In this document: positions 1 to 64,000 of the stretch, piece by piece
Layout: every line of letters starts with the position of its first letter
How positions within the stretch are numbered: the stretch's first letter is position 1
IMG/VR virus record: IMGVR_UViG_3300006153_000003
Source of the DNA: a virus
Lineage: Duplodnaviria; Caudoviricetes
Length of the DNA stretch: 64,000 bases
Direction: 5' to 3' (one strand)
Made by a program: the position numbers and the translations under genes
Notes under the pieces: model-generated
Databases searched by the model: none
What the model saw: the letters and a program-made list of their open reading frames with translations, nothing else
What the model was told of the DNA's origin: nothing

Positions 1-140
1 GAAAGATTCACAAATAACAAATTAGAGAAAGGATATAACAAGTAATTCCGGATAAATTAGCGTTGCAACGCCTTGTAGATAAGGTGTTTGGAAAGTAATA
101 ATAAAAGATTTATTCTATTTTAAATTTATAAAAATGTTTT

Positions 141-331
141 ATGCCGGGTGTGGATTTCCACCACACATGAGGGATTCCAACCTTTGTATGCGGGTTTGCC
201 ATCTGTTGATCCGACGTCGATAAATGACATTGCTGTCCAGGTTGCCACCGCTTTCCCAAATCTTACATGTCTTAACCACATAGGCATTTCGGGCATGTAT
301 ATTCTGCGTCTACATATTCCGCCACCGGCAT
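141..331 (-). ncRNA. tRNA-like RNA with a large central insert
   Basis: 7-bp terminal stem ATGCCGG/CCGGCAT; Leu/Ser-type D-arm start TGGCGGAATATGTAGACGC; T-arm-like GTGTGG-TGGAAAT-CCACAC; ~140 nt in place of the anticodon arm. Confidence 0.55.
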
Positions 332-356
332 TATTCAATCACCGAGCTCACCGATT

Positions 357-545
357 TCATTTGATGCTGCCAGATTTTTCTTCCTCATAATCTGAATCGT
401 CCGGCATAATATTTCCATATGCCCAATGTCTACGATAACCGCAATGAGGGCATTCATAATGCTGTTCTATTACCAAATATCCGTCCTTGTACTCTACACC
501 CTCTACATCTGTGCTGCACTGCTCGCACTTTAAAACTGTGTTCAT
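357..545 (-). CDS. Small Zn-ribbon protein
   Basis: CEQC...CPHC motifs. Confidence 0.7.
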   Translation of the reverse strand: MNTVLKCEQCSTDVEGVEYKDGYLVIEQHYECPHCGYRRHWAYGNIMPDDSDYEEEKSGSIK

Positions 546-577
546 TCTTCATTTTCTCTCATTCTCCCACAAATCAC

Positions 578-763
578 TTATTTAATTTCCACAGATTCTT
601 TAATCTCTACAAGTGGACAATCTTCTTCTCTTTCTTCTTTTGCTCCCATTGGATATAAAGGCTTGAGTGTGAATATACATACAGTTGCACCATTATAATC
701 TTCATATATACAATCACAATTCCAGCAATCGCATGGCATAATCATATCTTTAATTCCTATCAA
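578..763 (-). CDS. Small Cys-rich phage protein
   Basis: RBS GAGGTG; MPxxCxxC...CPLVE pattern. Confidence 0.7.
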   Translation of the reverse strand: MIGIKDMIMPCDCWNCDCIYEDYNGATVCIFTLKPLYPMGAKEEREEDCPLVEIKESVEIK

Positions 764-818
764 TCTTTTTCACCTCATTCCATTTTCCCACAAATCACTC
801 CGACATTTTATCGCTTTC

Positions 819-1046
819 TTATATTAATGCCCTATTATTCCATTTTTTTACTACTTCTCTCGGTGTTATTTCTGAATCTGCCCAGAAATCAATATCACAT
901 CCAAAACAATGAACATAGGCCAAGATATCTTCCCTGTCTAATTCTTCATCAGTATCCACATATTTCATTTCCTGTGTTATTACATCCCAATAAACAAGTC
1001 TTGCTTTATTTTCTCTACAAAATGGACATATTTCTAATTCTTCCAT
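819..1046 (-). CDS. Lar-like (restriction alleviation) Zn-finger protein
   Basis: ELEICPFC...HCFGC...WNNRA. Confidence 0.6.
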   Translation of the reverse strand: MEELEICPFCRENKARLVYWDVITQEMKYVDTDEELDREDILAYVHCFGCDIDFWADSEITPREVVKKWNNRALI

Positions 1047-1408
1047 GATACTAACCTTTTCATCACATTATATTTAGTTCCCCTTCACTTATAATTCCAA
1101 TACTTCGCATATAATCTTCTTCTAACGCTAAAACCTTTTCAATAATATCCTTGCCAATATCGCATCTTTCTGCTATAAAATTAATTGCTTCTACGTAATC
1201 GTATACTGGTGTATTATTCATTGTCATTTCCTCCGACTCCTTCTACTTCTTCTTTAATAATTATTTCTTCTTTTTCAACTAATCCATTGCAAAATAGCAA
1301 TAGATTAGTTATACTATATATTAATGGTATGCCACCCGACATGCTTGACTTAGATAATTAAATTCCTCTAACAAAGCTCATTTTTTCGCTCTAAGGAGGT
1401 GATAAGTC

Positions 1409-1510
1409 ATGGCCAATGTACCTATGGTGCATGTTCGTGCGTACTGGCGGTTCCGTCTGAATAGATGGGAATTCGTACATGAGCATCTGCGTAATTATCC
1501 TAACCGATAA
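1409..1510 (+). CDS. 33-aa Arg/His-rich peptide MANVPMVHVRAYWRFRLNRWEFVHEHLRNYPNR
   Basis: Strong RBS AAGGAGGT; own sigmaA promoter TTGCAA(1287)-17-TATACT(1310); below the ORF-track cutoff. Confidence 0.7.
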   Translation: MANVPMVHVRAYWRFRLNRWEFVHEHLRNYPNR

Positions 1511-1554
1511 GGAGCAGAGGTGGTTATACCAGAAATATCAATTGTTATTTCTTC

Positions 1555-1743
1555 TCATTTTTTTCTATACTTAACTTCTGTATATTCCTCATATCCTTCC
1601 TCTACTTTATAAAAATGACTTAATTGTATTTCAGAATCAATCCTCTCTTGAATCTCTTCTGTTGTAGCATTATCTTCAACATAAAATTCAAAATCATAAT
1701 GCCCCAATGGTCTTACGCTAACATATCCACTTACTTTTTTCAT
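1555..1743 (-). CDS. Hypothetical phage protein
   Basis: ORF with AGGAGG RBS. Confidence 0.75.
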   Translation of the reverse strand: MKKVSGYVSVRPLGHYDFEFYVEDNATTEEIQERIDSEIQLSHFYKVEEGYEEYTEVKYRKK

Positions 1744-1792
1744 ATTCTCCTCCTACAAATTTAAAACGAATTTTTCATCTTCTTATATAAAA

Positions 1793-1942
1793 TGCTGCTA
1801 CAGGGCTTTCACCTGTAGGATATTCTTCTGTACCGCAATAGCGCATACATACACAAATATTTTTACACTCACATCTCCGCGCCGTCAGCTTAACGGAATA
1901 TCCTCTGATGGATGATCTTGTGTGCTCTTACCCACTCCAGCA
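1793..1942 (-). ncRNA. Second tRNA-like/structured RNA candidate
   Basis: TGCTG/CAGCA terminal stem, GGATATTC/GAATATCC helix, T-loop hairpin TACAGG-TGAAAGC-CCTGTA. Confidence 0.4.
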
Positions 1943-2499
1943 ATAGTTTTTCTTGTATAGACAACATTGCCCACCACTAAAGATGTGTCACCTATACTTT
2001 TTTCATTTATTTTTAATTGAGCCTTCCCACAACTCAGTCACTAGTCATCCGTAAATCCCTGATCGTGCACAATCAGCCAGTGCCCTCGAATTTATTCGTT
2101 CAGAAGGTTTCATTGTATCCACCTACAAGTTTTATTAATAACACAAAGCCTTTCACCTATTACAAATGTGGATCAAAGCTTGGCATCATTTGCAACTTAA
2201 ATAAATTCTTTTTATGCATAGAATCAATCCTTTTCTTTACTTCTTCATTTTCAATTTCTCCTTTTTTATGCTTATATTTTTGTTATCTACAATAAACATC
2301 CTCTTTTCTCAAGATAATCCACCAAGGACTTATTTACATCTTCAATGTCCTTTACTTCATATCTCTCACCATCTAATCCTTCTCCATTTATCCACATATT
2401 CTGCTTGTTGCCCGAACTCTTATAAAATTTGACACCTAATTCTACACTCTTAATATCCACCATCTTCTCTCCTCTTTCTCAAATGAATTGTTAGATTTA

Positions 2500-3110
2500 T
2501 CAGTTATCATTCACTTCAATAATTTCACCATCAACCATCGTATACCAAATATCTTCTTTGATTTTCACACCATCTACTTGAACCATTTTTGCATCCTTTA
2601 AATTCCACTCGTTTTGTTTCCAATAACAATCTTCATTACCTTCCCAATCGGCAAGCACTAAAAATGACCCCTTGACACCTTTTGCTTTACCATGGTATCC
2701 CCACGCAACTGCAATAGAGTAAGGATCTTTGGCTTCAGAAGCACCTTTATATCCTGTAGCAGATGAAGCACCACAATTTCCTGTAGAATCCATTTCATGT
2801 TTAGTTCTTTCTTTCGTATATTCAATTGCAGCTTTTACTAACCCTGCAATTGATACTCTTGCATTGATTTTTATTTTAGTAGAAGCGACCTTCGTATCAT
2901 CACTATTACGTGACAATTCTCCATTTTGTTCTACTTCATGAAAAACAGAATTATTAGGGCTATAATATGAAAAACAATCCAATGGATACTCACATGCATG
3001 GAATCCCGTTTCACATGCAATGGCTTCTTTTTTCCTTCATATTCTTTTCCTTCTTCATACTGAAATTCTCGACATGTCATATCCTTATTAAATCCTTTAT
3101 AAGTTCTCAT
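2500..3110 (-). pseudogene. Conserved phage protein (MRTYKGFNKDMTCREFQYEEGK...CETGFHACEYPLDC) split by a -1 frameshift
   Basis: ATG at 3110 with RBS; frame joins ORF 2500..2982 after A_AAA_AAG at 3027-3033. Confidence 0.7.
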
Positions 3111-3129
3111 TAATTAATCCTCCTACTAT

Positions 3130-4074
3130 TTATTCCTCTCCTACATTTACCAACTTTTCAATATATTCTCTGCTACCCTCCTTAAAAAAAGGAATCTCTT
3201 TATCAACAACCCAATGTCTTTTTTTCACACAGTCTTCACCGACACCAATACGATTTAGAATAGCTTCATTCTCTTCTGAATATCTGCAACCAGAATATTT
3301 ATCAATCCAATATTCTTTCTTAACTACACAGCTTCCACGCTTCTGATATGTAGGAAAATCATTCCAATTAATTTTCTTCTGAATCATAAGCATATCCTGA
3401 ATGTCATTACAAGATTTATTCTGTAATTCCTTGTGACTGAAATTTGCTTGTCCTACCATTTGAATACTGTTTCTAAAACAATCTAATTGCCTCCAATAGA
3501 AATAATTCGTTACTTCTTCTTTTGGAATATTGAAAACTCTCGCGTCAAACATAGCACCAGATTTTAATGCTTTTGAATATGCATCTTCTAATTCCAAAAA
3601 AGACTCTTCCACCTTATTATTGGTCCCACCCAAATCCCAATCTGGTAAATTTCCTTCTCCCCATTCATCATAATTCACTGAAAAAAATTTATTAAAAGCC
3701 AACGTAGCCATACTTGCAGCAATACTACACATTTTCTGTATTTCGTAATCAAACCATGCCGAAGTTCTAATACTCTGATAATCCACCAATATTAAAGAGA
3801 TTTCATCAGACTGGCAATATCCAAGTACACATCCTTGAATATTCTCACAAAGATACTTCGTAGTCTCCTGCATTGTTTTAATCAAGACATCATCAAACGG
3901 TCTTTTAAATCCTCTAGTAAATGTATGAAAAGTTTTGCCGTCAATCCGGATAATTACTGGTATTCTTCTCATTAATTTTGTTTTTGGAATATCTTCATAA
4001 AAAATTTTCATCCGATTTCCCAGATCATCTCTTCTTTTATTCATGATAATCATTCCTCCTAATAACCCAAACAA
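3130..4074 (-). CDS. thg1: tRNA(His) guanylyltransferase Thg1-like protein
   Basis: IRIDGKTFH, QSDEISL, FDARVF, YFYWRQxDxxRNS motifs; true start probably ~4044-4053. Confidence 0.9.
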   Translation of the reverse strand: MFGLLGGMIIMNKRRDDLGNRMKIFYEDIPKTKLMRRIPVIIRIDGKTFHTFTRGFKRPFDDVLIKTMQETTKYLCENIQGCVLGYCQSDEISLILVDYQSIRTSAWFDYEIQKMCSIAASMATLAFNKFFSVNYDEWGEGNLPDWDLGGTNNKVEESFLELEDAYSKALKSGAMFDARVFNIPKEEVTNYFYWRQLDCFRNSIQMVGQANFSHKELQNKSCNDIQDMLMIQKKINWNDFPTYQKRGSCVVKKEYWIDKYSGCRYSEENEAILNRIGVGEDCVKKRHWVVDKEIPFFKEGSREYIEKLVNVGEE

Positions 4075-4328
4075 TTCATCAGTTCATAAAGCGGCGAAAA
4101 ATACACTTTCTGCCTTGTACCATATTTTTCTTGAAATTCTGATACAAGCTTTTCAAACTCTTGATACGTCTTATTTATTTCATCAAGCTTCTTCTTCCTC
4201 TCTATTTCCTCCTGTTCTCTCATTTTTCTAACCTCTTCTAATTTTTTCTTTTCAGTATTTTCATACTCCAAGCACTCATCTTCTGTATCAAATACCATAT
4301 TCTTTCCATACTCGCTTAAATATCTCAT
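4059..4328 (-). CDS. Hypothetical coiled-coil protein
   Basis: ORF with AGGAGG RBS. Confidence 0.75.
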   Translation of the reverse strand: MRYLSEYGKNMVFDTEDECLEYENTEKKKLEEVRKMREQEEIERKKKLDEINKTYQEFEKLVSEFQEKYGTRQKVYFSPLYELMNCLGY

Positions 4329-4342
4329 TTTTTTAATCCTCC

Positions 4343-5770
4343 TTATGCACTTTTCTTTCTTATATTTTCTTCATACTTTTCAAAGTCATTTAACATATGT
4401 AAGAAATTTTTTCTCTGATCAACAAAATATGTATTATTTTTCTTGGCGTACTCTTCCATCCACCCTTCCAAGTCTTTGTCTTCTTTGTAAGAATAAATGA
4501 CCATCGTCAATAAAGATAAACGATTTCCTTCATTAAGAAGCTTGGAACCGTCTTTTATTGTCCTATCTGTTAAATCTGATAGCGACTTATTATAAAGTTC
4601 CATATCGCTATGAATTTCTTCAGGCTCTAATCCAAGAAGATCTGTTATAATTTCTTCTTCCGTTTCATTTGCACTTTCTGAAATATTATCTTCTTTTACC
4701 TGAAAGAATTCCAACATCAATTTTTCGAGTACACTAAGTTTCTTAGAGATTATATTTTTATCTTTCGTTGAACTCTTTTTGTCAATTCCATAAAATGTTT
4801 CCGGATCATCCCCGTTTAATTTCTTATTGTAAAAGTCTAAAAACTTAACAAATTCCTGATCATCTTTCTCTAGCTGAGAAAATCTGTCAAATATCGTAAA
4901 CCAAACGAATGAATCTTTTGATGTGAAAATATGATTAAATTCATCTCCACAAATCTTTTCCAGTCTGTTTAAATTATCATCTAACTTATCAAATTCTTCT
5001 TCTGAAGAATTATCATTTAAGTAAGCTCCCATTTTCTTACTTTGCTTCTGCCAATTATCAAAATGAAACATACACATAACTGTTTCTGTAACAATACGGT
5101 CAATTGTTCCATTGTTTCTTTCTTTTTCTGAATATCCATCATGTTTAAAGAATGAATTACGTGAAACTCTTTTTACTTCTTTTGCCACATTATCCATATA
5201 AGTAACCGCATTCTGGGCAGCATTCATAGACTTTTGTTTATTATAACGGCGAATATGATAACCAATCTCTTCGTTCGTACAATTCAAATGCTTAACAACA
5301 TCTATCTTATAATTATCAAATGTCTCTTTTAACTTTTGTGGCAAATCTTCATATTTCTTCCCACGCAAATCGTACTCTATAGTTTCATATATGTAATTAT
5401 CATACTTGTCCTTAAGGATATTCCCCTCTTCATCCCTTTTTACTTCTTGATATGAAACAATCGGATATTCAATATTCCTTCCTATCGCAAAACCTCCATT
5501 CCGATAACCACTGAGAGTTGTAAGTCTTTGCAATCCATCGATCACCCATAAAATTACACCTTGAGGAGTAAGCTGCTCACACACTTTAATGGAATCAATA
5601 TCTTCATCTTTGATTACTGTTGCAATTAAACCGTCCTGGTCTGCCCGGGACCATTGATCTGGTTCCCTTTGTAAAGGATGATCCTTCCTTAATTCGCCCC
5701 GATCAAACATGTTTTGAATAGTTGAATTCATGAAAGCATCTTTAATTCGCTTATCTCTTACTAACTCCAT
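4343..5770 (-). CDS. DUF262 (GmrSD N-terminal, ParB/Srx-fold) domain protein
   Basis: QRxxxQW and VIDGLQRLTT motifs. Confidence 0.75.
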   Translation of the reverse strand: MELVRDKRIKDAFMNSTIQNMFDRGELRKDHPLQREPDQWSRADQDGLIATVIKDEDIDSIKVCEQLTPQGVILWVIDGLQRLTTLSGYRNGGFAIGRNIEYPIVSYQEVKRDEEGNILKDKYDNYIYETIEYDLRGKKYEDLPQKLKETFDNYKIDVVKHLNCTNEEIGYHIRRYNKQKSMNAAQNAVTYMDNVAKEVKRVSRNSFFKHDGYSEKERNNGTIDRIVTETVMCMFHFDNWQKQSKKMGAYLNDNSSEEEFDKLDDNLNRLEKICGDEFNHIFTSKDSFVWFTIFDRFSQLEKDDQEFVKFLDFYNKKLNGDDPETFYGIDKKSSTKDKNIISKKLSVLEKLMLEFFQVKEDNISESANETEEEIITDLLGLEPEEIHSDMELYNKSLSDLTDRTIKDGSKLLNEGNRLSLLTMVIYSYKEDKDLEGWMEEYAKKNNTYFVDQRKNFLHMLNDFEKYEENIRKKSA

Positions 5771-5787
5771 TATGATTACCGCCTTTC

Positions 5788-6462
5788 TTAAAATAATATT
5801 GAAATATTTCTATATGAATGAATCCCCGTCATTGCATCAGCATACTCTCTTTGAGTTATATGTAATATCTTTTGAATCTCATTAGCCCTATATGAAGCAG
5901 CTAACAATTCTACAATCTTCCTCTGTCGATTTGATAATCTATTGAGATATTTTTCTATTTTTGAATTCTCCATCTCATTTTTTATAAAAACTTCTCTATC
6001 TATATCAAAATCGCCAGCAAGTTTATCCCCCAAGGTAAGATCGCCTTCACCTATCGGTGCATCTAAATACACTTCCGCTATAATTCTAAACTTAGGCTTC
6101 CCCTTCTCATTTAATACCAGATTTCCATCTTCATCACGCTCTAATTCTTTCATACACCTCCGATCTCTCTGTTGGTATTTGATCCTATCAATAATTCCCA
6201 GAGCCAATGCGCCATACAGGAAACCGTCAAAATCTCCTTCTGATGAATTGTATCTTCTGTTCATAACAATATCTGTAAAAACATCATTAGCCACCGAATA
6301 ATATTCAGACATATCTTTCCCAGCAATTCCTCCATATTTCCGGTAAAAAATTTTATTAACGACCATATGTAATTTTTTTGCATTATCTTCATAATACGGA
6401 TTCACAAATTTTTCTATTATCTCTTCTAAATCCATTGACTTCATTTTCAACACCTGCTTCAT
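5788..6462 (-). CDS. Phage sigma-70-like factor
   Basis: Region-2-like FDGFLY..IIDRIK, YLDAPIG, C-terminal LSNRQRKIVELL HTH. Confidence 0.65.
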   Translation of the reverse strand: MKQVLKMKSMDLEEIIEKFVNPYYEDNAKKLHMVVNKIFYRKYGGIAGKDMSEYYSVANDVFTDIVMNRRYNSSEGDFDGFLYGALALGIIDRIKYQQRDRRCMKELERDEDGNLVLNEKGKPKFRIIAEVYLDAPIGEGDLTLGDKLAGDFDIDREVFIKNEMENSKIEKYLNRLSNRQRKIVELLAASYRANEIQKILHITQREYADAMTGIHSYRNISILF

Positions 6463-6468
6463 TATGTA

Positions 6469-6648
6469 TTAATGTTTGTTTATGCTCGCTCTATTTAATT
6501 CTTCTCTAAAATCCAGATCTTCATCCTTTACTTTTTGTCTCTTTGTTTCACTTTTACATTTAGGACACTTATAATACTTTTCTTTCCCATCCTTAGAAAA
6601 AGATAAAACTCTTCCCATCGGTGTATAGCATCTTTTACATGTCACCAT
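6469..6648 (-). CDS. 59-aa Zn-ribbon protein
   Basis: MVTCKRC...YKCPKC; RBS; fills the gap in the operon. Confidence 0.7.
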   Translation of the reverse strand: MVTCKRCYTPMGRVLSFSKDGKEKYYKCPKCKSETKRQKVKDEDLDFREELNRASINKH

Positions 6649-6665
6649 AATCCTCTCCCACCTCT

Positions 6666-7334
6666 CTAATTCAACATTTCTAACGCTTTCTGATAATATT
6701 CAGTTCTCCCTTTATACTCAACATGTTTTTCTTTTGCAATTTCAAGTTTTAGTTTTTCTAAGGTATATCTGTGTGTAATAGCATCTTCAAAAACTTCTAT
6801 GTAGTCTAGGCATTGCTTTATTTTTTCATGTTTTTCTCTTATCTCGTCCAATAGATAAGCAATCTTTGCCATTTTGTGAGCTTGGGCTTTCTTCCCATTA
6901 TTATCTTCTTTATATTTCTGTAAAGCATGTACTATATCGGATTCTGCCGAATCGTATTTCAATAATCCTACAGTTAATTCTTCTCTATATGTTTCTAACT
7001 GCATTTTGCTCCATCCGGCTAAGCCCAGGATTGATTTTGTTTCCTGATATATCTTTTCAATAATACTTTCATCAAACGAAATATCATTTTCGCCTATGTA
7101 CACTCCACCATTCCCTTTATAATTTGGTGACATTTTCGGTTTTTCTTCCGTTTCTTTATCTACCATGTAATAACATTTAATCCAGGCCATCCTTTTGCTT
7201 CTATCATTTAATACAGCTTTCGCTTGCTTATAAGTAAATTCTTTTGCTTGGATCGGTGATGTTGTGCTTATAAATACTCCTTTCTTCATGGGATTTTCCA
7301 TCACATAATTCTTTCCATCTGTTAAAATGAACAT
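6666..7334 (-). CDS. Hypothetical protein, first gene after the LexA-box promoter
   Basis: ORF; ATG at 7334 follows AAGGAG. Confidence 0.75.
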   Translation of the reverse strand: MFILTDGKNYVMENPMKKGVFISTTSPIQAKEFTYKQAKAVLNDRSKRMAWIKCYYMVDKETEEKPKMSPNYKGNGGVYIGENDISFDESIIEKIYQETKSILGLAGWSKMQLETYREELTVGLLKYDSAESDIVHALQKYKEDNNGKKAQAHKMAKIAYLLDEIREKHEKIKQCLDYIEVFEDAITHRYTLEKLKLEIAKEKHVEYKGRTEYYQKALEMLN

Positions 7335-7564
7335 ATTTCTCTTCTCCTTTCCTAAAAATAGGTGCAAAAAAATAATATCTACAAAGATATTTATTTAATT
7401 TTGCAGCAATCCTATATTGTGTAATCATTCCAACTAACGTACTTTTACCCACGCCACTCCCAGCGAAGATGCCGATACGCTGTCCTACTAGAAAAATACT
7501 GCTTTTCTATATTCTATTTTCTTCTTTTTAGTTTTGAATTTTTTGCAGAATCGCCCTGAAAAAC

Positions 7565-7675
7565 TTGACTTATAAAATCATCCTATGTAAAATACAAGAG
7601 GAGCGTTTCTGCTCATTATTATGTAATAGACCTGTCCGATGGTGTTGGCGCACCGTTTGAGGATAGGTCTTTTTT
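7565..7675 (+). ncRNA. Putative ~75-nt antisense sRNA with its promoter and intrinsic terminator
   Basis: TTGACT-17-TAAAAT, then hairpin AGACCTGTCC...GGATAGGTCT plus T-tract; no ORF. Confidence 0.5.
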
Positions 7676-7687
7676 AATTCTATGGGT

Positions 7688-7739
7688 ATTATAGAACATT
7701 TGTTCTTGTTTGTCAATAGTTTTTTCGAACATGCGTTTG
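7688..7739 (-). promoter_or_regulatory. sigmaA promoter overlapped by two LexA (Cheo) boxes
   Basis: TTGACA(7711-7716)-17-TATAAT(7688-7693); GAAC-ATTT-GTTC at 7694-7705; CGAACATGCGTTTG at 7726-7739. Confidence 0.8.
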
Positions 7740-7760
7740 TTTTTCTATTCCAATTATGGA

Positions 7761-8036
7761 TTATTCTCTCAACAATACTGTTTTTTGTAATCCTTTCGGT
7801 CGTATATTCCTTATATCTTGTATTTCTGTAAATAATCTTAATTGCTTTACGAAATCATCTTTTAACGATGCTGCTGTTTTTATATCTTCAAATACTCCTG
7901 CATATTCATCCTTCTTTTTTGGAACAAACACCATATTTACATCTGTATCTCTTAAATTCTGGACCGCTACTAAAACTTTTGTGTTTCTATCACACATTTT
8001 CATCGCTTCTTCTATTGTAACTTCTACATACTGCAT
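7761..8036 (-). CDS. Hypothetical protein
   Basis: ORF with GGAGG RBS. Confidence 0.75.
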   Translation of the reverse strand: MQYVEVTIEEAMKMCDRNTKVLVAVQNLRDTDVNMVFVPKKKDEYAGVFEDIKTAASLKDDFVKQLRLFTEIQDIRNIRPKGLQKTVLLRE

Positions 8037-8053
8037 AATAATCCCTCCATTCT

Positions 8054-8410
8054 TTATTCTTCAAAATCTGGGATCGCATTATATACTCTACGAATCTCTT
8101 GTTTTTCACTAATATTCGTCACTACCCCAATCTTTTTCTTAATACGCTTGTTACTGATTACACGCATCTGCTCACCAAGTAATATCGAATCCATTTTTAA
8201 CCCTGTATCAGCACTTTTCTTTATCAGAGTATGCGTAGGCTGATTTGGATTCTTAAATACTTTAGTTGAAAATGGAATTACCATAGTTGTTGGACTATGT
8301 AAATTACCAATATCATTTTGAATGACAAGCACAGGACGTATTCCACCCTGCTCTGATCCTACTGTCCCGGACAGATCAGCTTGCACTATATCATATTTCT
8401 TTATTTCCAT
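8054..8410 (-). CDS. mazF: PemK/MazF-family endoribonuclease toxin
   Basis: GSEQGGIRPVLVIQNDIGN motif. Confidence 0.9.
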   Translation of the reverse strand: MEIKKYDIVQADLSGTVGSEQGGIRPVLVIQNDIGNLHSPTTMVIPFSTKVFKNPNQPTHTLIKKSADTGLKMDSILLGEQMRVISNKRIKKKIGVVTNISEKQEIRRVYNAIPDFEE

Positions 8411-8477
8411 AATCGCATCCTCCTTCCTTCTTTTATGTACTACACTATCTTTATGTTTCCATTATACAATATATACT

Positions 8478-8575
8478 TTGTATAATCAATATATATATTG
8501 TTTATTATTGTACAAATATCACATATACATATTGTACTTTTTTTGTATATATTGTATAATCAATATATATATTGT
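8478..8575. repeat. 24-bp exact direct repeat in a divergent promoter region (probable operator)
   Basis: TTGTATAATCAATATATATATTGT at 8478-8501 and 8552-8575. Confidence 0.7.
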
Positions 8576-8592
8576 ACGGAGGTATATTTTAT

Positions 8593-8805
8593 ATGATATG
8601 TAACAATCCAAAAGAACTTTTAGCTGAAATCAAAAAATATATGGATATAGAAGATATTCAAATGAAAGATCTTGCATTACGTTTAAATAAAACGCAACAA
8701 TCTGTTAGTCAATATTTTAATAATGGTAATCCCAACTGTCGCACACTTTTTGAGATATGCAATGTCTTGGGACTTAAGATAAGTATAGACAAAAACTCAG
8801 ATTGA
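8593..8805 (+). CDS. XRE/Cro HTH regulator
   Basis: MKDLALRLNKTQQSVSQYF HTH; GGAGG RBS. Confidence 0.85.
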   Translation: MICNNPKELLAEIKKYMDIEDIQMKDLALRLNKTQQSVSQYFNNGNPNCRTLFEICNVLGLKISIDKNSD

Positions 8806-8857
8806 ATCGTGCATCATTCGTAATTGACCAGAAACATTTAACAATTTAAGCCATATT

Positions 8858-8886
8858 AAAAGGACTGGCAAATCCCAGTCCTTTTA
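8858..8886. terminator. Bidirectional intrinsic terminator
   Basis: AAAAGGACTGG-caaatc-CCAGTCCTTTT between convergent genes. Confidence 0.75.
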
Positions 8887-8902
8887 ATAAACTCCCCTGT
8901 CT

Positions 8903-9361
8903 TTAATTTACATACTCTTGCGTACCCGATTTTTCTTCTCTCGGAACACAGAAATATTTCCAAACGCACCTAATATCTTCTTCGTCGCTGCCAAATAAAT
9001 ATGGGATCCACTGATCATCATATACTAACACGGCTCCATTGATAACATACATCATATAATGACCGCCATATCCAAAAATCACATTCTTGTCTTCATCATA
9101 TATATTTACATATGAAATAACATTCATTTCACATGGCCATCTATCATAAATTCTTCTGTTATTCTCCATAATACACATATAATAGGTACATCTTGCCCGA
9201 AAAATCTCTTCCATATCACATTTTGAATATAATAGTAGTTGCCGCAATTCAAAATCTGACAAGTTTTGTAATTGTGGTAATGATATACAATAATCAATCG
9301 TTGTTATCACGGTAAAAATTCCTTTCTGACATACCAACATCACGTAATGAATCCAGATCAA
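8903..9361 (-). CDS. Hypothetical protein (start uncertain; overlaps the upstream ORF)
   Basis: ORF track. Confidence 0.5.
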   Translation of the reverse strand: MIWIHYVMLVCQKGIFTVITTIDYCISLPQLQNLSDFELRQLLLYSKCDMEEIFRARCTYYMCIMENNRRIYDRWPCEMNVISYVNIYDEDKNVIFGYGGHYMMYVINGAVLVYDDQWIPYLFGSDEEDIRCVWKYFCVPREEKSGTQEYVN

Positions 9362-9548
9362 CCTTATTTACTCTTGAATTTTTTACCTGTATTCCTGCTT
9401 GCTTTAATATCTTTCTCACCTCTGATTTGGTAACACCAAAAACTTTACTTATATGAGGGACATCTTCTTGACTTCGATATTCTTCTATAATATTACGCTC
9501 TGATACCTCAATAAGCTTCCCTGGTTCATTCATGAAGTTATTATCCAT
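9294..9548 (-). CDS. Small HTH-like protein
   Basis: VPHISKVFGVTKSEVRKILK. Confidence 0.6.
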   Translation of the reverse strand: MDNNFMNEPGKLIEVSERNIIEEYRSQEDVPHISKVFGVTKSEVRKILKQAGIQVKNSRVNKVDLDSLRDVGMSERNFYRDNND

Positions 9549-9574
9549 AATATTATCCCCATATTCTAAAACTT

Positions 9575-10780
9575 TTAATCTCCACCTGCCTTAAAATTAT
9601 ATATCGGCTTTATAATTCTGTCAATCTCAACAGTATCATCAATATTACCCACAATATCATCCATACCTTTATAAGCCATTGGACATTCATCTAAAGTATC
9701 ACGATTTACAGATGTTGTATAGATACCTTCCATTTGCTTTTTAAACTCTGAAACTGTAAATGAGGATTTAGCAGCAGATCGACTCATTAGTCTTCCAGCA
9801 CCATGAGGTGCCGATTGATTCCACTCATCATTACCTTTTCCAATACAAATCAAAGAACCATCTCTCATATTGATAGGAATAAGCAACTTTTCTCCTTTCT
9901 TTGCAGATACAGCCCCTTTTCTTAAAATCATTGCCTCTGTATCTATATAGTTATGAATTGTTGTAAACTGATCCACAATATGCAGTTTCATTCCTTTTAC
10001 TATTTCATCCATCATTGCCTGACGGTTTAGTTCTGCATATTTTTGAATAATCTTCATATCATGAATGTACTGTATGAACAATCCATCTGATACATATGCC
10101 AATTGCTTGGGGATGTTGGTTCTCTTTGTGTTTTTCAATGCTGCAATACTTTTCTGAATTTCTTTCTGTTTTCCCTGTGCTTTTAAATCCATAATTAAAG
10201 CATCAATATCTTTTTGCGCAGATCCATTTAATTCCTTATAACCTTCTTCTTGATAATAATTTGCTACTTCCAACCCCAAATGACGGCTACCTGAATGTAC
10301 CACAATATAAATATTACCTTCATCATCTTTGTTGGCTTCTATAAAATGATTACCTCCACCTAACGTTCCCAGGCTTTTCTCTGCCCTTCTCTTATCTATC
10401 TTTTTATAGCAATATAGCTCTTCCAAATTAATGTCTTTGAAGTATCTATGTGTCTTTTCTCTTATATTGAATCCAGATGGAATCTTTTCATAGATTAGTT
10501 TATCAAGTTTTTCCAATTCTATATGCTTTTCTTTAACTTCTATAACCTCCATGCCACATCCGATATCAACTCCTACCAAATTCGGAACAATCTTATTTGT
10601 AATGGTCATAGTTGTTCCAATCGTGCATCCGGCACCAGCATGGATATCTGGCATTAGTCTAATTTTGCTATCAGATACAAATTCTTGATTAAGCAAAAGT
10701 AAAACCTGAGATATAGAAGCTTCATCTACAATATCTGTAAAAATTTTTGCTTCATTATATTTGCCTTTTAACTCTATCAT
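9575..10780 (-). CDS. rtcB: RtcB RNA 2',3'-cyclic-phosphate/5'-OH ligase
   Basis: MPDIHAG, VGVDIGCG, LGTLGGGNHFIE, HSGSR, HNY, RKGA, SAPHGAGR motifs. Confidence 0.95.
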   Translation of the reverse strand: MIELKGKYNEAKIFTDIVDEASISQVLLLLNQEFVSDSKIRLMPDIHAGAGCTIGTTMTITNKIVPNLVGVDIGCGMEVIEVKEKHIELEKLDKLIYEKIPSGFNIREKTHRYFKDINLEELYCYKKIDKRRAEKSLGTLGGGNHFIEANKDDEGNIYIVVHSGSRHLGLEVANYYQEEGYKELNGSAQKDIDALIMDLKAQGKQKEIQKSIAALKNTKRTNIPKQLAYVSDGLFIQYIHDMKIIQKYAELNRQAMMDEIVKGMKLHIVDQFTTIHNYIDTEAMILRKGAVSAKKGEKLLIPINMRDGSLICIGKGNDEWNQSAPHGAGRLMSRSAAKSSFTVSEFKKQMEGIYTTSVNRDTLDECPMAYKGMDDIVGNIDDTVEIDRIIKPIYNFKAGGD

Positions 10781-10804
10781 AAGTCCTCCATTTAAATAGT
10801 TATT

Positions 10805-11461
10805 TCATCGCCATACTAAAATCGGTTTTATCATATACCCATTTTTCTTTATACTTATTTCACCTATAATATTAAACTGAAACGGTACATATTCATATAT
10901 TTTTTCACTGTAATGATGTATTTCTTTTATCATTTTTGTTGACTGCATTTTTAAAATAATTGAATCAATTTTAGGATTTTTAACTTCATAATTAAAAGAA
11001 TTTAATAAGGTTTTATTCATTTCAAATGTATAAATACATTCTTCATTTTTCATTCTATTTATTATATAGTTAAAATTTTCAATATGATCAAAATCTTCAT
11101 ACACATCATCTCCAGAATCAATTCTATATAAAATAAAGAAGTCGCTAAAACCAATAAGAGTACCGTCACTTATATTTTTATCTAATTCTTGAATTGGATA
11201 TTTCTTAATTATAGTAGAAATTTTGTCATAAGAATTAGGTTTTACAATCAATTCTTCCACAATGGAATTATTGATTTTTCCATTTCCATTTATTTCAGAG
11301 GAAACAAATTTATTTATTATCCCTTCTGTTCCAAATTTCAAATTTGCATCTAAAGTGTTGTCTTCTTTCGTAATTACTTTTTTCTCTACATTCTTATTAT
11401 TTTGTATATACAACATTTCAATTTCTTCATCATCCATATAAAATAATGATATATTATTCAT
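10805..11461 (-). CDS. Hypothetical low-GC cassette gene
   Basis: 218-aa ORF flanked by junction sites. Confidence 0.75.
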   Translation of the reverse strand: MNNISLFYMDDEEIEMLYIQNNKNVEKKVITKEDNTLDANLKFGTEGIINKFVSSEINGNGKINNSIVEELIVKPNSYDKISTIIKKYPIQELDKNISDGTLIGFSDFFILYRIDSGDDVYEDFDHIENFNYIINRMKNEECIYTFEMNKTLLNSFNYEVKNPKIDSIILKMQSTKMIKEIHHYSEKIYEYVPFQFNIIGEISIKKNGYMIKPILVWR

Positions 11462-11501
11462 TTTATATATTCTCCTATATATGAACTTTCACATTCATTC
11501 A

Positions 11502-12047
11502 CTATCGTTCTATATAATTTAATGCTTTATTCTCCGTTGCTTTTATAAAATTATCGTCAGTTAAATAAGAATATCTTAAAACAGCTAATATTTTCCCACA
11601 AAAATTTGCTATATCTACCTCAATATCCTGTTCCTTTTTGTCCTCACTATACATAACTCCAGAACCTCCTCCTATTCCATATTTCAAATTAGAATATTCA
11701 GAAGAAACTAATTTAAATGCAATATGCTTATCATCTGTGCTCATAAAATCGTCTAAATCTACACTACCGCTATGTAAAAATTCACATCTCCAACAACTTT
11801 TTCCATCAATTAATCCAATTCCTGTTGTCGGATCAATATCATAATTTCCAATATTTTCGTCATACCACTTAGCATAAGCTGCTCCTTGTCCTTTATGACC
11901 ATTATACTCAGCTTTTCTATTGTAGATATCACTATAATCATATTTAGCACAAATATCAGGTATAACCAACGATAAGGCTAGAGCTGGTAGAAAACATTTC
12001 TTTTCAATTGCATCTTCTATTGCCTTTGCTAGTCTATCCACCCTCAT
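11502..12047 (-). CDS. HEPN-like protein
   Basis: ALALSLVIPDICA N-terminal helix; RCEFLH fits RX4H. Confidence 0.55.
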   Translation of the reverse strand: MRVDRLAKAIEDAIEKKCFLPALALSLVIPDICAKYDYSDIYNRKAEYNGHKGQGAAYAKWYDENIGNYDIDPTTGIGLIDGKSCWRCEFLHSGSVDLDDFMSTDDKHIAFKLVSSEYSNLKYGIGGGSGVMYSEDKKEQDIEVDIANFCGKILAVLRYSYLTDDNFIKATENKALNYIER

Positions 12048-12074
12048 ATGTTACCACTCCTTTAAACTAGAATT

Positions 12075-12332
12075 TTATGGTCTATTAAACCTTGCCCATT
12101 TAACACCATCCTGCACTTCATAAAGTGACATTCCACCATTTGCACTTACAATCATCCATACATGGCCATCTCTATTTTCTTTAAAATACCCAACAAAAGG
12201 TGGACGATTAGCATTTATATCATTCTTAAATTCGATCAATATTTCTTCCTCAAGATTTGGTAACTCAACACCATCCTGCCATCTATAATCTTTATTATTA
12301 TCATATCCTATAATTTCTTTCCATTCTAACAT
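12075..12332 (-). CDS. Hypothetical phage protein
   Basis: ORF with AAGGAG RBS. Confidence 0.7.
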   Translation of the reverse strand: MLEWKEIIGYDNNKDYRWQDGVELPNLEEEILIEFKNDINANRPPFVGYFKENRDGHVWMIVSANGGMSLYEVQDGVKWARFNRP

Positions 12333-12370
12333 TTCATTTTCTCCTTACCAAGTTGAATCCAGCCTTTCAA

Positions 12371-13063
12371 CTATATAATTTTATGTTCTGTAATCAATTT
12401 ATAAAAAACTTTTCCTTCTGCAGTAATATGTCCTCGCTCAGTTTTTACTTTTCCTGATATAGCATTTTTTGAAGTCTGTCTTACATAACCATCGTGGAAA
12501 ACTACTAATCCTAAACTTTGTAGCCTTAACATGCTTGCAAATGGAGGATGACTATCCTCAGTATACCTATACATCTTATAAATTTCTTTTAATTTTTCTA
12601 TATCATACAATGTAATTTGACTCAATATATCCGTATAAAGCATTAATTCTTTCCATTGAATAATTTTACTAATATATGCAATATATAAATTTCCAAAATA
12701 CATACTCTTTTCCAAATCTGTCCAGCTATTTATTTTAACCAAAATATAATTTACTTCCTTATAAAGTTGTTTTTTATTTGTTTTAAGGTAATCTAAATGA
12801 ATTTTAATTTCTCCTGGTGTAGCTACCCCTGAATTAACAGTATTTATAAATTGCTCAATCATTTTGATTTGATAAGCATTTCTAATACCAACTATTCCTT
12901 TTGCAAGAGCAACTACTATTTTAATCTTTGGTATAGGAAGTATTATTCCAAGCTTTACAAAAGTGTTTAGTTTATATTCTGCTAATTCCAAAAATATATC
13001 TGTTGCATCTTCTTTAAATTCCCTTAATTCATTAGTAGACATTTTCATCCCCCTTAAAAACAA
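12371..13063 (-). CDS. Hypothetical low-GC cassette gene with possible C-terminal winged helix
   Basis: 230-aa ORF; RLQSLGLV...ITAEGKVF. Confidence 0.7.
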   Translation of the reverse strand: MFLRGMKMSTNELREFKEDATDIFLELAEYKLNTFVKLGIILPIPKIKIVVALAKGIVGIRNAYQIKMIEQFINTVNSGVATPGEIKIHLDYLKTNKKQLYKEVNYILVKINSWTDLEKSMYFGNLYIAYISKIIQWKELMLYTDILSQITLYDIEKLKEIYKMYRYTEDSHPPFASMLRLQSLGLVVFHDGYVRQTSKNAISGKVKTERGHITAEGKVFYKLITEHKII

Positions 13064-13071
13064 TATTTATA

Positions 13072-13902
13072 CTAACAATCATATAAATCATACATAAAAA
13101 TATTACTATGCAATTTTTTTATATCAAAATTTTTATTAAAATTCTTATTCCAAAATTTAATCATTTCAATCTCGCTCATCAAAGCATCCGTTCCTACTAT
13201 TACTCCTTCTAAAATTCCATCGATATTAAAGTATTTATCCTTATTTTCTTGAGAAACAATGATAAATCTAAATTCATTTTCGTCTTTCCAATCCATATTT
13301 TTATTAAAAAAGAGTATTTTCCCCCTATTAATTATCATATCCATAGCATATTTAGTTTTGCAAATATTATATTTACATATTTTCTCAGATTCAACATACA
13401 TATTATCAACTATACTTCTAACATCAGCAATACTACAACTATAATTCACATCACCAAATAATAAAAAAGGAGCAAAATTATTTTTCATATTCATAATTAA
13501 TTTCTCTTTGTTTAATATTAGGCAAACCCCTTTATTATTATCAGCATATTGTGCCCACATTCTCGGTTTTAAAGCTCCACACCAACTATTAGTATCTACA
13601 CTCGTTTTTTCACCATCTTGAGCAAAAGAAATAATCTTCATTAAATTTACAATTATTTCTGAAACATCATTTGTAATATTATCCCAATTATAATCAAAGT
13701 AAGGATCTTTGTCTACATCGTGCATTATTCTTGCCGATAATCTTCTTACATATTTCTCTTGAGGATCATTAAAATTTTTCACAGAGCCACAACGTAATTC
13801 TTTACTTGGAAAAATATATTTTAATGCCGTATTCATACTCGTATAATGATAAACGTATTTCCCTTTATCTTCATTACTAATCCCAAACTGTGTGAAAATC
13901 AT
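13072..13902 (-). CDS. DUF2971-family protein
   Basis: YHYTS, FNDPQE, MWAQYADNNKGVCL, KxxDWxxENEFR motifs. Confidence 0.8.
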   Translation of the reverse strand: MIFTQFGISNEDKGKYVYHYTSMNTALKYIFPSKELRCGSVKNFNDPQEKYVRRLSARIMHDVDKDPYFDYNWDNITNDVSEIIVNLMKIISFAQDGEKTSVDTNSWCGALKPRMWAQYADNNKGVCLILNKEKLIMNMKNNFAPFLLFGDVNYSCSIADVRSIVDNMYVESEKICKYNICKTKYAMDMIINRGKILFFNKNMDWKDENEFRFIIVSQENKDKYFNIDGILEGVIVGTDALMSEIEMIKFWNKNFNKNFDIKKLHSNIFMYDLYDC

Positions 13903-13945
13903 AGTAAACTCCTATTCCCATGAAAGCAACATTCTATTGGTATAC

Positions 13946-14158
13946 TTAAATCTTTTCAGCTAACAATTTAATTTTGCTAAAACTCACGGGAGCTACTGCG
14001 TCATCAAGTGTCCCTTTTGTTTCTTTATACTCTTTACTCCAAATAGCAATTCCAGATTTATCACACCAATTATCTATTTCTCTTTCCAATTTATCAGCCT
14101 TAAAGCAAGCTTCGTTTTGCTGTTTTATTTTATCTTGAATATACTTTGGTAATTCCAT
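13946..14158 (-). CDS. Hypothetical phage protein
   Basis: ORF with GGAGG RBS. Confidence 0.7.
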   Translation of the reverse strand: MELPKYIQDKIKQQNEACFKADKLEREIDNWCDKSGIAIWSKEYKETKGTLDDAVAPVSFSKIKLLAEKI

Positions 14159-14179
14159 ATATTATTATCCTCCAAAAAT

Positions 14180-14602
14180 TTACGCTGTTTTCCTTCTTCT
14201 TCTAACATTTCTGATCTTCCACATTTCCCTTTCAGGAATATAACACCCTCCCCATTGAACAGCCGGATCATAAATAGTTATCAGCTTCTCCCAGTTACAA
14301 TCATAACACTCTATATCATCAGAAATCTCCGCTTCCCAACACGGAACTTTCTTCTTCAGATGATTCAGTGCTTGATTGCTCTTGTATCCATCCACAAAAC
14401 ACCAAATACCACGCTTAAAATCTTCCAAGTGCTGTTTGTAGAAAGATGCCTTTTTTTCATGGATACGTTGGATCTCATATCTTAAAAACTCAGGATAATC
14501 TTCTATATTAAATTCACCAGAAAGATGATATCGAATATGTTTAGCATGATGCGTCTGTTCCTGTGATTTAAATGCTGCTACTGAATAGCGGATAATCTTC
14601 AT
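14180..14602 (-). CDS. Hypothetical phage protein
   Basis: ORF with RBS. Confidence 0.75.
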   Translation of the reverse strand: MKIIRYSVAAFKSQEQTHHAKHIRYHLSGEFNIEDYPEFLRYEIQRIHEKKASFYKQHLEDFKRGIWCFVDGYKSNQALNHLKKKVPCWEAEISDDIECYDCNWEKLITIYDPAVQWGGCYIPEREMWKIRNVRRRRKTA

Positions 14603-14614
14603 ATGTAACCTCTA

Positions 14615-14848
14615 TCATTCTTGATGTGGTTCTGGTAACTCTGCCCAATATAATACTTTCCATTTAGAGGCTCGATCTCTCCAACACCATGTAGGCGTTT
14701 GTTTTCTACCTCTAAGTTCGTATGTCATAGTAAATGTTGCTCTACCATTGACACTTCCTTCACCATTATATTCAACAGTTACAAGATAATCATGCGCTCC
14801 ACCATATTCTGCTATTGGAGGATTATCTACGCTTTCCCAATTAATCAT
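14615..14848 (-). CDS. DUF551-like phage protein
   Basis: WxSVxxxP...YLVT...VLYWAELPEP. Confidence 0.65.
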   Translation of the reverse strand: MINWESVDNPPIAEYGGAHDYLVTVEYNGEGSVNGRATFTMTYELRGRKQTPTWCWRDRASKWKVLYWAELPEPHQE

Positions 14849-14891
14849 AAACTCTCCTTTCTGCTGGCAATGAAAACCGGATTTTCTGCCA

Positions 14892-15146
14892 TTAAGATAT
14901 TTTGTAGTTTTCCAAAGCGTCTTTTATATCATCAATAATATTACATGGATGATATTTATAAAAAACCGTCTTATCAAGATAATCAATAAGATCATCCCTT
15001 ACTTCCTTATCAAATGATTCCTCATATTTGAATAATTTTTCTAGCGGTTCCTGCATAGTTTGATTAGCTTCAAAATCAGCTTCTCCGTACACATACATAT
15101 CACCATAACCGAAATTTATTTTTTCAACCAATCTGCTCATTTTCAC
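14892..15146 (-). CDS. Hypothetical phage protein
   Basis: ORF track. Confidence 0.7.
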   Translation of the reverse strand: MKMSRLVEKINFGYGDMYVYGEADFEANQTMQEPLEKLFKYEESFDKEVRDDLIDYLDKTVFYKYHPCNIIDDIKDALENYKIS

Positions 15147-15381
15147 ACATCCTATACTTGATTATATTTTTTCGTTTCATCTACAACATCAACAACTTCA
15201 TGCAAAATACCTTGTTCTCTATATTCTCTATATATCCTCCTTGCTTCTTCCTCTGATTCAGCTAAAACATGAGTTGTTTCATGAAATGTCACTTTATAAA
15301 GACTTAAACTATTTGCTATTCCATCGATCATATATCCTTTCTTTCAAACTTATCATCTATTATCATATGGTCTTTATCATT

Positions 15382-15582
15382 TCAAGCATTTAATACAATA
15401 CTCTTATCTTTTACCGATGTAAACTCATACCAATGATAATGATGATCGTCTGGAAAATTATCTTTATCAGTAACTTTATATCGGTCATCTAGTTTAATAT
15501 CAAAATCAGGATTACTCATCTCCAAGCATTGAGCATTGACAGTATCCTTACATACAAGTACATCACCAATATTATATAGCAT
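15382..15582 (-). CDS. Hypothetical protein (possibly truncated by a TGA)
   Basis: Frame stays open ~17 codons past the TGA. Confidence 0.6.
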   Translation of the reverse strand: MLYNIGDVLVCKDTVNAQCLEMSNPDFDIKLDDRYKVTDKDNFPDDHHYHWYEFTSVKDKSIVLNA

Positions 15583-15641
15583 AACTTTACCCCCAATGAA
15601 AATCGAATTTAGTTGTTCTTATCATAATACTTACTCTCATC

Positions 15642-15854
15642 TCATGATTTTAAACATGGTTTTTCAGGTATTCCATCTTCTTCTGGGTCAAACCAAAAAT
15701 GCTTCCACAGACACTCATAACCATTTTCATATTCATATAAACATTCAAGGCAATACAAACAATTTATGCATTTTTCATTTTCCGGTTCGTAAGTATTACT
15801 ATTGCAAATATCACGACACTCTTGTCTAAATTGTATTTTCTCCCAATCTATCAT
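15642..15854 (-). CDS. Cys-rich hypothetical protein
   Basis: ORF with RBS. Confidence 0.65.
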   Translation of the reverse strand: MIDWEKIQFRQECRDICNSNTYEPENEKCINCLYCLECLYEYENGYECLWKHFWFDPEEDGIPEKPCLKS

Positions 15855-15888
15855 GATAAAACCTTCCTATAAGTCAAGTTTTCAACTG

Positions 15889-16611
15889 TTAATCCAAGTT
15901 TACATCTACAGGATTTTCCAACTTTAACAATTCGTCTTTATGTTCTACAAGAGCTGCACTTGCAATGGAATTTATTTTATTCTGGCAGAAAGATTCAATT
16001 TCTCCTTTTGCTTCCATTATCGTCTTATCCATTTGCTCGTTAAACTGATCTGCAATAAAGTCCATATTGCACCCAATTTCCATACTCAATTTAGATAACT
16101 TACTAAGAACTTCCTGTTTCTCTGCTTTTGTAAGTGTTTTCTTTTGATTAAATAGTTCTGCTACATCCTTAATAATTTGTTGTGATTCTATTGTTGCTTT
16201 TCGCCTTTTTTCTTTAAATTCATCAGCAAATTGTTCTCTCTTACTAACAAAATCACATTCCGGTATATGACCATCTTTTTCTGTCCAACGAATAGTCACT
16301 GGAACACCTGAAGCCATATTCATAGATGTAATAGCCTCAGCAAATTGTGAATAGCTCATTTCAACTTCAATAATTTTCTTATTCCCATAAATAGAATCAT
16401 AGTGCAATCCTCTTGTAATATCTGCATGATATAAGGTCATTGCAATTGTATCTCTATGTTCAATACTACTTCCAAACAAGGGCGTACTTTTACCATTTCT
16501 TCTATTAAATACCAATGTTCCATAACTCGGATGACTTGTCTTTGTTCCAAATTGTGTATTTTCTACTTTATAATCACTCATAACATTTCCTCTTTGTCCC
16601 ACTAAAATCAA
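15889..16611 (-). CDS. Conserved phage protein (likely start MSDYK at ~16581)
   Basis: HPSYG...LFGSSI...EVEMSYSQFAEAITS motif. Confidence 0.8.
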   Translation of the reverse strand: MILVGQRGNVMSDYKVENTQFGTKTSHPSYGTLVFNRRNGKSTPLFGSSIEHRDTIAMTLYHADITRGLHYDSIYGNKKIIEVEMSYSQFAEAITSMNMASGVPVTIRWTEKDGHIPECDFVSKREQFADEFKEKRRKATIESQQIIKDVAELFNQKKTLTKAEKQEVLSKLSKLSMEIGCNMDFIADQFNEQMDKTIMEAKGEIESFCQNKINSIASAALVEHKDELLKLENPVDVNLD

Positions 16612-16615
16612 TCAT

Positions 16616-16858
16616 TTATTTCTTCATCTTTTTAAATTTGGCAACACATTTCTTACAAAAATATTCTGGATGTGTTTCTATATCTTTTTCTCCATAATCT
16701 GTAGTCTCCCAATACCCTGGAATCATCCATGAATGTGGAGAACACAATGAAACTCCATTATCATCAAAACAATGGATTTTTGCATTCCCGTGTATAGAAT
16801 ATCCTCTCCCATTCAGTAGATCATCTCTTACTGGTAGCTGCCATTCCATAATCTCCAC
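16616..16858 (-). CDS. Small Zn-binding hypothetical protein
   Basis: HCF...LC...CKKC. Confidence 0.65.
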   Translation of the reverse strand: MEIMEWQLPVRDDLLNGRGYSIHGNAKIHCFDDNGVSLCSPHSWMIPGYWETTDYGEKDIETHPEYFCKKCVAKFKKMKK

Positions 16859-16877
16859 CCACTAAAAGCATACTCTC

Positions 16878-17066
16878 CTATATCCTTCTTGTCCCTTTAT
16901 GGTATTTCTCATACCATCGTTCTTCTCTTATATATTCTTGATGATTTATGGACTCCTCTGCCACATCTGCTTGAAAAGAACATTTCCCAGGGTTATTGCA
17001 GCCCTTATTCTTCTTATCAAAATGTGGGCATTCATTTATATCTTCTGCTAAACTACATTTTTTCAT
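16878..17066 (-). CDS. Small Cys-rich protein
   Basis: ORF overlapping the upstream stop codon. Confidence 0.65.
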   Translation of the reverse strand: MKKCSLAEDINECPHFDKKNKGCNNPGKCSFQADVAEESINHQEYIREERWYEKYHKGTRRI

Positions 17067-17794
17067 TTTTTCTCACTTCTTTCTTCTTTCCATTTTCGAC
17101 TCTTAAGAATCAGATCTCTATATTCCTCATAATCCTTGAAAGCTACATACTTTCCATTATATACATCCAAACACTGTTCTTCTCTTGCCATTTCATATTC
17201 ATTAGCAGAAACAACAATATAAATATCATTGTCTTTCTCGTGTTCAATAATTGTTTTGAACAATCCCTCTTTCAATTCGACAATATTATCAACACTTAGT
17301 CCCGAATCCACAGTGTCAAATAAAATCCAACGCTCATTGGACATTTCAATATCCTTATCACTACTTTCATCCTTTTTAAAAACGCCTTCAAAAGGGTTAT
17401 AACGTCTTTTATATATACCAGTTTTAATAAATCTTCCCAACTTCCCAGCCAGGTCCATTAAATTCAAAACAATATTCTCACCTTCGGATGAACTCATACT
17501 TTCTGCTACAAATCTAAAGTCTTCCAAAAAAGCTTTCTCAGAACGAGAATTAGACCCTCCATCAGAAAGATTATCGAATTTTGCAACCGGAATTTTCTCT
17601 TTCCTTAGCACATCCTCAATATTATGCAACAATGTTGTCTTTCCTATCCCATTACATCCTACAAGCACTGTAATACCAGGCTTAAGTTCTATAGTTCTCT
17701 TCTTATATAAATCAAACCCACAATCATACGGATCTTTCCAAAGTTTAATCTTTCTACCCATATTTTTCCACTCCTTCCTTATTATATCATACAC
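17063..17794 (-). CDS. ABC/AAA-type P-loop ATPase
   Basis: Walker A GCNGIGKT, SSEGE signature-like, Walker B ILFD. Confidence 0.8.
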   Translation of the reverse strand: MYDIIRKEWKNMGRKIKLWKDPYDCGFDLYKKRTIELKPGITVLVGCNGIGKTTLLHNIEDVLRKEKIPVAKFDNLSDGGSNSRSEKAFLEDFRFVAESMSSSEGENIVLNLMDLAGKLGRFIKTGIYKRRYNPFEGVFKKDESSDKDIEMSNERWILFDTVDSGLSVDNIVELKEGLFKTIIEHEKDNDIYIVVSANEYEMAREEQCLDVYNGKYVAFKDYEEYRDLILKSRKWKEERSEKK

Positions 17795-18642
17795 TTCTCT
17801 GCCATACCAATAAGTTTATTGATTCCATCGAATTTATCATCTCCGTTTTGTGCCATATCCCAACATTTACTCAAAATCTCTCTAAAATCCTCTGCTTTAA
17901 GAGGAACTACTGGGCTATTTTTAATAATAGGTTTCTTCCCTTCGGCTACATCCGTAACGAAATCGCCTATATCATTATAAAGTCTAATCTCATCCTCTCG
18001 TGCAATCCCTATATAATGTAATGTTGTATTGCGATCTGAATGGGAAAAGATTCCTTGCAGCTTATCAACTGTTGTTACATCATAAGGATGTAATTTCACT
18101 GACCAATATCCAAAAGTCTTACGAGTGCTATGTGTACTCACCGGATATTGAATTCCGCAAGCATCAGCTGCAATTTTAAATTGCTTACGATAAGCTGCAG
18201 CCTGACTTTGTGTAGCAATCCACATTAATTTCTGATATTCTTGTTCTGTATATTCTTCTCGATTCTCTAACAATTGAGACTTATTTGCAGTTGTAATTAT
18301 AAAATCATTATAATTTTCCATTGGATCAATACCAAATTTATCAATATATAACTGCAACGCCTCCTTACATGCCCCACATACATAAGGTCGAGTAACTTTT
18401 CCTGTTTTCTGCTCCTTAATCTCAATTTCATCTTTCATTCTTCCATTCTCATAAAAGAAATCAGACCATTTAAAAGACAATGTATCACTTACTCGTCTAC
18501 CAAGAAGTAGTCCGAAATTAAATGCTAAATACCAATGCCACATTTTTTTGATTTTGAAATAGTCCATCATATTTTTAATATCTTCCATATACCAAAATGG
18601 ATAAACCTCTGTCTTTCCTGTCTGTTTTGTTTTCTTTCCCAT
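17782..18642 (-). CDS. Tyrosine recombinase (catalytic domain only, with a C-terminal extension)
   Basis: GRRVSD (R), EQKTGK (K), HSTRK (HxxR), FSHS (H), LHYIG (Y). Confidence 0.9.
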   Translation of the reverse strand: MGKKTKQTGKTEVYPFWYMEDIKNMMDYFKIKKMWHWYLAFNFGLLLGRRVSDTLSFKWSDFFYENGRMKDEIEIKEQKTGKVTRPYVCGACKEALQLYIDKFGIDPMENYNDFIITTANKSQLLENREEYTEQEYQKLMWIATQSQAAAYRKQFKIAADACGIQYPVSTHSTRKTFGYWSVKLHPYDVTTVDKLQGIFSHSDRNTTLHYIGIAREDEIRLYNDIGDFVTDVAEGKKPIIKNSPVVPLKAEDFREILSKCWDMAQNGDDKFDGINKLIGMAEKCMI

Positions 18643-18728
18643 ATACTACCTCCATCCAATTGACTGCCAACATATGACCGCTGGCAGCCAAGACTATACT
18701 TTCTTTTTACAATTTTATGTATCTGTGT

Positions 18729-19655
18729 CTATGCAACAAATCTATTAACACTTTCAATTACAAAGTCTTCTGGATCAGTGTTGTTAATAACATCTACCCA
18801 TAGCATTCTTAATGATTTACTTTCATCACGATACTGTGGATATTTTGCAACTGCCTGGGTAATTAAATCTACAGGAGAAATCTTTTTTATTGAATTAATA
18901 ATTTTCTTCTGTACGAATTCCTGTTCATCTTTATATACTTTTCTGATTTCATACAAAGAATTGATCACTGCATGGCAATAACATTTCGGGAAATTATACC
19001 AAGCTGCCTTCTCCAACAACTCCAGGATCCAGTAAAAATAATCTTCATGCCCTCTTCTAAATATTGTCCTTGAAATTGTAAGGCAACTTAAGCATCTGGG
19101 ACTACTGGATTTCCTAACTTCAATATCATATCTGTCACAGGCTTCCTTTATTGCTGTATCAATCTCTTCCCCCTCACAAACATGAGCTTTAAAAATATCA
19201 TATGGATTCGGTTTCTTGATTCCATTTGCCTGGCATCCAAATAACCTAGCTTCTTCTTCCACAGTTAAACCGATAGTTACATCACACAGCAAATATTCCA
19301 ATCCTCTTGAATGCGCTGCTTCTTTCCTATGTTGTCCATCCCATACATAAAAGAAACCATCTTCTCGGTAGTTTACCTTAAGAGGATCACATTTAATGTC
19401 CTCCCACTCTCTTGTTAATGTCTTAATATGATTCTGAATCGGACGCTGATATGAATTATCAATATGTAAATCCTCTAACGGTATAATCGCAAACAACTTT
19501 CCATGTACCGGAATCGCGCTCATAATAATATTCAAAGCACTCTTGCGGGCTTCACTATTATCAGTGTGCCTTTTATTCATACTTCTCATCTTTTCAATAG
19601 CCTGCTCTTTCGTCATGTGAATACCTATCTCTTTCCTCTCTTTTAATGCTTTCAT
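18729..19655 (-). CDS. ParB/Srx-fold protein (DGQHR type)
   Basis: IDxxYQR and YVWDGQHR motifs. Confidence 0.7.
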   Translation of the reverse strand: MKALKERKEIGIHMTKEQAIEKMRSMNKRHTDNSEARKSALNIIMSAIPVHGKLFAIIPLEDLHIDNSYQRPIQNHIKTLTREWEDIKCDPLKVNYREDGFFYVWDGQHRKEAAHSRGLEYLLCDVTIGLTVEEEARLFGCQANGIKKPNPYDIFKAHVCEGEEIDTAIKEACDRYDIEVRKSSSPRCLSCLTISRTIFRRGHEDYFYWILELLEKAAWYNFPKCYCHAVINSLYEIRKVYKDEQEFVQKKIINSIKKISPVDLITQAVAKYPQYRDESKSLRMLWVDVINNTDPEDFVIESVNRFVA

Positions 19656-19826
19656 AATAATCTTCTCCTTTTCTTCTTAAACTTATTTTAATTTGTTCCT
19701 ATACCACTCTTACTCACGACTTTAGACGTGCATCGGCGTGGTTAAAACAAATTTCTGTATAATAAAAAGCATCTGGATTTTATTCTCCAAATGCTCATTA
19801 TTTTTACTCTGTATTCATTTCTGTAT

Positions 19827-20372
19827 CTATTCAACTTTCAAGTTGAAATCTTCATAGATTCCTACTGGCGTATCATCACCAAAAGGATATTCTTCCATCT
19901 CTTCTTTTTCAAATCGATAAACAGTCACTAGCTTCTTTCCCGGATCGACTACCCAGTATTCTCTAACACCTGCGGTTTTATACTTAAATAATTTCTTATA
20001 ATAATCCATTGACTTATTCCCAGGAGACACAATCTCTATAACCCAATCTGGCGCGCCATGACATCCTTTCTCATCCAATTTAGACGGATCACAGATAACA
20101 GAAATATCTGGCTCCACATAATTCGTATCGTCTTTATTCAGAAATACAGCGAATGGAGCTGGATAGATTTCACAGCTACCATCTTTCGAATCAATATAAT
20201 CTGCAATCTTTCTGCTTAATGATAATAAAAATTTTTGATGTGTCCGGCTTGGTGGAGTCATATAATAAATCTTTCCATCAATCAGCTCAGCATGTTTTCC
20301 ATCCGGCAGTGCATAAATATCGTCTATTGTATAGATTTCTTTATATGCTTCTTCTTTTCTCACCACATTCAT
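19827..20372 (-). CDS. Uma2-family PD-(D/E)xK endonuclease
   Basis: ELIDG, PSRTHQ, EPDISV, PDWVIEIVSP, GVREYWVVDP. Confidence 0.9.
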   Translation of the reverse strand: MNVVRKEEAYKEIYTIDDIYALPDGKHAELIDGKIYYMTPPSRTHQKFLLSLSRKIADYIDSKDGSCEIYPAPFAVFLNKDDTNYVEPDISVICDPSKLDEKGCHGAPDWVIEIVSPGNKSMDYYKKLFKYKTAGVREYWVVDPGKKLVTVYRFEKEEMEEYPFGDDTPVGIYEDFNLKVE

Positions 20373-20374
20373 TA

Positions 20375-20560
20375 CTACACCTCCACTTCATTCTCTATTA
20401 ATACCAAATCATCTTTTGTGGTATTATAATATTTCCTATCCTCTCCTTCAAAGTCTACAGTTCCATCTAAAAGGGGAACCACTAATCCATAGGTCTTCAC
20501 TTTATAACGCTTACTATAATATTTTTTGAAATTATGTTTTCTTGTACGCCCACATTCCAT
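20375..20560 (-). CDS. Hypothetical protein
   Basis: ORF track. Confidence 0.55.
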   Translation of the reverse strand: MECGRTRKHNFKKYYSKRYKVKTYGLVVPLLDGTVDFEGEDRKYYNTTKDDLVLIENEVEV

Positions 20561-20594
20561 AATAAAACCTTCCTTATCAAAACAATATCTAGAT

Positions 20595-20861
20595 TTATTG
20601 ACAATAGTCCTTGATTATTGATGACATGAGATTTTGATTATTAAGAACCGCATTAACATTTTTGTCTGTGATACCGCCTTGCATAGCTTCTGCATTTTCT
20701 AACACTGGTCTAATTGCACTCCTATGGAATCCTACTTTTGTCAATTTATCCAGTGTCTCTTTCCCGAGTAATGAGCATATCCTTTCTCCATAATCCGGTC
20801 GAATACCTGCTATTTTTAAAACCTTAAGATATTCAATATTTTTCATTTCTTTCACCTCCAA
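20595..20861 (-). CDS. Hypothetical protein
   Basis: ORF with RBS. Confidence 0.65.
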   Translation of the reverse strand: MEVKEMKNIEYLKVLKIAGIRPDYGERICSLLGKETLDKLTKVGFHRSAIRPVLENAEAMQGGITDKNVNAVLNNQNLMSSIIKDYCQ

Positions 20862-20893
20862 ATAAATCTATTATTTTATCTCATAAACTCCAA

Positions 20894-21823
20894 TTATATA
20901 TTATGAGTTTTCAAAAAATTCTGTACCGAATTATGAAATCCATCATCCGGACATTCTAAAGCAAGTCGAAAAAATTCTTTTGATTGTGTATAATTATTTA
21001 AACAATAATATGCTAAAGCACATAGATAATAGTTTCGACAACTTTTCTGCACATCTATAAGTTTCTTCCAAAAAAACAAAGCTTCATCAAAACTTCCATT
21101 TTCGTAATATAATCCTCCATACTCTCGTAAAACATTTGCCTTTTTAGGATCTAAAATCAAACAACATTCAAAAAACATACGAGACTTTTCAAATTCATTC
21201 CGTTCCTTATAATATATAGCTTTTTTATACATTTCATCCAGAATATATATGTGATTTCTTGATACTTCTAAACTTTCACCTGCAAATGTACCAGGAATAA
21301 CATTCATATCTGAATCCCCACGTACCCAACCCTTCGCCGGATGCAAATTAATCGCCGAAACCATTGTTCTTGATACTTTCCCTGCCAAATCTTCTTTTCC
21401 ATTCCAAAACTTCACCATTTTAGCATTAGAAGCATATTCTATAAACGCATTCAATTTTTTTCTACTTTCTTCATCCTTTTCACTTTTTTCAAAACTAATA
21501 GCTCCTATATTATCGTGTATAAACACGAAAACAGGTATTCCTTTTTGAACCGCATATCTATATTCCATTTCTGTAAAACTCTTTCCATTCTTCGTAACGC
21601 TTCCATATCTTCCTGCTATAATTAAAACGTAATAATCACATTCATCAATAACTGATTTTATAAATCTAAATTGTTCATCGTCATCAGCTGGAAAGTTTTC
21701 CATACTACAAGGTATACAATTCAACTCAAGCAATGATTGAATAACCTCCCTTCTTTCTTCTCGTAAATCATCGTATGTCGAACTTAAAAATACTGTATAT
21801 TTTTTATTCATGTATACCTCCAT
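20894..21823 (-). CDS. DUF4062 (TIR-like) domain plus TPR protein
   Basis: VFLSSTYDDLREER, GRYGS, SFTEMEY motifs; C-terminal TPR-like helices. Confidence 0.85.
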   Translation of the reverse strand: MEVYMNKKYTVFLSSTYDDLREERREVIQSLLELNCIPCSMENFPADDDEQFRFIKSVIDECDYYVLIIAGRYGSVTKNGKSFTEMEYRYAVQKGIPVFVFIHDNIGAISFEKSEKDEESRKKLNAFIEYASNAKMVKFWNGKEDLAGKVSRTMVSAINLHPAKGWVRGDSDMNVIPGTFAGESLEVSRNHIYILDEMYKKAIYYKERNEFEKSRMFFECCLILDPKKANVLREYGGLYYENGSFDEALFFWKKLIDVQKSCRNYYLCALAYYCLNNYTQSKEFFRLALECPDDGFHNSVQNFLKTHNI

Positions 21824-21837
21824 TAACTTAAAACATT

Positions 21838-22170
21838 TTATCCAACCATTTTTCCAATTGCTTCTTCAACAGCAGCATTTAAACTTTTCCCATGTTCAAA
21901 CGCATACACAGCAATATTCCGATGAAGTTCTGGACTGATCCTGACATTAAACGTTCCCTTGTATGGCTGCTCAGGTTCCACGTCTCGTTCTTCACAATCC
22001 GTCAAGTATTCATCAATCACATTCTGGAAATCTTGTTCTAACTCCTGCACAGAATCCCCTTCATACGATAACAAAGATCTTATCCCAACGACTTTCCCAA
22101 ATAAACACCTGTCTTCTTTGGAATATTCCACTGTACCATTGTAATTCTTATATGATAACAAATTACTCAT
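21838..22170 (-). CDS. hicB: HicB antitoxin
   Basis: YKNYNGTVEYS...YKGTFNVRISPELH. Confidence 0.9.
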   Translation of the reverse strand: MSNLLSYKNYNGTVEYSKEDRCLFGKVVGIRSLLSYEGDSVQELEQDFQNVIDEYLTDCEERDVEPEQPYKGTFNVRISPELHRNIAVYAFEHGKSLNAAVEEAIGKMVG

Positions 22171-22418
22171 AACAATCCATCCTTCCTCAATTTCTCTATT
22201 ATCTGTTCCAATGCATATCTCTTTAGGATTCCGCTTGGGTGTGGCTTATGGAAATGTATCACTTCATTACTTCCATATTTTACAAATTTTACGCCCGATC
22301 CAGTTCCGCCCTGTTTTAATTCATACCCAAAATATGATAGCAAGGACTCCATTTCATCAAAAGTAAAGTCTTTCGGTTTCTTCAGTAATCTATCTATCAA
22401 TTTATCTTTCTTACTCAT
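22167..22418 (-). CDS. hicA: HicA toxin
   Basis: PKDFTFDE...GSGVKF...HKPHP. Confidence 0.9.
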   Translation of the reverse strand: MSKKDKLIDRLLKKPKDFTFDEMESLLSYFGYELKQGGTGSGVKFVKYGSNEVIHFHKPHPSGILKRYALEQIIEKLRKDGLL

Positions 22419-22483
22419 GACATTTCTCCTTTATATATAGTGTACTACTCTACAAGAAAATATGCAACTATTTCTAGTTGCTA

Positions 22484-22543
22484 TTTATGTATACTACAAA
22501 AGGCATTAATCCCAACAACTAATGCCCTCTAACCACACACAAA
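22484..22543 (-). repeat. Repeated extended hairpin motif, copy 1
   Basis: Outer stem + GGTTAG + inner hairpin + TTGTAGT; homologous to 31140 and 33139. Confidence 0.65.
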
Positions 22544-22563
22544 TTCGACACCACAGGAAACAA

Positions 22564-22980
22564 TCATTTCATTCCTATCATTTTGCCAAAATACATTGCT
22601 GCTTTCCCATTTCCACCTTCATATTTTCTTCCAATACATCCGACTAAAGCGGAATCTAATGAATAATAACTTGTATTAGTATCTCTATAATTGAAGTATC
22701 CGTGGTAATGAACTCCTTCGTCATTTATGGCTTCGACGATCTGATATTCTCCAATACAATGAATCCTAACAACTTCTCCCCAATGATACTCTCGCTCTAT
22801 TAGGATAAGTTTTTCATCGTGTGTCGCTTGTCTAACATCATTTTCAGTTATTGCTTTAAGTCTTGACGTAGAATATGTTCCATAATTACATGGCAAAAAT
22901 CTCATAACCTCTTTATTATCATAATCTGTAACAACAGTTCCAACTTCATCTTCATATATAACAATATCACCACTTTTCAC
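22564..22980 (-). CDS. Hypothetical phage protein
   Basis: ORF with RBS. Confidence 0.75.
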   Translation of the reverse strand: MKSGDIVIYEDEVGTVVTDYDNKEVMRFLPCNYGTYSTSRLKAITENDVRQATHDEKLILIEREYHWGEVVRIHCIGEYQIVEAINDEGVHYHGYFNYRDTNTSYYSLDSALVGCIGRKYEGGNGKAAMYFGKMIGMK

Positions 22981-23016
22981 TGTATTTCTCTCCTTTTTCT
23001 TCCATGAAATAATCCT

Positions 23017-24054
23017 TTACTCAGGCATAAAAAATTCAGAAAAACTATCATTCAAAATCCTCGTTCTGATATTAACTGCCTCTTCCGTAACCGCAATACG
23101 TCCTTTTGCAAATTCATTATACCTACTATTTACAGAAATATCCCTTGTCTCAGTTCCAAAGAAATCGACTATCCATTCTTTCACAACTTCTAAATCCATA
23201 TTCTCACTAACAACTTTTTGCATAATAGGCATTATAGAAATCATATGATTCTTTCCTAATATCTTTTTTGCAATTTTGGGTTTCTCATTTTGTAAATCTT
23301 TGCAGACACTAAGAAATTCATCGAAAATATTATTTATCTCTTCCATTTGATCTTCTGTAATTACCGATTCTTTCATAACAGGTCTGATGTACTTCGTTTC
23401 GAAGGATTTCTTATTACTATACAATAATACCCATGTCTTGATCACAACATCCTCGTTTGCATAGGAAACAAGTGATTTTTCTGACAAAGCAAAATTAAAC
23501 AAATCATGACTGGCCATCTTGCGTATCTTATCACCAGATGCAGCATTCGCCCTTGTTAATTCAATCGCAGTTAATGATTTTCCATTATTCAATCTCCGGA
23601 ACATCTCTTCTGCATCTTCCTGATCCATATTCTCATAATAATATACTGTAAGACTATATGTCTTAATCGTATCCTGAACATCCTCTGGCAACTGAGAATA
23701 TACTAACCCATTAAAATCCTGCACATTCCCCTCTTCATCTTCAAAAGTAGGAATATTTACCAAGGGGAATTCATCTTTTAAAAATTTTACAATAGTAGTC
23801 ACTCGCTGCTTACCATCCAAAAAATCATATATTTTGCTCTTGACATCTTCAAATATACAATTACAGTACATCGGTGGAACTGGAAGCCCTCTCATCATGC
23901 TATCTATCAACATACTCATACGATTATCCTTCGAAGTATTCTTCCAGACAAAAGATCTCTGTACAGCATTATCAAAAGATAAATTTCCCTTTTCATACAT
24001 TACTTTTAAATCTCTTGCCATTCTAGGGAAAGATTTTCTCTCATATGTTTTCAT
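23017..24054 (-). CDS. DUF262 domain protein
   Basis: QRSFVW, LIDSMMRGLPVP, LDGKQRVTT, FRRLNNG. Confidence 0.85.
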   Translation of the reverse strand: MKTYERKSFPRMARDLKVMYEKGNLSFDNAVQRSFVWKNTSKDNRMSMLIDSMMRGLPVPPMYCNCIFEDVKSKIYDFLDGKQRVTTIVKFLKDEFPLVNIPTFEDEEGNVQDFNGLVYSQLPEDVQDTIKTYSLTVYYYENMDQEDAEEMFRRLNNGKSLTAIELTRANAASGDKIRKMASHDLFNFALSEKSLVSYANEDVVIKTWVLLYSNKKSFETKYIRPVMKESVITEDQMEEINNIFDEFLSVCKDLQNEKPKIAKKILGKNHMISIMPIMQKVVSENMDLEVVKEWIVDFFGTETRDISVNSRYNEFAKGRIAVTEEAVNIRTRILNDSFSEFFMPE

Positions 24055-24271
24055 CTATAAACCTCCAGTTCATCTTATCGGTTATGCTCTCTTTTCCATC
24101 TCTCTGTATCTTTCCTTAATTCTTCCATAATTATCCTGGTATTGTCCTTCCCAATCTCATCACATTCCTTGAGGACTCTTCTCTCATCTGCGGTTGATAC
24201 AAATAACCATATTCCAAATCCTATTAGTAAAAATAGTATTACCATCTCAATTCCTCCATTTTCTTACTATT

Positions 24272-24490
24272 TTACGCCAATTTTCTATTTCTTTCAATAT
24301 TTTTTCTATGTTTCTTAAATTTCCTGAATCTTTTTCTGTAACAAAACTTTCTCTTTTCCCAGATGATCCGGTCATAGTCTGTTCTCGGCATTACCGATAC
24401 AGAGCCTGAGTCATTACACTTAACAATTATCATTTGTTCCTGACAATGATTGCACTTGAATTCTCCTATTACCACATATGAATTTTTCAC
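24272..24490 (-). CDS. Hypothetical protein
   Basis: ORF track. Confidence 0.55.
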   Translation of the reverse strand: MKNSYVVIGEFKCNHCQEQMIIVKCNDSGSVSVMPRTDYDRIIWEKRKFCYRKRFRKFKKHRKNIERNRKLA

Positions 24491-24613
24491 ATCTAATTAT
24501 ATCCTTCCACTAAAAAATCACCAGATCATTTCTCTGATGATTTTTTATCAAAATTAACACACACCCAAACATTCTCATATGTAAATACAATTGAATAGAA
24601 TAGAAGGTACATT

Positions 24614-24814
24614 TTATCGCGTCAAGTCAATATTATATAATACCCAATCTACAATGTATTCCATATCACCATCTTCATTTGTAAAGAATCCATCTTTAAA
24701 ATTATTTTCACAATATTCTTCTACATACTCTTTGAATCCATCTTAAGAATACATATCGTTATTTTTATTCCACTCATTTTGTAATCTTTTAAGTATATTT
24801 TCTTTATTCAACAT
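24614..24814 (-). pseudogene. Small gene with an in-frame TAA at codon 24
   Basis: GGAGG RBS; MLNKENILKRLQNEWNKNNDMYS*DGFKEYVEEY... Confidence 0.55.
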
Positions 24815-24901
24815 ATTTCCCTCCACACTTAGAATCTACAAAATAAAAGCATCTGGATTTATTTTCCAAATGCTTTTAAACAATTCACTATTTTCTGTTA
24901 C

Positions 24902-25228
24902 CTACATAAAACTGATTATCAGTTCCTTTGCTTCATTCCATAAATCTTCTGGACATTCTTCTTTAAACTGAGCGTTTCTAGCACCAACATCCAACATTTT
25001 CGCCTGATCACACAATATCACGCCTGTTGTTTGCGTCCGCTCATCCAATTCTATATGAAACGGATGCTTTTTATTAGTGTTAGTTATCGGACAAACAAAT
25101 GCCAATGAGCTATGATGATTCAAAATGTCATTACTCAGGACAAGTGCTGGTCTTCTTCCGCTCTGTTCATGACCCTTTTGCGGGTTAAAATCCATAACGA
25201 TTATGTCACCTTGTTTATAAGTTACCAC
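24902..25228 (-). CDS. mazF: PemK/MazF toxin
   Basis: FNPQKGHEQSGRRPALVLSN. Confidence 0.9.
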   Translation of the reverse strand: MVTYKQGDIIVMDFNPQKGHEQSGRRPALVLSNDILNHHSSLAFVCPITNTNKKHPFHIELDERTQTTGVILCDQAKMLDVGARNAQFKEECPEDLWNEAKELIISFM

Positions 25229-25602
25229 TGTTCATTCCCTACTGGATCACCTACGTCAACCTCTTGTGTACTTTCGATATAAATTTCGTCTATCGGTTTA
25301 TTGTAGAATGATTCCAACCTTTCTTGTAAATTAAGATATTTAGGCTTATTGATTTTTTCAATAGTCATTTTTCCATCATATATATTTATCACGACTGTAT
25401 CGTCTTCCTTTAAATTCATTTGCGCCAATACTTCCTTTGACAATCTGATTCCCTGACTATTTCCCCACCTCCGTATTGTAGTTTTTGTTGTAAAATTAAA
25501 AATTGTATCTTTTGTTATCTCCTTTGTTTTCATTTCCATATTTATCCCTATCTCTCTGTTCGTTTGTGTACTATCTTTTGTGATATTTGTATCTTCGTAC
25601 AT
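25222..25602 (-). CDS. mazE: AbrB/MazE antitoxin
   Basis: IRRWGNSQGIRL...GDPVGNEQW. Confidence 0.85.
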   Translation of the reverse strand: MYEDTNITKDSTQTNREIGINMEMKTKEITKDTIFNFTTKTTIRRWGNSQGIRLSKEVLAQMNLKEDDTVVINIYDGKMTIEKINKPKYLNLQERLESFYNKPIDEIYIESTQEVDVGDPVGNEQW

Positions 25603-25719
25603 TTAATCTCTTATCTTATGATTTTATATATGATGAAATATATCTCATATCTTAAGTATATACATAGTATATCCGTTTGTCAACATAAAAATTCCCAAAC
25701 ATTCAATAAAATGCGAATT

Positions 25720-26133
25720 TTATCTAGGCAACATATAATTATAATCATTGATAATGCTTAATGTCGCAAGTTCCTCCTCCATCCAACCGTTACCTTCTTC
25801 ATAAAGACTATCCAAAAAGTCATCTTTTTCTTTTGTTGTTTTAAAACGACCTGCCACCCTTGGTTTTCCTTCCATATCTTCCCAAGGAATATAAGTTACC
25901 GTCCATCCTTTTTTTTCTTCACTCTCAAGCTCAAAGTGAGAAGTTTTAAATTGTCCTAATTTATATTTTTCGCTTGGAATATGATACGTATAAAATGTGG
26001 CATATTCATCACCGTCTGAATCTTTCCAGATACTATCATTATCCATATAATACCGGCTACCCACTGTTATTTGTCCAGGATATGTTGTTCTTTCATTTAT
26101 ACATTTTACTAATTTCATATTGCTTTCCTCCAA
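25720..26133 (-). CDS. Hypothetical phage protein
   Basis: ORF track. Confidence 0.7.
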   Translation of the reverse strand: MEESNMKLVKCINERTTYPGQITVGSRYYMDNDSIWKDSDGDEYATFYTYHIPSEKYKLGQFKTSHFELESEEKKGWTVTYIPWEDMEGKPRVAGRFKTTKEKDDFLDSLYEEGNGWMEEELATLSIINDYNYMLPR

Positions 26134-26325
26134 TCACTCATTTCCCCTAACTTCCGTCACAAACAAATCTCTGTCATACTTATAATCTTCTCCATCACGA
26201 GGTAAATCAATGATCCCTTCCTCAACTTTATTAGTAATTTCATCCCAGGCTGCCTCCTCGTCCTGAGCTTCCACTTCTACATATCTTCTATATGTTTCCA
26301 CAATTTCTACTTTATATTTTGACAT
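26134..26325 (-). CDS. DpnD/PcfM-like small protein
   Basis: KYKVEIVETYRRYVEVEAxDEEAA. Confidence 0.65.
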   Translation of the reverse strand: MSKYKVEIVETYRRYVEVEAQDEEAAWDEITNKVEEGIIDLPRDGEDYKYDRDLFVTEVRGNE

Positions 26326-26338
26326 TTATTATTTCCTC

Positions 26339-27529
26339 CTATGCGGCTTTATTCCTTGTTATACAAGCATTCATACTTTCTTCAATATTTAAGCCTTTGA
26401 TATTTACTGGTAACACTAGGAAACCATATTCTTCCCCATATATCATCAATGGTCCTTTATTATTAACTCCCTGACATAATGGATTTTCCGAATCAACTAT
26501 ACTAAAAGCTTCTGCAAGATAATTCGGGTCAAATCCTATATAAAAATCATCTTTCATATGATTATTTTTAGTATTCAAAACATCAAATGCCTCATATCTT
26601 GACGTTCGCAAATATGTATATAATATTCCCTCTTCACTATGTAAGACTACCGGCTTCTTCACTTCAGATCCTTTTAATAAATCACAATCATATTTCATTA
26701 CATTTAAAATATCTTCTTTCACCACATTAAATGAATATTCGTAGTCTTTTGGTAACATTTGTTCTACCTTAAAATATTGACCAGCAACTCTTTTGATAAT
26801 ATATGTAAAATTGTCACCTTCTACTCTGATATATTTTTTATCTTGGTATATTTTGATTCTATTATCTGATTTTTTGTCTAATAACTTTTTAAATACTGGC
26901 ATACATTTTCTATGCAATAGAACACTTTCATTTTCTTTCTCAATTTCTTGATTGTTTAATGATCTCATTCCTATCCTGTGCCCATCAAGAACTTCTATTC
27001 TTTTACTACCTGTATTGAAATTGAATACTTGCATCATTTTATTGCTTTCATTATTGCTAGTATGAGTAAACAGGTTGACAACAGTATCTAATAACCAGGA
27101 CTCTTTAACAGAAAGAATACACTCTTCTGTTTCATTTTTTGATGGTAAAAATATATCCGTATTTTCATACCGTGGAATAGTAATACACTTATTTCCTACT
27201 TTAACACTGATTTTATTTTCTTTTTCCGTACTAATATCTTCCAGTGTAATATTACCATTCATTTTTGTAATGATATTCAGATCATCTACATCAATACCAA
27301 GTACACCAGGACTTGTATTCCATGCACTATCATTTCTTATTTCCGCATAATGCTCATAATCCGTACCAAGAATCTTAACTATTCCATTTGCATCTACTTG
27401 AAAATATAATCTGGTAAGCGTAGAAATTTTTAGCTTTTTATTAATAGCAGCTACTCCCTTATCTATCATTTTTTTCAGTTCTTTACTATTCATTGTAAAT
27501 TTCAACATTGTATTTTCCTCCAATTTCAA
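26339..27529 (-). CDS. DNA polymerase III beta sliding clamp-like protein
   Basis: GTDYE, LDGHRI, GQYFKVEQMLP, IGFDPNYL, C-terminal LVLPV. Confidence 0.8.
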   Translation of the reverse strand: MKLEENTMLKFTMNSKELKKMIDKGVAAINKKLKISTLTRLYFQVDANGIVKILGTDYEHYAEIRNDSAWNTSPGVLGIDVDDLNIITKMNGNITLEDISTEKENKISVKVGNKCITIPRYENTDIFLPSKNETEECILSVKESWLLDTVVNLFTHTSNNESNKMMQVFNFNTGSKRIEVLDGHRIGMRSLNNQEIEKENESVLLHRKCMPVFKKLLDKKSDNRIKIYQDKKYIRVEGDNFTYIIKRVAGQYFKVEQMLPKDYEYSFNVVKEDILNVMKYDCDLLKGSEVKKPVVLHSEEGILYTYLRTSRYEAFDVLNTKNNHMKDDFYIGFDPNYLAEAFSIVDSENPLCQGVNNKGPLMIYGEEYGFLVLPVNIKGLNIEESMNACITRNKAA

Positions 27530-27550
27530 ATCATATATAACTTTTAAATG

Positions 27551-27946
27551 CTACTCCCAATCATATTTAAATAATCTATCCTTCTGGGCTTCAATTCTTT
27601 CTTGAATATCCATTATTTCTCCGATTAGATTACCGTATTTTTCATTCAATAATGATTCTGCTTTACTTTTAACTAATTCAGATATTTGCTCATCAACCCT
27701 TTTTGCCACTTTACTAAAATCCAATTCAATTCCACCAACGGAAAAAATAACAGGATAACTACCATCTTCCTCCTTTTTCATTTTATCAATCAACTCATGT
27801 TTTTCCCCTATTGCTGCACATATCATCCACATTTCCATATCACCATGTTTGGGTTTATAATTTGTCATACTATCTTCTCCTTTCCTATACTTAAATATGT
27901 AATAATTATCTATAGGAGTGTATTGTCGCACCATACTTATTACCAC
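27551..27946 (-). CDS. Hypothetical phage protein (likely start ~27868)
   Basis: ORF track. Confidence 0.65.
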   Translation of the reverse strand: MVISMVRQYTPIDNYYIFKYRKGEDSMTNYKPKHGDMEMWMICAAIGEKHELIDKMKKEEDGSYPVIFSVGGIELDFSKVAKRVDEQISELVKSKAESLLNEKYGNLIGEIMDIQERIEAQKDRLFKYDWE

Positions 27947-28112
27947 ATGTGCACCTTAATTCCAACGTAATCTTTGGATTTTGATAATCCTCCTTATAAT
28001 GGTGTATAGGAACCAATCTTGCTTCCTTCCCACATCTACTACATATAACCTTAAATCCATCCTTATTTCCATACTCCTCTGTTCCGAATGCTCTCATTAT
28101 ATTTCCCTCCAA
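27906..28112 (-). CDS. Small Zn-ribbon protein
   Basis: CSRC...CTCG. Confidence 0.65.
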   Translation of the reverse strand: MEGNIMRAFGTEEYGNKDGFKVICSRCGKEARLVPIHHYKEDYQNPKITLELRCTCGNKYGATIHSYR

Positions 28113-28140
28113 TTCATAAATTAAATACGAGTTTTATCTG

Positions 28141-28554
28141 CTAATTCCATAATTCGTTTATATTACTAATAAGTTTTTCTTCATCAATCCCATCGTTGTA
28201 ATTTATAAACTCATTAATAATACACTCTTTTGCAGCTTTAATATAATATAATACACCATTTGCTGAAGTTCGTGTTATATATTTTTCCATAGTTTTAGGA
28301 ATAATAGGCTCTGCTTCGTCGAGTATTTCAAAAGAAATCCTTCTAAAAACATTATTCTTATTCGCCATTTCTAACGGATAATCCTTTTTAAAATAATCAA
28401 ACTCAGGATGTGAGTCAATAAATATCCTTACACCATTATTCATTGGTATTATAAGACATAAAGATGTATTATTTATTACATATGAAATTTCTTTACCCAA
28501 AATTTTCGCTTTGCTTTCTGTGTATTTTTTTATTGCTTCTCTAATTGTCATCAC
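28141..28554 (-). CDS. Hypothetical cassette gene
   Basis: ORF between junction sites 28122 and 28581. Confidence 0.7.
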   Translation of the reverse strand: MMTIREAIKKYTESKAKILGKEISYVINNTSLCLIIPMNNGVRIFIDSHPEFDYFKKDYPLEMANKNNVFRRISFEILDEAEPIIPKTMEKYITRTSANGVLYYIKAAKECIINEFINYNDGIDEEKLISNINELWN

Positions 28555-28602
28555 ATATCCTCTCTATCTATTTATAGTCTTGAAATTCCGACTTTATTGC
28601 CT

Positions 28603-28896
28603 TTAACAGATTCCACCATGTATTTTGCAAATTTCTTCCATATGTTCCACTGGAACATGTCCATAAGTACCAGGAGAATTTTCATATAAAAAGGCAAAAC
28701 CTTCTATTTCCTCTTCACTTGTATATACTTCAACAGTTTCATAATTTCCATTTTCCAGTTTTTCTTCAGGATCGCACATATGAAACTCTGAAGCTTGTAC
28801 TGATAATTCAGTACCATCTTTAAGTTTTAATTTTGGAAACAACCCTCTTGAATTTCTATTTTGTGCCACATACTTTAACCATTCTCTAAATGTCAT
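28603..28896 (-). CDS. Conserved phage protein
   Basis: KDGTELSVQASEFHMCxP...HGGI motif. Confidence 0.75.
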   Translation of the reverse strand: MTFREWLKYVAQNRNSRGLFPKLKLKDGTELSVQASEFHMCDPEEKLENGNYETVEVYTSEEEIEGFAFLYENSPGTYGHVPVEHMEEICKIHGGIC

Positions 28897-28941
28897 AATT
28901 TACCTCCGTTTCTCCATTGAAATCCTGATTTTCAGTCTTCA

Positions 28942-29220
28942 CTAAATTTTTAATTCATGCTCTGTGATTCTCCATTCCCAACGATCACCATCACAGTCGC
29001 TATCAATAAGTGCATCACCACAAAAATCAGTTTCTTCAAAATTCCAATAGCATCCATAACCGCCATATCCGGCGTCTGCTTTTTCTTGAGACGTCTCAAG
29101 TTCTTTCATCTGATTGTTATATTCTTCTTTTACCATACTTACAGCCCTATTTCCGTCAAGGAATACTTCCGGTTCAGGTCTGTATTGTGGATTATCTCTT
29201 TCTATAATATAAATTTTCAT
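28942..29220 (-). CDS. Hypothetical phage protein
   Basis: ORF with RBS. Confidence 0.7.
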   Translation of the reverse strand: MKIYIIERDNPQYRPEPEVFLDGNRAVSMVKEEYNNQMKELETSQEKADAGYGGYGCYWNFEETDFCGDALIDSDCDGDRWEWRITEHELKI

Positions 29221-29255
29221 CTTAATATTCTCCCTTCAAATTGTGTTTTTATTGC

Positions 29256-29513
29256 CTAAATTTCCATGTGATCTACAATATTTTCATACATTACAGTATC
29301 ATGATTTACAAAGAAAATACCCAAAGCCTCTGCCATATTAATTGCATCTATAAAGCAATAATATCTTTGTCCTTCAAAATCAAATACAATTTCATATCTA
29401 CCAACTTCTTTACTAGAAATCCAGTCATCTTCTCTACTTATATCCCTATATAATTCACCATCATTATCCCAGTATTCATCTTTCCACATAATTTTTTCTC
29501 CACTCAGAATCAC
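29256..29513 (-). CDS. Hypothetical phage protein
   Basis: ORF track. Confidence 0.65.
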   Translation of the reverse strand: MILSGEKIMWKDEYWDNDGELYRDISREDDWISSKEVGRYEIVFDFEGQRYYCFIDAINMAEALGIFFVNHDTVMYENIVDHMEI

Positions 29514-29938
29514 TATTTTCTTTCCTGTTTCCTAAAACATCCATCTTCTTGACACCAATCACATTTTTCTTCTTTATTATCTTCTGCACGGAGACATTCA
29601 CTACACAACATTATCTTTTCGCCACAATGTTTGTATGTAAATTCAAATCCATCTTTTTCAGAATTCCACAATAGAACGTTTTCACTCATACAATGTGGAC
29701 AAACTTCCACTACTTCTATTAATTTGTTCTCTTTTTTAGCGTTACCTTCTTTCAAATACGATGTTATTTTCTGTGCAAGGTTCCAACTATCTTTTGCCCT
29801 ATTCGATAAACTATCAAGTATCATCTTTTCTTCATCTGGAATACTTTTAAGTATTTGAGACAACTTATCCCCATAACTCATACAAGCTGCATAAAGTAAT
29901 TGTAATTCTTCCTGTGTAAAGTTTATTTTGTTATTCAT
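29513..29938 (-). CDS. Hypothetical protein with a Cys-rich C-terminus
   Basis: CPHC...CSEC...CDWC. Confidence 0.7.
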   Translation of the reverse strand: MNNKINFTQEELQLLYAACMSYGDKLSQILKSIPDEEKMILDSLSNRAKDSWNLAQKITSYLKEGNAKKENKLIEVVEVCPHCMSENVLLWNSEKDGFEFTYKHCGEKIMLCSECLRAEDNKEEKCDWCQEDGCFRKQERK

Positions 29939-30191
29939 AGTTTACTCCTTCCATAATTCTTCTTGATTCACTTTCATTATAAAAATCATAGTCAAGATTC
30001 CATCCATCCCAGGCTGAATAAACAATCTGATTTCCAGATGGTACTTGAGTATCTATTACTTCGCACTGAAAATCAATTGCCTTCTGAACGGCAGAATCTA
30101 AATTATCCGTATTTTCTACACCTACAGGCGATCCATTCCAATCAACAAATTGATATCTTTGATATTTTTTATCTTTATCTGATAACTTCAT
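29931..30191 (-). CDS. Hypothetical phage protein
   Basis: ORF track. Confidence 0.7.
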   Translation of the reverse strand: MKLSDKDKKYQRYQFVDWNGSPVGVENTDNLDSAVQKAIDFQCEVIDTQVPSGNQIVYSAWDGWNLDYDFYNESESRRIMEGVNYE

Positions 30192-30237
30192 ACTTATAAT
30201 TCCTACTTATAAATTCACCTTTCTAATAATAAAACCA

Positions 30238-30429
30238 TTAATTCAACCCGTAAACATAGTGCATATTGTGTTCACATTTACTACATTTTTCGCAATCGTC
30301 CCATGTTCCCAGTTTTCCATATGGATCACATTTTTCATTACAATAATCCATATGTTTTCTGCAATCAGAACAATATAAAATCCCATCCGCTGTCGGTTTA
30401 CCACAAATTTCACATTTTCTATCAACCAT
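30238..30429 (-). CDS. Small Cys-rich protein
   Basis: CEIC...CSDC; GGAGG RBS. Confidence 0.65.
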   Translation of the reverse strand: MVDRKCEICGKPTADGILYCSDCRKHMDYCNEKCDPYGKLGTWDDCEKCSKCEHNMHYVYGLN

Positions 30430-30449
30430 CTATAATCATTCCTCCATTT

Positions 30450-30713
30450 CTACATCACAAAACGTACAATACCTAACTTATTAGGTAAATACATAAATTC
30501 TCCAATTCCACCATGTAACAATCTTTTCGCTTCCGTTTTTGTATAACCGATATTTTCACTACACCAATCAGAATAAAAGTCTTTTAAATTCTGATACCAT
30601 GCGCAAATTTCCGCTTTGATTCCATATCTTTTAGCATGTTTCTCAATTTTCTTTTTAATATCTTCTGTAAGACTAATGTAATTTGATAAATATTTTATGC
30701 TATCCCTATCCAT
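30450..30713 (-). CDS. Hypothetical phage protein
   Basis: ORF with RBS. Confidence 0.7.
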   Translation of the reverse strand: MDRDSIKYLSNYISLTEDIKKKIEKHAKRYGIKAEICAWYQNLKDFYSDWCSENIGYTKTEAKRLLHGGIGEFMYLPNKLGIVRFVM

Positions 30714-30749
30714 TATGATCTCTCCTCACATGAACCCATTGTTTCGTAG

Positions 30750-31094
30750 CTACCATCCCTTATATTCAACATTCATACCAAGCAACCACATATCTTTTTC
30801 GCCATTCCAAAAGCGATCTTTTAAATCTTTCAAGGACTTTTCTCCACTCTTTAATGCTTCAAAATCTGCTTTCACATCTTCATTTGTATAGTCTCTATAC
30901 TGATTCATAGAAATATCAATCCTAAATTTTTGACCACTTTCAGTCCATCTATATTTAGTTGTATTCTTTGCTATCGGATAAGCCCCTATAGTAAATCCAT
31001 ATAAATCAGGATATTCTTTAGTGTTTTTGTCTCTCCAATCTTCTAATTGAATTTCTATCCCGTTTGGCATTACTGCTCGTTCTATGACTTTCAT
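30750..31094 (-). CDS. Hypothetical phage protein
   Basis: ORF with RBS. Confidence 0.75.
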   Translation of the reverse strand: MKVIERAVMPNGIEIQLEDWRDKNTKEYPDLYGFTIGAYPIAKNTTKYRWTESGQKFRIDISMNQYRDYTNEDVKADFEALKSGEKSLKDLKDRFWNGEKDMWLLGMNVEYKGW

Positions 31095-31139
31095 ATTTCA
31101 AACCATCCTTTCTATAATATACTTCTGTGTTTGTTTTTA

Positions 31140-31202
31140 TTTATAACCACTATAAAAGGCACTAACGATATTCTTCGTTAATGCCTTCTAACTGATTATA
31201 AA
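31140..31202 (-). repeat. Repeated extended hairpin motif, copy 2
   Basis: TTTATAATC-AGTTAG-hairpin-TTATAGT-GGTTATAAA. Confidence 0.7.
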
Positions 31203-31421
31203 TTATTTCCACGTTCCACAACTTAATTTCCCCAATTGAGCGTTAACATCTTCCATACTTTCATATACAGATCTAAAATACAGAAAATCCATTTCGTAAT
31301 CTGCCGTTAACGAAAGAACGTAAGCTTTCTCTTGTTTCGTTGCTCCTTTATATGGGAGTATCATTTTTTCAAATATCGTAGCTGTATTTCCAAAATCATC
31401 ATGTAATATTTTGATTTCCAT
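31203..31421 (-). CDS. Hypothetical phage protein
   Basis: ORF with GGAGG RBS. Confidence 0.7.
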   Translation of the reverse strand: MEIKILHDDFGNTATIFEKMILPYKGATKQEKAYVLSLTADYEMDFLYFRSVYESMEDVNAQLGKLSCGTWK

Positions 31422-31448
31422 TGTAATTCCTCCGTTTAAACAGTAGTT

Positions 31449-31913
31449 TTATTCCAATATATTTTCCTCTTTAAAACTATAATAATCCGATCCTACAATA
31501 ATATTATCATATAATTGAACTCCTATTATTTCTCCAGCTTCCTTTATTCCTCTGTATACTTGCATATCTTCTCTTGATGGATTAGTATCCTGAGATGGAT
31601 GATTATGAATTAATATAATCCCAGAAGCCCCACATAATAATGCTCTTATAAAAATTTCCCTTGGTGTAACTAATGAACAATCGACCGTTCCATGTGATAT
31701 CTCAAAAACACCAAGTAATCTACACTTTACATTGAAAGCCAACATATATAAATGTTCTTCAGCCTGCCTATTCAATCTAAAAATATTATTCATCATATCA
31801 ACTATTTTTATTGGGCTATCCATCCTATCTGCAGAATAATTACAACTACTTTCTTTCACGATCATATTTTGCAAATTCTGATTCAATTCAACATTGTATT
31901 TTGTAATCCTCAT
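31449..31913 (-). CDS. RadC-like JAB/MPN domain protein
   Basis: EEHLY, HGTVD, PREIF, HNHPS...PSxxD motifs. Confidence 0.9.
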   Translation of the reverse strand: MRITKYNVELNQNLQNMIVKESSCNYSADRMDSPIKIVDMMNNIFRLNRQAEEHLYMLAFNVKCRLLGVFEISHGTVDCSLVTPREIFIRALLCGASGIILIHNHPSQDTNPSREDMQVYRGIKEAGEIIGVQLYDNIIVGSDYYSFKEENILE

Positions 31914-32391
31914 AACGTTTCTCCTCTTCTATCCTAGAAAGCATACCTTCTACCCACCTATCCACGTCTATTTCATCAAAGGATCTGCCAAATGGATAAA
32001 TCTCTTTCCCTTCTGAATCTTTCCCACTGATATAATCATTCACATCTATAAGCGTATTCATCTCGCTTATAATCTTGACACAATCGTCCCAGGCGTTTTT
32101 CAAATTCAAAAGAGCATCTTTCATACATTCACTAAGTATTCTCTTTTTACTACAAGAATCTGTATAGAATGTAATATAAAAATATCCCTCTCTTTCAAAT
32201 GAGCATTCTGCAACTTCTTCCATACTATCCAATTCATGCAAAATAACATCTATCATATTTATGACATCAATAAACTCTACTTTTAATCTTTCTACCAGAT
32301 CGCTTATATAGAATGTATAATTATCATACGTACATTCTAACATCCCGACTTTTACCATGTATTCTGCTATTTCCTTCGCCGTCATAAACAT
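31888..32391 (-). CDS. Hypothetical phage protein
   Basis: ORF track. Confidence 0.7.
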   Translation of the reverse strand: MFMTAKEIAEYMVKVGMLECTYDNYTFYISDLVERLKVEFIDVINMIDVILHELDSMEEVAECSFEREGYFYITFYTDSCSKKRILSECMKDALLNLKNAWDDCVKIISEMNTLIDVNDYISGKDSEGKEIYPFGRSFDEIDVDRWVEGMLSRIEEEKRYEDYKIQC

Positions 32392-32572
32392 TTAAGCACC
32401 TCACATTTCTATGTATCACCTTTAGCTTATCATTTCTTCTCATAACAATCAAATCCAACGACTGACCTATATACTGCCATCCGTCAGCTCTAAGGCTATT
32501 CATAAGATTTGTTTCTTCTTCTAAATTATTTACGCTGCATTCTGTTAAAATCATTCTGTTTCCTCCATTCAT
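32324..32572 (-). CDS. Hypothetical protein
   Basis: ORF track. Confidence 0.5.
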   Translation of the reverse strand: MNGGNRMILTECSVNNLEEETNLMNSLRADGWQYIGQSLDLIVMRRNDKLKVIHRNVRCLNVYDGEGNSRIHGKSRDVRMYV

Positions 32573-32745
32573 TACCTAACATATACGTTTACATCTTTCT
32601 CCAGATCATAAAACCATTTATATCCTGGATACTTTTCATCTTCACCGAAATCGATAAGATTGTACTTTTTATCCAGCTCATGCAGATCAAATTCGTTCCA
32701 ATTGCAAATTATTTTTTTGATTTTCCCTTCCATTTTTTTATCTCC

Positions 32746-32970
32746 TCAATATCCAAATACTATCCAGTGTATCAGAAACAAGATTGGAATAATTACCATA
32801 GTGGCAACTGATTTATAACAGTCTCTTTCTTCTTTTTTCTTCTGCCGTTCTTCTTCCTGGATGATTCTTCTTGCCTGATCCAAAGTGTAATAATCATATT
32901 CTGCAACAACAAAACTATTTCCTTCCATTTTTTCTTCACCTTCCTGGCATGTAATATTTTTTTCCTTCAA
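32746..32970 (-). CDS. Small membrane protein
   Basis: C-terminal hydrophobic VIIPILFLIHWIVFGY. Confidence 0.65.
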   Translation of the reverse strand: MKEKNITCQEGEEKMEGNSFVVAEYDYYTLDQARRIIQEEERQKKKEERDCYKSVATMVIIPILFLIHWIVFGY

Positions 32971-33138
32971 AGTTTATGAAGGGATTAACTCCACAACGAA
33001 TAACTACTGTATAAGTATTCTCCTGAGAATTGTATAAACTAGCCTTATTTTCTCTGCACACATCATCCGTGGAATTCAAATTGCAATAATTTAATAAATC
33101 TCTTCTATCACTCATACTTTTCACCCCTTTTATTTTGC

Positions 33139-33204
33139 TTTTATGAGCACTATAAAACGGCTATAGATATATATTCTCCATAGCCGTTCTAACTACTCAT
33201 AAAA
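33139..33204 (-). repeat. Repeated extended hairpin motif, copy 3
   Basis: TTTTATGAGT-AGTTAG-hairpin-TTATAGT-GCTCATAAAA. Confidence 0.7.
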
Positions 33205-33210
33205 TTGTTT

Positions 33211-33612
33211 TTACCGTTCCCAATAATATCTCGTTCCATCATTAAAATGAAATTGAATTCCTTCTTCTGTTGCTTTATAATCAATTACATCTTTCATATT
33301 CACACGCATATCAATACTATCTGCTACTTTATTCTCCAGGCTCTCCATGATATCCGCATAACTTCTATTCTCAGGATCGTCTAACTGATTTCCAACGTCC
33401 TTCAATTCAAAACATGGATAATCATATTCTCCTATGAAGCAACATGCAATATCTTCCAATGGAATACACTGATCAAGTGCAATGTATCCTTCCGGGATGT
33501 ATGGTATTATCTTCGTTTTTATCTGAGTAGTTCCTAAAAAGTAGGAACCAAAAATCATGGCTCCTACTGCACAAGCTTTCAAAATCTTCTTCATAGTTCT
33601 ATCCCCCTTCAA
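33211..33612 (-). CDS. Putative exported protein; C-terminus resembles that of 38569..38793
   Basis: MKKILK + hydrophobic segment; EGIQFHFNDGT vs DGLTLYFEDGT. Confidence 0.7.
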   Translation of the reverse strand: MKGDRTMKKILKACAVGAMIFGSYFLGTTQIKTKIIPYIPEGYIALDQCIPLEDIACCFIGEYDYPCFELKDVGNQLDDPENRSYADIMESLENKVADSIDMRVNMKDVIDYKATEEGIQFHFNDGTRYYWER

Positions 33613-34166
33613 AATATAAACAATGCCTTTTTATAATTTTTATCTCGGATTGTTTTCCAATTTGTAATAACTACACTTCCATCAGGTGATACAATACCTC
33701 GAAGCTCATGCCACCCTTCCGGCTTTTCAGTTACAATATCTAACCCATTTTCATATGCGTATTTTTCACATCTTTCCATTTTCTCCTGTGTTGCACTTTT
33801 CCCCGTTGCAGATTCAAAAAGACGAATTGCTTTATCAATTAATTTCTGTTTATTCTCTTCCGTGTTCTCAAACATCCAATCAAAATTGATAACACTTCCT
33901 TTTCCATCTTCTCTTATTTTTGTTTGTGGATTATATCTACCATAACATTGTCCTTCTGAGTCTCTACAATAAGTATGAATACATAAATATGTATCTAAAA
34001 TATTATCGGTATATCCTGCTTTATACCATAAATAAGGAAGAGAATTTTTGCCTCCAGGATTTTCACATTCTGTCAATTCAATCGTGAGTGTTTCTTCTTT
34101 TTGATTTAAATCTGTTACATAAATCCATGTTGTTTTTCCAGTTCTTTTTGTAGTATATTTCATCAA
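33609..34166 (-). CDS. Hypothetical phage protein
   Basis: ORF track. Confidence 0.75.
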   Translation of the reverse strand: MMKYTTKRTGKTTWIYVTDLNQKEETLTIELTECENPGGKNSLPYLWYKAGYTDNILDTYLCIHTYCRDSEGQCYGRYNPQTKIREDGKGSVINFDWMFENTEENKQKLIDKAIRLFESATGKSATQEKMERCEKYAYENGLDIVTEKPEGWHELRGIVSPDGSVVITNWKTIRDKNYKKALFIF

Positions 34167-34188
34167 AATAAATACCTACCTTCCTATC

Positions 34189-34662
34189 CTAGTAATTTTC
34201 ATCAAACCATTTTTCTGTAGCTTCTCTTTCTTTCTGATAAGTTTCCCTATCATTAAAAAGAGTTAATGTTGTGTCACCTTCACACCATGTATAGATCAGC
34301 ATTTCTTCATCATTAAATCCGAAACCAGAATAATAAAATCCATACGGGGCATAATTCAGCTTAAGATTTTCTTTATCTCTGTACCACTTTTCCAAACTAT
34401 CATAAATAAAGCCACGTAACATATAATTCCCATTTTTGTCCGTATCTTCTCCATCAAATACTGCATTGATATATTTTGCTGTATCTTCTTTAACTTGCGG
34501 ATATGCGGATAAATCTAAAGGAATGATTTCAATATCTTCTTTTTTATAATCCTCAAAAGTATACCTATCATGTGGATCATATGCCCGTGATATACACTTT
34601 TGTAAATGTTCATGATATTCATTTCTTGTCATTCTCAATTTTTCCATTATATAAATCCTCAC
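34189..34662 (-). CDS. Hypothetical phage protein
   Basis: ORF track. Confidence 0.75.
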   Translation of the reverse strand: MRIYIMEKLRMTRNEYHEHLQKCISRAYDPHDRYTFEDYKKEDIEIIPLDLSAYPQVKEDTAKYINAVFDGEDTDKNGNYMLRGFIYDSLEKWYRDKENLKLNYAPYGFYYSGFGFNDEEMLIYTWCEGDTTLTLFNDRETYQKEREATEKWFDENY

Positions 34663-34665
34663 TTT

Positions 34666-35349
34666 CTAAGTATATAGCCGCTCAGTTCCATGTTGTACAT
34701 TTTCACCTTTAAAACAATCACCGCAATATTCCCATATTTCAGAATTAACCCGTTTAAATGTGTCGAATGTATATTTTTCTTTCCCGTTCTCATCAATTCT
34801 GCTGCTAAATGGTTCTCCAACCTGTGAGCAATCGTTTCTCATACAGACAGGAGGCAAACAATCCATTAAATCATCTACAATTTCATCTTCTACAAGATCG
34901 CCAATCTCCAATGCACTTGTTCCATAATACCAATCTTTGTTATATACCATTTTTCCGTCATGTATTCGACATTCTTTCAATGCTTTTCCTTCAAAGATTG
35001 TTTCTCGAATATATACGTCATGTGTCATCCACGGTAAAGCCTGATAGCATTTCTTATATTTTTCAGCTATTTCCTTTTCTGGGAATACTATTGGATTACC
35101 AGCATGTAACGTATAATTTCCGTGATTATATACAACTTCATATCCTGTTTTTGTGATCCAGTCTGGAATATTGACTTCAATTTCATATCCTTCATCAACA
35201 CTCCATCCTACTGCCTCCGTATCATATTCACTTACAGGCTCACCAACTGCTTTATAACGATAACTTGCTACTTCTTTCTTTCCTTTCTCCGTAAGTACAA
35301 AATGTTTTCCTTTATCAGCCTGATACCATCCATCTGTTCTTAGCTTCAT
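34666..35349 (-). CDS. Hypothetical phage protein
   Basis: ORF with RBS. Confidence 0.75.
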   Translation of the reverse strand: MKLRTDGWYQADKGKHFVLTEKGKKEVASYRYKAVGEPVSEYDTEAVGWSVDEGYEIEVNIPDWITKTGYEVVYNHGNYTLHAGNPIVFPEKEIAEKYKKCYQALPWMTHDVYIRETIFEGKALKECRIHDGKMVYNKDWYYGTSALEIGDLVEDEIVDDLMDCLPPVCMRNDCSQVGEPFSSRIDENGKEKYTFDTFKRVNSEIWEYCGDCFKGENVQHGTERLYT

Positions 35350-35390
35350 TATCTCAATCCTTTCTCTTCATTATTATATATATTTCTGTT

Positions 35391-35440
35391 TTCCGTTTCG
35401 TTCATGCTTATCAGCGTCGGACTTCTACCGACGGACGGAA
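35391..35440 (-). ncRNA. Type III hammerhead-like ribozyme (minimal helix II, G8A variant)
   Basis: TTCC-GTC^-CGTCGG(TAGAAGT)CCGACG-CTGATAA-G(CATGAA)C-GAAAC-GGAA. Confidence 0.6.
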
Positions 35441-35528
35441 CATACAAGACGATGATATTTTTCTGCGTCGGTCTGACATCAAGACCTTTCATTTTTTATA
35501 GTTGTTGGTGGCAATTTCAACTTTTATA

Positions 35529-35619
35529 ACAACTTTTTAGTTGTTTTTGTTGAGATTATAATAACACAACTTTTTAGTTGTGTCAACTATATATTTGTTA
35601 TTTTCTATTTTTTAGTTGT
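35529..35619 (-). promoter_or_regulatory. sigmaA promoter with a repeated palindromic operator
   Basis: TTGACA(35581-35586)-17-TATTAT; ACAACTTTTTAGTTGT at 35529 and 35566, partial copy at 35609. Confidence 0.75.
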
Positions 35620-35663
35620 TAATTAAACAATTTAAAAAGCACTATGCAATCAATACATAATGC

Positions 35664-35876
35664 TTATTCTGCCTTGCTTCCATTAGGAAAGATAAAAAAT
35701 GAATGGTACTCACATCCCATTATAGAAGCCATCTTCTCAAGTTCATCCTGCGTAAATTTTCCAACTTTTAACCGTTTTGATATATTTTGTTGAGACATTC
35801 CCATTCTTGCGCCTAACTCAGTGACAGAAATTCCTGCCATTGCACATGCTGATTCAACTTTTTGCTTTATAGTAAT
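35664..35876 (-). CDS. 70-aa XRE/Cro HTH regulator with a probable ATT start
   Basis: AGGAGG-8nt-ATT; (M)TIKQKVESACAMAGISVTELGARMGMSQQNISKRLK... Confidence 0.8.
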   Translation of the reverse strand: MTIKQKVESACAMAGISVTELGARMGMSQQNISKRLKVGKFTQDELEKMASIMGCEYHSFFIFPNGSKAE

Positions 35877-35889
35877 CTCTCTCGCCTCC

Positions 35890-36102
35890 TCAGACTAATT
35901 TAAAATCTCTAATAATGCAATAAATACAATCATTATCATTTGTTTTTCGACATACTCTATAGCAATCACGAATATTTTTTTCTTGGTCTGTGAAATTATT
36001 CCATTCGTTTTCCGCAATTCGCACAGCTTCTTCTTCCGAATTAAATTCTTTATATTTTTTAACTTCTCCTTTTTGCTCCTCAACAATATAATATTTATCC
36101 AT
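35890..36102 (-). CDS. Hypothetical protein
   Basis: ORF with AAGGAG RBS. Confidence 0.7.
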   Translation of the reverse strand: MDKYYIVEEQKGEVKKYKEFNSEEEAVRIAENEWNNFTDQEKNIRDCYRVCRKTNDNDCIYCIIRDFKLV

Positions 36103-36284
36103 AACTCAATACTCCTTTATTTTTCTCAATTCTATTATATCAGAATTCACTACATTTTCAAGCTATTTCTTATTTAATGCTTTCAAACTACTATAAAAGG
36201 CAGATACTTTATACTTCTGTATCTGCCTTTTGTTCATTGTGTTTTCTCCCTTCAAATATCCCTTTCATCGGGTAACTAATACTA

Positions 36285-36521
36285 TTATTCTCCCAGTTCC
36301 ATTAGAAAAGAAAGATATTTTCTTAAGTCTTTTCTGATTTCTATTAATTTTCTCTCGGATTCTTCAGCTCTCTCTTCATACTCCGAAGCAATTCTATACC
36401 AAGCTTCTTCATCTTTATTTTTCGCATGACTGATAAATTCGGCTGCCGAATTTCTGTAAAATTTAAGACCTACCATTTCTGTCTCTTCTTTTCTTAGTAA
36501 CTCTAATAGTGATTTATCCAT
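36285..36521 (-). CDS. Hypothetical coiled-coil protein
   Basis: ORF with RBS. Confidence 0.7.
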   Translation of the reverse strand: MDKSLLELLRKEETEMVGLKFYRNSAAEFISHAKNKDEEAWYRIASEYEERAEESERKLIEIRKDLRKYLSFLMELGE

Positions 36522-36537
36522 AATATATTCTCCCTTC

Positions 36538-36918
36538 CTACCTAACTATTACCATCTTCGCCCCTGATGACCATGCCCTACGTTCTATAAAATCCTCTGC
36601 GCTGTCGTGCTGGCTGTCAGCTGTCGGTATCATTTCACCGTTCCTGATTTCCATAACAGACAACTGCAAAAATCCAATCTTTTGGGTAGAACGATGAAGA
36701 GCATACCGCATAAAGCTTGTATATTCCGGTTTCTCCACCTTACAAGTGTCCCAGTAAGCTATTTTATTCTTACCAGACGATATTGCATTGTATATTTTCT
36801 TCCACGTATCTTTTATGGCGCTTTCCTGTCGGTCAAGTTCTTTTTTAAGCTCTTCATTACCCATAATTTCAAATGGATTCAATGTGATTCTGGGAATCTG
36901 TATTTGCATCTGGAACAT
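36538..36918 (-). CDS. Hypothetical phage protein
   Basis: ORF with RBS. Confidence 0.7.
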   Translation of the reverse strand: MFQMQIQIPRITLNPFEIMGNEELKKELDRQESAIKDTWKKIYNAISSGKNKIAYWDTCKVEKPEYTSFMRYALHRSTQKIGFLQLSVMEIRNGEMIPTADSQHDSAEDFIERRAWSSGAKMVIVR

Positions 36919-37019
36919 TCTAAAAACCTCTCTTTCTTCCTACTACAATATATTTATGGTTAATCTCCCTTACAGCCAGTAAGGAATTACCCATCTTGTT
37001 GCTTTAGCTGTTAGAATGT

Positions 37020-37200
37020 AGAGAGCAATCGGTATATCGGATTCCTCCTTGGACTTCGCGTCCGTTAAATAGTCTGATAACCAGCTCCTCATTCGCAGCA
37101 TTCGTTTTATGCAGGTTGAACCGCCCACAAAGGTGCGTCCGCGTCACACCACAGTAGATTGAATCGGCAATGAGTAAAACTGGTCCTTACCATTGCTTAC
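37020..37200 (+). ncRNA. Putative IS110 bridge RNA (left-end non-coding region)
   Basis: Internal-loop stem TATCGGA/TCTGATA containing TAAATAG, complementary to the right flank CTATTTA; TGCAGG and ACAG match the donor junction. Confidence 0.55.
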
Positions 37201-37222
37201 AATAGAAGGAGTGACATAATAT

Positions 37223-38440
37223 ATGAATATGAACGCTATCGGTATTGATGTTTCCAAACGTAAAAGCATGGTTTCCATCCTCCGCCCAGGCGGTGAAGTC
37301 GTGGCCAAACCTTTTGAAGTATCTCATTTATCCAAGGATCTCCGATCATTGATTCATCGGATCAGAGCCCTTGATGGAGAATCTCGTATCGTCATGGAGT
37401 GTACCGGACATTACTATGAGACCATTGCCCATGAGCTTGTCTCTGCCGGTCTGTTTGTCAGCGCTGTAAATCCACAGCTTATACGTCATTATCAGGACGA
37501 AGACAACTCCCTGCGGAAAGTAAAGTCCGACAAAGCAGATTCCCTTAAAATCGCACGCTATACACTTGACAGATGGTCAAAATTGAAACAATATGGTCTT
37601 ATGGATGAATTACGCAATCAATTAAAGACCATGAACCGCCAGTTTGGCTTCTACATGAAGCACAAGACTGCCATGAAAAACAATCTGATCGGCCTTCTTG
37701 ACCAAACTTATCCCGGTGTAAACACCTATTTTGACAGCCCTGCCCGCGAAGACGGAAGCCAGAAATGGGTTGACTTTGCGGACTGCTACTGGCATGCAGA
37801 CTGTGTCCGTAAGATGTCTGCGGACGCTTTTGTTGACCACTATCAAAAGTGGTGTCACCGCAAGAAGTACAACTTCAGCAAAACAAAAGCTGAAGAAATC
37901 TATGAAACAGCCAAGGAACTGGTTTCTGTACTTCCAAAAGATGTCTTTACCAAACGTATCATCAAACAGGCGGTTGAGCAGTTAAATACTGCATCCCGAA
38001 CTGTTGAACAGCTCCGTTCTCTAATGAACGAAACCGCAGCCAAGCTTCCAGAATACTCTGTCGTTATGGCGATGAAAGGCGTAGGCCCCTCCCTGGGTCC
38101 ACAGCTAATAGCAGAAATCGGAGATGTGGCACGCTTTACCCATCGGAACGCCATTACCGCATTTGCTGGTGTTGACCCAGGTGTAAATGAATCCGGGGAT
38201 TACTCTCAAAAAAGTGTCCATGCATCAAAACATGGTTCCCCCGCGCTCCGTAAGACCCTATTTCAGGTCATGGACGTTCTAATTAAGACCAAGCCACAAG
38301 ATGACCCCGTGTATTTGTTCATGGACAAGAAACGTGCGCAAGGCAAGGCTTACTATGTCTACATGACAGCCGGGGCAAATAAGTTTCTCCGGATTTATTA
38401 CGGAAGAGTCAAAGAATATTTGGCTTCCCTTCCACAATAG
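37223..38440 (+). CDS. IS110 DEDD recombinase/transposase
   Basis: IGIDVSK, MECTGHY, KSDKADS, AFAGVDP...ESG motifs. Confidence 0.95.
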   Translation: MNMNAIGIDVSKRKSMVSILRPGGEVVAKPFEVSHLSKDLRSLIHRIRALDGESRIVMECTGHYYETIAHELVSAGLFVSAVNPQLIRHYQDEDNSLRKVKSDKADSLKIARYTLDRWSKLKQYGLMDELRNQLKTMNRQFGFYMKHKTAMKNNLIGLLDQTYPGVNTYFDSPAREDGSQKWVDFADCYWHADCVRKMSADAFVDHYQKWCHRKKYNFSKTKAEEIYETAKELVSVLPKDVFTKRIIKQAVEQLNTASRTVEQLRSLMNETAAKLPEYSVVMAMKGVGPSLGPQLIAEIGDVARFTHRNAITAFAGVDPGVNESGDYSQKSVHASKHGSPALRKTLFQVMDVLIKTKPQDDPVYLFMDKKRAQGKAYYVYMTAGANKFLRIYYGRVKEYLASLPQ

Positions 38441-38568
38441 CAGAAATTACATAACTCAAGCAATTCACAAAACCAGCGTTCTACGGTGGTCTGGTTGTTG
38501 TACGCATTTTTCCTACATAAAACTTTTTCAAAAAATATTCAATTTTCTATTGACTTTTTATTTGCAGG

Positions 38569-38793
38569 CTATTTATAATGACAACTCGTGCCATCTTCAA
38601 AATATAGTGTCAATCCATCTTCCGCTTCCGCATAGATTACTTTCTCCAAGTCTACAGAATCCACCTTCTTCGGATCCGTGTATGCGTGCCTTGCAAATGC
38701 AATCTTTCCAGCATCCAATACAATCAACCCCGCCAACAATGCCAATACTATTCTTTTCTTCATTCTCTTCACTTCCTTCCTTGATTTTTCCAT
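38569..38793 (-). CDS. Small exported protein
   Basis: MKKRIVLALLAGLIVL signal-like segment. Confidence 0.65.
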   Translation of the reverse strand: MEKSRKEVKRMKKRIVLALLAGLIVLDAGKIAFARHAYTDPKKVDSVDLEKVIYAEAEDGLTLYFEDGTSCHYK

Positions 38794-38967
38794 AAAAAAG
38801 ACTTGCGACTTCTTACGGCCACAAGTCTAAAAATCTTACTCATAATCTTCCGGATTATAATTTTCTGGATACATCTGCGCGTATACTTCTCTGCAGGCAG
38901 TGTCTTCATCTAGTCCCATATCCATTAACTCTTCTATCATTTCAAGATAATTCATGCTCTTCCCTCC

Positions 38968-39471
38968 TTATGCTGAAATCATCTCAGGTTCCATTGTCCG
39001 AGTCTGGAAACGTTCAGAACCATACATATTCCGGATATCTTCCATACTTCTTTCTACTTTTCCACGCTTCTTATATGGTTCAAAATGAAAATACCAGGCA
39101 GATTTTTTCCGACTCCACATAAAATGTAATTCTTTTAAGATGGACTTTGCCGAGAAAGTATCACCGGTTACCCATAACCAGGATCCACACAATTCGATTA
39201 CGATTCCAGGTACTTTCATCAGTGTGTTGATGATATCCATGTACTGTTCTGCCGTTTCACTGGTTTCTTTAGTATTAGTATAGGTTTCTCCTTGGGCATT
39301 AGTATGAATATCTTTCAATCTCTTCCATACTTTCTCAAAATCCGCTTGCATCTTCTGGAATTCCGCTGTGGTATCTTCCGTATTGCAATCTGGATGCAAT
39401 TCACGCGCAAGTCTTTTATATTCTTGCTTTGCTTCTTCTGCTGTTTTGCAGTTCGTAAAATATGTAGTCAT
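38968..39471 (-). CDS. J-domain (DnaJ-like) protein
   Basis: KQEYKRLARELHPD. Confidence 0.85.
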   Translation of the reverse strand: MTTYFTNCKTAEEAKQEYKRLARELHPDCNTEDTTAEFQKMQADFEKVWKRLKDIHTNAQGETYTNTKETSETAEQYMDIINTLMKVPGIVIELCGSWLWVTGDTFSAKSILKELHFMWSRKKSAWYFHFEPYKKRGKVERSMEDIRNMYGSERFQTRTMEPEMISA

Positions 39472-40200
39472 AATTGTGATCTCCCTTCTACTTTCTTAAT
39501 TTTTCCATCTTTTCAACAAAAAGACCAATATCTTTTTAGGGATATCAATCTTAAAATCTTTGAAATCTTAAATTTACTTAATATTCCATCTGCTCAGAAT
39601 AAAGATGTGAATACTCCTCACACTCTTTTCTTTTTGGACATCTGTTGCAATCAGCTTCATACTGACTACAGACTTTTTCTAAAATCTTTTCTAATTCTTC
39701 TAATCTTGTCATTATATTGTCCTCCTGTATAATTTATATTTATATTTTCTATAAAGAAAAAAGTCCCACACTTTTTTAGGAATATGAGACTTATTTTATT
39801 ATCTCCGTGATGCTATCTTACGATAGTAGCGCATGACGCCGTGTCGTGTGATTCTCCAATCTTTTTTATATCACAGGGATTTACGGACTCCCTAACGGTC
39901 TTTATTTTTATCCTGATGGCTTTTACTGTACTTTCCTTGAATTTCCACACCGTCTGACCATTCCAGCATTTAAATTCTAACGCGCTTTTCCATTGCGTGT
40001 ACAATCTGTTTTTAATGGCAGATGTACAAGCTGCCACAATGCCGGCACAATTATTATAGTGCATTGCCGATCTTGAGCACTATATATTACTTCGCGTTGA
40101 CATCACATTCCTTTTTATAAAGCAATTGACCGCTTTTATAAGTGTTTCCGTCCTCTTATTTAAAAAGGGCTTGCCACTTGACAAGTCCTGATTTTTTTCC

Positions 40201-41037
40201 TTATTTTACAAGGTATTCGATTGCAAGTTTAGAGATCACTTCATAAAACCGTGTGAAATCATATGTAGTTTTCCCTTCTTTATCTCTCTTGCGCTGAATC
40301 AACGTCTTCAGTGTACGCCCTTCATACCTGATTTCATTGCTTTTACCAATTCTTGAAAATCTAACATTCAGAGAACGTACATATAAATTGTGTATATACG
40401 CTAAATCTGTCTTATTAAATTTCATATTGATCTTTTTTGTCATATCTGTCTCAATTGGAAGTGAAAACAGAGACTTTATAATTTTTCCAATCTCCGCAGC
40501 TGAGAAAGAATAATCATTCCGTTGATTTTCACCGTCAACTAAACATCCCATCTCATCAATGTCACGGTCTTCCAATTGATGAATGCGTTCCATTGCTTCA
40601 TACAGTTGCACGTTTTCAATCCTATTCATAACCACATATTTATAAAGCTTAGAATTTTCCTGACATGCTGTAAGTCTCAAAACATTTCTAACGGCATATT
40701 CATCATTCTTTACATATTCATTATGAGATTCTGCGATATGATTGACTGTATATTCCCATCTCGGCTTTAATGCTTGCATTGTCTTAAAGTTATCCTTAAT
40801 TTCTTCCTCAAGCTTTTCGATCTTCCTTTTGATTCCATTTATTTCATCCTCAGATAAAGTTTCATCCTGTAAAGATTTAGTCAGAGATGCTACTTTTTCA
40901 TTCAAAAGTGTGTTTGTCATGTCCAGTCCTTCATAGCGTACTGCTGCTGAAACCAGATCAATTGACTTACAACTAACGATTTCTTCACGGACGCACGCCT
41001 TAATATTATCTGCTACTTTAACATATGTAAATAACAT
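40201..41037 (-). CDS. Hypothetical protein, first large gene after the leader
   Basis: 278-aa ORF with RBS. Confidence 0.8.
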   Translation of the reverse strand: MLFTYVKVADNIKACVREEIVSCKSIDLVSAAVRYEGLDMTNTLLNEKVASLTKSLQDETLSEDEINGIKRKIEKLEEEIKDNFKTMQALKPRWEYTVNHIAESHNEYVKNDEYAVRNVLRLTACQENSKLYKYVVMNRIENVQLYEAMERIHQLEDRDIDEMGCLVDGENQRNDYSFSAAEIGKIIKSLFSLPIETDMTKKINMKFNKTDLAYIHNLYVRSLNVRFSRIGKSNEIRYEGRTLKTLIQRKRDKEGKTTYDFTRFYEVISKLAIEYLVK

Positions 41038-41444
41038 AATTACACCGCCTTTTCTATGCTAAATCTATGTGAACATGTTTCTATTTTCTATATGTATTTT
41101 TATCCCGCTTTTTCTCAATTACAGTCTGTCAGTCTGTAAAATCAGCGGTGGGGTCGGGCAATTTCAGCCCTTAGACTTAACTCTAGCCTGTTAACTTTTC
41201 CCCTTTTCATATTCTTATGAGGATGGTTAGCAACTACCCAGTAACCTTTTCTGGCAGATTACGCGATTCTTAATTTCTAGCCGCCCCATATGGGCATTTT
41301 AGCATCAATTTCAGAAATCAACCCTTAAATTGTCAATGTACAGGGATTTTGATATCATCTATATTTCCGTCAAATTAAGACAGAACCATACCAAATTAAG
41401 GTAATTATATAAATGACTTTTTTCGGGAATTTCCATTGTCAGAA

Positions 41445-41551
41445 TTGACAATTCTTTAGAAATGCGTTATACTTCACTTGCTTAAGGTAGAAGAGTTAAC
41501 GCTTTTCTAGGAAATTTCCCTATCTTCTTTGGAAGATGGGGATTTTTCTTT
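41445..41551 (+). ncRNA. Putative ~70-nt antisense sRNA with its promoter and terminator
   Basis: TTGACA-17-TATACT; terminator TCCCTATCTTC...GAAGATGGGGA plus T-tract. Confidence 0.5.
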
Positions 41552-41558
41552 CTAATCC

Positions 41559-41747
41559 TCAATCCTCCATACCTTTAGATGTTACCGTGTATCTGGTTTC
41601 AACCTTAACGTCTACTTTCCCATCAACATAGGCTTGCAACAATGCTTCAGCCACGTCGCTATATTTCAACTTTTCAGCTTTGCATTTATCTCTAAAGATA
41701 CGTTGTAAGGATTCGTCAATCTGAATCGACATTGCTTTTCTTGCCAT
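41559..41747 (-). CDS. Ribbon-helix-helix regulator
   Basis: KAMSIQIDESL...YSDVAEALLQAYV; AAGGAGG RBS. Confidence 0.75.
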   Translation of the reverse strand: MARKAMSIQIDESLQRIFRDKCKAEKLKYSDVAEALLQAYVDGKVDVKVETRYTVTSKGMED

Positions 41748-41839
41748 TCCTGTATATCCTCCTTACACAATACACAGTATCACTGTTTTAGTGATTTGTC
41801 AATCACTATTTTAATGATTTTTGTAAAAGTTTTTCCGTC

Positions 41840-42760
41840 CTCAAATAAACCGACTTCTTCGCCGATGTATAACTTTTCGCTGCCATCACAATCTTTTTTA
41901 GAGTCCAATTGACCGGACTTTCCCTATAATTTATAGCAATTAGTTTCTGAGCACGTATTCATATACTCATACTTACGATACCGGCGCGGGAAGCCTTGCT
42001 ATCTGATATCATGTTTAGGGGTTCCTGGGGTAAAGTCTGACACTTTCGATGCTTTACCCCGTTTCGATTGTATACCGACATATACCGTTTCTGTCCTTCC
42101 ATGGCATTTTTTCAAATTCTCAGCTGGGTTTCGCCCGTAATGCCCTAAGTGCTTATACCTACTCAGATCATAAAGCTTGTAGAGATTTTTATGTCCCGTT
42201 TGAGCGGTGGTTATTATCCCGTCTTTATGTCCTTTTGCTTCCCTAGTGTTTGTTGCCTTTTGGAAGTATCACCTTTTAACTATCACTCTATCTTAGTTGC
42301 CGTGTCAACGGGGAAAGAATGGTCATTGTCAAAATGTGATTGACAGAAACGATATACACCGTATACGGTGGGACTCTGTCGTTATAGTCCGTTTACGTTG
42401 CTTTTTACGGAATGCAATAACCATCGACTTGTTGACTGGTTTACCGCTCATTTTAACGACTTTAGCGAGACGCATGTTTGTCGACTATTGGGTTAACGTT
42501 GTGACCGCTCTAATGCGCTTATGCGGTGGCTTTTTAGCTTATTTACCGCCTCTCAAATATCACTATTGACTTTTCACTACTTGCCAAAAGTGACACGGCA
42601 CTAATGACTTTTTCGCAAGTCTCAATATTATGTTGAGGATTTTTGTACCTTTTTAAAAAGAACGCTGTCAATATATGCACTTATTACATTTTAGGCGATA
42701 TATGCACTTATTACCATATAGGCAGCCCTCACGCCTTCATCTGTAGCCCTCATGACGATA
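41840..42760. ncRNA. Large structured non-coding region
   Basis: No credible ORF, raised GC, many hairpins and three crossing long-range helices. Confidence 0.45.
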
Positions 42761-42821
42761 TTAAAAAGGTGTAAAGCCCTTAACAACTGAATAAAGACTT
42801 TACACCTTAACTTGATGTAGG

Positions 42822-42974
42822 TTATTCTGTTTTGTCAGAATTGCTGCTACTTGTCATTCCCTTGTCAATACGTTTAATACCGTTTTTTATAACCTCTTTT
42901 GCTTTCTCTGTATTGTCAGTTTCAAGTAGAGCTAATATAGAATCTAATAATATACATAGCTCTTGATTATTCAT
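42822..42974 (-). CDS. 50-aa protein MNNQELCILLDSILALLETDNTEKAKEVIKNGIKRIDKGMTSSSNSDKTE
   Basis: AAGGTGG RBS; upstream TTTACA...TATAAT; flanked by an inverted repeat. Confidence 0.6.
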   Translation of the reverse strand: MNNQELCILLDSILALLETDNTEKAKEVIKNGIKRIDKGMTSSSNSDKTE

Positions 42975-43314
42975 ATCTTCACCACCTTTTTATAAGTAAG
43001 CGCCGTTTACTTTGGTACTTTTATTATATCAATCGGTGAATGTGGTGTAAAGCCTTTATTCAATTGTCAAGGTGCTTTAGGTTATTCGACTGGTAAGCTC
43101 ATCCTATCTAACTTTTTGCTGATTACTTACCAGTGATAAGGGGCTCTGCCGGAAACGTGCTAGGCGCCGGTCTTCCTACCTTATGTAGCTTTCGGTCAGA
43201 CTTGTTAGGGGCTCAGGCTTTCAAGTGTCTGCCACTGTTTACCTATCGTTTAACCTTTATCCCTCGGTGATGTCGGTTTGTGTTGCTTTACCGTGTTCCC
43301 CTTGGGATGGTTAT

Positions 43315-43412
43315 ACTATATCATGGCTAAACTCATTTTTCAAGTCTTTTTTATGGGTTTAGCCATGTTTGTTTATTATTACTAATATACATATTAAAAT
43401 GAGTTTAGTCAT
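43315..43412 (-). promoter_or_regulatory. Probable main leftward promoter with three operator copies
   Basis: TTGAAA-17-TATAGT; ATGRGTTTAGYCAT at 43323 (inverted), 43353 and 43399. Confidence 0.7.
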
Positions 43413-43531
43413 TTATATATTATGCACAATATCTAATAGTATTATTGACAAACCACATGATACAATGATACTGTTATATACTACCCTTTTGCCCAAAAAG
43501 AAGAATATTACATATAGGAAAGGGGAAAAAC

Positions 43532-43771
43532 ATGATGAACGAAATAGAAAAGAAAAAGAGAATAAAAGAACAAAATAGAAAGGCTGTCAAGAAATATAGA
43601 GAAAAAACAGTCAGCTTTGCCGTAAAATATAGTGCTGTTGATGCTGAGCAAGGAAAACGGTTAAAAGCTTATCTTGCCAATACCGGACAGAGTGCCAATG
43701 CATATATAAAAGAATTGATCAAGCGTGATTTAGATAGTAAAGGGATTGAATATACCACAAATGAGGAATAA
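43532..43771 (+). CDS. RHH-like DNA-binding protein
   Basis: KYREKTVSFAVK...SANAYIKELIKRDL. Confidence 0.75.
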   Translation: MMNEIEKKKRIKEQNRKAVKKYREKTVSFAVKYSAVDAEQGKRLKAYLANTGQSANAYIKELIKRDLDSKGIEYTTNEE

Positions 43772-43776
43772 AAATC

Positions 43777-44892
43777 ATGATAGACAAGTTTATAGATATA
43801 TTAGTCAAATATAAAAGTGAGAAATGGTGTCCTGATATTGCTTTTAATATTAATAATAATATACAAGATATAATATGCTATTTAAAGAATATAAAAAAGA
43901 ATTTATCTCACAAAATATTTGAAATTAATTTATCTGATAAAATATATGATGATAATATAATTATTGATATACAAAACGACATTAAAAGTATAAAAGAATT
44001 AATTAAACATTTTGAAAAACTGAAACAAAATATTATTGATATAACATCAAGAATAGAGCAAAAAGTAATATTTGATACACAAATATATTTATATGTTATT
44101 GATGATAATTTGTGTCCAGAATGCAATGTAAAATTATATCCTTTATACATCGATTACCAAAAAAATATAGACGGAAATATAGATAATTATGAGAGAATAG
44201 AAGGTTATGAATGTCAATGCTGTAAAAAAATATTTGCTATGCAATATGATATAAATGATATTGATTTTACTGATACAAATATTACATTAGACTATCGCTA
44301 TTTAAAAGATGAAAATCAACTAACTTTTAATGATGTTATAGTATTATCTAATCTCATATCATGTACTACTAAAGAACATAGTTTAAAGGATATAATAGCA
44401 CAGATACCCATAATTAGCGCGAATGGTAGTATTGATTTTATCAGACTTAATATATCGTATTGCAGTAATTGCAATAAGTATATTATGCTGAAAAATGATT
44501 TTAAAGAAATTGATGGAATTGTAGCTTGTAAGGTTATTGATAAAACTACTATACGGAATAGAAATGATAGTGATATCATTGAAATAAAACAATATGAATC
44601 TATATTGTATCAGTATGGATATAATGTAAAAGCTAAAGACAATTTAAGCGATAAACAGAGACATCTAATACTTGCTGCTGTGGTGGAGTCTGGTATATTG
44701 ACACGTGAACAAATATGCTCTCATTTAGATACTTTAATAGAGCGTGGAAGTAAAATAGAAAAGTGGAAAGACGCAACTAAAAAATGGAGACAAGATAGGC
44801 ATTATGTAAAGGGATATAATGTAAATAATTTACCTAAAATATTGATTGAAAAAGTGATATTAAAATATAGTCAAATGTCATTAAATATATAA
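43777..44892 (+). CDS. Hypothetical very AT-rich protein with CxxC pairs
   Basis: 371-aa ORF. Confidence 0.8.
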   Translation: MIDKFIDILVKYKSEKWCPDIAFNINNNIQDIICYLKNIKKNLSHKIFEINLSDKIYDDNIIIDIQNDIKSIKELIKHFEKLKQNIIDITSRIEQKVIFDTQIYLYVIDDNLCPECNVKLYPLYIDYQKNIDGNIDNYERIEGYECQCCKKIFAMQYDINDIDFTDTNITLDYRYLKDENQLTFNDVIVLSNLISCTTKEHSLKDIIAQIPIISANGSIDFIRLNISYCSNCNKYIMLKNDFKEIDGIVACKVIDKTTIRNRNDSDIIEIKQYESILYQYGYNVKAKDNLSDKQRHLILAAVVESGILTREQICSHLDTLIERGSKIEKWKDATKKWRQDRHYVKGYNVNNLPKILIEKVILKYSQMSLNI

Positions 44893-45562
44893 AGTTATAT
44901 GTATATGTATGATGGTTATATGGGTATATGTCTGTCTGATCAGAGTGAATAAAGATATTGAGCACATAAAGAGATAGACGGTTATAAGGATGTATAAGAC
45001 GGCCATATGATGGCGTGTCATATGATGGTTATATATGTATGATATGATGGATGTATAAGGGCTTTAAAGAGCTTTAAAAGGACGTATAAGGCAGATAATA
45101 GGGATATATAGCAATAAGGGCTTATGATGGGCTTATGATGGTATAGTAATGTGATCTGGTGATCGGATGGCGCAATGAGTCAAGGAAAGCCAGGAGAAAA
45201 AAAAGAAATCAGATAATTATTTTATATATACAATTATTTGCAAATTATTTTATGAATTGTGATGATTTATTTGATTTATTTTGTAAATTATTGTACAATA
45301 TATATTATGCAAAATACTTTTGTAAAACCATTTTATAAAAGTATTTTATAAATTAGATATACAAAATATGTTTATAAAACCGAACCTAAATATCACTATC
45401 CCCCATACCTAAAACCATACCCCGGACACTTGAAACCCCTATAAGCAAGGGGTTTTTTGATGTCCTAAAGTTGCAAAAATGGTCTATTCATAACCAGATA
45501 TACCATAATACTACACTATTATGCTATGGGGGTATGTTTACATTACAAAACACTTCAAATTA

Positions 45563-45574
45563 GAACGAATGTTC
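45563..45574. promoter_or_regulatory. Possible LexA box
   Basis: GAAC-GAAT-GTTC. Confidence 0.4.
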
Positions 45575-46141
45575 TGGATGAGTTCCACACACAGATTACC
45601 TTCAAAAATCCAAATAATATCAACAAAAAATCCACCTCAGCCGGCATTAATCTTCTCATCCACTCTCCCATCACTACATCACTCCAAATTGTGTCAAAAT
45701 TACAAACAATTCATAAAATCACTCACCAAGCAGTTCGAGAACCAATTCGAGAAAACATCTCAACCTCAACAAAAATTAAATTATCAGACAATTCAATTTC
45801 CCATAAAACCCTATAAAAATACTATCCCACTCAGCAAAAAATCCTACAATTTCAATCAAATTCCCGAGCGTAACACAAAACAGAAATTTCCCAGGCAAAA
45901 TCACTACTCTCTCCCTACAAAATTTCCCTCTCTCAATCTCCAAAAAATCCTACAAAATCAACACTTTCCCTTACTCCCTCCTTCTCTCACTTCGAGCCAT
46001 TCCCGAGCTTCCTTTCAAGAATCCTATATCTCAAAATAAAAATATACTCATGGCTTTCAAATTCCCAGGAAATTTTTTGCATGATTTTCACCAGAGAAAA
46101 GAAGAAAAAGGTAAAGAAATTACAAAAACAAGAAGGAGAAC

Positions 46142-47119
46142 ATGATTATGAAAAAATATCTTATCAAATTCAGGAGCCAGGGAAAGGACTGTATAGAATC
46201 CTGCATTGTAGAAGAGGTGAATCTTTTAGCTGCAATTATTTTTGCAAGCAACAATCATAAGATATCATGTTATGACATATTCCACGTAGAGGAATTACCA
46301 CCAGATAATGATGCAATAGAAAGAAACAATAATATCACCGGTGATGATTGCATCTCCTCATTTCCATATGATATACTAATACCATCTAATACAAAAGAAA
46401 AAAAGGAGGAGAAATCTATATCTTTCTTTAATGTCAACTGGAAAGATTATACAGAATCATTAGCATCCATTGCTACACCTGAAAACTGGTCAAATGATAC
46501 TTATCCCAATAATGGCATACTTACAAATTATATTGTTCATACAGTTGAGAAACTAAAATCTGAAAAGAATATAATACAAACCAAAGATTACAGATTATTT
46601 AATACGGGATTATTTACCAAATATTATGAACCCATATATGCTTATGCTACAAATCAAAAAACAGTCTCTTTTCTAACTGAATATGATTTAGGGAAAATTG
46701 GAATTGAAAATTATCCTGAAAGAACAAATTATTTCACTGATCCCAGTTTGCTTCTATTCGACTGGCATTATAAGATTAATGTACATTATAAACATATTTT
46801 AGAAGATGAAGACAATCGACAGAGACTTCCAAAGGAAATATTAGAAAGATCTGATATTATCAATACCCTCAACGGCTCCATAGATACCATGAAAAAAAGA
46901 GTATCGGCAAATTACAAATTAGCTATACCACAGTATTTTGATGGAAAAGTGCAACTACTACTCCCATTATGTTTACGTTCTGACGATAAACCGGATTTGG
47001 CTTTAGTAGTAACAAAAGCAGCTAATACGTACCAGGGTCATACATGCATTACCTTAGATATGGCGTATAATAATGCACGGTTGATAGCAAAACCTGAGAA
47101 TAACTGGTTAAGTTCATAA
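46142..47119 (+). CDS. DUF3825-like protein
   Basis: FNTGL, AIPQYF..VQLLLPLCL, LDMAYNNARLIAKP motifs. Confidence 0.75.
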   Translation: MIMKKYLIKFRSQGKDCIESCIVEEVNLLAAIIFASNNHKISCYDIFHVEELPPDNDAIERNNNITGDDCISSFPYDILIPSNTKEKKEEKSISFFNVNWKDYTESLASIATPENWSNDTYPNNGILTNYIVHTVEKLKSEKNIIQTKDYRLFNTGLFTKYYEPIYAYATNQKTVSFLTEYDLGKIGIENYPERTNYFTDPSLLLFDWHYKINVHYKHILEDEDNRQRLPKEILERSDIINTLNGSIDTMKKRVSANYKLAIPQYFDGKVQLLLPLCLRSDDKPDLALVVTKAANTYQGHTCITLDMAYNNARLIAKPENNWLSS

Positions 47120-47785
47120 ATTTCACAGACAAAAATACAGTATGATAACAGAAATATCGCACTGTATTTTTTTGTTACTCTATTTTAAGAAATTGATACC
47201 AAAAATCCGTTTCTACCCTTTCAACACACAAATTATAGCTAAACATCATGAGATTGAAATTCTCCCCGTATTTTGCGCATATAATCTCCATTTCCCAGGT
47301 AAACACTCTATGGGTATATTTTGTTCCATCCCCATTAGGAGAATCAAAAACATATATCTTGATTTAGATAATGAGTAAATATCCCTACACCTCCCCGTAA
47401 ATAACCATATAAAAATTCTGTTAGGTTTATTTCGAGAAATCAGCATCTAAATCCATTTCACCCTCTTACCCTAACAAGTTATCACCCACCACCATAGGAT
47501 TGAAATTCACCCTTGATTTCGTCAATTTACTCCTTATATCTCAGGTAGATATATTTCGCCAGGACTCCCACAGGACTCTATATCGTGTTCAAAGCAATAT
47601 CATGACTTCCCACTTTCTATGTTGATTTTTCAAAATAATTTTCCTCAAAATACAGAAGTAATAAATGTCTGTAAAATAAAAGCAAAGGAGAGATTCTATT
47701 ATGACAAGCAACACAACTTTACAAATAATCAATTTTAATTTGAAATCCCAGGAAATATAGAAGTATATAAAGGAAAATATTTTTA

Positions 47786-48595
47786 ATGGAGGAAATTTAC
47801 ATGAGCAAAGAAATAACAAATGTATCTATCAACGTACTGAAAGTACACCCACGCAATGCAGAATTTTTTGATGATATCTCAGGAAAGGAGTATGAAGAAT
47901 TCAAAAAATCAATCTTGGAAGATGGGATTATATCAGAAATCATCGTTGCTCCTGATATGACCATCATATCTGGACACCAAAGATTCAAAGCTGCAAAAGC
48001 AATAGGAATTCCAATGGTTCCTATCAGAATTAGAGAAGATCTTATTGATGAAGACAAGAAACTTAAAGTTCTTTTAGCCGCAAATTTCCAGAGACCTAAG
48101 AATAGCGAAGCAAAACAACGGAAAGTTGCAGATGAATACGTAAGACTGTGTGGGTATGGTAACGGAGGCAATAGACAAGCACAAGTCCAAAATGGTCTTC
48201 TGCTATCCCTTGATGACATAGCATCTCAACTGGGAACATCAAAAACAAATTTAAAACGTGCATTACGCATAGAACGTAATCTTACAGATTCCATGAAAGA
48301 ATTACTAGACACTGGCATAATCACCAAGTCATTAGCAGCTGATATGATAGCCACTCTTTCGGAAGAAGAACAAGAAAAATATTTTAAAATTTTTATTCAG
48401 AGACTTTACAAAGATACTCGAAAAAATGCAGGACTTGGATCAAAAATATCACGTACACATAAGAGAGACTATCAGAGATGTATTGATCACATAGAAGCCT
48501 GGATTCCCAGCTGTGGCTGTGCAGAATTAAGAGCAAAGGCAGATGCTAATGCTAAAGCAAGGTTGGAAGCTAAAAAATTGGGCTACCGAAAATAA
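47786..48595 (+). CDS. ParB N-terminal domain protein with HTH and an ORF6C-like tail
   Basis: LKVHPRN, IISGHQRFKA motifs. Confidence 0.8.
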   Translation: MEEIYMSKEITNVSINVLKVHPRNAEFFDDISGKEYEEFKKSILEDGIISEIIVAPDMTIISGHQRFKAAKAIGIPMVPIRIREDLIDEDKKLKVLLAANFQRPKNSEAKQRKVADEYVRLCGYGNGGNRQAQVQNGLLLSLDDIASQLGTSKTNLKRALRIERNLTDSMKELLDTGIITKSLAADMIATLSEEEQEKYFKIFIQRLYKDTRKNAGLGSKISRTHKRDYQRCIDHIEAWIPSCGCAELRAKADANAKARLEAKKLGYRK

Positions 48596-48944
48596 TTATA
48601 TGGTTTTTGTTCACAGAGAGAAGTATATAATATTGGAGTTTAAATATACTTCTTTGCTATGTAACCTGTAATGATTATAAAGGAGGTTTGTAATGCGTGG
48701 CAGAAAGCCGCGCATATATATCTGTCTTATTTAATATGTTATTATCTTTATTCTGTTCAGTTGACCACCATTTTTTTACAAAAAAAGTCCAAAAATTTTT
48801 TAACTTTTGTATTTTTTTAAACGTACACTGAACTCTCGTAAGGAAAGAAGAAAGAAAAAATACAGATCATACAAACAACAAAAATATATATTAGCATCAC
48901 AGCAAAAAATCCAATTATTAGATGAAGTAAAAGAGAAAAGACGA

Positions 48945-49850
48945 ATGAAAGAAAATAACAATAGTAAAAGGAAATATTTTAAGTCTAAAGAATTTGATTT
49001 GACAGACTTTAAAATTTTTAACACAAAAAAGAAGAAATATAAAAATTGTGCAAACTATTTTACAAGGATTCCTAATGAGTTTATTCAGTGCGATTTGCCA
49101 AGAAAATTTGGAGTAAATAGAATTTTACTTGTTGTATTTTGCGAAATAGATAGAAATAGATCTTATGAAGATAATTCGTATATTTGCATACGAGATATTT
49201 TTGAAAAATGTAATTATAAAATGGCATCAAGAAAACCAAAGATTTTTTATGAAATATTAAAATGCTTATTATTTCTAAAAGAGAATAATTACATAGAATG
49301 TAATTTTGATCCAAATAATATCAGATATAGTGATTGTATAAAAATTAATATCATTAAAGATGTTTTTGATGCTTCAGATTCTTTTACAAAAGCATACGGT
49401 AAAAAATTGGATTCAATATATACATCAGATACTAAATTATCAAAAGAATCACTTATAACAGTTTTTCTTTATATTAACTCATATATAAGATTCCGGCCAA
49501 GACAGGATGATGGATTTGAATATGATGATGCAGAGAATAATCCAGAAGCTTTTTTCAAAAGTATTGAAAGTATGTCAAAAGAATTATCTATGTCAAAGGA
49601 TACAATTAACCAATGTATAGATTATTTAACAACATCAACAGATGCCGTTCCTGCCCTTCTGATAAAAAAAGAAGTAGGTAGTGTACAACCGGATAAGTCA
49701 AAACCACCACAAAATGTGCCAAATATTTATGTATTGAACAAAAAAGGATATTATCAAGAAATAGAGTGGGCATTGAACAAAATGTTAGTATTGTATAAAG
49801 TAGATAAATTTTATCCTATTAAAAGTGGAAATTATCGATTTGAAAATTAG
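48945..49850 (+). CDS. Hypothetical wHTH protein, possible replication initiator (ORF open from 48807)
   Basis: FTRIPNEFI; SIESMSKELSMSKDTINQCIDYL. Confidence 0.6.
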   Translation: MKENNNSKRKYFKSKEFDLTDFKIFNTKKKKYKNCANYFTRIPNEFIQCDLPRKFGVNRILLVVFCEIDRNRSYEDNSYICIRDIFEKCNYKMASRKPKIFYEILKCLLFLKENNYIECNFDPNNIRYSDCIKINIIKDVFDASDSFTKAYGKKLDSIYTSDTKLSKESLITVFLYINSYIRFRPRQDDGFEYDDAENNPEAFFKSIESMSKELSMSKDTINQCIDYLTTSTDAVPALLIKKEVGSVQPDKSKPPQNVPNIYVLNKKGYYQEIEWALNKMLVLYKVDKFYPIKSGNYRFEN

Positions 49851-49993
49851 GCAAAAAGAGAAGTATATATTGTAACTACTAACATAGTCATTTTACCATA
49901 AATCCATTTTCCAAGAAAGGAACCAATCATTTATGAGAATCAAAGCAAAAAAGCAAAAAATAATAAAAAGAAAGGAAGAATTGTTACTAACGA

Positions 49994-50578
49994 ATGCAAC
50001 AGATAACAGAAAATTACACAACACAAAGACATAACAATCATCAAACCACTTTCAGTGGAATTATTAACATCAAAGATTTTGATACTAATTCGCCTAATAA
50101 AAAGAGAATTAGTAATCAGATAGAAGCAGCAAATTTAGAGCAACATTTAAACCAAAAAGTAAAAAGGAGAAAGAAATATGAAAGATACAGTCACATGACA
50201 CTAGAAGAACTTAGAGAAATGAAACTGGTATCAAATACAAATGGCAGACCAAGATCCGGGCTTACAGACGAAAAATGGCAAAAAGAATTTGCTTTAAGGA
50301 AAATGTTTATTACACCCCATAAAAAAATCACTAAACTAGCTGGGAAATATTCAAAAGAATCTGGTAAGTGGGATGAAGAAATAAAGGGGGAATATCAGGG
50401 ATGTACAAATTGGCAAGAATATTGCTCATTTATAAATGATGTATTATCAAATATTCGACAAGGGCAAAGAGATTATTGCTATTACATATTTCAAATTATG
50501 GATTTGGCAAAATTTCATTTTAACACTTTGAGAACAAAATATTATGATGGGTATTGGGAAGTTTGGCTAGAAAGATAA
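49994..50578 (+). CDS. Hypothetical phage protein
   Basis: ORF with RBS. Confidence 0.75.
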   Translation: MQQITENYTTQRHNNHQTTFSGIINIKDFDTNSPNKKRISNQIEAANLEQHLNQKVKRRKKYERYSHMTLEELREMKLVSNTNGRPRSGLTDEKWQKEFALRKMFITPHKKITKLAGKYSKESGKWDEEIKGEYQGCTNWQEYCSFINDVLSNIRQGQRDYCYYIFQIMDLAKFHFNTLRTKYYDGYWEVWLER

Positions 50579-50608
50579 TTTAATTAAAAATAAGAGGAGG
50601 AATTCAAG

Positions 50609-50998
50609 ATGAACAGAATTAAAAGAAAAGGATACACAGTAGAGATTGGGTTAGGTAGATATGGATATAAAGGATATTCCGTTGAATGCACATATCGTTA
50701 TGATAAGGATAAAGAAAAATATTTATTACATATAGGATTGAAAAATAAAAATATGGATGGATTCCGATTTGGAGTTGCTTCGGTTGATTTATATGATATT
50801 GATGCACAGTACATCTCCGGTACAAAAGAAACTATTTTGGACAATATCGATAGAATCGTCGAATATGCTGCCACTCATGAAGATGAGAACCATAAAAAGT
50901 TTTTTGATAAATATATTAAGCAAATTGATTATATGTATGAGTGCTGTGAGCGTGGTAATGAGTGTCTTGAAGAAGAAAGATTTGCAGATGCTTCATAA
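50609..50998 (+). CDS. Hypothetical phage protein
   Basis: ORF with AGGAGG RBS. Confidence 0.75.
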   Translation: MNRIKRKGYTVEIGLGRYGYKGYSVECTYRYDKDKEKYLLHIGLKNKNMDGFRFGVASVDLYDIDAQYISGTKETILDNIDRIVEYAATHEDENHKKFFDKYIKQIDYMYECCERGNECLEEERFADAS

Positions 50999-51431
50999 AG
51001 CAGATTACAAATATTTTACAAAAGCCCGTCAGGCAGCTTCTATATCCGATTATACAAACATACATGTTGGCTGTGTAGCTGTCTACCAGGGAAATATTAT
51101 AGGGATTGGGTGTAATTGTAATAAGACACACCCCTCCCAGAAATATTACAATAGATATCGTTCTCGCAATCATTGTAAAAGGGATGAATTACTGCCAAAG
51201 TTACATGCCGAAATTAATTGTATCAATTCCATAAAGAACCTGGATATACATTTTCATAAGGTAAAACTATACATATATCGCATCCGGAGAGATCAGCCAT
51301 TCGGGTTGAGTCGTCCTTGTCCTTCCTGTATGGCTGCTATCAGGGATATGGGAATCCGGGATATCTATTATACAACAAATTATGGTTATGCATATGAACG
51401 TGTCGGGTCCGTGGAAGGAGGTGCTGCATAA
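50988..51431 (+). CDS. Cytidine/dCMP deaminase-family Zn protein
   Basis: LHAE...RPCPSC motifs. Confidence 0.85.
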   Translation: MLHKADYKYFTKARQAASISDYTNIHVGCVAVYQGNIIGIGCNCNKTHPSQKYYNRYRSRNHCKRDELLPKLHAEINCINSIKNLDIHFHKVKLYIYRIRRDQPFGLSRPCPSCMAAIRDMGIRDIYYTTNYGYAYERVGSVEGGAA

Positions 51432-51680
51432 ATGGCTTGTGAAATATGTGGCAGAGAAGGCAGCCATGCATCTGGATGCCCGTATTATTATCCTGGGAAA
51501 CCCGTATACTACTGCTCTGCCTGTGGTGAAGGAATTTACGAAGGAGAAGAATATATTGATAACCGTGACGGTGAATATCGACATTACGATTGCTTTTGTG
51601 GAATGAGGGATCTGTTAGAATGGTTGGGTTATGAAGTGAAAACTATGGAAAATATTGAGGTGACATATGAGATGGATTAG
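51432..51680 (+). CDS. Small Zn-finger protein
   Basis: CEIC...H...CP...CSAC...HYDC. Confidence 0.75.
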   Translation: MACEICGREGSHASGCPYYYPGKPVYYCSACGEGIYEGEEYIDNRDGEYRHYDCFCGMRDLLEWLGYEVKTMENIEVTYEMD

Positions 51681-51948
51681 TAGATTTGTAAAAAGAATAT
51701 TGGGAGTATATGAGCCTGAGTTTGAGTATTGGGTAAAGACAAAGGATATTAAAGTACCTGATAATTATAAAAAAAATAAGATTAGGGAAAAGAAATGGAA
51801 ACGCAAGATAAGATACTATCTTAGGACTGGAAAATTGGAATCTAAGATTTTATTGGATAAGGATTTCAATTTGAGAGATGGATTTAGCAGTGTAAAGATT
51901 GCTTATCTGAATGGGATTGATAAAGTGCCGGTGTATTTTGTGGATTGA
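51667..51948 (+). CDS. Small basic protein (ParB-like fragment)
   Basis: ILLDKDFNLRDGF...VPV. Confidence 0.65.
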   Translation: MRWISRFVKRILGVYEPEFEYWVKTKDIKVPDNYKKNKIREKKWKRKIRYYLRTGKLESKILLDKDFNLRDGFSSVKIAYLNGIDKVPVYFVD

Positions 51949-51966
51949 GAAGGAGGTTGATTATCT

Positions 51967-52806
51967 TTGATATTAGGGAAGCATTATATGAAGAAATACA
52001 AATATGAAAATATTATGTTTTACCTTTATGAAAACAATATAAATAAATTAAAAGAAAATTTATTAGAGCATTTTGATGAGAAAAATTATAAAATCAATAT
52101 CAATTTTAAGAAAAATGAATTTATAGAATTAAACATCACTCACAACGATTTGATTGTCAATATACACTTTACTTATACACAACGTTTTTTTAAAAACTGT
52201 TATGAACTTAATGATGGGTATAATGCGAATAAATTTAAGGGAAGTAAAAAAGTATTATCAACAATTTATGAAGTTATTCGGTTATATTTTCCTATTATAA
52301 CAAAAAGAGAACCTTTATATTGTCATTGTTGCAACAAACTAATTGGATATATATTCAATGATTTTGATTATCCGAATAATGTTACTCCTTTAATTACAAA
52401 TAATGAACAAGATAAGGATCTATTATATGACGGTTATGACGTTAATTTCTGTGAAGATTGTAAAGAATATTTTTGCGATGATTGCATAACTGTGGATGAA
52501 TATATAGATGGTGTATTATGTGATGAATGTTTTAACAAGTTTCTTGACAAATATGATACAAGAACAGAAATAGAAAAAGAATGTGATGAAGACAATTTTA
52601 TAAAAAATTGGGCTCATTGTAGATATGAAAATTCTGATGATGATGAAAACGAAGATGATATACCAATGTGTTCAGAATGTGATCATTATTATGAGTGCCT
52701 TGACGATGCAGAAGACTCTGCTGATGGCTATAAATTATTCTGCGATTCAATCGTCGGCTGTGGATATGACTCAATGGAAGAGTTTTGGGAATGTAATGGG
52801 ATTTAA
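51967..52806 (+). CDS. Cys/Asp-rich hypothetical protein
   Basis: Multiple CxxC motifs. Confidence 0.7.
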   Translation: MILGKHYMKKYKYENIMFYLYENNINKLKENLLEHFDEKNYKININFKKNEFIELNITHNDLIVNIHFTYTQRFFKNCYELNDGYNANKFKGSKKVLSTIYEVIRLYFPIITKREPLYCHCCNKLIGYIFNDFDYPNNVTPLITNNEQDKDLLYDGYDVNFCEDCKEYFCDDCITVDEYIDGVLCDECFNKFLDKYDTRTEIEKECDEDNFIKNWAHCRYENSDDDENEDDIPMCSECDHYYECLDDAEDSADGYKLFCDSIVGCGYDSMEEFWECNGI

Positions 52807-52818
52807 CGGAGGTACAAA

Positions 52819-55560
52819 TTGTTAGACAAGCAATATAATATGTATTCTGTAGATACTGGACATTTTTATAGCAATCATGAAAAATACTTACACAATATGA
52901 ATTGTAAATATCGTAAAGAACGTAATTATGTTCTGAACAAATTACCGGAAATCGAAAAAAAATTAATGCAATACGGATATACAGAGGATGATCTTAAGAA
53001 TCTTAAAAATGAAAAGATTGAAAAAATTGATATTATTGAGTCTTCTTATGATATGATTTCTAAATATTTACATTGGGTAAGATTAATTAAGCACAAAAGA
53101 AAAAAAGCGAAAGAATCAAAAGAGGAATTGCTTACTCTTCTATCAAATAAAGTCATTCAAAATGAATTAACAGATGGCAAAGATCATATTCGGATAATAA
53201 AAGAAGATAGTATAAATGATACAAATATTATTTCCGTTTTTGATTCATCACTTAGCAGAATTATTGGCATCAAGCAAGATGAATTAACAGAAGCTTTAAT
53301 AGTAGTCCAAGTATATTATTTTGATGTATTCAAAGATATTTCATTCTATGGTTTTAAATACAAAGGTAAAAAATATAAATATTTTACTTCTTCTGCAGGA
53401 CAAATTCGAAAAAAGAAAGCTGTATTTATTAAGGAATCTGTGTGGAATAAGATTGAAAAAAGTATCATGTGTGGTTTGACAATAGGAAAAATCAATTCAA
53501 AAGGAGGGAATAATGTTAATAAGCATTTAGCTTATATGGCTCTAACAAATTCCGCGACTGATGAGTGGAAAGAATTTAATATTGATAAGTCTATTGTTAT
53601 TGATGATTTTGAGACTAACGTATATGGTACTTTTGACTTCGTAGATGATGTTGACTATTCGATTACAAGAAAAACAGATTATGTTCCAATACCTCATACT
53701 GACGGAGCTGGCATGATACTACCCTCAATTTCTAAAAAAAATTTTATGTTTCGTGCCCCTTGGATTAAAGGATTGTTAGGTGTATTTGATTTTAAGAAGT
53801 TTGTAGAGATAAATAACTACTCTCCTATTATTACAGATATTTACGGAAAAAAATATGATATTATTAAAGAAGATATCCAAATTATCTTTACAAAATCCCA
53901 GTTTAAAATGTGGAAGTATTACGATTCCTGGGATGAGTACAAGGTATATTTTAAAAAGTATCAATGTGAAGCTGGTAAATGTAATATTGAAGAAGATAGA
54001 ATTAAGAATGCAAAGATAAATTATCAGATGCTTCAAACACTAACAAACATTACAGATGAGGAAATTGATTTGCTTACTCAGAAATCGTCTGAACGAATTA
54101 GTAATATCTGTAGTTCAAAAGAAACTATGATGGATATTCTTGGTATCACACCCTATAATACAAATATGTCTTCATTTCAAAAAGCGGTAAAATTGTATCC
54201 TGCCTTATTGAATGATACATATGCAAAAGATGTTATTCGAGAAGTGAAAAACAGTCTTCTTAAAAAGTACCGTAGTGGAAAACTTGAAGTAACTGGGAAA
54301 TATACATTTTTACTCCCTGATTTTTATGCAGCTTGTGAATATTGGTTTGGACACATTGATGAACCAAAAGGATTATTAGATGATAAAGAAGTATTTTGTT
54401 GGCTATTTAAACAGTATGATAAATTGGATTGTTTGAGAAGCCCACACTTATATAAAGAACATGCTATTAGATTCAACGTTGCTAATAAGGGTTATGGTGA
54501 ACGAGCAAAGCAAATAAAGGAATGGTTCATTACTAATGGAATTTATGCTAGTACCCATGATTTAATAAGTAAAATACTTATGTATGATGTTGATGGAGAT
54601 AAAAGTTTAGTAGTTGCTGACAAAACCTTTGTTAGAATTGCAGAGCGTAATATGAATGGCATTGTTCCGTTATACTACAATATGCGCAAGGCAGAACCAA
54701 CAGAATTAAACAATAAAAATATTTACGCTGGACTTAACGCTGCTTTTACCGGAGGAAACATCGGTATTTACAGTAATAATATATCCAAAATTTGGAATGA
54801 CGATGTATTTATAAATGGATCAGAAGAAGATAAACAAAAGGCTATTGATTGTGTAAAAAGATTATGTTGTCAAAATAACTTTGTGATTGATTATGCTAAA
54901 ACCTTATATAAGCCAGAATTTCCTCGTGATATTAATGAACAAATTTCTAAATTCACAAATGGAAAATTGCCTGCGTTCTTTAGATTTGCAAAAGATAAAG
55001 AAAAATCCCAGGTAAAAGATCGAAATCAGAGTTTTGTAAATAAAATTTATGATAGAATACCAAATAAACCAATTAATACTAGGGGTATGCACCTTGGTAA
55101 TATTGATTATAAAATGCTGATGGAGAATCCAGAAATTATTTGTACTAAAGAAGTATCTAATTTATATGATATGTTAAATAAACAATATAGATATATGATT
55201 AATATGAAGGATGAATACATCGATAACTTAAGATATGTAGCATGTAAAATCAGAGAAGAATTTGACGAGTTTGGATATTCTAGTGAAACTATTTCGGATA
55301 TGCTTGTTGAATACTTATATGGTAAAGGGAAACGCTACAAACAATTGTTATGGTTCTGTTATGGACAATATGTTGTGAATAATTTAGAAAAGAATATTAC
55401 AGGTAAAAAAGTCAAAATAATTCAATGTATTGATTGTGGTGAATGGATTGAAGTTGATTCAAAAGACAACAAAACTTGTAGATGTGAATTGTGTAAAACA
55501 ATTTATAAAAAGAACTATCATAAAGAATATATGAGAAATAAAAGAAGTTTGTTAAGTTAG
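52819..55560 (+). CDS. YonO-like single-subunit (two-barrel) DNA-dependent RNA polymerase
   Basis: HTDGAG, FRAPWIKG, LRSPH and catalytic DVDGD motifs; C-terminal Zn ribbon; 913 aa. Confidence 0.85.
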   Translation: MLDKQYNMYSVDTGHFYSNHEKYLHNMNCKYRKERNYVLNKLPEIEKKLMQYGYTEDDLKNLKNEKIEKIDIIESSYDMISKYLHWVRLIKHKRKKAKESKEELLTLLSNKVIQNELTDGKDHIRIIKEDSINDTNIISVFDSSLSRIIGIKQDELTEALIVVQVYYFDVFKDISFYGFKYKGKKYKYFTSSAGQIRKKKAVFIKESVWNKIEKSIMCGLTIGKINSKGGNNVNKHLAYMALTNSATDEWKEFNIDKSIVIDDFETNVYGTFDFVDDVDYSITRKTDYVPIPHTDGAGMILPSISKKNFMFRAPWIKGLLGVFDFKKFVEINNYSPIITDIYGKKYDIIKEDIQIIFTKSQFKMWKYYDSWDEYKVYFKKYQCEAGKCNIEEDRIKNAKINYQMLQTLTNITDEEIDLLTQKSSERISNICSSKETMMDILGITPYNTNMSSFQKAVKLYPALLNDTYAKDVIREVKNSLLKKYRSGKLEVTGKYTFLLPDFYAACEYWFGHIDEPKGLLDDKEVFCWLFKQYDKLDCLRSPHLYKEHAIRFNVANKGYGERAKQIKEWFITNGIYASTHDLISKILMYDVDGDKSLVVADKTFVRIAERNMNGIVPLYYNMRKAEPTELNNKNIYAGLNAAFTGGNIGIYSNNISKIWNDDVFINGSEEDKQKAIDCVKRLCCQNNFVIDYAKTLYKPEFPRDINEQISKFTNGKLPAFFRFAKDKEKSQVKDRNQSFVNKIYDRIPNKPINTRGMHLGNIDYKMLMENPEIICTKEVSNLYDMLNKQYRYMINMKDEYIDNLRYVACKIREEFDEFGYSSETISDMLVEYLYGKGKRYKQLLWFCYGQYVVNNLEKNITGKKVKIIQCIDCGEWIEVDSKDNKTCRCELCKTIYKKNYHKEYMRNKRSLLS

Positions 55561-55772
55561 CAAATGTTTTTGAAATAGTTCGTAAATAACGAATGAATAA
55601 TGAATATGAAAAATAAAATAATCCGTAAATAACGTATTTTCTTTTGTGTATATATAGGAAAGACATATCGTTAAATAACTAAATGTACAAATATTGTACA
55701 ATGTTATCTTTTACAAAATAAGATATGTTATCATAATCGAATTCGGAAAAAGATTGGAGGTAGGCTGAACAT

Positions 55773-56078
55773 TTGATTATTACACAAGACTCCTTAATAA
55801 AACAAATAGCAGATAAAGAAGATATTAATGTGGCAACGGTTCGAAATATATTTAAATCAGCAGAAGATATTATTTTTGACCACTTATCTTCTACTACTCC
55901 ATCTGAAAATATAATTATAAAAATATTGAATGGAATTAGTTTAGAAAGAAAATACATACCTAAGAGGATATATACTAAAGGTATGTTTAAAAACATTGAT
56001 TGTCCAGAACATGTAAATATAAAAGTCAACTCATCTACATATTATACAAGAAGAATTAATGACAAATTGTTTTCATAA
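55773..56078 (+). CDS. Divergent HU/IHF-like protein
   Basis: ITQDSLIKQIA...TVRNIF. Confidence 0.6.
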   Translation: MIITQDSLIKQIADKEDINVATVRNIFKSAEDIIFDHLSSTTPSENIIIKILNGISLERKYIPKRIYTKGMFKNIDCPEHVNIKVNSSTYYTRRINDKLFS

Positions 56079-56130
56079 TAAAAGTCAAAATCCCCATTGG
56101 ATAAAACCAATGGGTACATAAAAATACAAT

Positions 56131-56758
56131 AATGAATATTTTCTCGTATTTTCAAATAACTCAGTGAAGAATGGTTTAGTCACCATGCTGAGAATATACG
56201 GATGCTGCCAAATTAATTCTTGGGATACTTAGAATGGATTTGGTCCGAAATATTGCGAAATATATTAGGATAAAAGATAAAATCTCAAAAGCAAGTATAT
56301 GTACTGAGAGTAAACGTAGTAAAATGCTGTCGTCTGGTCGCTGATATAATAGAGAGCTGCGCTGCAGTGCACAACCCTGATGCCTATAGCCTGATAACCT
56401 ATAGGAATTGAGTAAGTAAGGGAAATATCACACCAAGTCAGTTTGTCGTGAGGATTCAGAAATGAATCGTATAAGACCAGTTGGACGAACAAGTAGCCTA
56501 AGACAAGCACATTAATGAATCTGTATTTGTTATATTAGCAAGTAAAACAAATATTATAAAAGAAAACATACTTCTGAATGATAGGTGAACGTTATTCGTA
56601 ACCAATCGAATACACACGGAGACAGATGTATTTCTGTTGGGTAAGAAGTTTATGGTCGACGGGTCATAGACTCAGACTTATCTAGGTGTTTGCATAATAT
56701 TATTGCGTTTACGGAGGCAACCTGAAGGGGTATTTGAAAATACGAGAAAGTATTCATT
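56131..56758 (+). ncRNA. Large (~630 nt) structured ncRNA, ROOL/GOLLD-class candidate
   Basis: 28-bp closing stem 56131-56158/56731-56758 with one G-U; many internal helices; directly upstream of tRNAs. Confidence 0.75.
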
Positions 56759-56824
56759 CTATTTTTCATTTTTTCTCATATGGGTGGCGGTGCTACTGTT
56801 CTGGTAGTATCGTCATCTGTTCTT

Positions 56825-56897
56825 GTGTCTATAACTCAATTGGTAGAGTAATCGGCTTTTAACCGATAGGTTTTGGGTTCAAGTCCCAATAGGCACA
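56825..56897 (+). tRNA. tRNA-Lys(TTT)
   Basis: Cloverleaf; anticodon arm ATCGG-CTTTTAA-CCGAT; TTCAAGT T-loop. Confidence 0.9.
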
Positions 56898-56899
56898 TT

Positions 56900-56979
56900 G
56901 CTGGCGGGTGGAACGGATATATAAACCATACCAGGCTCATACCCTGCGTGATACTCAGTTCGACTCTGGGGCTTCAGCA
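56900..56979 (+). tRNA. Atypical tRNA-Met/Ile2(CAT)-like gene
   Basis: CAGG-CTCATAC-CCTG anticodon arm, TTCGACT T-loop; enlarged D-loop and imperfect acceptor stem. Confidence 0.55.
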
Positions 56980-57178
56980 ATTTTGTGAAGAGTTACAATT
57001 CTGTAGCTCTTTTTTTGTTATTTCATATAGGGTGATTACTACCCTGTCGTTTTGTGAAATTTTTATGCTTCATAAAATTTCTCCTTACTTGGGGTGATTG
57101 TTGCAGCAGTCACTCTATATGAAATAACAAAAGCGTTATCTGCAAATAACGATTAATAAAGGAGAGACAAAAAGTTAT

Positions 57179-58045
57179 ATGGTTAAAAAATTTACGAAAC
57201 GACAACTACTAGTTCAATGTGGATTTACCGCAGAAGATACTCAAATTATTCTTGATTACCAAAAGAAACTTCCAATATTATTAGAAGATAATGATACTTG
57301 GATAAACGCAAAAGATTTATGGGAACAATTGAAAGTAAAAGACAAATATACAGATTGGATTAAAACCCAGATAAAAACTTTTGAATTAATAGAAAATATT
57401 AGTTATATGACGAATTCGGTTCAAACCGAAATCGCAAATAATGGTTCAAAAAAAATAACAGAATATCAGATTAAGGTAGAAACCGCTAAAAGTATTACTT
57501 TGGTTATAGGATATAAAGGTGGTAATATATCTAAAGAATTAAAGGAAAATAGCAAACTCGCTCATAAGTATTTTATTCTTATGGAAAAAGCAGTAAAAAG
57601 AAACATCGAATGGGAACTAATCCGTTATCCTCTCCGTGAAGGTTACAAGAAAATGCAGAACGCATTAAATCAATATATGAATCGTATAGTTCAGAGAAAT
57701 GCTGATGATTGGGATTATAGTATGGAGGCAGATGCACTTAATATAATTGCAACTGGTTTTCCTGCAAAAGAAATTAGATTGTTTGTTGGATGTAAAGATA
57801 ATATTACAAGAGATAGTTTGACAGCTACATATAATGAATATTTAATGAAACTCCAAGAATTAAATATTATATATCTTGGTATGAATATGAATCGCTATGA
57901 ACGCTATAAAATGCTTAAACAATCTTTTGATATTTTGTTTCCAAATGCAATACCAATTAAAGATGATATTGATATTAACAAGATTCAAGCATATAAACAG
58001 AAATTATTAGATGAAACAAAAGAGAAAGTTCAAAGGGCAGCTTAA
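57179..58045 (+). CDS. AntA/AntB-type antirepressor
   Basis: INAKDLWEQLKVKDKYTDWIK...KYFILMEK. Confidence 0.75.
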   Translation: MVKKFTKRQLLVQCGFTAEDTQIILDYQKKLPILLEDNDTWINAKDLWEQLKVKDKYTDWIKTQIKTFELIENISYMTNSVQTEIANNGSKKITEYQIKVETAKSITLVIGYKGGNISKELKENSKLAHKYFILMEKAVKRNIEWELIRYPLREGYKKMQNALNQYMNRIVQRNADDWDYSMEADALNIIATGFPAKEIRLFVGCKDNITRDSLTATYNEYLMKLQELNIIYLGMNMNRYERYKMLKQSFDILFPNAIPIKDDIDINKIQAYKQKLLDETKEKVQRAA

Positions 58046-58069
58046 TTACTGCCCTACTTTATATACTAT

Positions 58070-58142
58070 CGCAGATTATGTTGGAGTGGTTCCACACATG
58101 GCTCATAACCATGGTACACGAGTTCGAATCTCGTATCTGCAA
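58070..58142 (+). tRNA. tRNA-Met(CAT), initiator-like
   Basis: C1:A72 mismatch; CATGG-CTCATAA-CCATG; TTCGAAT T-loop. Confidence 0.8.
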
Positions 58143-58211
58143 TTGTTTTGTCTGTTTAGTATAAACAGTCCTCCGTAGCCAGGCTCTTCGTTAACAGTCC
58201 GATATTATCTT

Positions 58212-58284
58212 TGGCATATAGCTCAGTTGGTAGAGCACTTGTCTGTTAAACAAGATGTCACAGGTTCGATCCCTGTTGTGCCAG
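58212..58284 (+). tRNA. tRNA-Asn(GTT)
   Basis: Canonical cloverleaf, CTTGT-CTGTTAA-ACAAG, discriminator G. Confidence 0.92.
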
Positions 58285-58331
58285 CTACTCTCCTACCTGG
58301 GGAGAATTTAGATGAAAGCGAGTGAAATACA

Positions 58332-58502
58332 ATAGTTAAGATTTCAAAGAAAGAAATGCAGTATTTAGTAAGTAAAGGAATACGTTTTGGCGAAAATGGG
58401 ATCAGCCATACTACAGCCAGACATCGGCGAAATTATTGGTGTACTGAGAATAAGAAATGTATGTCATTACTAAATGAGTATCGTAAGAGAGTTACTAAGT
58501 AA
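58332..58502 (+). CDS. 56-aa basic protein with a possible ATA start
   Basis: (M)VKISKKEMQYLVSKGIRFGENGISHT...; fills the gap in the operon. Confidence 0.55.
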   Translation: MVKISKKEMQYLVSKGIRFGENGISHTTARHRRNYWCTENKKCMSLLNEYRKRVTK

Positions 58503-58511
58503 TATTTTCTC

Positions 58512-58811
58512 ATGAAAAGAATAATGTATAAAGGTTTTTGTATTGACAAAACAAAAACCGGATACCGTATTTCAAGACAATCTGACTCCTCTATTCATAC
58601 ACATCTGCGAAATTTATCTCCTAGTTACAAAATGATTGAGAATATTGTAAGGGAACGTATACCGAAGAGATGTGCTTTGTATTATATTCAATCTCATATA
58701 CGTTTGGCAGATGATGGTGAATACAGAAGAAAATTACAGAATTATTACAACGTAAAAGTAAATAAAGGGGAAAAGCAAGCTTACTACAATCCTAGTAAAA
58801 AACGATTTTAA
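58512..58811 (+). CDS. Hypothetical basic phage protein
   Basis: ORF; HTHL motif. Confidence 0.7.
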   Translation: MKRIMYKGFCIDKTKTGYRISRQSDSSIHTHLRNLSPSYKMIENIVRERIPKRCALYYIQSHIRLADDGEYRRKLQNYYNVKVNKGEKQAYYNPSKKRF

Positions 58812-58831
58812 AAAAGAAAGGAATATTACAT

Positions 58832-59044
58832 ATGGCTAATTTTTCATATAAGAGAACCGAAACGACTACATTAAAAGCTGCAGGAGTTATTGATAGTGAC
58901 AGAATGGTCATTGAAGTCAATGGGGAAGAGAAAAAATTGTCTACTCTCCTATCTGATTTTAACGGCGGTGAAATTGAAATTAATATTAAGGTAAAAAGTG
59001 AGGAAGAACTTGATCCACCAGAATCCTCAGATGAAGAAGATTAA
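58832..59044 (+). CDS. Small acidic phage protein (YonK-like)
   Basis: LLSDFNGGEIEINIK; lies just before the phosphoesterase. Confidence 0.55.
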   Translation: MANFSYKRTETTTLKAAGVIDSDRMVIEVNGEEKKLSTLLSDFNGGEIEINIKVKSEEELDPPESSDEED

Positions 59045-59058
59045 TGATAGGAAAGTAG

Positions 59059-60270
59059 GTGACTACTTTGTTTGATACTACGAAGAAAGAAACCGAGAAC
59101 GAATACCAATACTTATGGAGATTGGGGCAGGCTAAAGATTCTGGGTTATTGGATATGGACTGGAACGGTATCTCCGATCTTATGAATAGGTATTTTGGCG
59201 ATCCAGACAAACCATTTTCTGAAGCGGCCTGGCGTAAGCCTTACAGTTCAGCTAAGAAATTTATGGAAGCGAAAGTTTTTAGAAAATTGGATGGAGAAGA
59301 ATATTCCAAAGAAATACAAGTTCAAAAACAAGAACTTGAGAAAGAGCGTATAAAAGTTCGTGATGAAAGAAATGAATTGCGCAGAATTATCCGTGAAGAA
59401 GCCCGGAAGGAAAGTTATAAAGAACAACTTCTTAGGAGTGTTTCTGAATACCAGTGCTCTCCTCTGTCTTATGACGAATCCAAACAATTCACGGGAATTT
59501 TAAAGACAGACAATGATTTACTGATCTCATTTTTTGATATTCATGCCGGTATAGAGATCTGTAATTTTTGGAACGAATTCAATGAAAACATTTTGAAAGA
59601 ACGAATCAATCATTATTTAGATCGAATTTTTGAAATTCAGTTACGTCATGGTTCTGAGAATGCATACGTCGTTCTAAGTGAATTGACATCCGGGTTTATC
59701 CACCCTACGCTGCGAATTGAAAACAATCAGGATATGATTGAACAGTTTTTATGTGTGACGAATTACATATCTGAATTTTTATCTGAACTGAGTTATCATT
59801 TCAATAATGTCTATGTGCATATCGCGCCTGGGAATCACGGGAGGTTATCCCCTAAAAAAGAAGACAATATTACAAATGAGAATATGGATAATTTGGTATT
59901 ACCATTTTTAGAGGCAAAATTGCAGAATTTTAATAATGTAAAATGTTATAAGAATACTGTAGAGCAGTCTATTGCGATATTTAATATTCGTAATTCTAAA
60001 GTGTTTAGTTCTCATGGTGATAAAGAGAACATGCAGAATGCAATTGAGAAAATGACATTATTTGTCGGAATCAAACCGGATATTTATTTAACTGGACATC
60101 GACATTTTAATTCAATGAGTACAGTATATGATTCTAAAGTTATACAAGCCGGTTGTCTGTCGGGACCAGATACGTATTGTATAGATCATAGACTTAGAAA
60201 CCGTCCTGAGCAAGTAGTTGTTGTTATCAACAATAATGGTTTGGATTGTCTATACGATGTGAAATTTTAA
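59059..60270 (+). CDS. Calcineurin-like metallophosphoesterase with an N-terminal coiled coil
   Basis: DIHAG, GNHGR, SHGD, GHRH motifs. Confidence 0.85.
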   Translation: MTTLFDTTKKETENEYQYLWRLGQAKDSGLLDMDWNGISDLMNRYFGDPDKPFSEAAWRKPYSSAKKFMEAKVFRKLDGEEYSKEIQVQKQELEKERIKVRDERNELRRIIREEARKESYKEQLLRSVSEYQCSPLSYDESKQFTGILKTDNDLLISFFDIHAGIEICNFWNEFNENILKERINHYLDRIFEIQLRHGSENAYVVLSELTSGFIHPTLRIENNQDMIEQFLCVTNYISEFLSELSYHFNNVYVHIAPGNHGRLSPKKEDNITNENMDNLVLPFLEAKLQNFNNVKCYKNTVEQSIAIFNIRNSKVFSSHGDKENMQNAIEKMTLFVGIKPDIYLTGHRHFNSMSTVYDSKVIQAGCLSGPDTYCIDHRLRNRPEQVVVVINNNGLDCLYDVKF

Positions 60271-60501
60271 TGTATAGACTATATCCCTGAATAACAAAGA
60301 AAACAGAGAGTATCGGTTACACGGCTATCCGATTAATAAAGCGCCGAGAGATGAGAGTGGATTGACTGTCACTGGCTAAAAATAACAGTTATCGCAACTA
60401 CTCAAATGCGGTTTTATAGAATTGACAAGGTAGAGCAGGTATGGATGACCTGTTTTTATATTTAAAAAATAAAAAAAAAGAATTAAAAAAGGAGCAAAAA
60501 T

Positions 60502-60798
60502 ATGAATAAAGCTATGAATAAAGCAGAATTAATTGACCAGGTATCAAAGAGGACAGATATGACCAAGAAGGATGTTGAAAAGGTACTGGGTACTTTTACG
60601 GATGTTGTGACTGAGACATTGGTTGCTGGTGATAAAGTAAGCATCGTAGGTTTTGGAACATTTGAGACGGTTGAACGCGCTGCTAGAACTGCTAGAAATC
60701 CACGCACTGGTGAGACTGTGGAAGTTGGACCTTCTAAGGCACCTAAGTTTAAGGCTGGGAAGAATTTGAAGGAAGCTGTAAAAACTCAGGCGAGATAG
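60502..60798 (+). CDS. hup: HU DNA-binding protein
   Basis: MNKAELI...GFGTF...RTARNPRTGE...PKFKAGK. Confidence 0.95.
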   Translation: MNKAMNKAELIDQVSKRTDMTKKDVEKVLGTFTDVVTETLVAGDKVSIVGFGTFETVERAARTARNPRTGETVEVGPSKAPKFKAGKNLKEAVKTQAR

Positions 60799-60811
60799 GA
60801 GTAAAAAATAA

Positions 60812-61390
60812 ATGAAGCGATTAACATATACAGATTATGAAGAGTTTATTTATGATGCTACAGAAGTTTTAGAAACTTTGGATGCAGAAAATCCAAGTAT
60901 TGCATTTATCGCAAAGTATACAGAAGCTAACGAAATTGTCAAAACATTAGTAAGTATGGATTATGATGTTGTTTCTATAGATTTGCATAAAGAAGGATTT
61001 GAAAACTATTTTGACGAATATATTATCAAATTAAATTCCTGTGGCATTTGGTGTTACAAATTTAAAACTAAGAATACTAAAAATAGTTATCTTCAATATG
61101 AACCATCTGTTACATACGTCATGGATAATTGCTGCTCTAAGGTACTTAAATATTGTGGATCTGATTTTGTATATGAAGTCTGTGTCGGTGAAGAAAATGA
61201 TGAAGATAGTGCTGTAGAATCTACTCGTATAGATATTATAAGGAATGATATAGGTACTCCAATCGGTTTTACCAAAAGCTGGATTTTTACTAAAGATGGC
61301 ATGAGTTCTTATTCGTCATATACCCATCATAATGATGATGTGGATAAATTGAGAGAAATTGCTGAGAATTTTGGAGTTGATTTGGATTAG
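60812..61390 (+). CDS. Hypothetical phage protein
   Basis: ORF with RBS. Confidence 0.75.
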   Translation: MKRLTYTDYEEFIYDATEVLETLDAENPSIAFIAKYTEANEIVKTLVSMDYDVVSIDLHKEGFENYFDEYIIKLNSCGIWCYKFKTKNTKNSYLQYEPSVTYVMDNCCSKVLKYCGSDFVYEVCVGEENDEDSAVESTRIDIIRNDIGTPIGFTKSWIFTKDGMSSYSSYTHHNDDVDKLREIAENFGVDLD

Positions 61391-61540
61391 TATCTGATAC
61401 TTAATCAGAGTTTATAAATGTAGGACTTGCATTCTGAAAAATTGGATGTAGGCTCTTTTAGAGATATGGTATTGGTGAAAGTGAATACCCTACCAGTGAT
61501 GAGACTGGTTAATCATAGAACGGAAGGAAGTGAACATTTT

Positions 61541-62578
61541 ATGGGAAACGGAAGAAAAACTGTTTACAATAATATTTCCTCACCAGAAAAATTAGCAAAG
61601 GTAAATCCTGAGAATATTCAGTTAGGAAACGATTTCCTTGAATATCTCACTTCTATTGATAGGAGCAAATCTACAGTAGATGCATACCGTAACGATTTAA
61701 ATATCTTTTGGTGTTGGTGCTTGGAATTTAATAATAATAAATTCTTCGTTGATTTATCAAAACGGGAGATTGTAAAATATCAAAATTACTGTTTAAATAC
61801 ACTCGGATGGAGTCCTGCCAGGATGCGAAGGGTTAAATCTACTCTGTCTTCACTATCAAATTATATAGAATCTATGTTAGACGATGAATTTGATTTTAGA
61901 CCAATAATTCGTAAAATTGAAAATCCTGCTGCTTGTACAGTTAGAGAAAAAACGATCCTTGAAGAAGAGCAACTACAAAAATTATTAAATGTTCTTGTTG
62001 AAAAAGAACAATTTGATAAAGCATGTATGCTTTCTTTGGCAATGAATAATGGTCGCCGTAAGGCCGAACTTCCAAGAATGAAAGTTTCATATTTTACAGA
62101 AGATAATGTTATATACGGATCATTGTATAAATCTCCTGAGACTGTAACAACAAAAGGTCGTGGATCAAGAGGAAAACAATTAACAATTTATACTCTTAAA
62201 AATGGGTTTCAAAAATATCTGGATTTATGGCTAAATTACAGAAAAGAAAATAATATTACATCTGAATGGCTCATACCTAAAAAAGAAAATGGAGTTTATA
62301 TAGATGAACAAGTTCCTATCACTACAATGGATAGTTGGGCAGAAACATTTTCTAGGATTTTAGGCGTTCCTTTTTACTGGCATAGTCTCAGGCACTTCTT
62401 TACAACAAAATTATCTGAATCAAATATTCCAGATGGTGTTATTCAAGATATTGTTGGATGGGATTCTGCAGATATGTGTAGATTATATTGTGATACTCCT
62501 ACCGATGCTAAATTAGAAAAGTATTTTGGAGAAGAAGGTATTAAGAGTATAGAACAAAATACATTATCAAATTTGTAG
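61541..62578 (+). CDS. Tyrosine recombinase (XerC/D-like, with an N-terminal core-binding domain)
   Basis: GRRKAEL, TKGRG, HSLRH, GW...RLY motifs. Confidence 0.9.
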   Translation: MGNGRKTVYNNISSPEKLAKVNPENIQLGNDFLEYLTSIDRSKSTVDAYRNDLNIFWCWCLEFNNNKFFVDLSKREIVKYQNYCLNTLGWSPARMRRVKSTLSSLSNYIESMLDDEFDFRPIIRKIENPAACTVREKTILEEEQLQKLLNVLVEKEQFDKACMLSLAMNNGRRKAELPRMKVSYFTEDNVIYGSLYKSPETVTTKGRGSRGKQLTIYTLKNGFQKYLDLWLNYRKENNITSEWLIPKKENGVYIDEQVPITTMDSWAETFSRILGVPFYWHSLRHFFTTKLSESNIPDGVIQDIVGWDSADMCRLYCDTPTDAKLEKYFGEEGIKSIEQNTLSNL

Positions 62579-62586
62579 GAGAAATT

Positions 62587-63618
62587 ATGAGTATCGGAAT
62601 TTATATGATAAAAAATTTGTCTAATAATAAAGTATATATTGGACAAAGTATAGATATAAAAAGACGGTGGAATGATCATAAAATGAAGTTGAAAAATAAT
62701 ACTCATTATAATGAGCATTTACAAAAATCATACAATAAATACGGTGAAAAATATTTTCAATATGTTATTTTAAGCAAAACCACAAAAGAAAAATTAAATG
62801 AATTAGAAGCATATTATATTCAAAAATACCAATCATACAATCCTAAATATGGATATAATCAAACATTTGGTGGAGATTTCAATATTATTTTTACAAAAGA
62901 TATAATTAATAAAATGCGCAAATCTCACGAATATGAATTTGTGCCAATCTTACAGTATTCATTAGATAAAAAACTAATTGCACGATTTAATTCCTTAAGC
63001 GAAGCAAGCCGTTCAGTTAAGGGTACCCCTTCTGGAATAAGAAATTGCGCAAATAAATTTTCATTAAATGTAGGTAAATGTAAGACTTACAAAGGATATA
63101 TTTGGATATATGAATATGAATCAGAAAGATTTGAACATATTGATATTGAAGAATATTTAACTCCAGAAACAAGTTTTCCTATTAATAAGTATGAATATCC
63201 AAGTGGGAAATTTGTGTGTACATATAAAACAATACTAGAAGCAGCAACTAATAACAAAATATCTATTGATGTGATAAGTATGTGTGTCAGAGAAGTTCAA
63301 AAACAAAGTAATGGTTTTACATATCGTAACGCAAACAACTTTACACAAGATACATTATGTATAAAACCAAAAGTACATAAAAAGAAAAGGCCTGTTATTG
63401 CATTTAATAAATCTGATAATACATTTGTTATGTATTTATATAATATGGAACAATTAAAAAAATTAGGTTTAGATAGTGGTCATATTTGTGAGTGCTGTAA
63501 AGGAAAACGAAAATCTTATAAAGGATACATATGGAAATATGCCGATGAACAATTTGCACAATACTTTGGTGAAGACGGAATTAAAAAGGTTGAAAAGAAA
63601 ACTCTTTCTGAGATTTGA
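62587..63618 (+). CDS. GIY-YIG homing endonuclease with NUMOD1-like repeats
   Basis: GIYMI...VYIGQS...RW..H; repeated ..YKGYIW.Y modules. Confidence 0.9.
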   Translation: MSIGIYMIKNLSNNKVYIGQSIDIKRRWNDHKMKLKNNTHYNEHLQKSYNKYGEKYFQYVILSKTTKEKLNELEAYYIQKYQSYNPKYGYNQTFGGDFNIIFTKDIINKMRKSHEYEFVPILQYSLDKKLIARFNSLSEASRSVKGTPSGIRNCANKFSLNVGKCKTYKGYIWIYEYESERFEHIDIEEYLTPETSFPINKYEYPSGKFVCTYKTILEAATNNKISIDVISMCVREVQKQSNGFTYRNANNFTQDTLCIKPKVHKKKRPVIAFNKSDNTFVMYLYNMEQLKKLGLDSGHICECCKGKRKSYKGYIWKYADEQFAQYFGEDGIKKVEKKTLSEI

Positions 63619-63722
63619 TCAGATAAACCTCTAATTTCATCTGTCCCATATGATCTCAAACAACGCAATTTTTTATACATACTGTAACTTCGGAGAGTTT
63701 TCTACACTCTCCTTTTCTCTAT

Positions 63723-63812
63723 GGATGGAAGGTAACTATCGGATCTGTTACAACGGTCTGTAAAACCGTTCCCACGTGGTAAAGAGTGTTGGTTCGACTC
63801 CAACTCCATCCA
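63723..63812 (+). tRNA. tRNA-Tyr(GTA)
   Basis: GGATGGA/TCCATCC acceptor stem, ACGGT-CTGTAAA-ACCGT, long variable arm, TTCGACT T-loop. Confidence 0.85.
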
Positions 63813-63854
63813 TTATTATAAATTCGATTATTCCAAAAGAAAGTAGGTGAATAC

Positions 63855-64000
63855 ATGACAAAAGACTTAGATATTATAGATCGGCAGTTAGAACTAGGTG
63901 ATGTGAAAGTTATAAGTAGAGATGGTGGTCGTATCGTCAAATTTATTGAACTACTCTTCTCCCCTACTACTAAGGCACAGTTCGCACCATCAAATAATAA
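63855..64000 (+). CDS. Hypothetical protein, truncated by the window end
   Basis: AGTAGGTGA RBS then ATG; frame open to the end. Confidence 0.6.
   Translation, partial: MTKDLDIIDRQLELGDVKVISRDGGRIVKFIELLFSPTTKAQFAPSNN

Follow-up and report, generated by a model that had tools for sequence, protein, structure and literature searches.

The window analysed here is a stretch of 64,000 nucleotides from an IMG/VR record (IMGVR_UViG_3300006153_000003) of an SPbeta-like phage from mouse gut, and forms part of a 131-kb genome. Gene junctions in its left arm carry short palindromic sites. An initial annotation had reported 17 exact matches to TRAA-N7/8-TTYA, and all 17 were recovered where it had placed them. 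The canonical form is W-TRAA-W-N6-W-TTYA-W, with W at positions -1, 4, 11 and 16, arms of 5 bp and a unit length of 16-18 bp; the N7 sites of the window are canonical N8 sites minus one base. Sites lie 0-13 nt past a stop codon, often including it, directly ahead of the next ribosome-binding site, and seven arms in the window include stop codons. Two encoded proteins were considered as candidate partners of the sites. The first, a small tyrosine recombinase of 286 aa on the minus strand (17782..18642; PF00589, E 3.5e-8), had been put forward as a candidate enzyme by the initial annotation. The second is an HU-family DNA-binding protein on the plus strand (60502..60798; PF00216, E 2e-35), the counterpart of SPbeta YonN, whose gene is annotated as encoding a histone-like DNA-binding protein.

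The motif had been presented as globally rare for AT-rich DNA, which was wrong: the whole window has 26 matches at each of the two spacings, N7 and N8, where shuffled sequence gives 26.1 and 26.05. Enrichment is found at the left-arm gene junctions. Shuffling of the intergenic bases with stop codons left in place, as the annotation had proposed, gave an expectation of 4.8 +/- 2.1 junction sites against 18 observed, and fixing the last 16 nt before each start as well raised the expectation to 8.2 +/- 2.1. In a scan of spacings 0-25 in the window, 7 and 8 were the only peaks. Chance alone should account for about five of the 17 exact sites. The rest of the same 131-kb genome showed no enrichment, in agreement with the earlier remark that none had been seen in the right arm. 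A chance or compositional artefact, produced by stop codons and AT-rich intergenic DNA and chosen post hoc, would fit the whole-window counts, the stop codons in the arms and the P of only ~0.036 obtained from this window alone after correction over 7,680 palindromic patterns. It is refuted by replication in independent sequences with a sharp single-spacing peak and by the perfect collinearity of the centres, both described below, and its probability is negligible.

The palindromic sites between small accessory genes are real and are spread over the whole SPbeta-like family, including Bacillus SPbeta. Junction N8 sites numbered 50 against 6.0 expected in four related arms, 178 against 20.8 in another 24 such arms and 27 against 3.7 in Bacillus SPbeta, with spacings other than N8 at chance in these replication sets. 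SPbeta carries 34 copies of TAAAA-N6-TTTTA, and 0-3 copies at other spacings. Of 38 other YonO-type phage records, most showed enrichment of the motif, and its range extends from Bacillus phages to Lachnospiraceae phages. Example scores of the 18-mer against its reversed control are 71/2, 74/5 and 63/8.

The four R/Y combinations were similarly frequent (17, 16, 14 and 13), so that A.C 'pairs' are not avoided, which points to recognition of double-stranded DNA and not of a hairpin. An RNA-level element in polycistronic mRNA, be it a site of RNase processing, a small hairpin or a signal for stop/ribosome-binding-site translational coupling, would explain why the site, on the coding strand, always follows a stop codon and precedes the next ribosome-binding site, the left arm often being the stop. 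It is nevertheless highly improbable: R and Y positions do not covary, hence the stem is not maintained; a 4-5 bp A-U stem is unstable; some sites in SPbeta follow the final gene of an operon or separate divergent genes; other operons are translated in the same host without the motif; and conserved, collinear centres have no explanation in an RNA signal.

The site centres act as addresses. Within a genome, centres were shared (at most one mismatch) in 2 of 1237 pairs, which is the chance level; between genomes they were shared in 508 of 18663 pairs, or ~25 times chance. Shared centre types occurred in the same order in 1043 pairs and in a different order in 0. Neither 150-nt flank was alike in 353 of 417 same-type pairs (85%), and a single centre type could have as many as 11 different contexts upstream and 10 downstream.

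It had been proposed that the sites mark points of gene gain, loss or swapping, and alignment of strain-level and distant relatives bore this out, with homology breakpoints at or inside sites. Ends of upstream-derived homology cluster at +13 to +18 of the site and starts of downstream homology at -1 to 0; the centre was identical or had one mismatch in 44 of 50 such breakpoint pairs, the other flank being unrelated. For blocks of at least 98.5% identity, 9 of 16 ends coincided with a site edge, where random positions would do so in 0.8%. In the window, gene replacements carried by strain-level contigs of independent mouse-gut runs have their joints at 28580, 25717/25723, 23004/23013, 22555, 20875-20884, 12057 and 10808. 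SPbeta, phi3T and Goe11 likewise showed breakpoints at sites in the arm regions compared: SPbeta and phi3T have in common a block of 3,213 bp with 99.97% identity that is bounded by two sites, and at TAAAAGATGCATTTTA five of the six possible combinations of two upstream and three downstream contexts were seen. Per junction, 129 breakpoints at 253 site-bearing junctions compare with 204 at 781 others, an excess of only ~2-fold, and the counted events are not all independent. Among distant relatives a coarse test gave no breakpoint enrichment, and many exchanges stop at ribosome-binding sites or within genes.

Several sites of the window coincide with such differences between relatives. The exact N7 site at 28122..28136, TAAAACTCGTATTTA on the coding strand (address type TCTCGTAT/ACTCGTAT), has the same centre in five other arms, and is missing from L152 and L154 together with the gene at 28141-28554. 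At the exact N8 site 28581..28596 (TAAAGTCGGAATTTCA), an identity of 99.96% with L152 stops exactly at the 3' edge, the downstream part being only 90% identical, and runs X3 and X4 have their joint at 28580. Another exact N8 site, at 25707..25722 (TAAAATTCGCATTTTA, address ATTCGCAT), has as its left arm the stop codon of the gene at 25720-26133; here homology with L152 restarts inside the site after replacement of a 137-aa gene by a 95-aa gene, X3 and X4 join at 25717, and the centre also occurs in 6-7 other arms. One arm of the exact N7 site at 23005..23019 (TAAAGGATTATTTCA, address TGGATTAT) is the stop codon of the gene at 23017-24054; homology with L214, L215 and L217 stops at 23004, and the joint in X3 and X4 is at 23013. 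The variant at 22556..22571 (TGAAATGATTGTTTCC, address ATGATTGT) is in canonical order with a decayed right arm, and has a replacement joint at 22555 in X5, X6 and L213. At least four different upstream contexts join in strain-level relatives at the exact N8 site 20863..20878 (TAAAATAATAGATTTA, address ATAATAGA), with boundaries at 20875-20893, and its centre, present in 9-12 other arms, has 11 different upstream contexts and 10 different downstream ones. The last two are exact N7 sites in which one arm is a stop codon and the address has lost one base. Next to 12063..12077 (TAAAATTCTAGTTTA, from ATTCTAGT), 99.93% identity with L162 stops just after the site, at 12057, where different genes follow and X6 has a loose end; within 10793..10807 (TGAAATAACTATTTA, from ATAACTAT), immediately upstream of RtcB, L162 rejoins the window after a different three-gene block.

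Further sites are tied to the family by their centres. Exact matches among these are the N8 sites 16603..16618 (TAAATGATTGATTTTA, address TGATTGAT, one arm a stop codon; centre in seven other arms) and 12354..12369 (TGAAAGGCTGGATTCA, address AGGCTGGA/T; five arms), and the N7 site 15597..15611 (TAAATTCGATTTTCA, address ATTCGATT minus one base; four arms). A degenerate site with one arm mismatch that was absent from the initial list, 24601..24616 (TAAAATGTACCTTCTA, address ATGTACCA/T), has a centre common to 4-5 arms in canonical order. The variants are 15869..15884, previously listed at 15870 (TGAAAACTTGACTTAT, address (T/A)ACTTGAT, right arm decayed; five arms, canonical order), 14871..14886 (GAAAATCCGGTTTTCA, address ATCCGGTT, left arm T to G; 9-10 other arms) and 13921..13936 (TAGAATGTTGCTTTCA, address ATGTTGCT; 4-5 arms). 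Together with 22556, these make four of the ten variants of the initial annotation that stand as orthologues of canonical sites in relatives. About half of the sites in this phage have decayed arms or a lost base, so that any arm-dependent function is weakly constrained here.

Membership is graded for the remaining exact matches. The N8 match at 1762..1777 (TGAAAAATTCGTTTTA) probably belongs to the family, judged by a near-identical site at 34634 in G002, as does the N7 match at 31437..31451 (TAAAACTACTGTTTA), which has an N8 counterpart (TGAAACTACTGATTCA) at 3933 in G005. The junction matches at 2484..2499 (N8; no clear counterpart found, few relatives covering that part) and 13055..13069 (N7) are uncertain members. 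No counterpart was found among related arms for the N8 junction matches at 11482..11497 and 30230..30245, or for the N7 match at 24058..24072, which has the ribosome-binding site GGAGG as its spacer and is likely due to chance.

The 17782-18642 protein is without an N-terminal core-binding domain; R, K, HxxR, H and Y are all present and the recombinase looks catalytically intact from its sequence. The initial annotation envisaged an integron- or pdif-like system in which this enzyme, tolerant of heterology, shuffles single-gene cassettes within the array by excision and insertion. Besides the retained residues, the variation of single-gene units between close relatives favours this, as do distant homologues of the protein in the motif-rich G006, G008 and G010 that were not found in the motif-poor G007 and G009. 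Small gene units split by short recombination sites, varying between related replicons, are indeed a likeness to the pdif/dif modules of Acinetobacter plasmids and to integron attC arrays. However, pdif sites are 28-bp (11-6-11) Xer sites in alternating orientation, and attC sites are folded single-strand sites of 57-141 bp used by IntI beside attI and Pc. Such features are absent from the present short sites with their 5-bp arms, which rejects membership of either family, and the top integron-integrase score was 18.6 bits against a cut-off of 435. The recombinase is not supported as the agent either: the records of SPbeta, phi3T and Goe11 yielded no homologue, although SPbeta is motif-enriched and all three have breakpoints at sites in the arm regions compared, and strain-level relatives have the gene broken off or exchanged for other sequence after about codon 20. 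Across the family, no recombinase accompanies the motif. Contig joints, the only material used for this, gave no evidence of cassette circles or inversions, and the address order, never permuted (1043:0), argues against shuffling within an array. We regard this version as very unlikely.

A primarily regulatory or architectural role on DNA, as a stoperator-like repressor roadblock or a site for an HU-like protein, with exchange as an incidental by-product of short shared sequence, is a possible but doubtful alternative. The 5-N6-5 palindrome places half-site centres 11 bp apart, the geometry of a helix-turn-helix dimer operator; conservation from Bacillus to Lachnospiraceae phages suggests a core function; an HU-family protein is encoded in this phage and in SPbeta, and its binding to the sites is a speculative option; and the per-junction breakpoint excess is small. 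There are precedents for many repressor sites in short intergenic gaps. The stoperators of Cluster A mycobacteriophages (PMC9283540, PMC6550527) similarly comprise dozens of short motif copies in such gaps across a temperate phage genome, but these are asymmetric, near-identical 13-mers in one orientation, bound by the immunity repressor, whereas the present motif is palindromic with site-specific conserved centres and a putative binder. Within the same phage family, SPBRE, the 15-bp MrpR operator of SPbeta, is a repeated intergenic element in about 10 promoter regions (PMC10516654). Against a regulatory role, the junction motif stands at 30 or more gene ends and is absent from the reported MrpR ChAP-seq peaks, about 10 in number and all SPBRE; MrpR itself has a tyrosine-recombinase fold with its catalytic residues lost, unlike the 286-aa protein of the window (PMC10516654). 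Regulatory repeats that mediate shuffling, with exchange as such a by-product, have a precedent in T4-type phages, namely the PeSL (promoter-early stem-loop) cassettes (Arbiol et al. 2010, PMC2839356; Comeau et al. 2014, PMC4122927). These are likewise short repeated motifs between small accessory genes of hyperplastic regions, and bound insertions, deletions and replacements between close relatives. PeSLs, in contrast, are longer composite promoter-plus-terminator elements, all alike, which recombine by homology between any two copies; the present sites of 16-18 bp have no promoter or stem-loop, and each has its own centre, so that exchange appears address-specific and gene order is preserved. 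A regulator reading the arms would leave unexplained why centres are unique within genomes and conserved at orthologous positions amid largely unrelated flanks, and the right arm and late genes of the window are without the motif.

The sites are probably conserved, position-specific crossover joints ("addressed linkers") through which gene blocks are swapped, depending on sequence identity, with gene order kept. The palindromic arms, common to all sites, would be recognised by a DNA-binding protein of two-fold symmetry or by two recombinase protomers acting as a pair. The centre, different among the sites of one genome but alike where other phages have the equivalent position, would restrict exchange to same-centre sites when related phages come together, as when a phage superinfects a cell with a resident prophage. 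A single crossover would swap everything distal to the site, and crossovers at two different addresses would exchange the block of genes that they enclose; gene order would be retained, and a genome would be unable to delete its own genes through its own sites. Because each site appears to pair with one of the same centre in another genome and not with a different site in its own, the heterology-tolerant enzyme invoked earlier would not be needed. Strand exchange could be site-specific across the centre, or could proceed by annealing on about 9-16 bp of identity; judged by sequence alone, identity-dependent crossover would look the same as ordinary short-homology recombination.

Inverted arms around a 6-8 bp centre are also the layout of tyrosine-recombinase core sites. 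Among those with heterospecific spacers, such as loxP and FRT variants and the lambda att overlap region, productive exchange needs identical centres. Recombinase-mediated cassette exchange is built on the fact that two unlike centres on the same molecule do not react with each other. The arms of loxP, FRT and lambda att are 11-13 bp long, unlike those described here, and any catalysis at the present sites is putative. Conserved arms of only ~5 bp, where known tyrosine-recombinase binding elements have 9-13 bp, count against addressed crossover, as do the lack of a co-occurring recombinase, the small breakpoint excess, the exchanges that end at ribosome-binding sites or in genes, and the arm decay. 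Addressed sites at which genes are swapped would make the mechanism of phage mosaicism testable.

The 64-kb window is taken from a 130.9-kb virus record, and its source is an SPbeta-like temperate phage with close kin among the prophages of murine-gut Lachnospiraceae. Genes for a YonO-type single-subunit RNA polymerase (52819-55560; PF05183) and an HU-family protein (60502-60798) lie in the window. The left arm consists of about 80 tightly packed minus-strand genes, including those for Thg1, RtcB, GmrSD-like proteins, MazEF-/HicAB-type pairs, a sliding clamp and a small tyrosine recombinase. The Thg1-like and RtcB RNA-repair enzymes are encoded at 3130-4074 and 9575-10780, respectively, a PemK/HTH pair at 8054-8805, a HicAB pair at 21838-22418 and a MazEF-like pair at 24902-25602; two GmrSD_N (DUF262) proteins are encoded in the same arm. 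At its inner end, in a stretch of higher G+C content, an IS110-family transposase gene (37223-38440) lies on the opposite strand.

Short palindromic sites of the form TRAA-N7/8-TTYA had been proposed in the initial annotation to partition this arm into integron- or pdif-like cassettes, and all 17 exact matches it listed were recovered at their positions. Its estimate that such matches are globally rare was wrong, because the whole window holds 26 matches against 26 expected at each of the two spacings (N7 and N8). The sites cluster at gene junctions: when genes and stop codons were held fixed and the intergenic bases shuffled, 18 junction sites were found against 4.8 ± 2.1 expected, and a scan of spacings 0-25 peaked at 7 and 8 only. 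For the window alone this corresponds to P ~0.036 after allowing for 7,680 alternative palindromic patterns, and the remainder of the same 130.9-kb genome showed no enrichment of the motif. An exact 4-mer dyad scan of the junctions gave nothing beyond pairs of ribosome-binding site and start.

The reality of the junction motif is settled by its replication in related accessory arms. In those of four related viral contigs TRAA-N8-TTYA occurred 50 times at junctions (6.0 expected) with other spacings at chance, and 24 further arms from metagenomes and Lachnospiraceae genomes contained 178 sites (20.8 expected). Among 43 YonO-type phage records the 18-mer W-TRAA-W-N6-W-TTYA-W exceeded its reversed control in most, for example by 71 to 2, 74 to 5 and 63 to 8. 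Bacillus phage SPbeta carries TAAAA-N6-TTTTA 34 times and other spacings 0-3 times, the left arm of the site frequently being the stop codon of the upstream gene. The same arms are also enriched at spacing N12, in the Lachnospiraceae arms (44 vs 23) and in SPbeta (14 vs 4.1 and 10 vs 1.8), for which overlapping sites or a second class may account. In the SPbeta sequence AF020713, the features annotated as 'palindrome' are different sequences from the junction motif. Loci reached through RtcB homologues belonged mostly to unrelated phages of 41-56% G+C, in which the motif was not enriched; a sliding-clamp query against viral contigs and a megablast of the left arm against the phage collection returned no match.

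On the coding strand a site starts 0-13 nt past a stop codon, or includes it, and ends just ahead of the next ribosome-binding site. Information is confined to 5 bp per arm, with no conservation outside ±1, giving a unit of 16-18 bp with arms TRAAW and WTTYA. The N7 sites of the window are canonical N8 sites minus one base, and several of the one-mismatch variants in the initial annotation could be recognised as canonical sites with a decayed arm. Since the R and Y positions vary independently (TGAA/TTTA 17, TAAA/TTCA 16, TGAA/TTCA 14 and TAAA/TTTA 13), an RNA or single-strand hairpin is not maintained, and the two-fold symmetry suggests that the site is read as double-stranded DNA. The binding sites of CRP/FNR, cre, Rex, ARG-box, ComK-box and dif appear to differ from the motif in arms or spacing.

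The 8 bases between the 4-bp arms were compared among accessory arms of at least 15 kb. Within one genome a centre was shared (allowing one mismatch) in 2 of 1237 site pairs, which is chance level, while between genomes it was shared in 508 of 18663 pairs, about 25 times chance. Some 23 centre types recurred in at least three arms, and when two arms had two types in common the order always agreed (concordant in 1043 pairs, discordant in none). Fourteen sites of the window follow this canonical order: 28122, 25707, 24601, 23005, 22556, 20863, 16603, 15870, 15597, 14871, 13921, 12354, 12063 and 10793. Local alignment detected no likeness in either 150-nt flank for 353 of 417 distinct pairs of the same type, and a single centre type was found in up to 11 upstream and 10 downstream contexts.

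Breakpoints between relatives were measured among arms with blocks at least 88% identical. Homology coming from upstream stopped mostly at site position +13 to +18, and downstream homology began mostly at -1 to 0. In 44 of 50 breakpoint pairs the centre was identical or differed by one mismatch and the other flank was unrelated; arm differences lay on the unrelated side, at the left-arm R or W when upstream was unrelated and at the right-arm Y when downstream was. Of the 16 ends of blocks with 98.5% identity or more, 9 coincided with a site edge, compared with 0.8% of random positions. SPbeta and phi3T have in common a 3,213-bp block of 99.97% identity with a site at each end, and the Bacillus-phage site TAAAAGATGCATTTTA occurred with two upstream and three downstream contexts, in five of the six pairings that these allow.

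Contigs of strain-level relatives from independent mouse-gut studies placed gene-replacement joints of the window at 28580 (the edge of site 28581), 25717/25723 (inside site 25707), 23004/23013 (site 23005), 22555 (variant 22556), 20875-20884 (site 20863, where four or more distinct upstream contexts join), 12057 (site 12063) and 10808 (site 10793). Other exchanges ended within genes, in long intergenic stretches or at ribosome-binding sites, and breakpoints per junction were only about twice as common at site-bearing junctions as at others. A coarse junction-level test among distant relatives, of low resolution, gave no breakpoint enrichment (25/120 vs 168/643). Site-spanning alignments were discarded as evidence, nearly all being chance matches within core genes. 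The phi3T-SPbeta laboratory hybrid PP526179 was likewise uninformative on the sites: its SPbeta-derived segment is part of the late region, over kilobases of which the parents share 98-99.9% identity. A preprint on SPbeta describes two independent clear-plaque mutants that had lost the entire 23-bp yopQ-yopR intergenic region (10.1101/2021.11.22.469490); this junction (81257-81279 in AF020713) is without the motif.

These data are best read as showing sites that probably serve as identity-dependent crossover joints. Every site has the same kind of arms, and the centre would set partner specificity, so that exchange between co-resident phages would take place only at equivalent positions. Restriction of exchange to same-centre sites would explain why gene order is never permuted and why the sites of a genome do not delete its own genes, and centre-matched exchange would leave the 16-mer as the sole DNA conserved between otherwise unrelated slots. 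The earlier concern that non-identical spacers call for a heterology-tolerant enzyme is removed, since the partners would be same-centre sites in other genomes.

The integron identity proposed at first does not hold. An attC site is an imperfect palindrome of 57-141 bp with R''-L''/L'-R' boxes (RYYYAAC...GTTRRRY) that folds single-stranded, whereas the junction sites are 16-18 bp long, have TRAAW/WTTYA arms and lack the R/Y covariation that folding needs. The protein encoded at 17782-18642 does not qualify as an IntI-type integrase, scoring 18.6 bits with the integron integrase model NF011946 (cut-off 435). What is integron-like is the arrangement of co-oriented, mostly promoterless single-gene units with sites between a stop and the next ribosome-binding site. 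The pdif/Xer comparison also fails: pdif and dif modules use a 28-bp site in which a 6-bp spacer separates 11-bp arms for XerC and XerD, in alternating C/D and D/C orientation on either side of each module, and the sites described here have just 5 informative bp per arm. Both arms follow the same TRAAW consensus, and therefore there is no XerC- or XerD-type arm and no orientation to alternate. Stoperators have a similar genomic distribution, but they are asymmetric, near-identical, set in one orientation and bound by the immunity repressor, whereas the junction motif is palindromic with centres that differ between sites.

Sequence alone cannot decide how the crossovers arise. One possibility is a site-specific enzyme working across the centre, as with heterospecific lox/FRT sites. 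The 5-6-5 or 4-8-4 geometry is compatible with the lox/FRT/att layout of inverted elements about a 6-8 bp overlap region, and partner sites with the same overlap region and arms that travel with their own flanks behave as such core sites do; the arms of about 5 bp, however, are much shorter than known binding elements, and no recombinase tracks the motif across the phage family, which speaks against a classical tyrosine recombinase. Alternatively, general recombination or phage annealing recombination may just make use of the 9-16 bp of identity in a conserved protein-binding motif, for which the PeSL elements of T4-type phages offer a parallel (PMC2839356, PMC4122927). Like PeSL elements, the junction motif bounds the gains, losses and replacements of genes that distinguish close relatives, and the two share this evolutionary role; the composite early promoter and stem-loop terminator of PeSL are absent here, because neither -35/-10 hexamers nor a G+C-rich stem would fit into 16-18 bp of which the centre varies.

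The recombinase encoded at 17782-18642, named in the initial annotation as the possible agent, retains the catalytic R, K, HxxR, H and Y residues but is not family-wide. Distant homologues were found in three motif-rich viral records (G006, G008 and G010), none was found in the motif-poor G007 and G009, and SPbeta, phi3T and Goe11 yielded none at E ≤ 0.1. A NUMOD/HNH endonuclease gene interrupts the recombinase gene, or takes its place, beyond about codon 20 in several strain-level relatives. In several of the related loci L214-L220 (window 18582-18658), homology stops 60 nt into the recombinase gene and a 239-aa NUMOD or 189-aa HNH endonuclease follows, which suggests insertion of an intron or homing endonuclease into the gene, or its replacement. 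A PDB sequence search with the protein gave nothing significant, and a single-sequence AlphaFold model (pLDDT 39.8) was of too low confidence for use.

A second, XerC/XerD-like tyrosine recombinase of 383 aa (61427-62578), directly followed by a GIY-YIG/NUMOD endonuclease gene (62587-63618), could serve in integration or dimer resolution. The longer gaps of the left arm hold intergenic elements of about 50-100 nt at 19749-19801, 24845-24878, 31138-31193 and 33106-33206, the first two of which look alike; all four are 79-91% conserved in several related phages despite different neighbouring genes. They may be promoter/operator elements, the counterpart of SPBRE in SPbeta, which is distinct from the junction motif and is bound at about ten promoters by MrpR, a protein with a recombinase fold (PMC10516654).

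We consider it possible, though rather unlikely, that SPbeta-like phages possess natural recombinase-mediated cassette exchange, in which a putative family-wide protein would bind the TRAAW arms and carry out strand exchange across the 6-8 bp centre, provided that the two centres match. If so, each genome would carry about 20-40 mutually incompatible addresses, and co-resident phages could trade accessory genes, those for anti-defence included, one slot at a time while the gene array stays unscrambled and undeleted. Should a dedicated enzyme exist, its compact recombination system with many addresses would be of practical use.

Ever since Botstein's modular theory it has been debated how the mosaic genomes of tailed phages come to be joined precisely at gene boundaries. 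Of the two main views, one invokes illegitimate recombination that is rare and sieved by selection, the other conserved linker sequences. The sites would belong to the latter, known class of linkers mediating modular exchange in phages; a description of this motif was not found in the literature searched, a set without the original SPbeta genome paper. The finding points to a large phage family with explicit, collinear linkers whose centres would act as addresses, and as SPbeta and phi3T, members that can be handled genetically in Bacillus subtilis, belong to it, the idea is testable by crosses and site mutagenesis. In Bacillus phage SPbetaL6 the junction site TAAAACAGAGATTTTA (11431-11446) precedes the annotated anti-Gabija gene Gad2 by 37 nt, and therefore at least one named anti-defence gene occupies a motif-delimited slot. 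The slots of the window hold toxin-antitoxin, GmrSD-like and RNA-repair genes; given such contents, the joints may pace the arms race between phages and host defence.

Follow-up and report, generated by a model that had tools for sequence, protein, structure and literature searches.

The window analysed here, a stretch of 64,000 nucleotides, belongs to a tailed phage, no smaller than 131 kb, that carries a YonO-type RNA polymerase together with terminase and portal genes; the phage record used comprises 130.9 kb and is estimated to be 69% complete. The interval between positions 41038 and 43314 precedes the first long gene of the leftward arm. It is essentially non-coding, as a preliminary description had proposed, and accommodates two small genes only, of 50 and 62 amino acids (aa), both kept in relatives. 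The raised GC content reported for it is correct in direction but mild (0.36–0.385 versus ∼0.32). The interval had also been regarded as a single antiterminator leader of 2.3 kb, a reading that needs correction: the structured RNA is a discrete module covering 0.7 kb and the remainder is a mosaic of other parts. The stretch is a composite early-control region, in which the RNA module lies among ordinary regulatory parts: promoters, a pair of very short genes, and a terminator accompanied by its own bypass. Strong structure is confined to the middle of the stretch, where the fold z-score for 42640–41900 is −3.1 on the minus strand and −1.2 on the plus strand; the value for 43310–43056 is −1.1 and not significant. 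A tRNA-like element was looked for and none was found, and blastn returned zero matches among 72,556 plasmid and 50,697 phage records. Read in the leftward direction, the parts are the following.

43315–43343, minus strand: promoter-like P1, TTGAAA-17-TATAGT with TG (consensus match 10/12, extended −10), outermost leftward, beside the divergent rightward genes
43090–43312, minus strand: P1–P2 segment, phage-specific and GC-richer (z = −1.07), no Rfam match
43043–43080, minus strand: predicted antiterminator arm of 38 nt, pairing with the 5′ arm and loop of T1 and overlapping the P2 −35
43023–43051, minus strand: promoter-like P2, TTTACA-17-TATAAT with TG (consensus match 11/12), for the 50-aa open reading frame (ORF)
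42822–42974, minus strand: 50-aa ORF with ribosome-binding site, no Pfam match; ORFs of 49–63 aa at the same place in relatives
42760–42808, minus strand: intrinsic terminator T1, 17-bp stem plus U-run
42642–42752, minus strand: repeat block with two copies of TGAGGGCT, two of a 17-bp direct repeat, then TTGACA-18-TACAAA
41940–42640, minus strand: conserved structured RNA of ∼700 nt, recognized by homology and covariation; no Rfam family
41849–41866, minus strand: short hairpin, then UUUAUUUG; a weak terminator-like end past the RNA
41774–41807, minus strand: promoter TTGACA-17-TACTGT inside the palindrome AGTGATTGACAAATCACT, read from the sequence
41559–41747, minus strand: 62-aa ORF, ribbon-helix-helix-like by sequence pattern, no Pfam match
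41445–41552, plus strand: candidate antisense small RNA of ∼65–70 nt, with promoter TTGACA-17-TATACT (41445–41473) and terminator (41517–41542) plus T-run
41038–41444, minus strand: second leader, before the 278-aa gene, with a CUUAAUUUG direct repeat and the second boxA-like motif (41329–41341)
40201–41037, minus strand: 278-aa gene, first long gene of the leftward arm and anchor for finding relatives

The segment between P1 and P2 is peculiar to this phage. It finds no match among the collected relative loci (numbered L039, L043 and so forth) and is missing from L047, though the 278-aa protein of that locus is 98% identical. By eye it resembles an insertion of ∼200 nt relative to L045. The 38-nt arm that follows is predicted to form a duplex with T1 at −52.2 kcal/mol, versus −21.7 for the T1 hairpin, and the pairing is kept with altered sequences in L047, L043, L045, L053 and L039. 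Arm and terminator appear to constitute a terminator-bypass cassette, a reading supported by covariation. Transcripts starting at the predicted P2 would miss part of the arm. Two boxA-like 12-mers had been pointed out on the minus strand, at 43064–43075 and 41330–41341; both read as reported and share ACNTTGACAATT, which has two exact copies in the window. The first is part of the T1 bypass arm. A long complement was sought for the second, as a bypass arm for another terminator, and none was found, so this candidate was rejected. The invariant UUUGAAAAA of the RNA family described below, which resembles a Firmicute rrn boxA, was likewise dropped as a boxA: across 13 related Lachnospiraceae genomes the reference string is as frequent as control strings, which leaves the host boxA undefinable for comparison, and the rRNA leader of Mediterraneibacter hominis is truncated. 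Immediately upstream of the RNA, the 17-bp direct repeat noted at 42671 and 42698 is confirmed (42671–42687 and 42698–42714), and both repeat kinds of this block are partly kept in L043. The adjoining TTGACA-18-TACAAA, read by eye and not conserved in L043, L045, L053 or L061, is a candidate regulated promoter for the RNA.

Downstream of the RNA, the hairpin at 41849–41866 recurs in L047, L043 and L045, where its stem covaries, and is missing in L053 and L058. The TTGACA of the next promoter and its adjoining bases are conserved in relatives, and the surrounding palindrome is, judging by its sequence, probably a self-regulated operator. ORFs of 59–62 aa occupy the position of the 62-aa ORF in relatives and the reading frame aligns. 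The antisense candidate combines a promoter with 11/12 consensus matches and a terminator stem of 11 bp, both conserved in L047, L043 and L045. The second leader, whose part 41330–41115 is phage-specific, folds with z = −4.2 relative to mononucleotide shuffles only.

The structured RNA is organized in a 5′ domain (42638–42549), a variable linker (42548–42400), a core (42390–42070) and three 3′ hairpins (42060–41948). Its main elements, all on the minus strand, are these.

42583–42608, minus strand: covarying 5′ hairpin; its apical loop CCGUGU provides the 5′ arm of a kissing-loop pseudoknot (helix 3, 42591–42600)
42371–42390, minus strand: hairpin bordering the core on its 5′ side; in 16 sequences 92% of cells pair and 5/5 pairs have changed on both sides
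42342–42366, minus strand: helix 1, 5′ strand, comprising the helix described previously and an extension; closes the ∼300-nt core
42297–42308, minus strand: pseudoknot 3′ arm GACACGGC, at the tip of the first branch that helix 1 encloses
42254–42266, minus strand: second long-range helix, 5′ strand, stacked inside helix 1
42188–42216, minus strand: motif UAAUAACCACC-N8-GGGACAUAAA, the anchor pattern for collecting relatives, which includes the 3′ arm of helix 2 of the preliminary description
42096–42106, minus strand: second long-range helix, 3′ strand
42070–42095, minus strand: helix 1, 3′ strand

Three mutually crossing long-range helices had been proposed for this region, and all three are present in the letters: helix 1, 42081–42095/42342–42356, with 14/15 Watson–Crick pairs and a G-U on the minus strand as the odd pair; helix 2, 42201–42208/42443–42450, with 8/8 bp; and helix 3, 42298–42307/42591–42600, with 10/10 bp. 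Helices 1 and 3 hold in relatives, whereas helix 2 fails: its 5′ arm falls within a variable insert and pairing reaches only 41.5% of cells, so that it was rejected as a conserved helix. Helix 1 extends to ∼25 bp (42366–42342 with 42095–42070), closes a multi-branch core and occurs in 17/17 family members with differing sequences. Across seven relatives 91% of its cells pair and five pairs show compensatory changes, while L043 and L045 display a compensatory 1-nt deletion in both strands. The second long-range helix, absent from the preliminary description, pairs in 88–98% of cells in 16 sequences, and 9/9 pairs have changed on both sides. In the 5′ hairpin, six of the eight stem pairs covary. 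Its loop CCGUGU pairs with GACACGG to form helix 3, the 7-bp core of which is invariant; the sole covarying position, read by eye, is a U-A to C-G exchange in L061 and L071. The expected loop is the best upstream partner of the helix 3 arm in 11/17 sequences. As helix 3 crosses helix 1, the two generate a pseudoknot: a conserved kissing-loop pseudoknot that exhibits little covariation.

Considered as a whole, the structure covaries strongly. RNAalifold applied to seven homologous sequences predicts 113 pairs, 64 of them with compensatory changes. The comparative analysis relied on MAFFT, RNAalifold, duplexfold and pair counts. In a 16-sequence alignment produced by MAFFT, blind to structure, 94.8% of cells pair versus 65.8% in shuffles (0/500), and the covariation score is 0.809 versus 0.214 for shuffles and at most 0.163 for slid controls. 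The evidence of G-U pairs for the transcribed strand had been described as mixed; the count is 80 G-U versus 16 A-C cells, favouring the minus strand, and the alifold energy is −83 in sense versus −67 in antisense orientation. The folded strand is the minus strand, co-directional with the early genes.

Homologues number ∼20 and include viral, metagenomic and prophage sequences, one of them in Mediterraneibacter hominis NSJ-55. They were gathered in two ways, as neighbours of the 278-aa protein and through the UAAUAACCACC-GGGACAUAAA motif pattern, and those from both routes share the same architecture. A core closed by helix 1 and bearing UAAUAACCACC-N(5-16)-GGGACAUAAA, together with the inner long-range helix, is found in 17/17 members. 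Near-invariant unpaired motifs are UAAUAACCACC...GGGACAUAAA, GGGCAUUAC and UUGAAAAA. The apparent invariance of the first is inflated because many members were collected with an exact-match pattern, although the motif is invariant also in relatives reached through the 278-aa protein. A pattern with one mismatch matched 3/401 genomes of the M. hominis family, two of which nhmmer failed to confirm; a looser pattern yielded one further true member in IMG/VR, where a search with the 278-aa and 371-aa proteins gave zero relatives. Among the sequences found, the RNA is restricted to a few large phages of gut Firmicutes. No Rfam 15 family reaches its gathering threshold over the RNA, here or in nine relatives. 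A scan of 40500–44000 at E ≤ 10 gave zero matches within it, the best sub-threshold matches (E ≥ 0.19) falling outside the RNA or on the wrong strand. The ROOL model, serving as positive control, recovers a true copy at 56136–56750 in the same scan. A search of the published literature found no earlier description of this RNA. We are highly confident that the structured RNA family is real. It is small, at ∼20 sequences.

The RNA is an optional module, and close relatives do without it. Of 37 related phage loci, none carries it at a distance of up to 10 kb from the DUF3825 gene through which they were collected, and it is missing from L039–41, whose 278-aa homologue is 68% identical. Its order relative to the 50-aa cassette also varies: the RNA precedes the cassette in L053 and L058, whereas here it comes second. 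Genes near the RNA in relatives encode ArdA, ArdC-like proteins, HicB antitoxins and Dam/DUF4942 methyltransferases. The RNA is invariably co-directional with the downstream genes; the downstream ORFs vary from group to group of the family. In three distant groups a ribosome-binding site and ORF follow within ∼20–60 nt of the RNA. Its 3′ end lacks a strong terminator and, in several groups, none precedes the next ORF.

Large, intricately folded non-coding RNAs are rare, and to our knowledge each known class of large RNA has revealed new biology, such as ribozymes, RNA cages and RNA-guided enzymes. The RNA described here resembles ROOL, GOLLD and other large ornate RNAs (cryo-EM preprint 10.1101/2024.12.08.627333) in its length of several hundred nucleotides, its many covarying helices and conserved unpaired motifs, and its occurrence in phages and prophages of Firmicutes. 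ROOL and GOLLD are co-transcribed with their neighbours. Unlike them, the present RNA matches none of their models, does not lie beside tRNA genes and sits in an early control region. The ROOL RNA of the same window (286.7 bits) is 14 kb away from it; this copy adjoins a tRNA gene, 75 nt downstream.

What might such an RNA do? The reading tentatively preferred, held at rather less than even confidence, is that of an optional early accessory RNA that would bind a partner through its fold. It would be made early by the host RNA polymerase, either from its own repeat-flanked promoter or by upstream transcripts passing T1 via the 38-nt bypass arm, and might be cut out of the early transcript. It would act through its shape, with the invariant unpaired nucleotides as a binding surface, and the product would bind a host or phage factor early in infection, a loosely specified mechanism. 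This reading is favoured because the RNA, which close relatives lack, is an optional module among counter-defence and host-takeover genes. On the evidence of the gene neighbourhood, a counter-defence role is possible. Co-transcription followed by processing is plausible, as Pistol ribozymes are found in the same arms of L043 and L075 and the ROOL copy of this window abuts a tRNA gene. The RNA lies in the early control region of large gut phages, the place where an infection takes its earliest decisions, with counter-defence genes as neighbours. The presence of one family member in the cultured strain NSJ-55 renders it open to bench study.

The preliminary description had favoured another role, that of a large pseudoknotted non-coding RNA or RNA-based processive antiterminator. 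The first part stands, in the form of ∼700 nt that covary in ∼20 relatives, and the second finds no support in any test. As a cis-acting processive antiterminator, the nascent RNA would bind the host RNA polymerase and make it terminator-resistant along the early arm. HK022 putL/putR and the Bacillus subtilis EAR are RNA-only leader elements that act on the transcribing polymerase, and EAR has a pseudoknot; put measures ∼70 nt, with two stem-loops, and EAR ∼120 nt. The RNA described here is 5–10 times larger, and its architecture differs. Both put and EAR are also much smaller than conAn2 (PMC8191782). Closer in size is canT of Tn916, a cis-acting processive antiterminator RNA of 341–452 nt (PMC11658703). 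Both canT and the present RNA are large RNAs carried by mobile elements of Firmicutes, and each precedes a long operon, anti-restriction genes among its members, that runs in the direction of the RNA. The function of canT is orientation-specific and an insulator terminator lies nearby. The carrier here, however, is a phage and not a conjugative transposon. No canT similarity was found: with the 452-nt region between orf8 and xis as reference, accessed via Tn925 on pCF10, the family HMMs (nhmmer --max against pCF10) gave no match in the canT region 41745–42204, and none of eight RNA-family motifs tested is present there. We know of no published covariation model for canT. The conAn system of pLS20 consists of the ConAn1 protein and the conAn2 RNA, of 260–600 bp (PMC8191782), and here too the likeness is a large RNA near the start of a very long Gram-positive mobile-element operon with internal terminators. 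The RNA heads a long arm as in conAn, but on a tailed phage rather than a conjugative element. ConAn1 (PF17362, pXO2-34) was missing in a six-frame search (E ≤ 1) of the 130.9-kb, 69%-complete phage record. Furthermore, conAn2 adjoins conAn1 on its downstream side and is weakly conserved (30–40% identity), whereas the present RNA comes after a 50-aa ORF and a terminator and contains motifs that are nearly invariant.

Position and size speak for antitermination: the RNA sits in the 5′ portion of a long early arm whose genes all run one way, in its own direction; its size is within reach of canT and conAn2; in several groups no strong terminator separates it from the ORF that follows; and minus-strand terminator-like sites follow in the window at 40185, 39792, 38828, 35665 and 24878. 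The claim that many terminators in the arm require an antiterminator was nevertheless not borne out, since terminators are neither enriched nor correlated with the presence of the RNA, which sets it apart from canT. Strict downstream terminators amount to 16 sense versus 13 antisense in 12 loci; L043, L045, L065 and L073 have zero terminators within 6 kb; and terminators per 8 kb are two in the RNA-less L039, L040 and L050 versus 0–1 in the RNA-bearing L043 and L045. Two further observations count against antitermination: close relatives manage without the RNA, and L053, where the T1 cassette is situated downstream of the RNA, has retained the bypass arm of that cassette, for which a polymerase already made terminator-proof would have no use. 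Antitermination is unlikely on this balance, though it is a serious contender, and we think an accessory RNA likelier than a device for rendering RNA polymerase blind to terminators. A broader proposition, possible if doubtful, is that a new class of large pseudoknotted phage RNA is at hand: either a third unrelated type of polymerase reprogramming beside canT and conAn2, or an RNA-only factor of counter-defence or host takeover that a clade of large YonO-type gut phages would produce out of its early leftward transcripts.

A different cis-acting leader role, in which the RNA would protect or process the early mRNA by 5′-exonuclease block or RNase entry, or would tune translation of the next ORF, is quite improbable. 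The lack of a strong 3′ terminator and the ORF so soon after the RNA in three distant groups, which count against an accessory product, would suit such a leader equally well. It also agrees with the short distance to the downstream ribosome-binding site in groups B, C and E, with the constant co-directionality with downstream genes and with the self-cleaving ribozymes of relatives' arms, which imply that such transcripts are processed. However, 700 nt with a kissing loop and near-invariant unpaired motifs far exceed what such a leader needs, the ORFs that follow differ among groups and, as read from the sequences, neither a terminator/antiterminator nor a platform masking a ribosome-binding site lies past the core.

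A DNA-level element, be it a replication origin, an array of protein sites or a single-strand promoter or initiation site as in plasmid leading regions, is very improbable despite the direct repeats adjoining the RNA, the four of nine window copies of TTGACAAT within the 2.3 kb, the neighbouring ArdA and ArdC genes that recall plasmid leading regions and a turn in cumulative GC skew: helix sequences change freely while pairing is kept, so that no promoter hexamers or binding sites are conserved in the helices, and numerous conserved G-U pairs, weak in DNA, would read as A-C mismatches in the opposite strand. The single-strand promoter and leading-region idea was rejected on the unconserved helix sequences and on the source itself, a tailed phage with terminase and portal genes. 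The skew turns near 42–43 kb, where the two arms diverge and the direction of the genes switches.

The 2.3-kb stretch at 41040-43310 was regarded in the preliminary description as one highly structured, pseudoknotted non-coding RNA or an RNA-based processive antiterminator heading the leftward arm. Every sequence feature then listed is present at its position, and the account of only two tiny ORFs is correct: no ORF exceeds 90 aa, and two short ORFs with ribosome-binding sites lie on the minus strand. The rise in GC is only mild, and pronounced structure is confined to the middle, where predicted folding of 42640-41900 gives z = -3.1 on the minus strand versus -1.2 on the plus strand; 43310-43056 gives -1.1. 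Seven full-length members of the middle element (42640-41940, minus strand; hereafter the RNA) fold with 113 pairs in RNAalifold, and compensatory changes occur in 64 of them.

Features of the stretch, all on the minus strand (ORFs from the ORF listing with ribosome-binding sites; elements of the RNA from RNAalifold, seven members)
43343-43315, P1, promoter-like site
42974-42822, 50-aa ORF
42638-42549, 5' domain of the RNA, containing hairpin 42608-42583
after the 5' domain, variable linker
42390-42371, hairpin before helix 1
42366-42342 with 42095-42070, helix 1, which closes the core
42340-42268, branched arm of the core
42266-42254 with 42106-42096, second long-range helix
42060-42027, 42012-41975 and 41969-41948, three 3' hairpins
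41747-41559, 62-aa ORF, ribbon-helix-helix-like

The covariation proposed as a check on the fold was found. A MAFFT alignment of sixteen sequences from all subgroups, made blind to structure, has 94.8% of cells paired in the 5' hairpin and the inner long-range helix; shuffles have 65.8%, and 0 of 500 reach the observed value. Covariation scores 0.809 in this alignment, 0.214 in shuffles and no more than 0.163 with partners slid. In the seven-member alignment 91% of the cells of helix 1 are paired and five pairs covary, and a duplex search recovers the helix in 17 of 17 members with quite different sequences: GGUGUAUAUCGUUUCUGUC/GACAGAAACGGUAUAUGUC in this phage, UAUUGUACCG/CGGUACAAUA in relative L068 and UUGUAUAAUGUUU/AAACAUUAUACAA in relative L070. 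A one-base deletion in relatives L043 and L045 is matched in both strands. Three mutually crossing helices had been proposed, of which helix 1 stands. Helix 3 (42298-42307/42591-42600) pairs in 77% of cells around an invariant 7-bp core. One of its arms is the apical loop of the covarying 5' hairpin and the other sits in the tip of the first branch of the core, so that it crosses helix 1 and probably forms a kissing-loop pseudoknot. The helix hardly varies in sequence; inspection by eye of L061 and of L071 (group B) gave the sole covariation, U-A to C-G. Helix 2 (42201-42208/42443-42450) was rejected because just 41.5% of cells pair and its 5' arm falls inside the variable linker. The strand evidence, previously called mixed, favours one side: with 80 G-U against 16 A-C cells and an alignment fold of -83 kcal/mol sense versus -67 antisense, the folded strand is the one co-directional with the genes. 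One-base indels fall within conserved blocks, which makes a hidden coding region less likely.

The RNA was matched to no family in Rfam and is not described in the literature searched; blastn of the region against plasmid and phage isolate collections found no similar sequence. The 278-aa protein encoded downstream (41037-40201) has a graded series of metagenomic homologues, from 98% down to 28% identity, on contigs that share the order ~50-aa ORF, 1.2-1.4-kb gap, ~60-aa ORF, 0.5-kb gap and long gene. Relatives whose homologue has just 54-56% identity retain ~60% identity to the window in the gap, so that this non-coding DNA is as conserved as the coding DNA. The invariant motif TAATAACCACC-N(5-16)-GGGACATAAA, used as a probe of public collections, matched 6 viral, 11 metagenomic and 2 genomic stretches, and a looser pattern added one viral record. 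Most matches were verified by nhmmer as homologues of a shorter core, including a prophage of the cultured Mediterraneibacter hominis NSJ-55; within the bacterial family of that host the pattern matched 3 of 401 genomes, and nhmmer upheld M. hominis alone. As part of this small family was gathered with the exact pattern, the invariance of the motif is partly circular. The family is rare. The RNA is optional: three relatives (L039-41) carry the cassette described below and the 278-aa gene, with small genes where the RNA would be, and it was not found within 10 kb of the DUF3825 gene in 37 related phage loci. Five related phages without it (L002, L006, L033, L034 and L036) have a different ORF-free gap of ~1 kb immediately upstream of that gene, ~8.5-9.8 kb into each locus.

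The RNA is tentatively read as an accessory early RNA whose shape would let it act on a partner from host or phage. Its elaborate fold with near-invariant unpaired motifs, its optional distribution, the neighbouring ArdA, ArdC-like, HicB and Dam/DUF4942 genes in relatives and the Pistol ribozymes in the same arms (L043, L075) recall ROOL-type stand-alone ornate RNAs. These self-cleaving ribozymes, at L043:7401-7470 (+) in a metagenomic relative and L075:211-273 (-) in the M. hominis prophage, the latter ~1.1 kb downstream of the RNA, reach 67 and 66 bits (gathering score 34.5) and suggest that the long early transcripts are cleaved into segments. Early arms of six relatives (L039, L040, L043, L045, L050 and L061) encode, 3' of the RNA or the 278-aa gene, ArdA, an ArdC-like zincin, HicB-type antitoxins, YafQ/ParE toxins, LPD11 and Dam/DUF4942 methyltransferases, a set typical of plasmid leading regions but here found in a tailed phage.

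Judged by its genes, the source element is a tailed phage. The window is the reverse strand of bases 59064-123063 in a 130.9-kb IMG/VR record whose estimated completeness is 69%; beyond the window, the record encodes terminase large subunit, portal, DNA polymerase, NAD-ligase and NrdD. Genes point leftward to the left of ~43.4 kb and rightward to the right. RtcB, a sliding clamp, an integrase and a YonO-type single-subunit RNA polymerase (52819-55560) lie within the window; a YonO homologue stands 10-14 kb from the RNA on the diverging arm here and in both near-complete viral records with the RNA. A ROOL RNA (56136-56750) directly precedes the tRNA genes. The RNA toolkit comprises RtcB RNA ligase (9575-10780, minus strand), a CCA-adding enzyme (L085:4815-6167, equal to G000:C1:127814-129166 of the whole record, beyond the window), and three tRNAs with ROOL (56136-58284). 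Toolkits of this kind for RNA repair and tRNA supply serve against anticodon nucleases. The leftward arm is interrupted at 37008-38570 by an IS110-family insertion sequence (DEDD transposase 37223-38440; local GC 0.43-0.45).

Upstream of the RNA, the cassette 42760-43080 (minus strand) comprises promoter-like P2 (43051-43023), the 50-aa ORF, its terminator T1 and a 38-nt upstream arm (43080-43043) that out-competes the T1 hairpin by pairing with its 5' arm and loop (42807-42771; -52 kcal/mol versus -22 for T1 itself). Five relatives retain this pairing through changed, covarying sequences. The first boxA-like 12-mer exists as a sequence and lies inside this arm. The arm and the -35 of P2 overlap, and P2 transcripts should therefore lack a complete arm and stop at T1 after the 50-aa ORF; transcripts started upstream should pass. 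The cassette lies on the opposite, downstream side of the RNA in relative L053, and by matching layout in L058, and so behaves like a movable module. The segment after P1, 43312-43090, is common to no relative compared; within it 43095-43262 (minus strand) appears by eye as a GC-richer insertion of ~200 nt relative to L045, with no Rfam match, no significant fold and no counterpart in the relatives compared. Beyond T1, two TGAGGGCT copies and two 17-bp repeats adjoin a promoter-like TTGACA-18-TACAAA site; L043 retains the repeats in part, and the site is not conserved.

Processive antitermination, by which the RNA would carry polymerase through terminators of the arm, is made less probable by the following sequence comparisons and is somewhat less likely than the accessory-RNA reading. 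ConAn1 (Pfam PF17362) defines the conAn system (PMC8191782), and it was not found in the phage record, estimated to be 69% complete; nothing detectable is shared with canT of Tn916 (PMC11658703), as in Tn925 on pCF10. A simple in-house scan with a strict definition counted 16 sense versus 13 antisense terminators in the 6 kb downstream of the RNA at 12 loci, four having none, and relatives without the RNA have as many as carriers. Moreover, L053 keeps its private bypass arm although its T1 lies downstream of the RNA, where a terminator-resistant polymerase would make the arm unnecessary; the optional occurrence of the RNA weighs in the same direction. Some other role as a cis-acting leader is rather improbable, and an element acting at the DNA level very much so.

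Towards the 278-aa gene, the RNA is followed by a weak hairpin, a palindromic promoter-operator, the 62-aa ORF, a plus-strand promoter and terminator, and a second leader whose 3' half is particular to this phage. The conserved plus-strand promoter TTGACA-17-TATACT and subsequent terminator (41445-41552) would yield a predicted antisense RNA of ~65-70 nt, reminiscent of plasmid countertranscripts and complementary to the part of the leftward transcript that separates the 62-aa ORF from the second leader. The second boxA-like motif, ACAUUGACAAUU (41329-41341), is present and conserved in relatives. No -10 element lies at the distance that a -35 would require, and the motif has no long complement; its sole complement is the upstream near-palindrome AAUUGUCAAUUCUGACAAU (41437-41458, minus strand). 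Four of the nine copies of TTGACAAT in the window fall in the 2.3-kb stretch, and these sites may be operator half-sites.

Follow-up and report, generated by a model that had tools for sequence, protein, structure and literature searches.

A segment of about 630 nt is placed between the yonO and HU-like genes and a tRNA-Lys gene of a tailed-phage genome, and the question arises which RNA, if any, it encodes. The preliminary description, made from the letters of the DNA alone, had proposed an ornate structured RNA of this extent on the plus strand, either ROOL-like or a new class. The segment is part of a window of 64,000 nt (the whole stretch of DNA that was analyzed), taken from a 130.9-kb IMG/VR virus record (IMGVR_UViG_3300006153_000003) with an estimated completeness of 69%. 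The region is the complete gene for a ROOL RNA and an ordinary new copy of a catalogued and structurally solved family. With a probability of roughly 0.9, it is the ROOL gene of a large YonO-encoding SPbeta-like gut phage of Lachnospiraceae whose RNA would be co-transcribed with its neighbors and would assemble into an octameric cage. The coordinates of the RNA gene, its parts and its surroundings are listed in the table.

Table. The ROOL RNA gene, its structural elements and neighboring features in the window.
Feature	Position	Strand	Remarks
YonO-type single-subunit RNA polymerase gene	52819-55560	+	phrog_8308, E 7e-248; PF05183
Small ORF, weakly HU/IHF-like N-terminus	55773-56078	+	PF00216, E 0.0068, below cut-off; kept beside yonO in relatives
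GC-rich hairpin	56093-56114	+	16 nt upstream of P1, past the stop codon of the HU-like ORF; no U tract follows
ROOL RNA gene with the whole closing helix	56131-56758	+	Rfam core 56136-56750; fold; covariation
P1, 5' arm	56131-56158	+	pairs with 56731-56758, one U-G; columns 8-31 covary with 715-741 among relatives
L2 loop UUAGUC	56176-56181	+	AGUC (56178-81) equals env-120 A38-C41 of kissing loop B1; UCA invariant
Hairpin loop CCUGAUAAC	56390-56398	+	UGAUA (56392-96) is the 5' side of kissing loop B4
UAUCA	56426-56430	+	3' side of kissing loop B4
GAAA-capped hairpin	56453-56468	+	loop 56459-62; adenines form the B2 A-minor bridge in env-120
A/U-rich variable linker	56501-56571	+	unalignable among relatives; position according to PMC12286853
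Conserved UUCUGAAUGAUAGGUGAA motif	56572-56589	+	GAU (56580-82) is the B1 partner
L18 hairpin GGUC-GACG-GGUC	56654-56665	+	site of the B6 half-shell contact; env-120 B6 is G565-C566
P1, 3' arm	56731-56758	+	followed by a U-rich tract (56759-56776)
G-U-rich 19-bp hairpin	56780-56820	+	ends 3 nt before the tRNA-Lys 5' end
tRNA-Lys (UUU)	56824-56898	+	ARAGORN; Rfam tRNA model 72 bits; 66 nt after ROOL
Degenerate tRNA look-alike	56900-56979	+	directly after tRNA-Lys; CUCAUAC anticodon loop (CAU), T arm CUCAG/CUGGG, oversized D arm

The assignment is based on an Rfam 15 scan of the window, a check that the preliminary description had suggested with the remark that a ROOL hit would confirm the RNA and reduce its novelty. 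This is the outcome. The ROOL model RF03087 matched the plus strand with 286.7 bits (E 1e-64), i.e. about three times the gathering score of 99.1, and the alignment is untruncated and covers the model from position 1 to 574 of 574. The full-length match shows that the first branch of the earlier proposal (ROOL) was right and the second (a new class) wrong; together with the 28-bp closing helix it also bears out the extent and the strand given there. The conserved ROOL motifs GUGAAGA, GGAUAC, AAUAGA, GUAGCC, UUCUGAAUGA..GGUGAA and CUCAGACUU are present. At the gathering threshold, ROOL and three tRNAs were the only Rfam matches in the window and there was none for GOLLD, OLE or the group I and group II intron models. 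A search of the whole record gave the same result and a single ROOL copy. A blastn comparison of the ROOL region with 50,697 phage records returned no match.

The closing helix P1 comprises 28 bp, 27 of the Watson-Crick type and one U-G, in which the 5' arm AATGAATATTTTCTCGTATTTTCAAATA is paired with the 3' arm. On the minus strand this U-G would be an A-C mismatch, and hence the RNA strand is the plus strand, precisely as had been reasoned before. P1 is the longest inverted repeat detected by a repeat finder in 56000-56900 and is retained as the closing stem in the minimum free energy fold. The energy of this fold (-171.9 kcal/mol) is well below that of shuffled sequences (-135.8 ± 6.3 kcal/mol; z = -5.74) and is equaled by none of 20 shuffles. 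The Rfam ROOL alignment pairs each of the internal helices that had been listed from the sequence: CTCAG/CTGAG (56160-64/56188-92), CCAAATT/GATTTGG, TCGTCTGGTC/GACCAG..GACGA, CCTATAG/CTATAGG (56383-89/56399-405), the hairpin GATTCA-GAAA-TGAATC (56453-68) and TATTCG/CGAATA (56593-98/56607-12).

Covariation, the absence of which the preliminary description had named as evidence against its proposal, is extensive. ROOL loci were gathered from viral contigs by means of a conserved 16-base motif and their extents were set with an iterated nhmmer profile. An alignment of 29 of these ROOLs and the window sequence (30 sequences) was folded with RNAalifold. The consensus contains 108 pairs and compensatory double changes are observed in 101 of them. 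Sequence and fold agree with the ROOL family from end to end, and covariation backs the fold. Close relatives score 282–349 bits as ROOL overall, and the four closest ones (L139, L103, L124 and L140) 282–291 bits where scanned. Downstream of the RNA, these four loci have the same gene order as the window, with a small phrog_9079 protein, an exonuclease, a 192-aa protein and a tyrosine recombinase. The lengths inferred for the linker vary among relatives from 28 to 192 nt.

ROOL was described in 2017 as an ornate RNA of 581 nt that occurs in several phyla and is frequently located in prophages and close to tRNAs (Weinberg et al., PMC5737381). The cryo-EM structure of the env-120 ROOL is an RNA-only D4 homo-octamer of ~280 Å across, whose hollow space contains only a disordered linker; the linker loop is directed toward the cage interior. 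Two intramolecular pseudoknots of this structure are named P10 and P13. Octamers need no protein and are stable down to 12.5 nM in vitro (PMC12286853). A second group solved the ROOLs of E. faecalis and Firmicutes CAG:227, as summarized in PMC12515178. The published env-120 residue tables were used to map the inter-chain contacts onto the window sequence, restricted to the motif-anchored contacts B1, B2, B4, B5 and B6 because residue counts along the printed env-120 sequence departed from the tables by 2 nt between positions 122 and 163.

In kissing loop B1, AGUC of the L2 loop is located opposite GAU of the conserved motif UGAAUGAU / UUCUGAAUGAU. The C-G and U-A pairs are invariant across relatives, and the third pair covaries (A-U in 19, G-C in 8, G-U in 2 and G-A in 1 of the 30 sequences), with G-U in the window. 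Accordingly, B1 has only three possible pairs here (C-G, U-A and G-U) compared to four in env-120. The two sides of B4, UGAUA and UAUCA, are perfectly complementary over 5 bp. In the family, this contact was at first noticed as a tertiary pairing that covaries. The corresponding sequences of env-120 are UGGUA and UACCA, so that one pair is altered on both sides, which is a compensatory change. Among 21 distinct sequences, a B4 helix of at least 4 bp is formed in 90% of the cases by a loop and its own partner, but in only 38% of the cross-sequence combinations. That B1 and B4 covary in this independently gathered set of viral contigs is an argument for the cage as a real biological structure.

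The GAAA loop and the L16 loop GUAACCAAUC agree with the consensus of the Rfam ROOL alignment. The L18 loop (alignment columns 625-645) is of the GACG type in 10 of the 30 sequences, including the window, and of the U(C/A)GCU type in the other 20. Both types hold a self-complementary dinucleotide, CG in GACG and GC in U(C/A)GCU (the variant UUGCUA has GC as well). We know of no solved structure with a GACG-type L18. Furthermore, the 3-nt loop of the P7 'daisy-chain' hairpin differs in the window. Given the three-pair B1, the minority L18 type and the altered P7 loop, the octamer is something that we only infer for this particular sequence; judging from the conserved contacts and the solved homologues, it likely assembles. 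If the RNA behaves like its three solved homologues, eight copies would form a protein-free hollow D4 cage with a diameter of ~28 nm. Each half-shell would consist of four chains held together by kissing loops B1 and B4 and by the A-minor bridge of the GAAA loop, and the loops L16 and L18 would connect the two half-shells. The A/U-rich linker would be situated inside the cage.

The position of the RNA beside tRNAs had been correctly pointed out before. The tRNA-Lys gene is on the same strand, and the majority of the other 29 ROOL loci likewise adjoin same-strand tRNAs, several of which start no more than ~30 nt after the 3' end of ROOL. No convincing sigma-70 promoter was detected upstream of ROOL: eight promoter-like sites were present compared to 15.8 expected from shuffled sequences, and none is well placed. 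There is a TACAAT box resembling a -10 element at 56125-30, without a -35 element. Co-transcription of ROOL with tRNAs was proposed by Weinberg et al. (PMC5737381). In the window, the case for it is made by the common strand, the hairpin abutting the tRNA 5' end and the ~30-nt spacing of ROOL and tRNA at other loci. Transcription would proceed rightward together with the neighboring genes and would probably yield one precursor of ROOL, the downstream hairpin and tRNA-Lys, from which ROOL would be freed by an RNase P cut at the tRNA 5' end. According to the same summary of the second group's work (PMC12515178), a pre-tRNA fused to the ROOL 3' end leaves octamer formation undisturbed.

The same arrangement could mean that the RNA is a genuine ROOL which does not form a free RNA-only cage in the cell. 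It would then act in cis as the 5' part of a tRNA precursor, stabilizing tRNA-Lys or timing its release, or as a monomer bound to a protein. The same-strand tRNA only 66 nt downstream, the hairpin at its 5' end, the tRNAs that abut many other ROOLs, the two ROOLs that hold a tRNA in their linker and the suggestion of Weinberg et al. (PMC5737381) are all in line with this explanation. On the other hand, the kissing loops that build the quaternary structure covary, which indicates selection on intermolecular contacts, and octamers persist in vitro at 12.5 nM (PMC12286853). A purely cis-acting or monomeric ROOL is therefore unlikely, and the cage-forming ROOL is the preferred reading. Our best guess for its function is that ROOL aids the lytic growth of the phage as a scaffold or container tied to the phage tRNAs and translation.

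In two related full-length ROOLs, L086:1600-2195 (+) with 326.5 bits and L129:495-1088 (-) with 326.4 bits, a tRNA is nested in the linker. The nested tRNA of L086 is a tRNA-Phe(GAA) at 1954-2027 (53 bits); that of L129 is located at 661-734 (51 bits) and has an odd anticodon loop of 8 nt. In both cases, the 3' end of the tRNA abuts the UUCUGAAUGA motif. These are two of 59 motif-selected viral ROOL loci. In the ROOL structure paper, linker tRNAs are mentioned only for GOLLD (PMC12286853). A more specific function, doubtful at present, would be that of a carrier or shelter of phage tRNAs, with a cage that displays or encloses them, for instance to shield them from anticodon nucleases of the host or to control when they are released. 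As a carrier, ROOL would be joined to its tRNA in several ways: as one ROOL-hairpin-tRNA-Lys precursor here, with the tRNA at the ROOL 3' end elsewhere and within the linker in L086 and L129. If this were true, these arrangements would be the natural counterparts of the engineered ROOL-tRNA fusions. The window copy alone adds little, being one more ROOL in a known and solved family; the tRNAs nested in the linkers of L086 and L129 are a lead on the role of ROOL.

The host phage type is indicated by the polymerase gene. The YonO protein of the window is ~46–47% identical to YonO of the SPbeta group and 50% identical to that of Clostridium phage D-1873. Its nearest relatives in genomes, with up to 83% identity, are found in prophages of Lachnospiraceae. 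This places ROOL in SPbeta-like, YonO-encoding Lachnospiraceae phages. The pair of yonO and the HU-like gene followed by tRNA genes is conserved in many Lachnospiraceae prophages and viral contigs (loci L002-L081 and L141-L220).

Rfam scans of 12 close viral relatives detected ROOL in the same slot only in L077, whereas the other 11 have tRNAs there and no ROOL. In a profile search of 160 YonO loci, ROOL follows yonO directly only in L077, and in seven other loci it is located ~3.3 kb further downstream. What lies between the HU-like gene and the first tRNA varies: ROOL in the window and in L077, an ORF-poor spacer of ~430 nt in L002 and L010. An alternative structured RNA in the slot of L002 and L010 was considered and rejected, as these spacers are no more stably folded than shuffled sequences (z = +0.44 and -1.33). 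The junction of yonO/HU and the tRNAs behaves as a slot in which ROOL is gained and lost among related phages, and ROOL is not fixed in this phage type. Pairs of phages with and without ROOL could be compared in order to learn about its role.

Such a pattern of presence and absence would also be explained if the segment were an element at the DNA level, namely a small mobile insertion with terminal inverted repeats of 28 bp. The slot is filled in the window and in L077 and not in 11 other close relatives, ROOL occupies it in only one of 160 other YonO loci, and the ends do form a long inverted repeat. However, the imperfect position of this repeat is a U-G pair when read on the plus strand and an A-C mismatch on the minus strand, as expected for pairing in RNA. 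The arms covary among homologues, i.e. the pairing is kept and no terminal sequence is conserved. Furthermore, a transposase is missing, and aligning the region with relatives that lack ROOL revealed no target-site duplication. This explanation was rejected, the covariation of P1 speaking against it, and is very improbable.

Compared to the ROOL family, the window RNA (~615–628 nt versus a mean of 581 nt) has the same long closing helix, multi-junction architecture, conserved motifs, B4 and B1 complementarity, variable linker, phage setting and neighboring tRNA. The differences are minor: P1 is longer (28 bp), L18 is GACG instead of U(C/A)GCU, B1 has three pairs instead of four, and the gene is located in an SPbeta-like phage straight after the yonO and HU-like genes. 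GOLLD is likewise a large ornate RNA of phages and prophages that lies beside tRNA genes and forms an RNA-only cage, but its sequence and fold are unrelated, it exceeds 800 nt, forms a 14-mer and has no match in the window. OLE shares with ROOL that it is a large ornate bacterial RNA and a homo-oligomer. In contrast to ROOL, it is a dimer with protein partners at the membrane, is encoded in the chromosomes of extremophilic and anaerobic Firmicutes and has no match in the window either. A new class of large RNA that merely resembles ROOL could invoke only the 28-bp P1, the GACG L18 and the 3-bp B1. It is refuted by the end-to-end match at nearly three times the gathering score, and with relatives at 282–349 bits and the invariant ROOL motifs present, next to nothing remains of its probability.

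The absence of a credible ORF, also claimed before, holds: no plus-strand ORF of at least 40 aa is present inside the region, and the sole ORF there, of 81 aa on the minus strand (56265-56510), was rejected as its coding function, with a practically negligible probability, since it matched nothing in Pfam even at E<=1, is antisense to a strongly covarying RNA and is surrounded by genes that are on the plus strand from ~43000 onward.

Both hairpins that flank ROOL in the window have analogues at other loci. In the unrelated contigs L077, L125, L119, L139 and L130, GC-rich hairpins precede the closing helix of ROOL by 10–25 nt. Analogues of the downstream hairpin (56780-56820) are observed 20–35 nt after other ROOLs (across L077, L139, L103, L124, L140, L125, L119 and L130). 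This hairpin of ~40 nt is also conserved in L002 and L010, which have no ROOL. It is rich in G-U pairs and hence strand-specific, and it may serve in processing or termination.

Further downstream of tRNA-Lys, an AntA-family gene, tRNA-Met and tRNA-Asn and the genes of an exonuclease, a tyrosine recombinase and a GIY-YIG endonuclease follow in this order. An Rfam scan of 56700-58400 by E-value yielded only tRNAs and chance matches to microRNA models. The tRNA look-alike next to tRNA-Lys is below the thresholds of ARAGORN and Rfam; in L002, the homologous sequence (8808-8881) reaches 37.3 bits as a tRNA, and paired changes are present in the T arm between the window and L010 and L002. Between the look-alike and the AntA gene, an element of ~118 nt (57014-57131, plus strand) matches no Rfam family apart from chance microRNA models (E 0.3–0.8) and is closed by a stem of ~17 bp, TTATTTCATATAG...CTATATGAAATAA.
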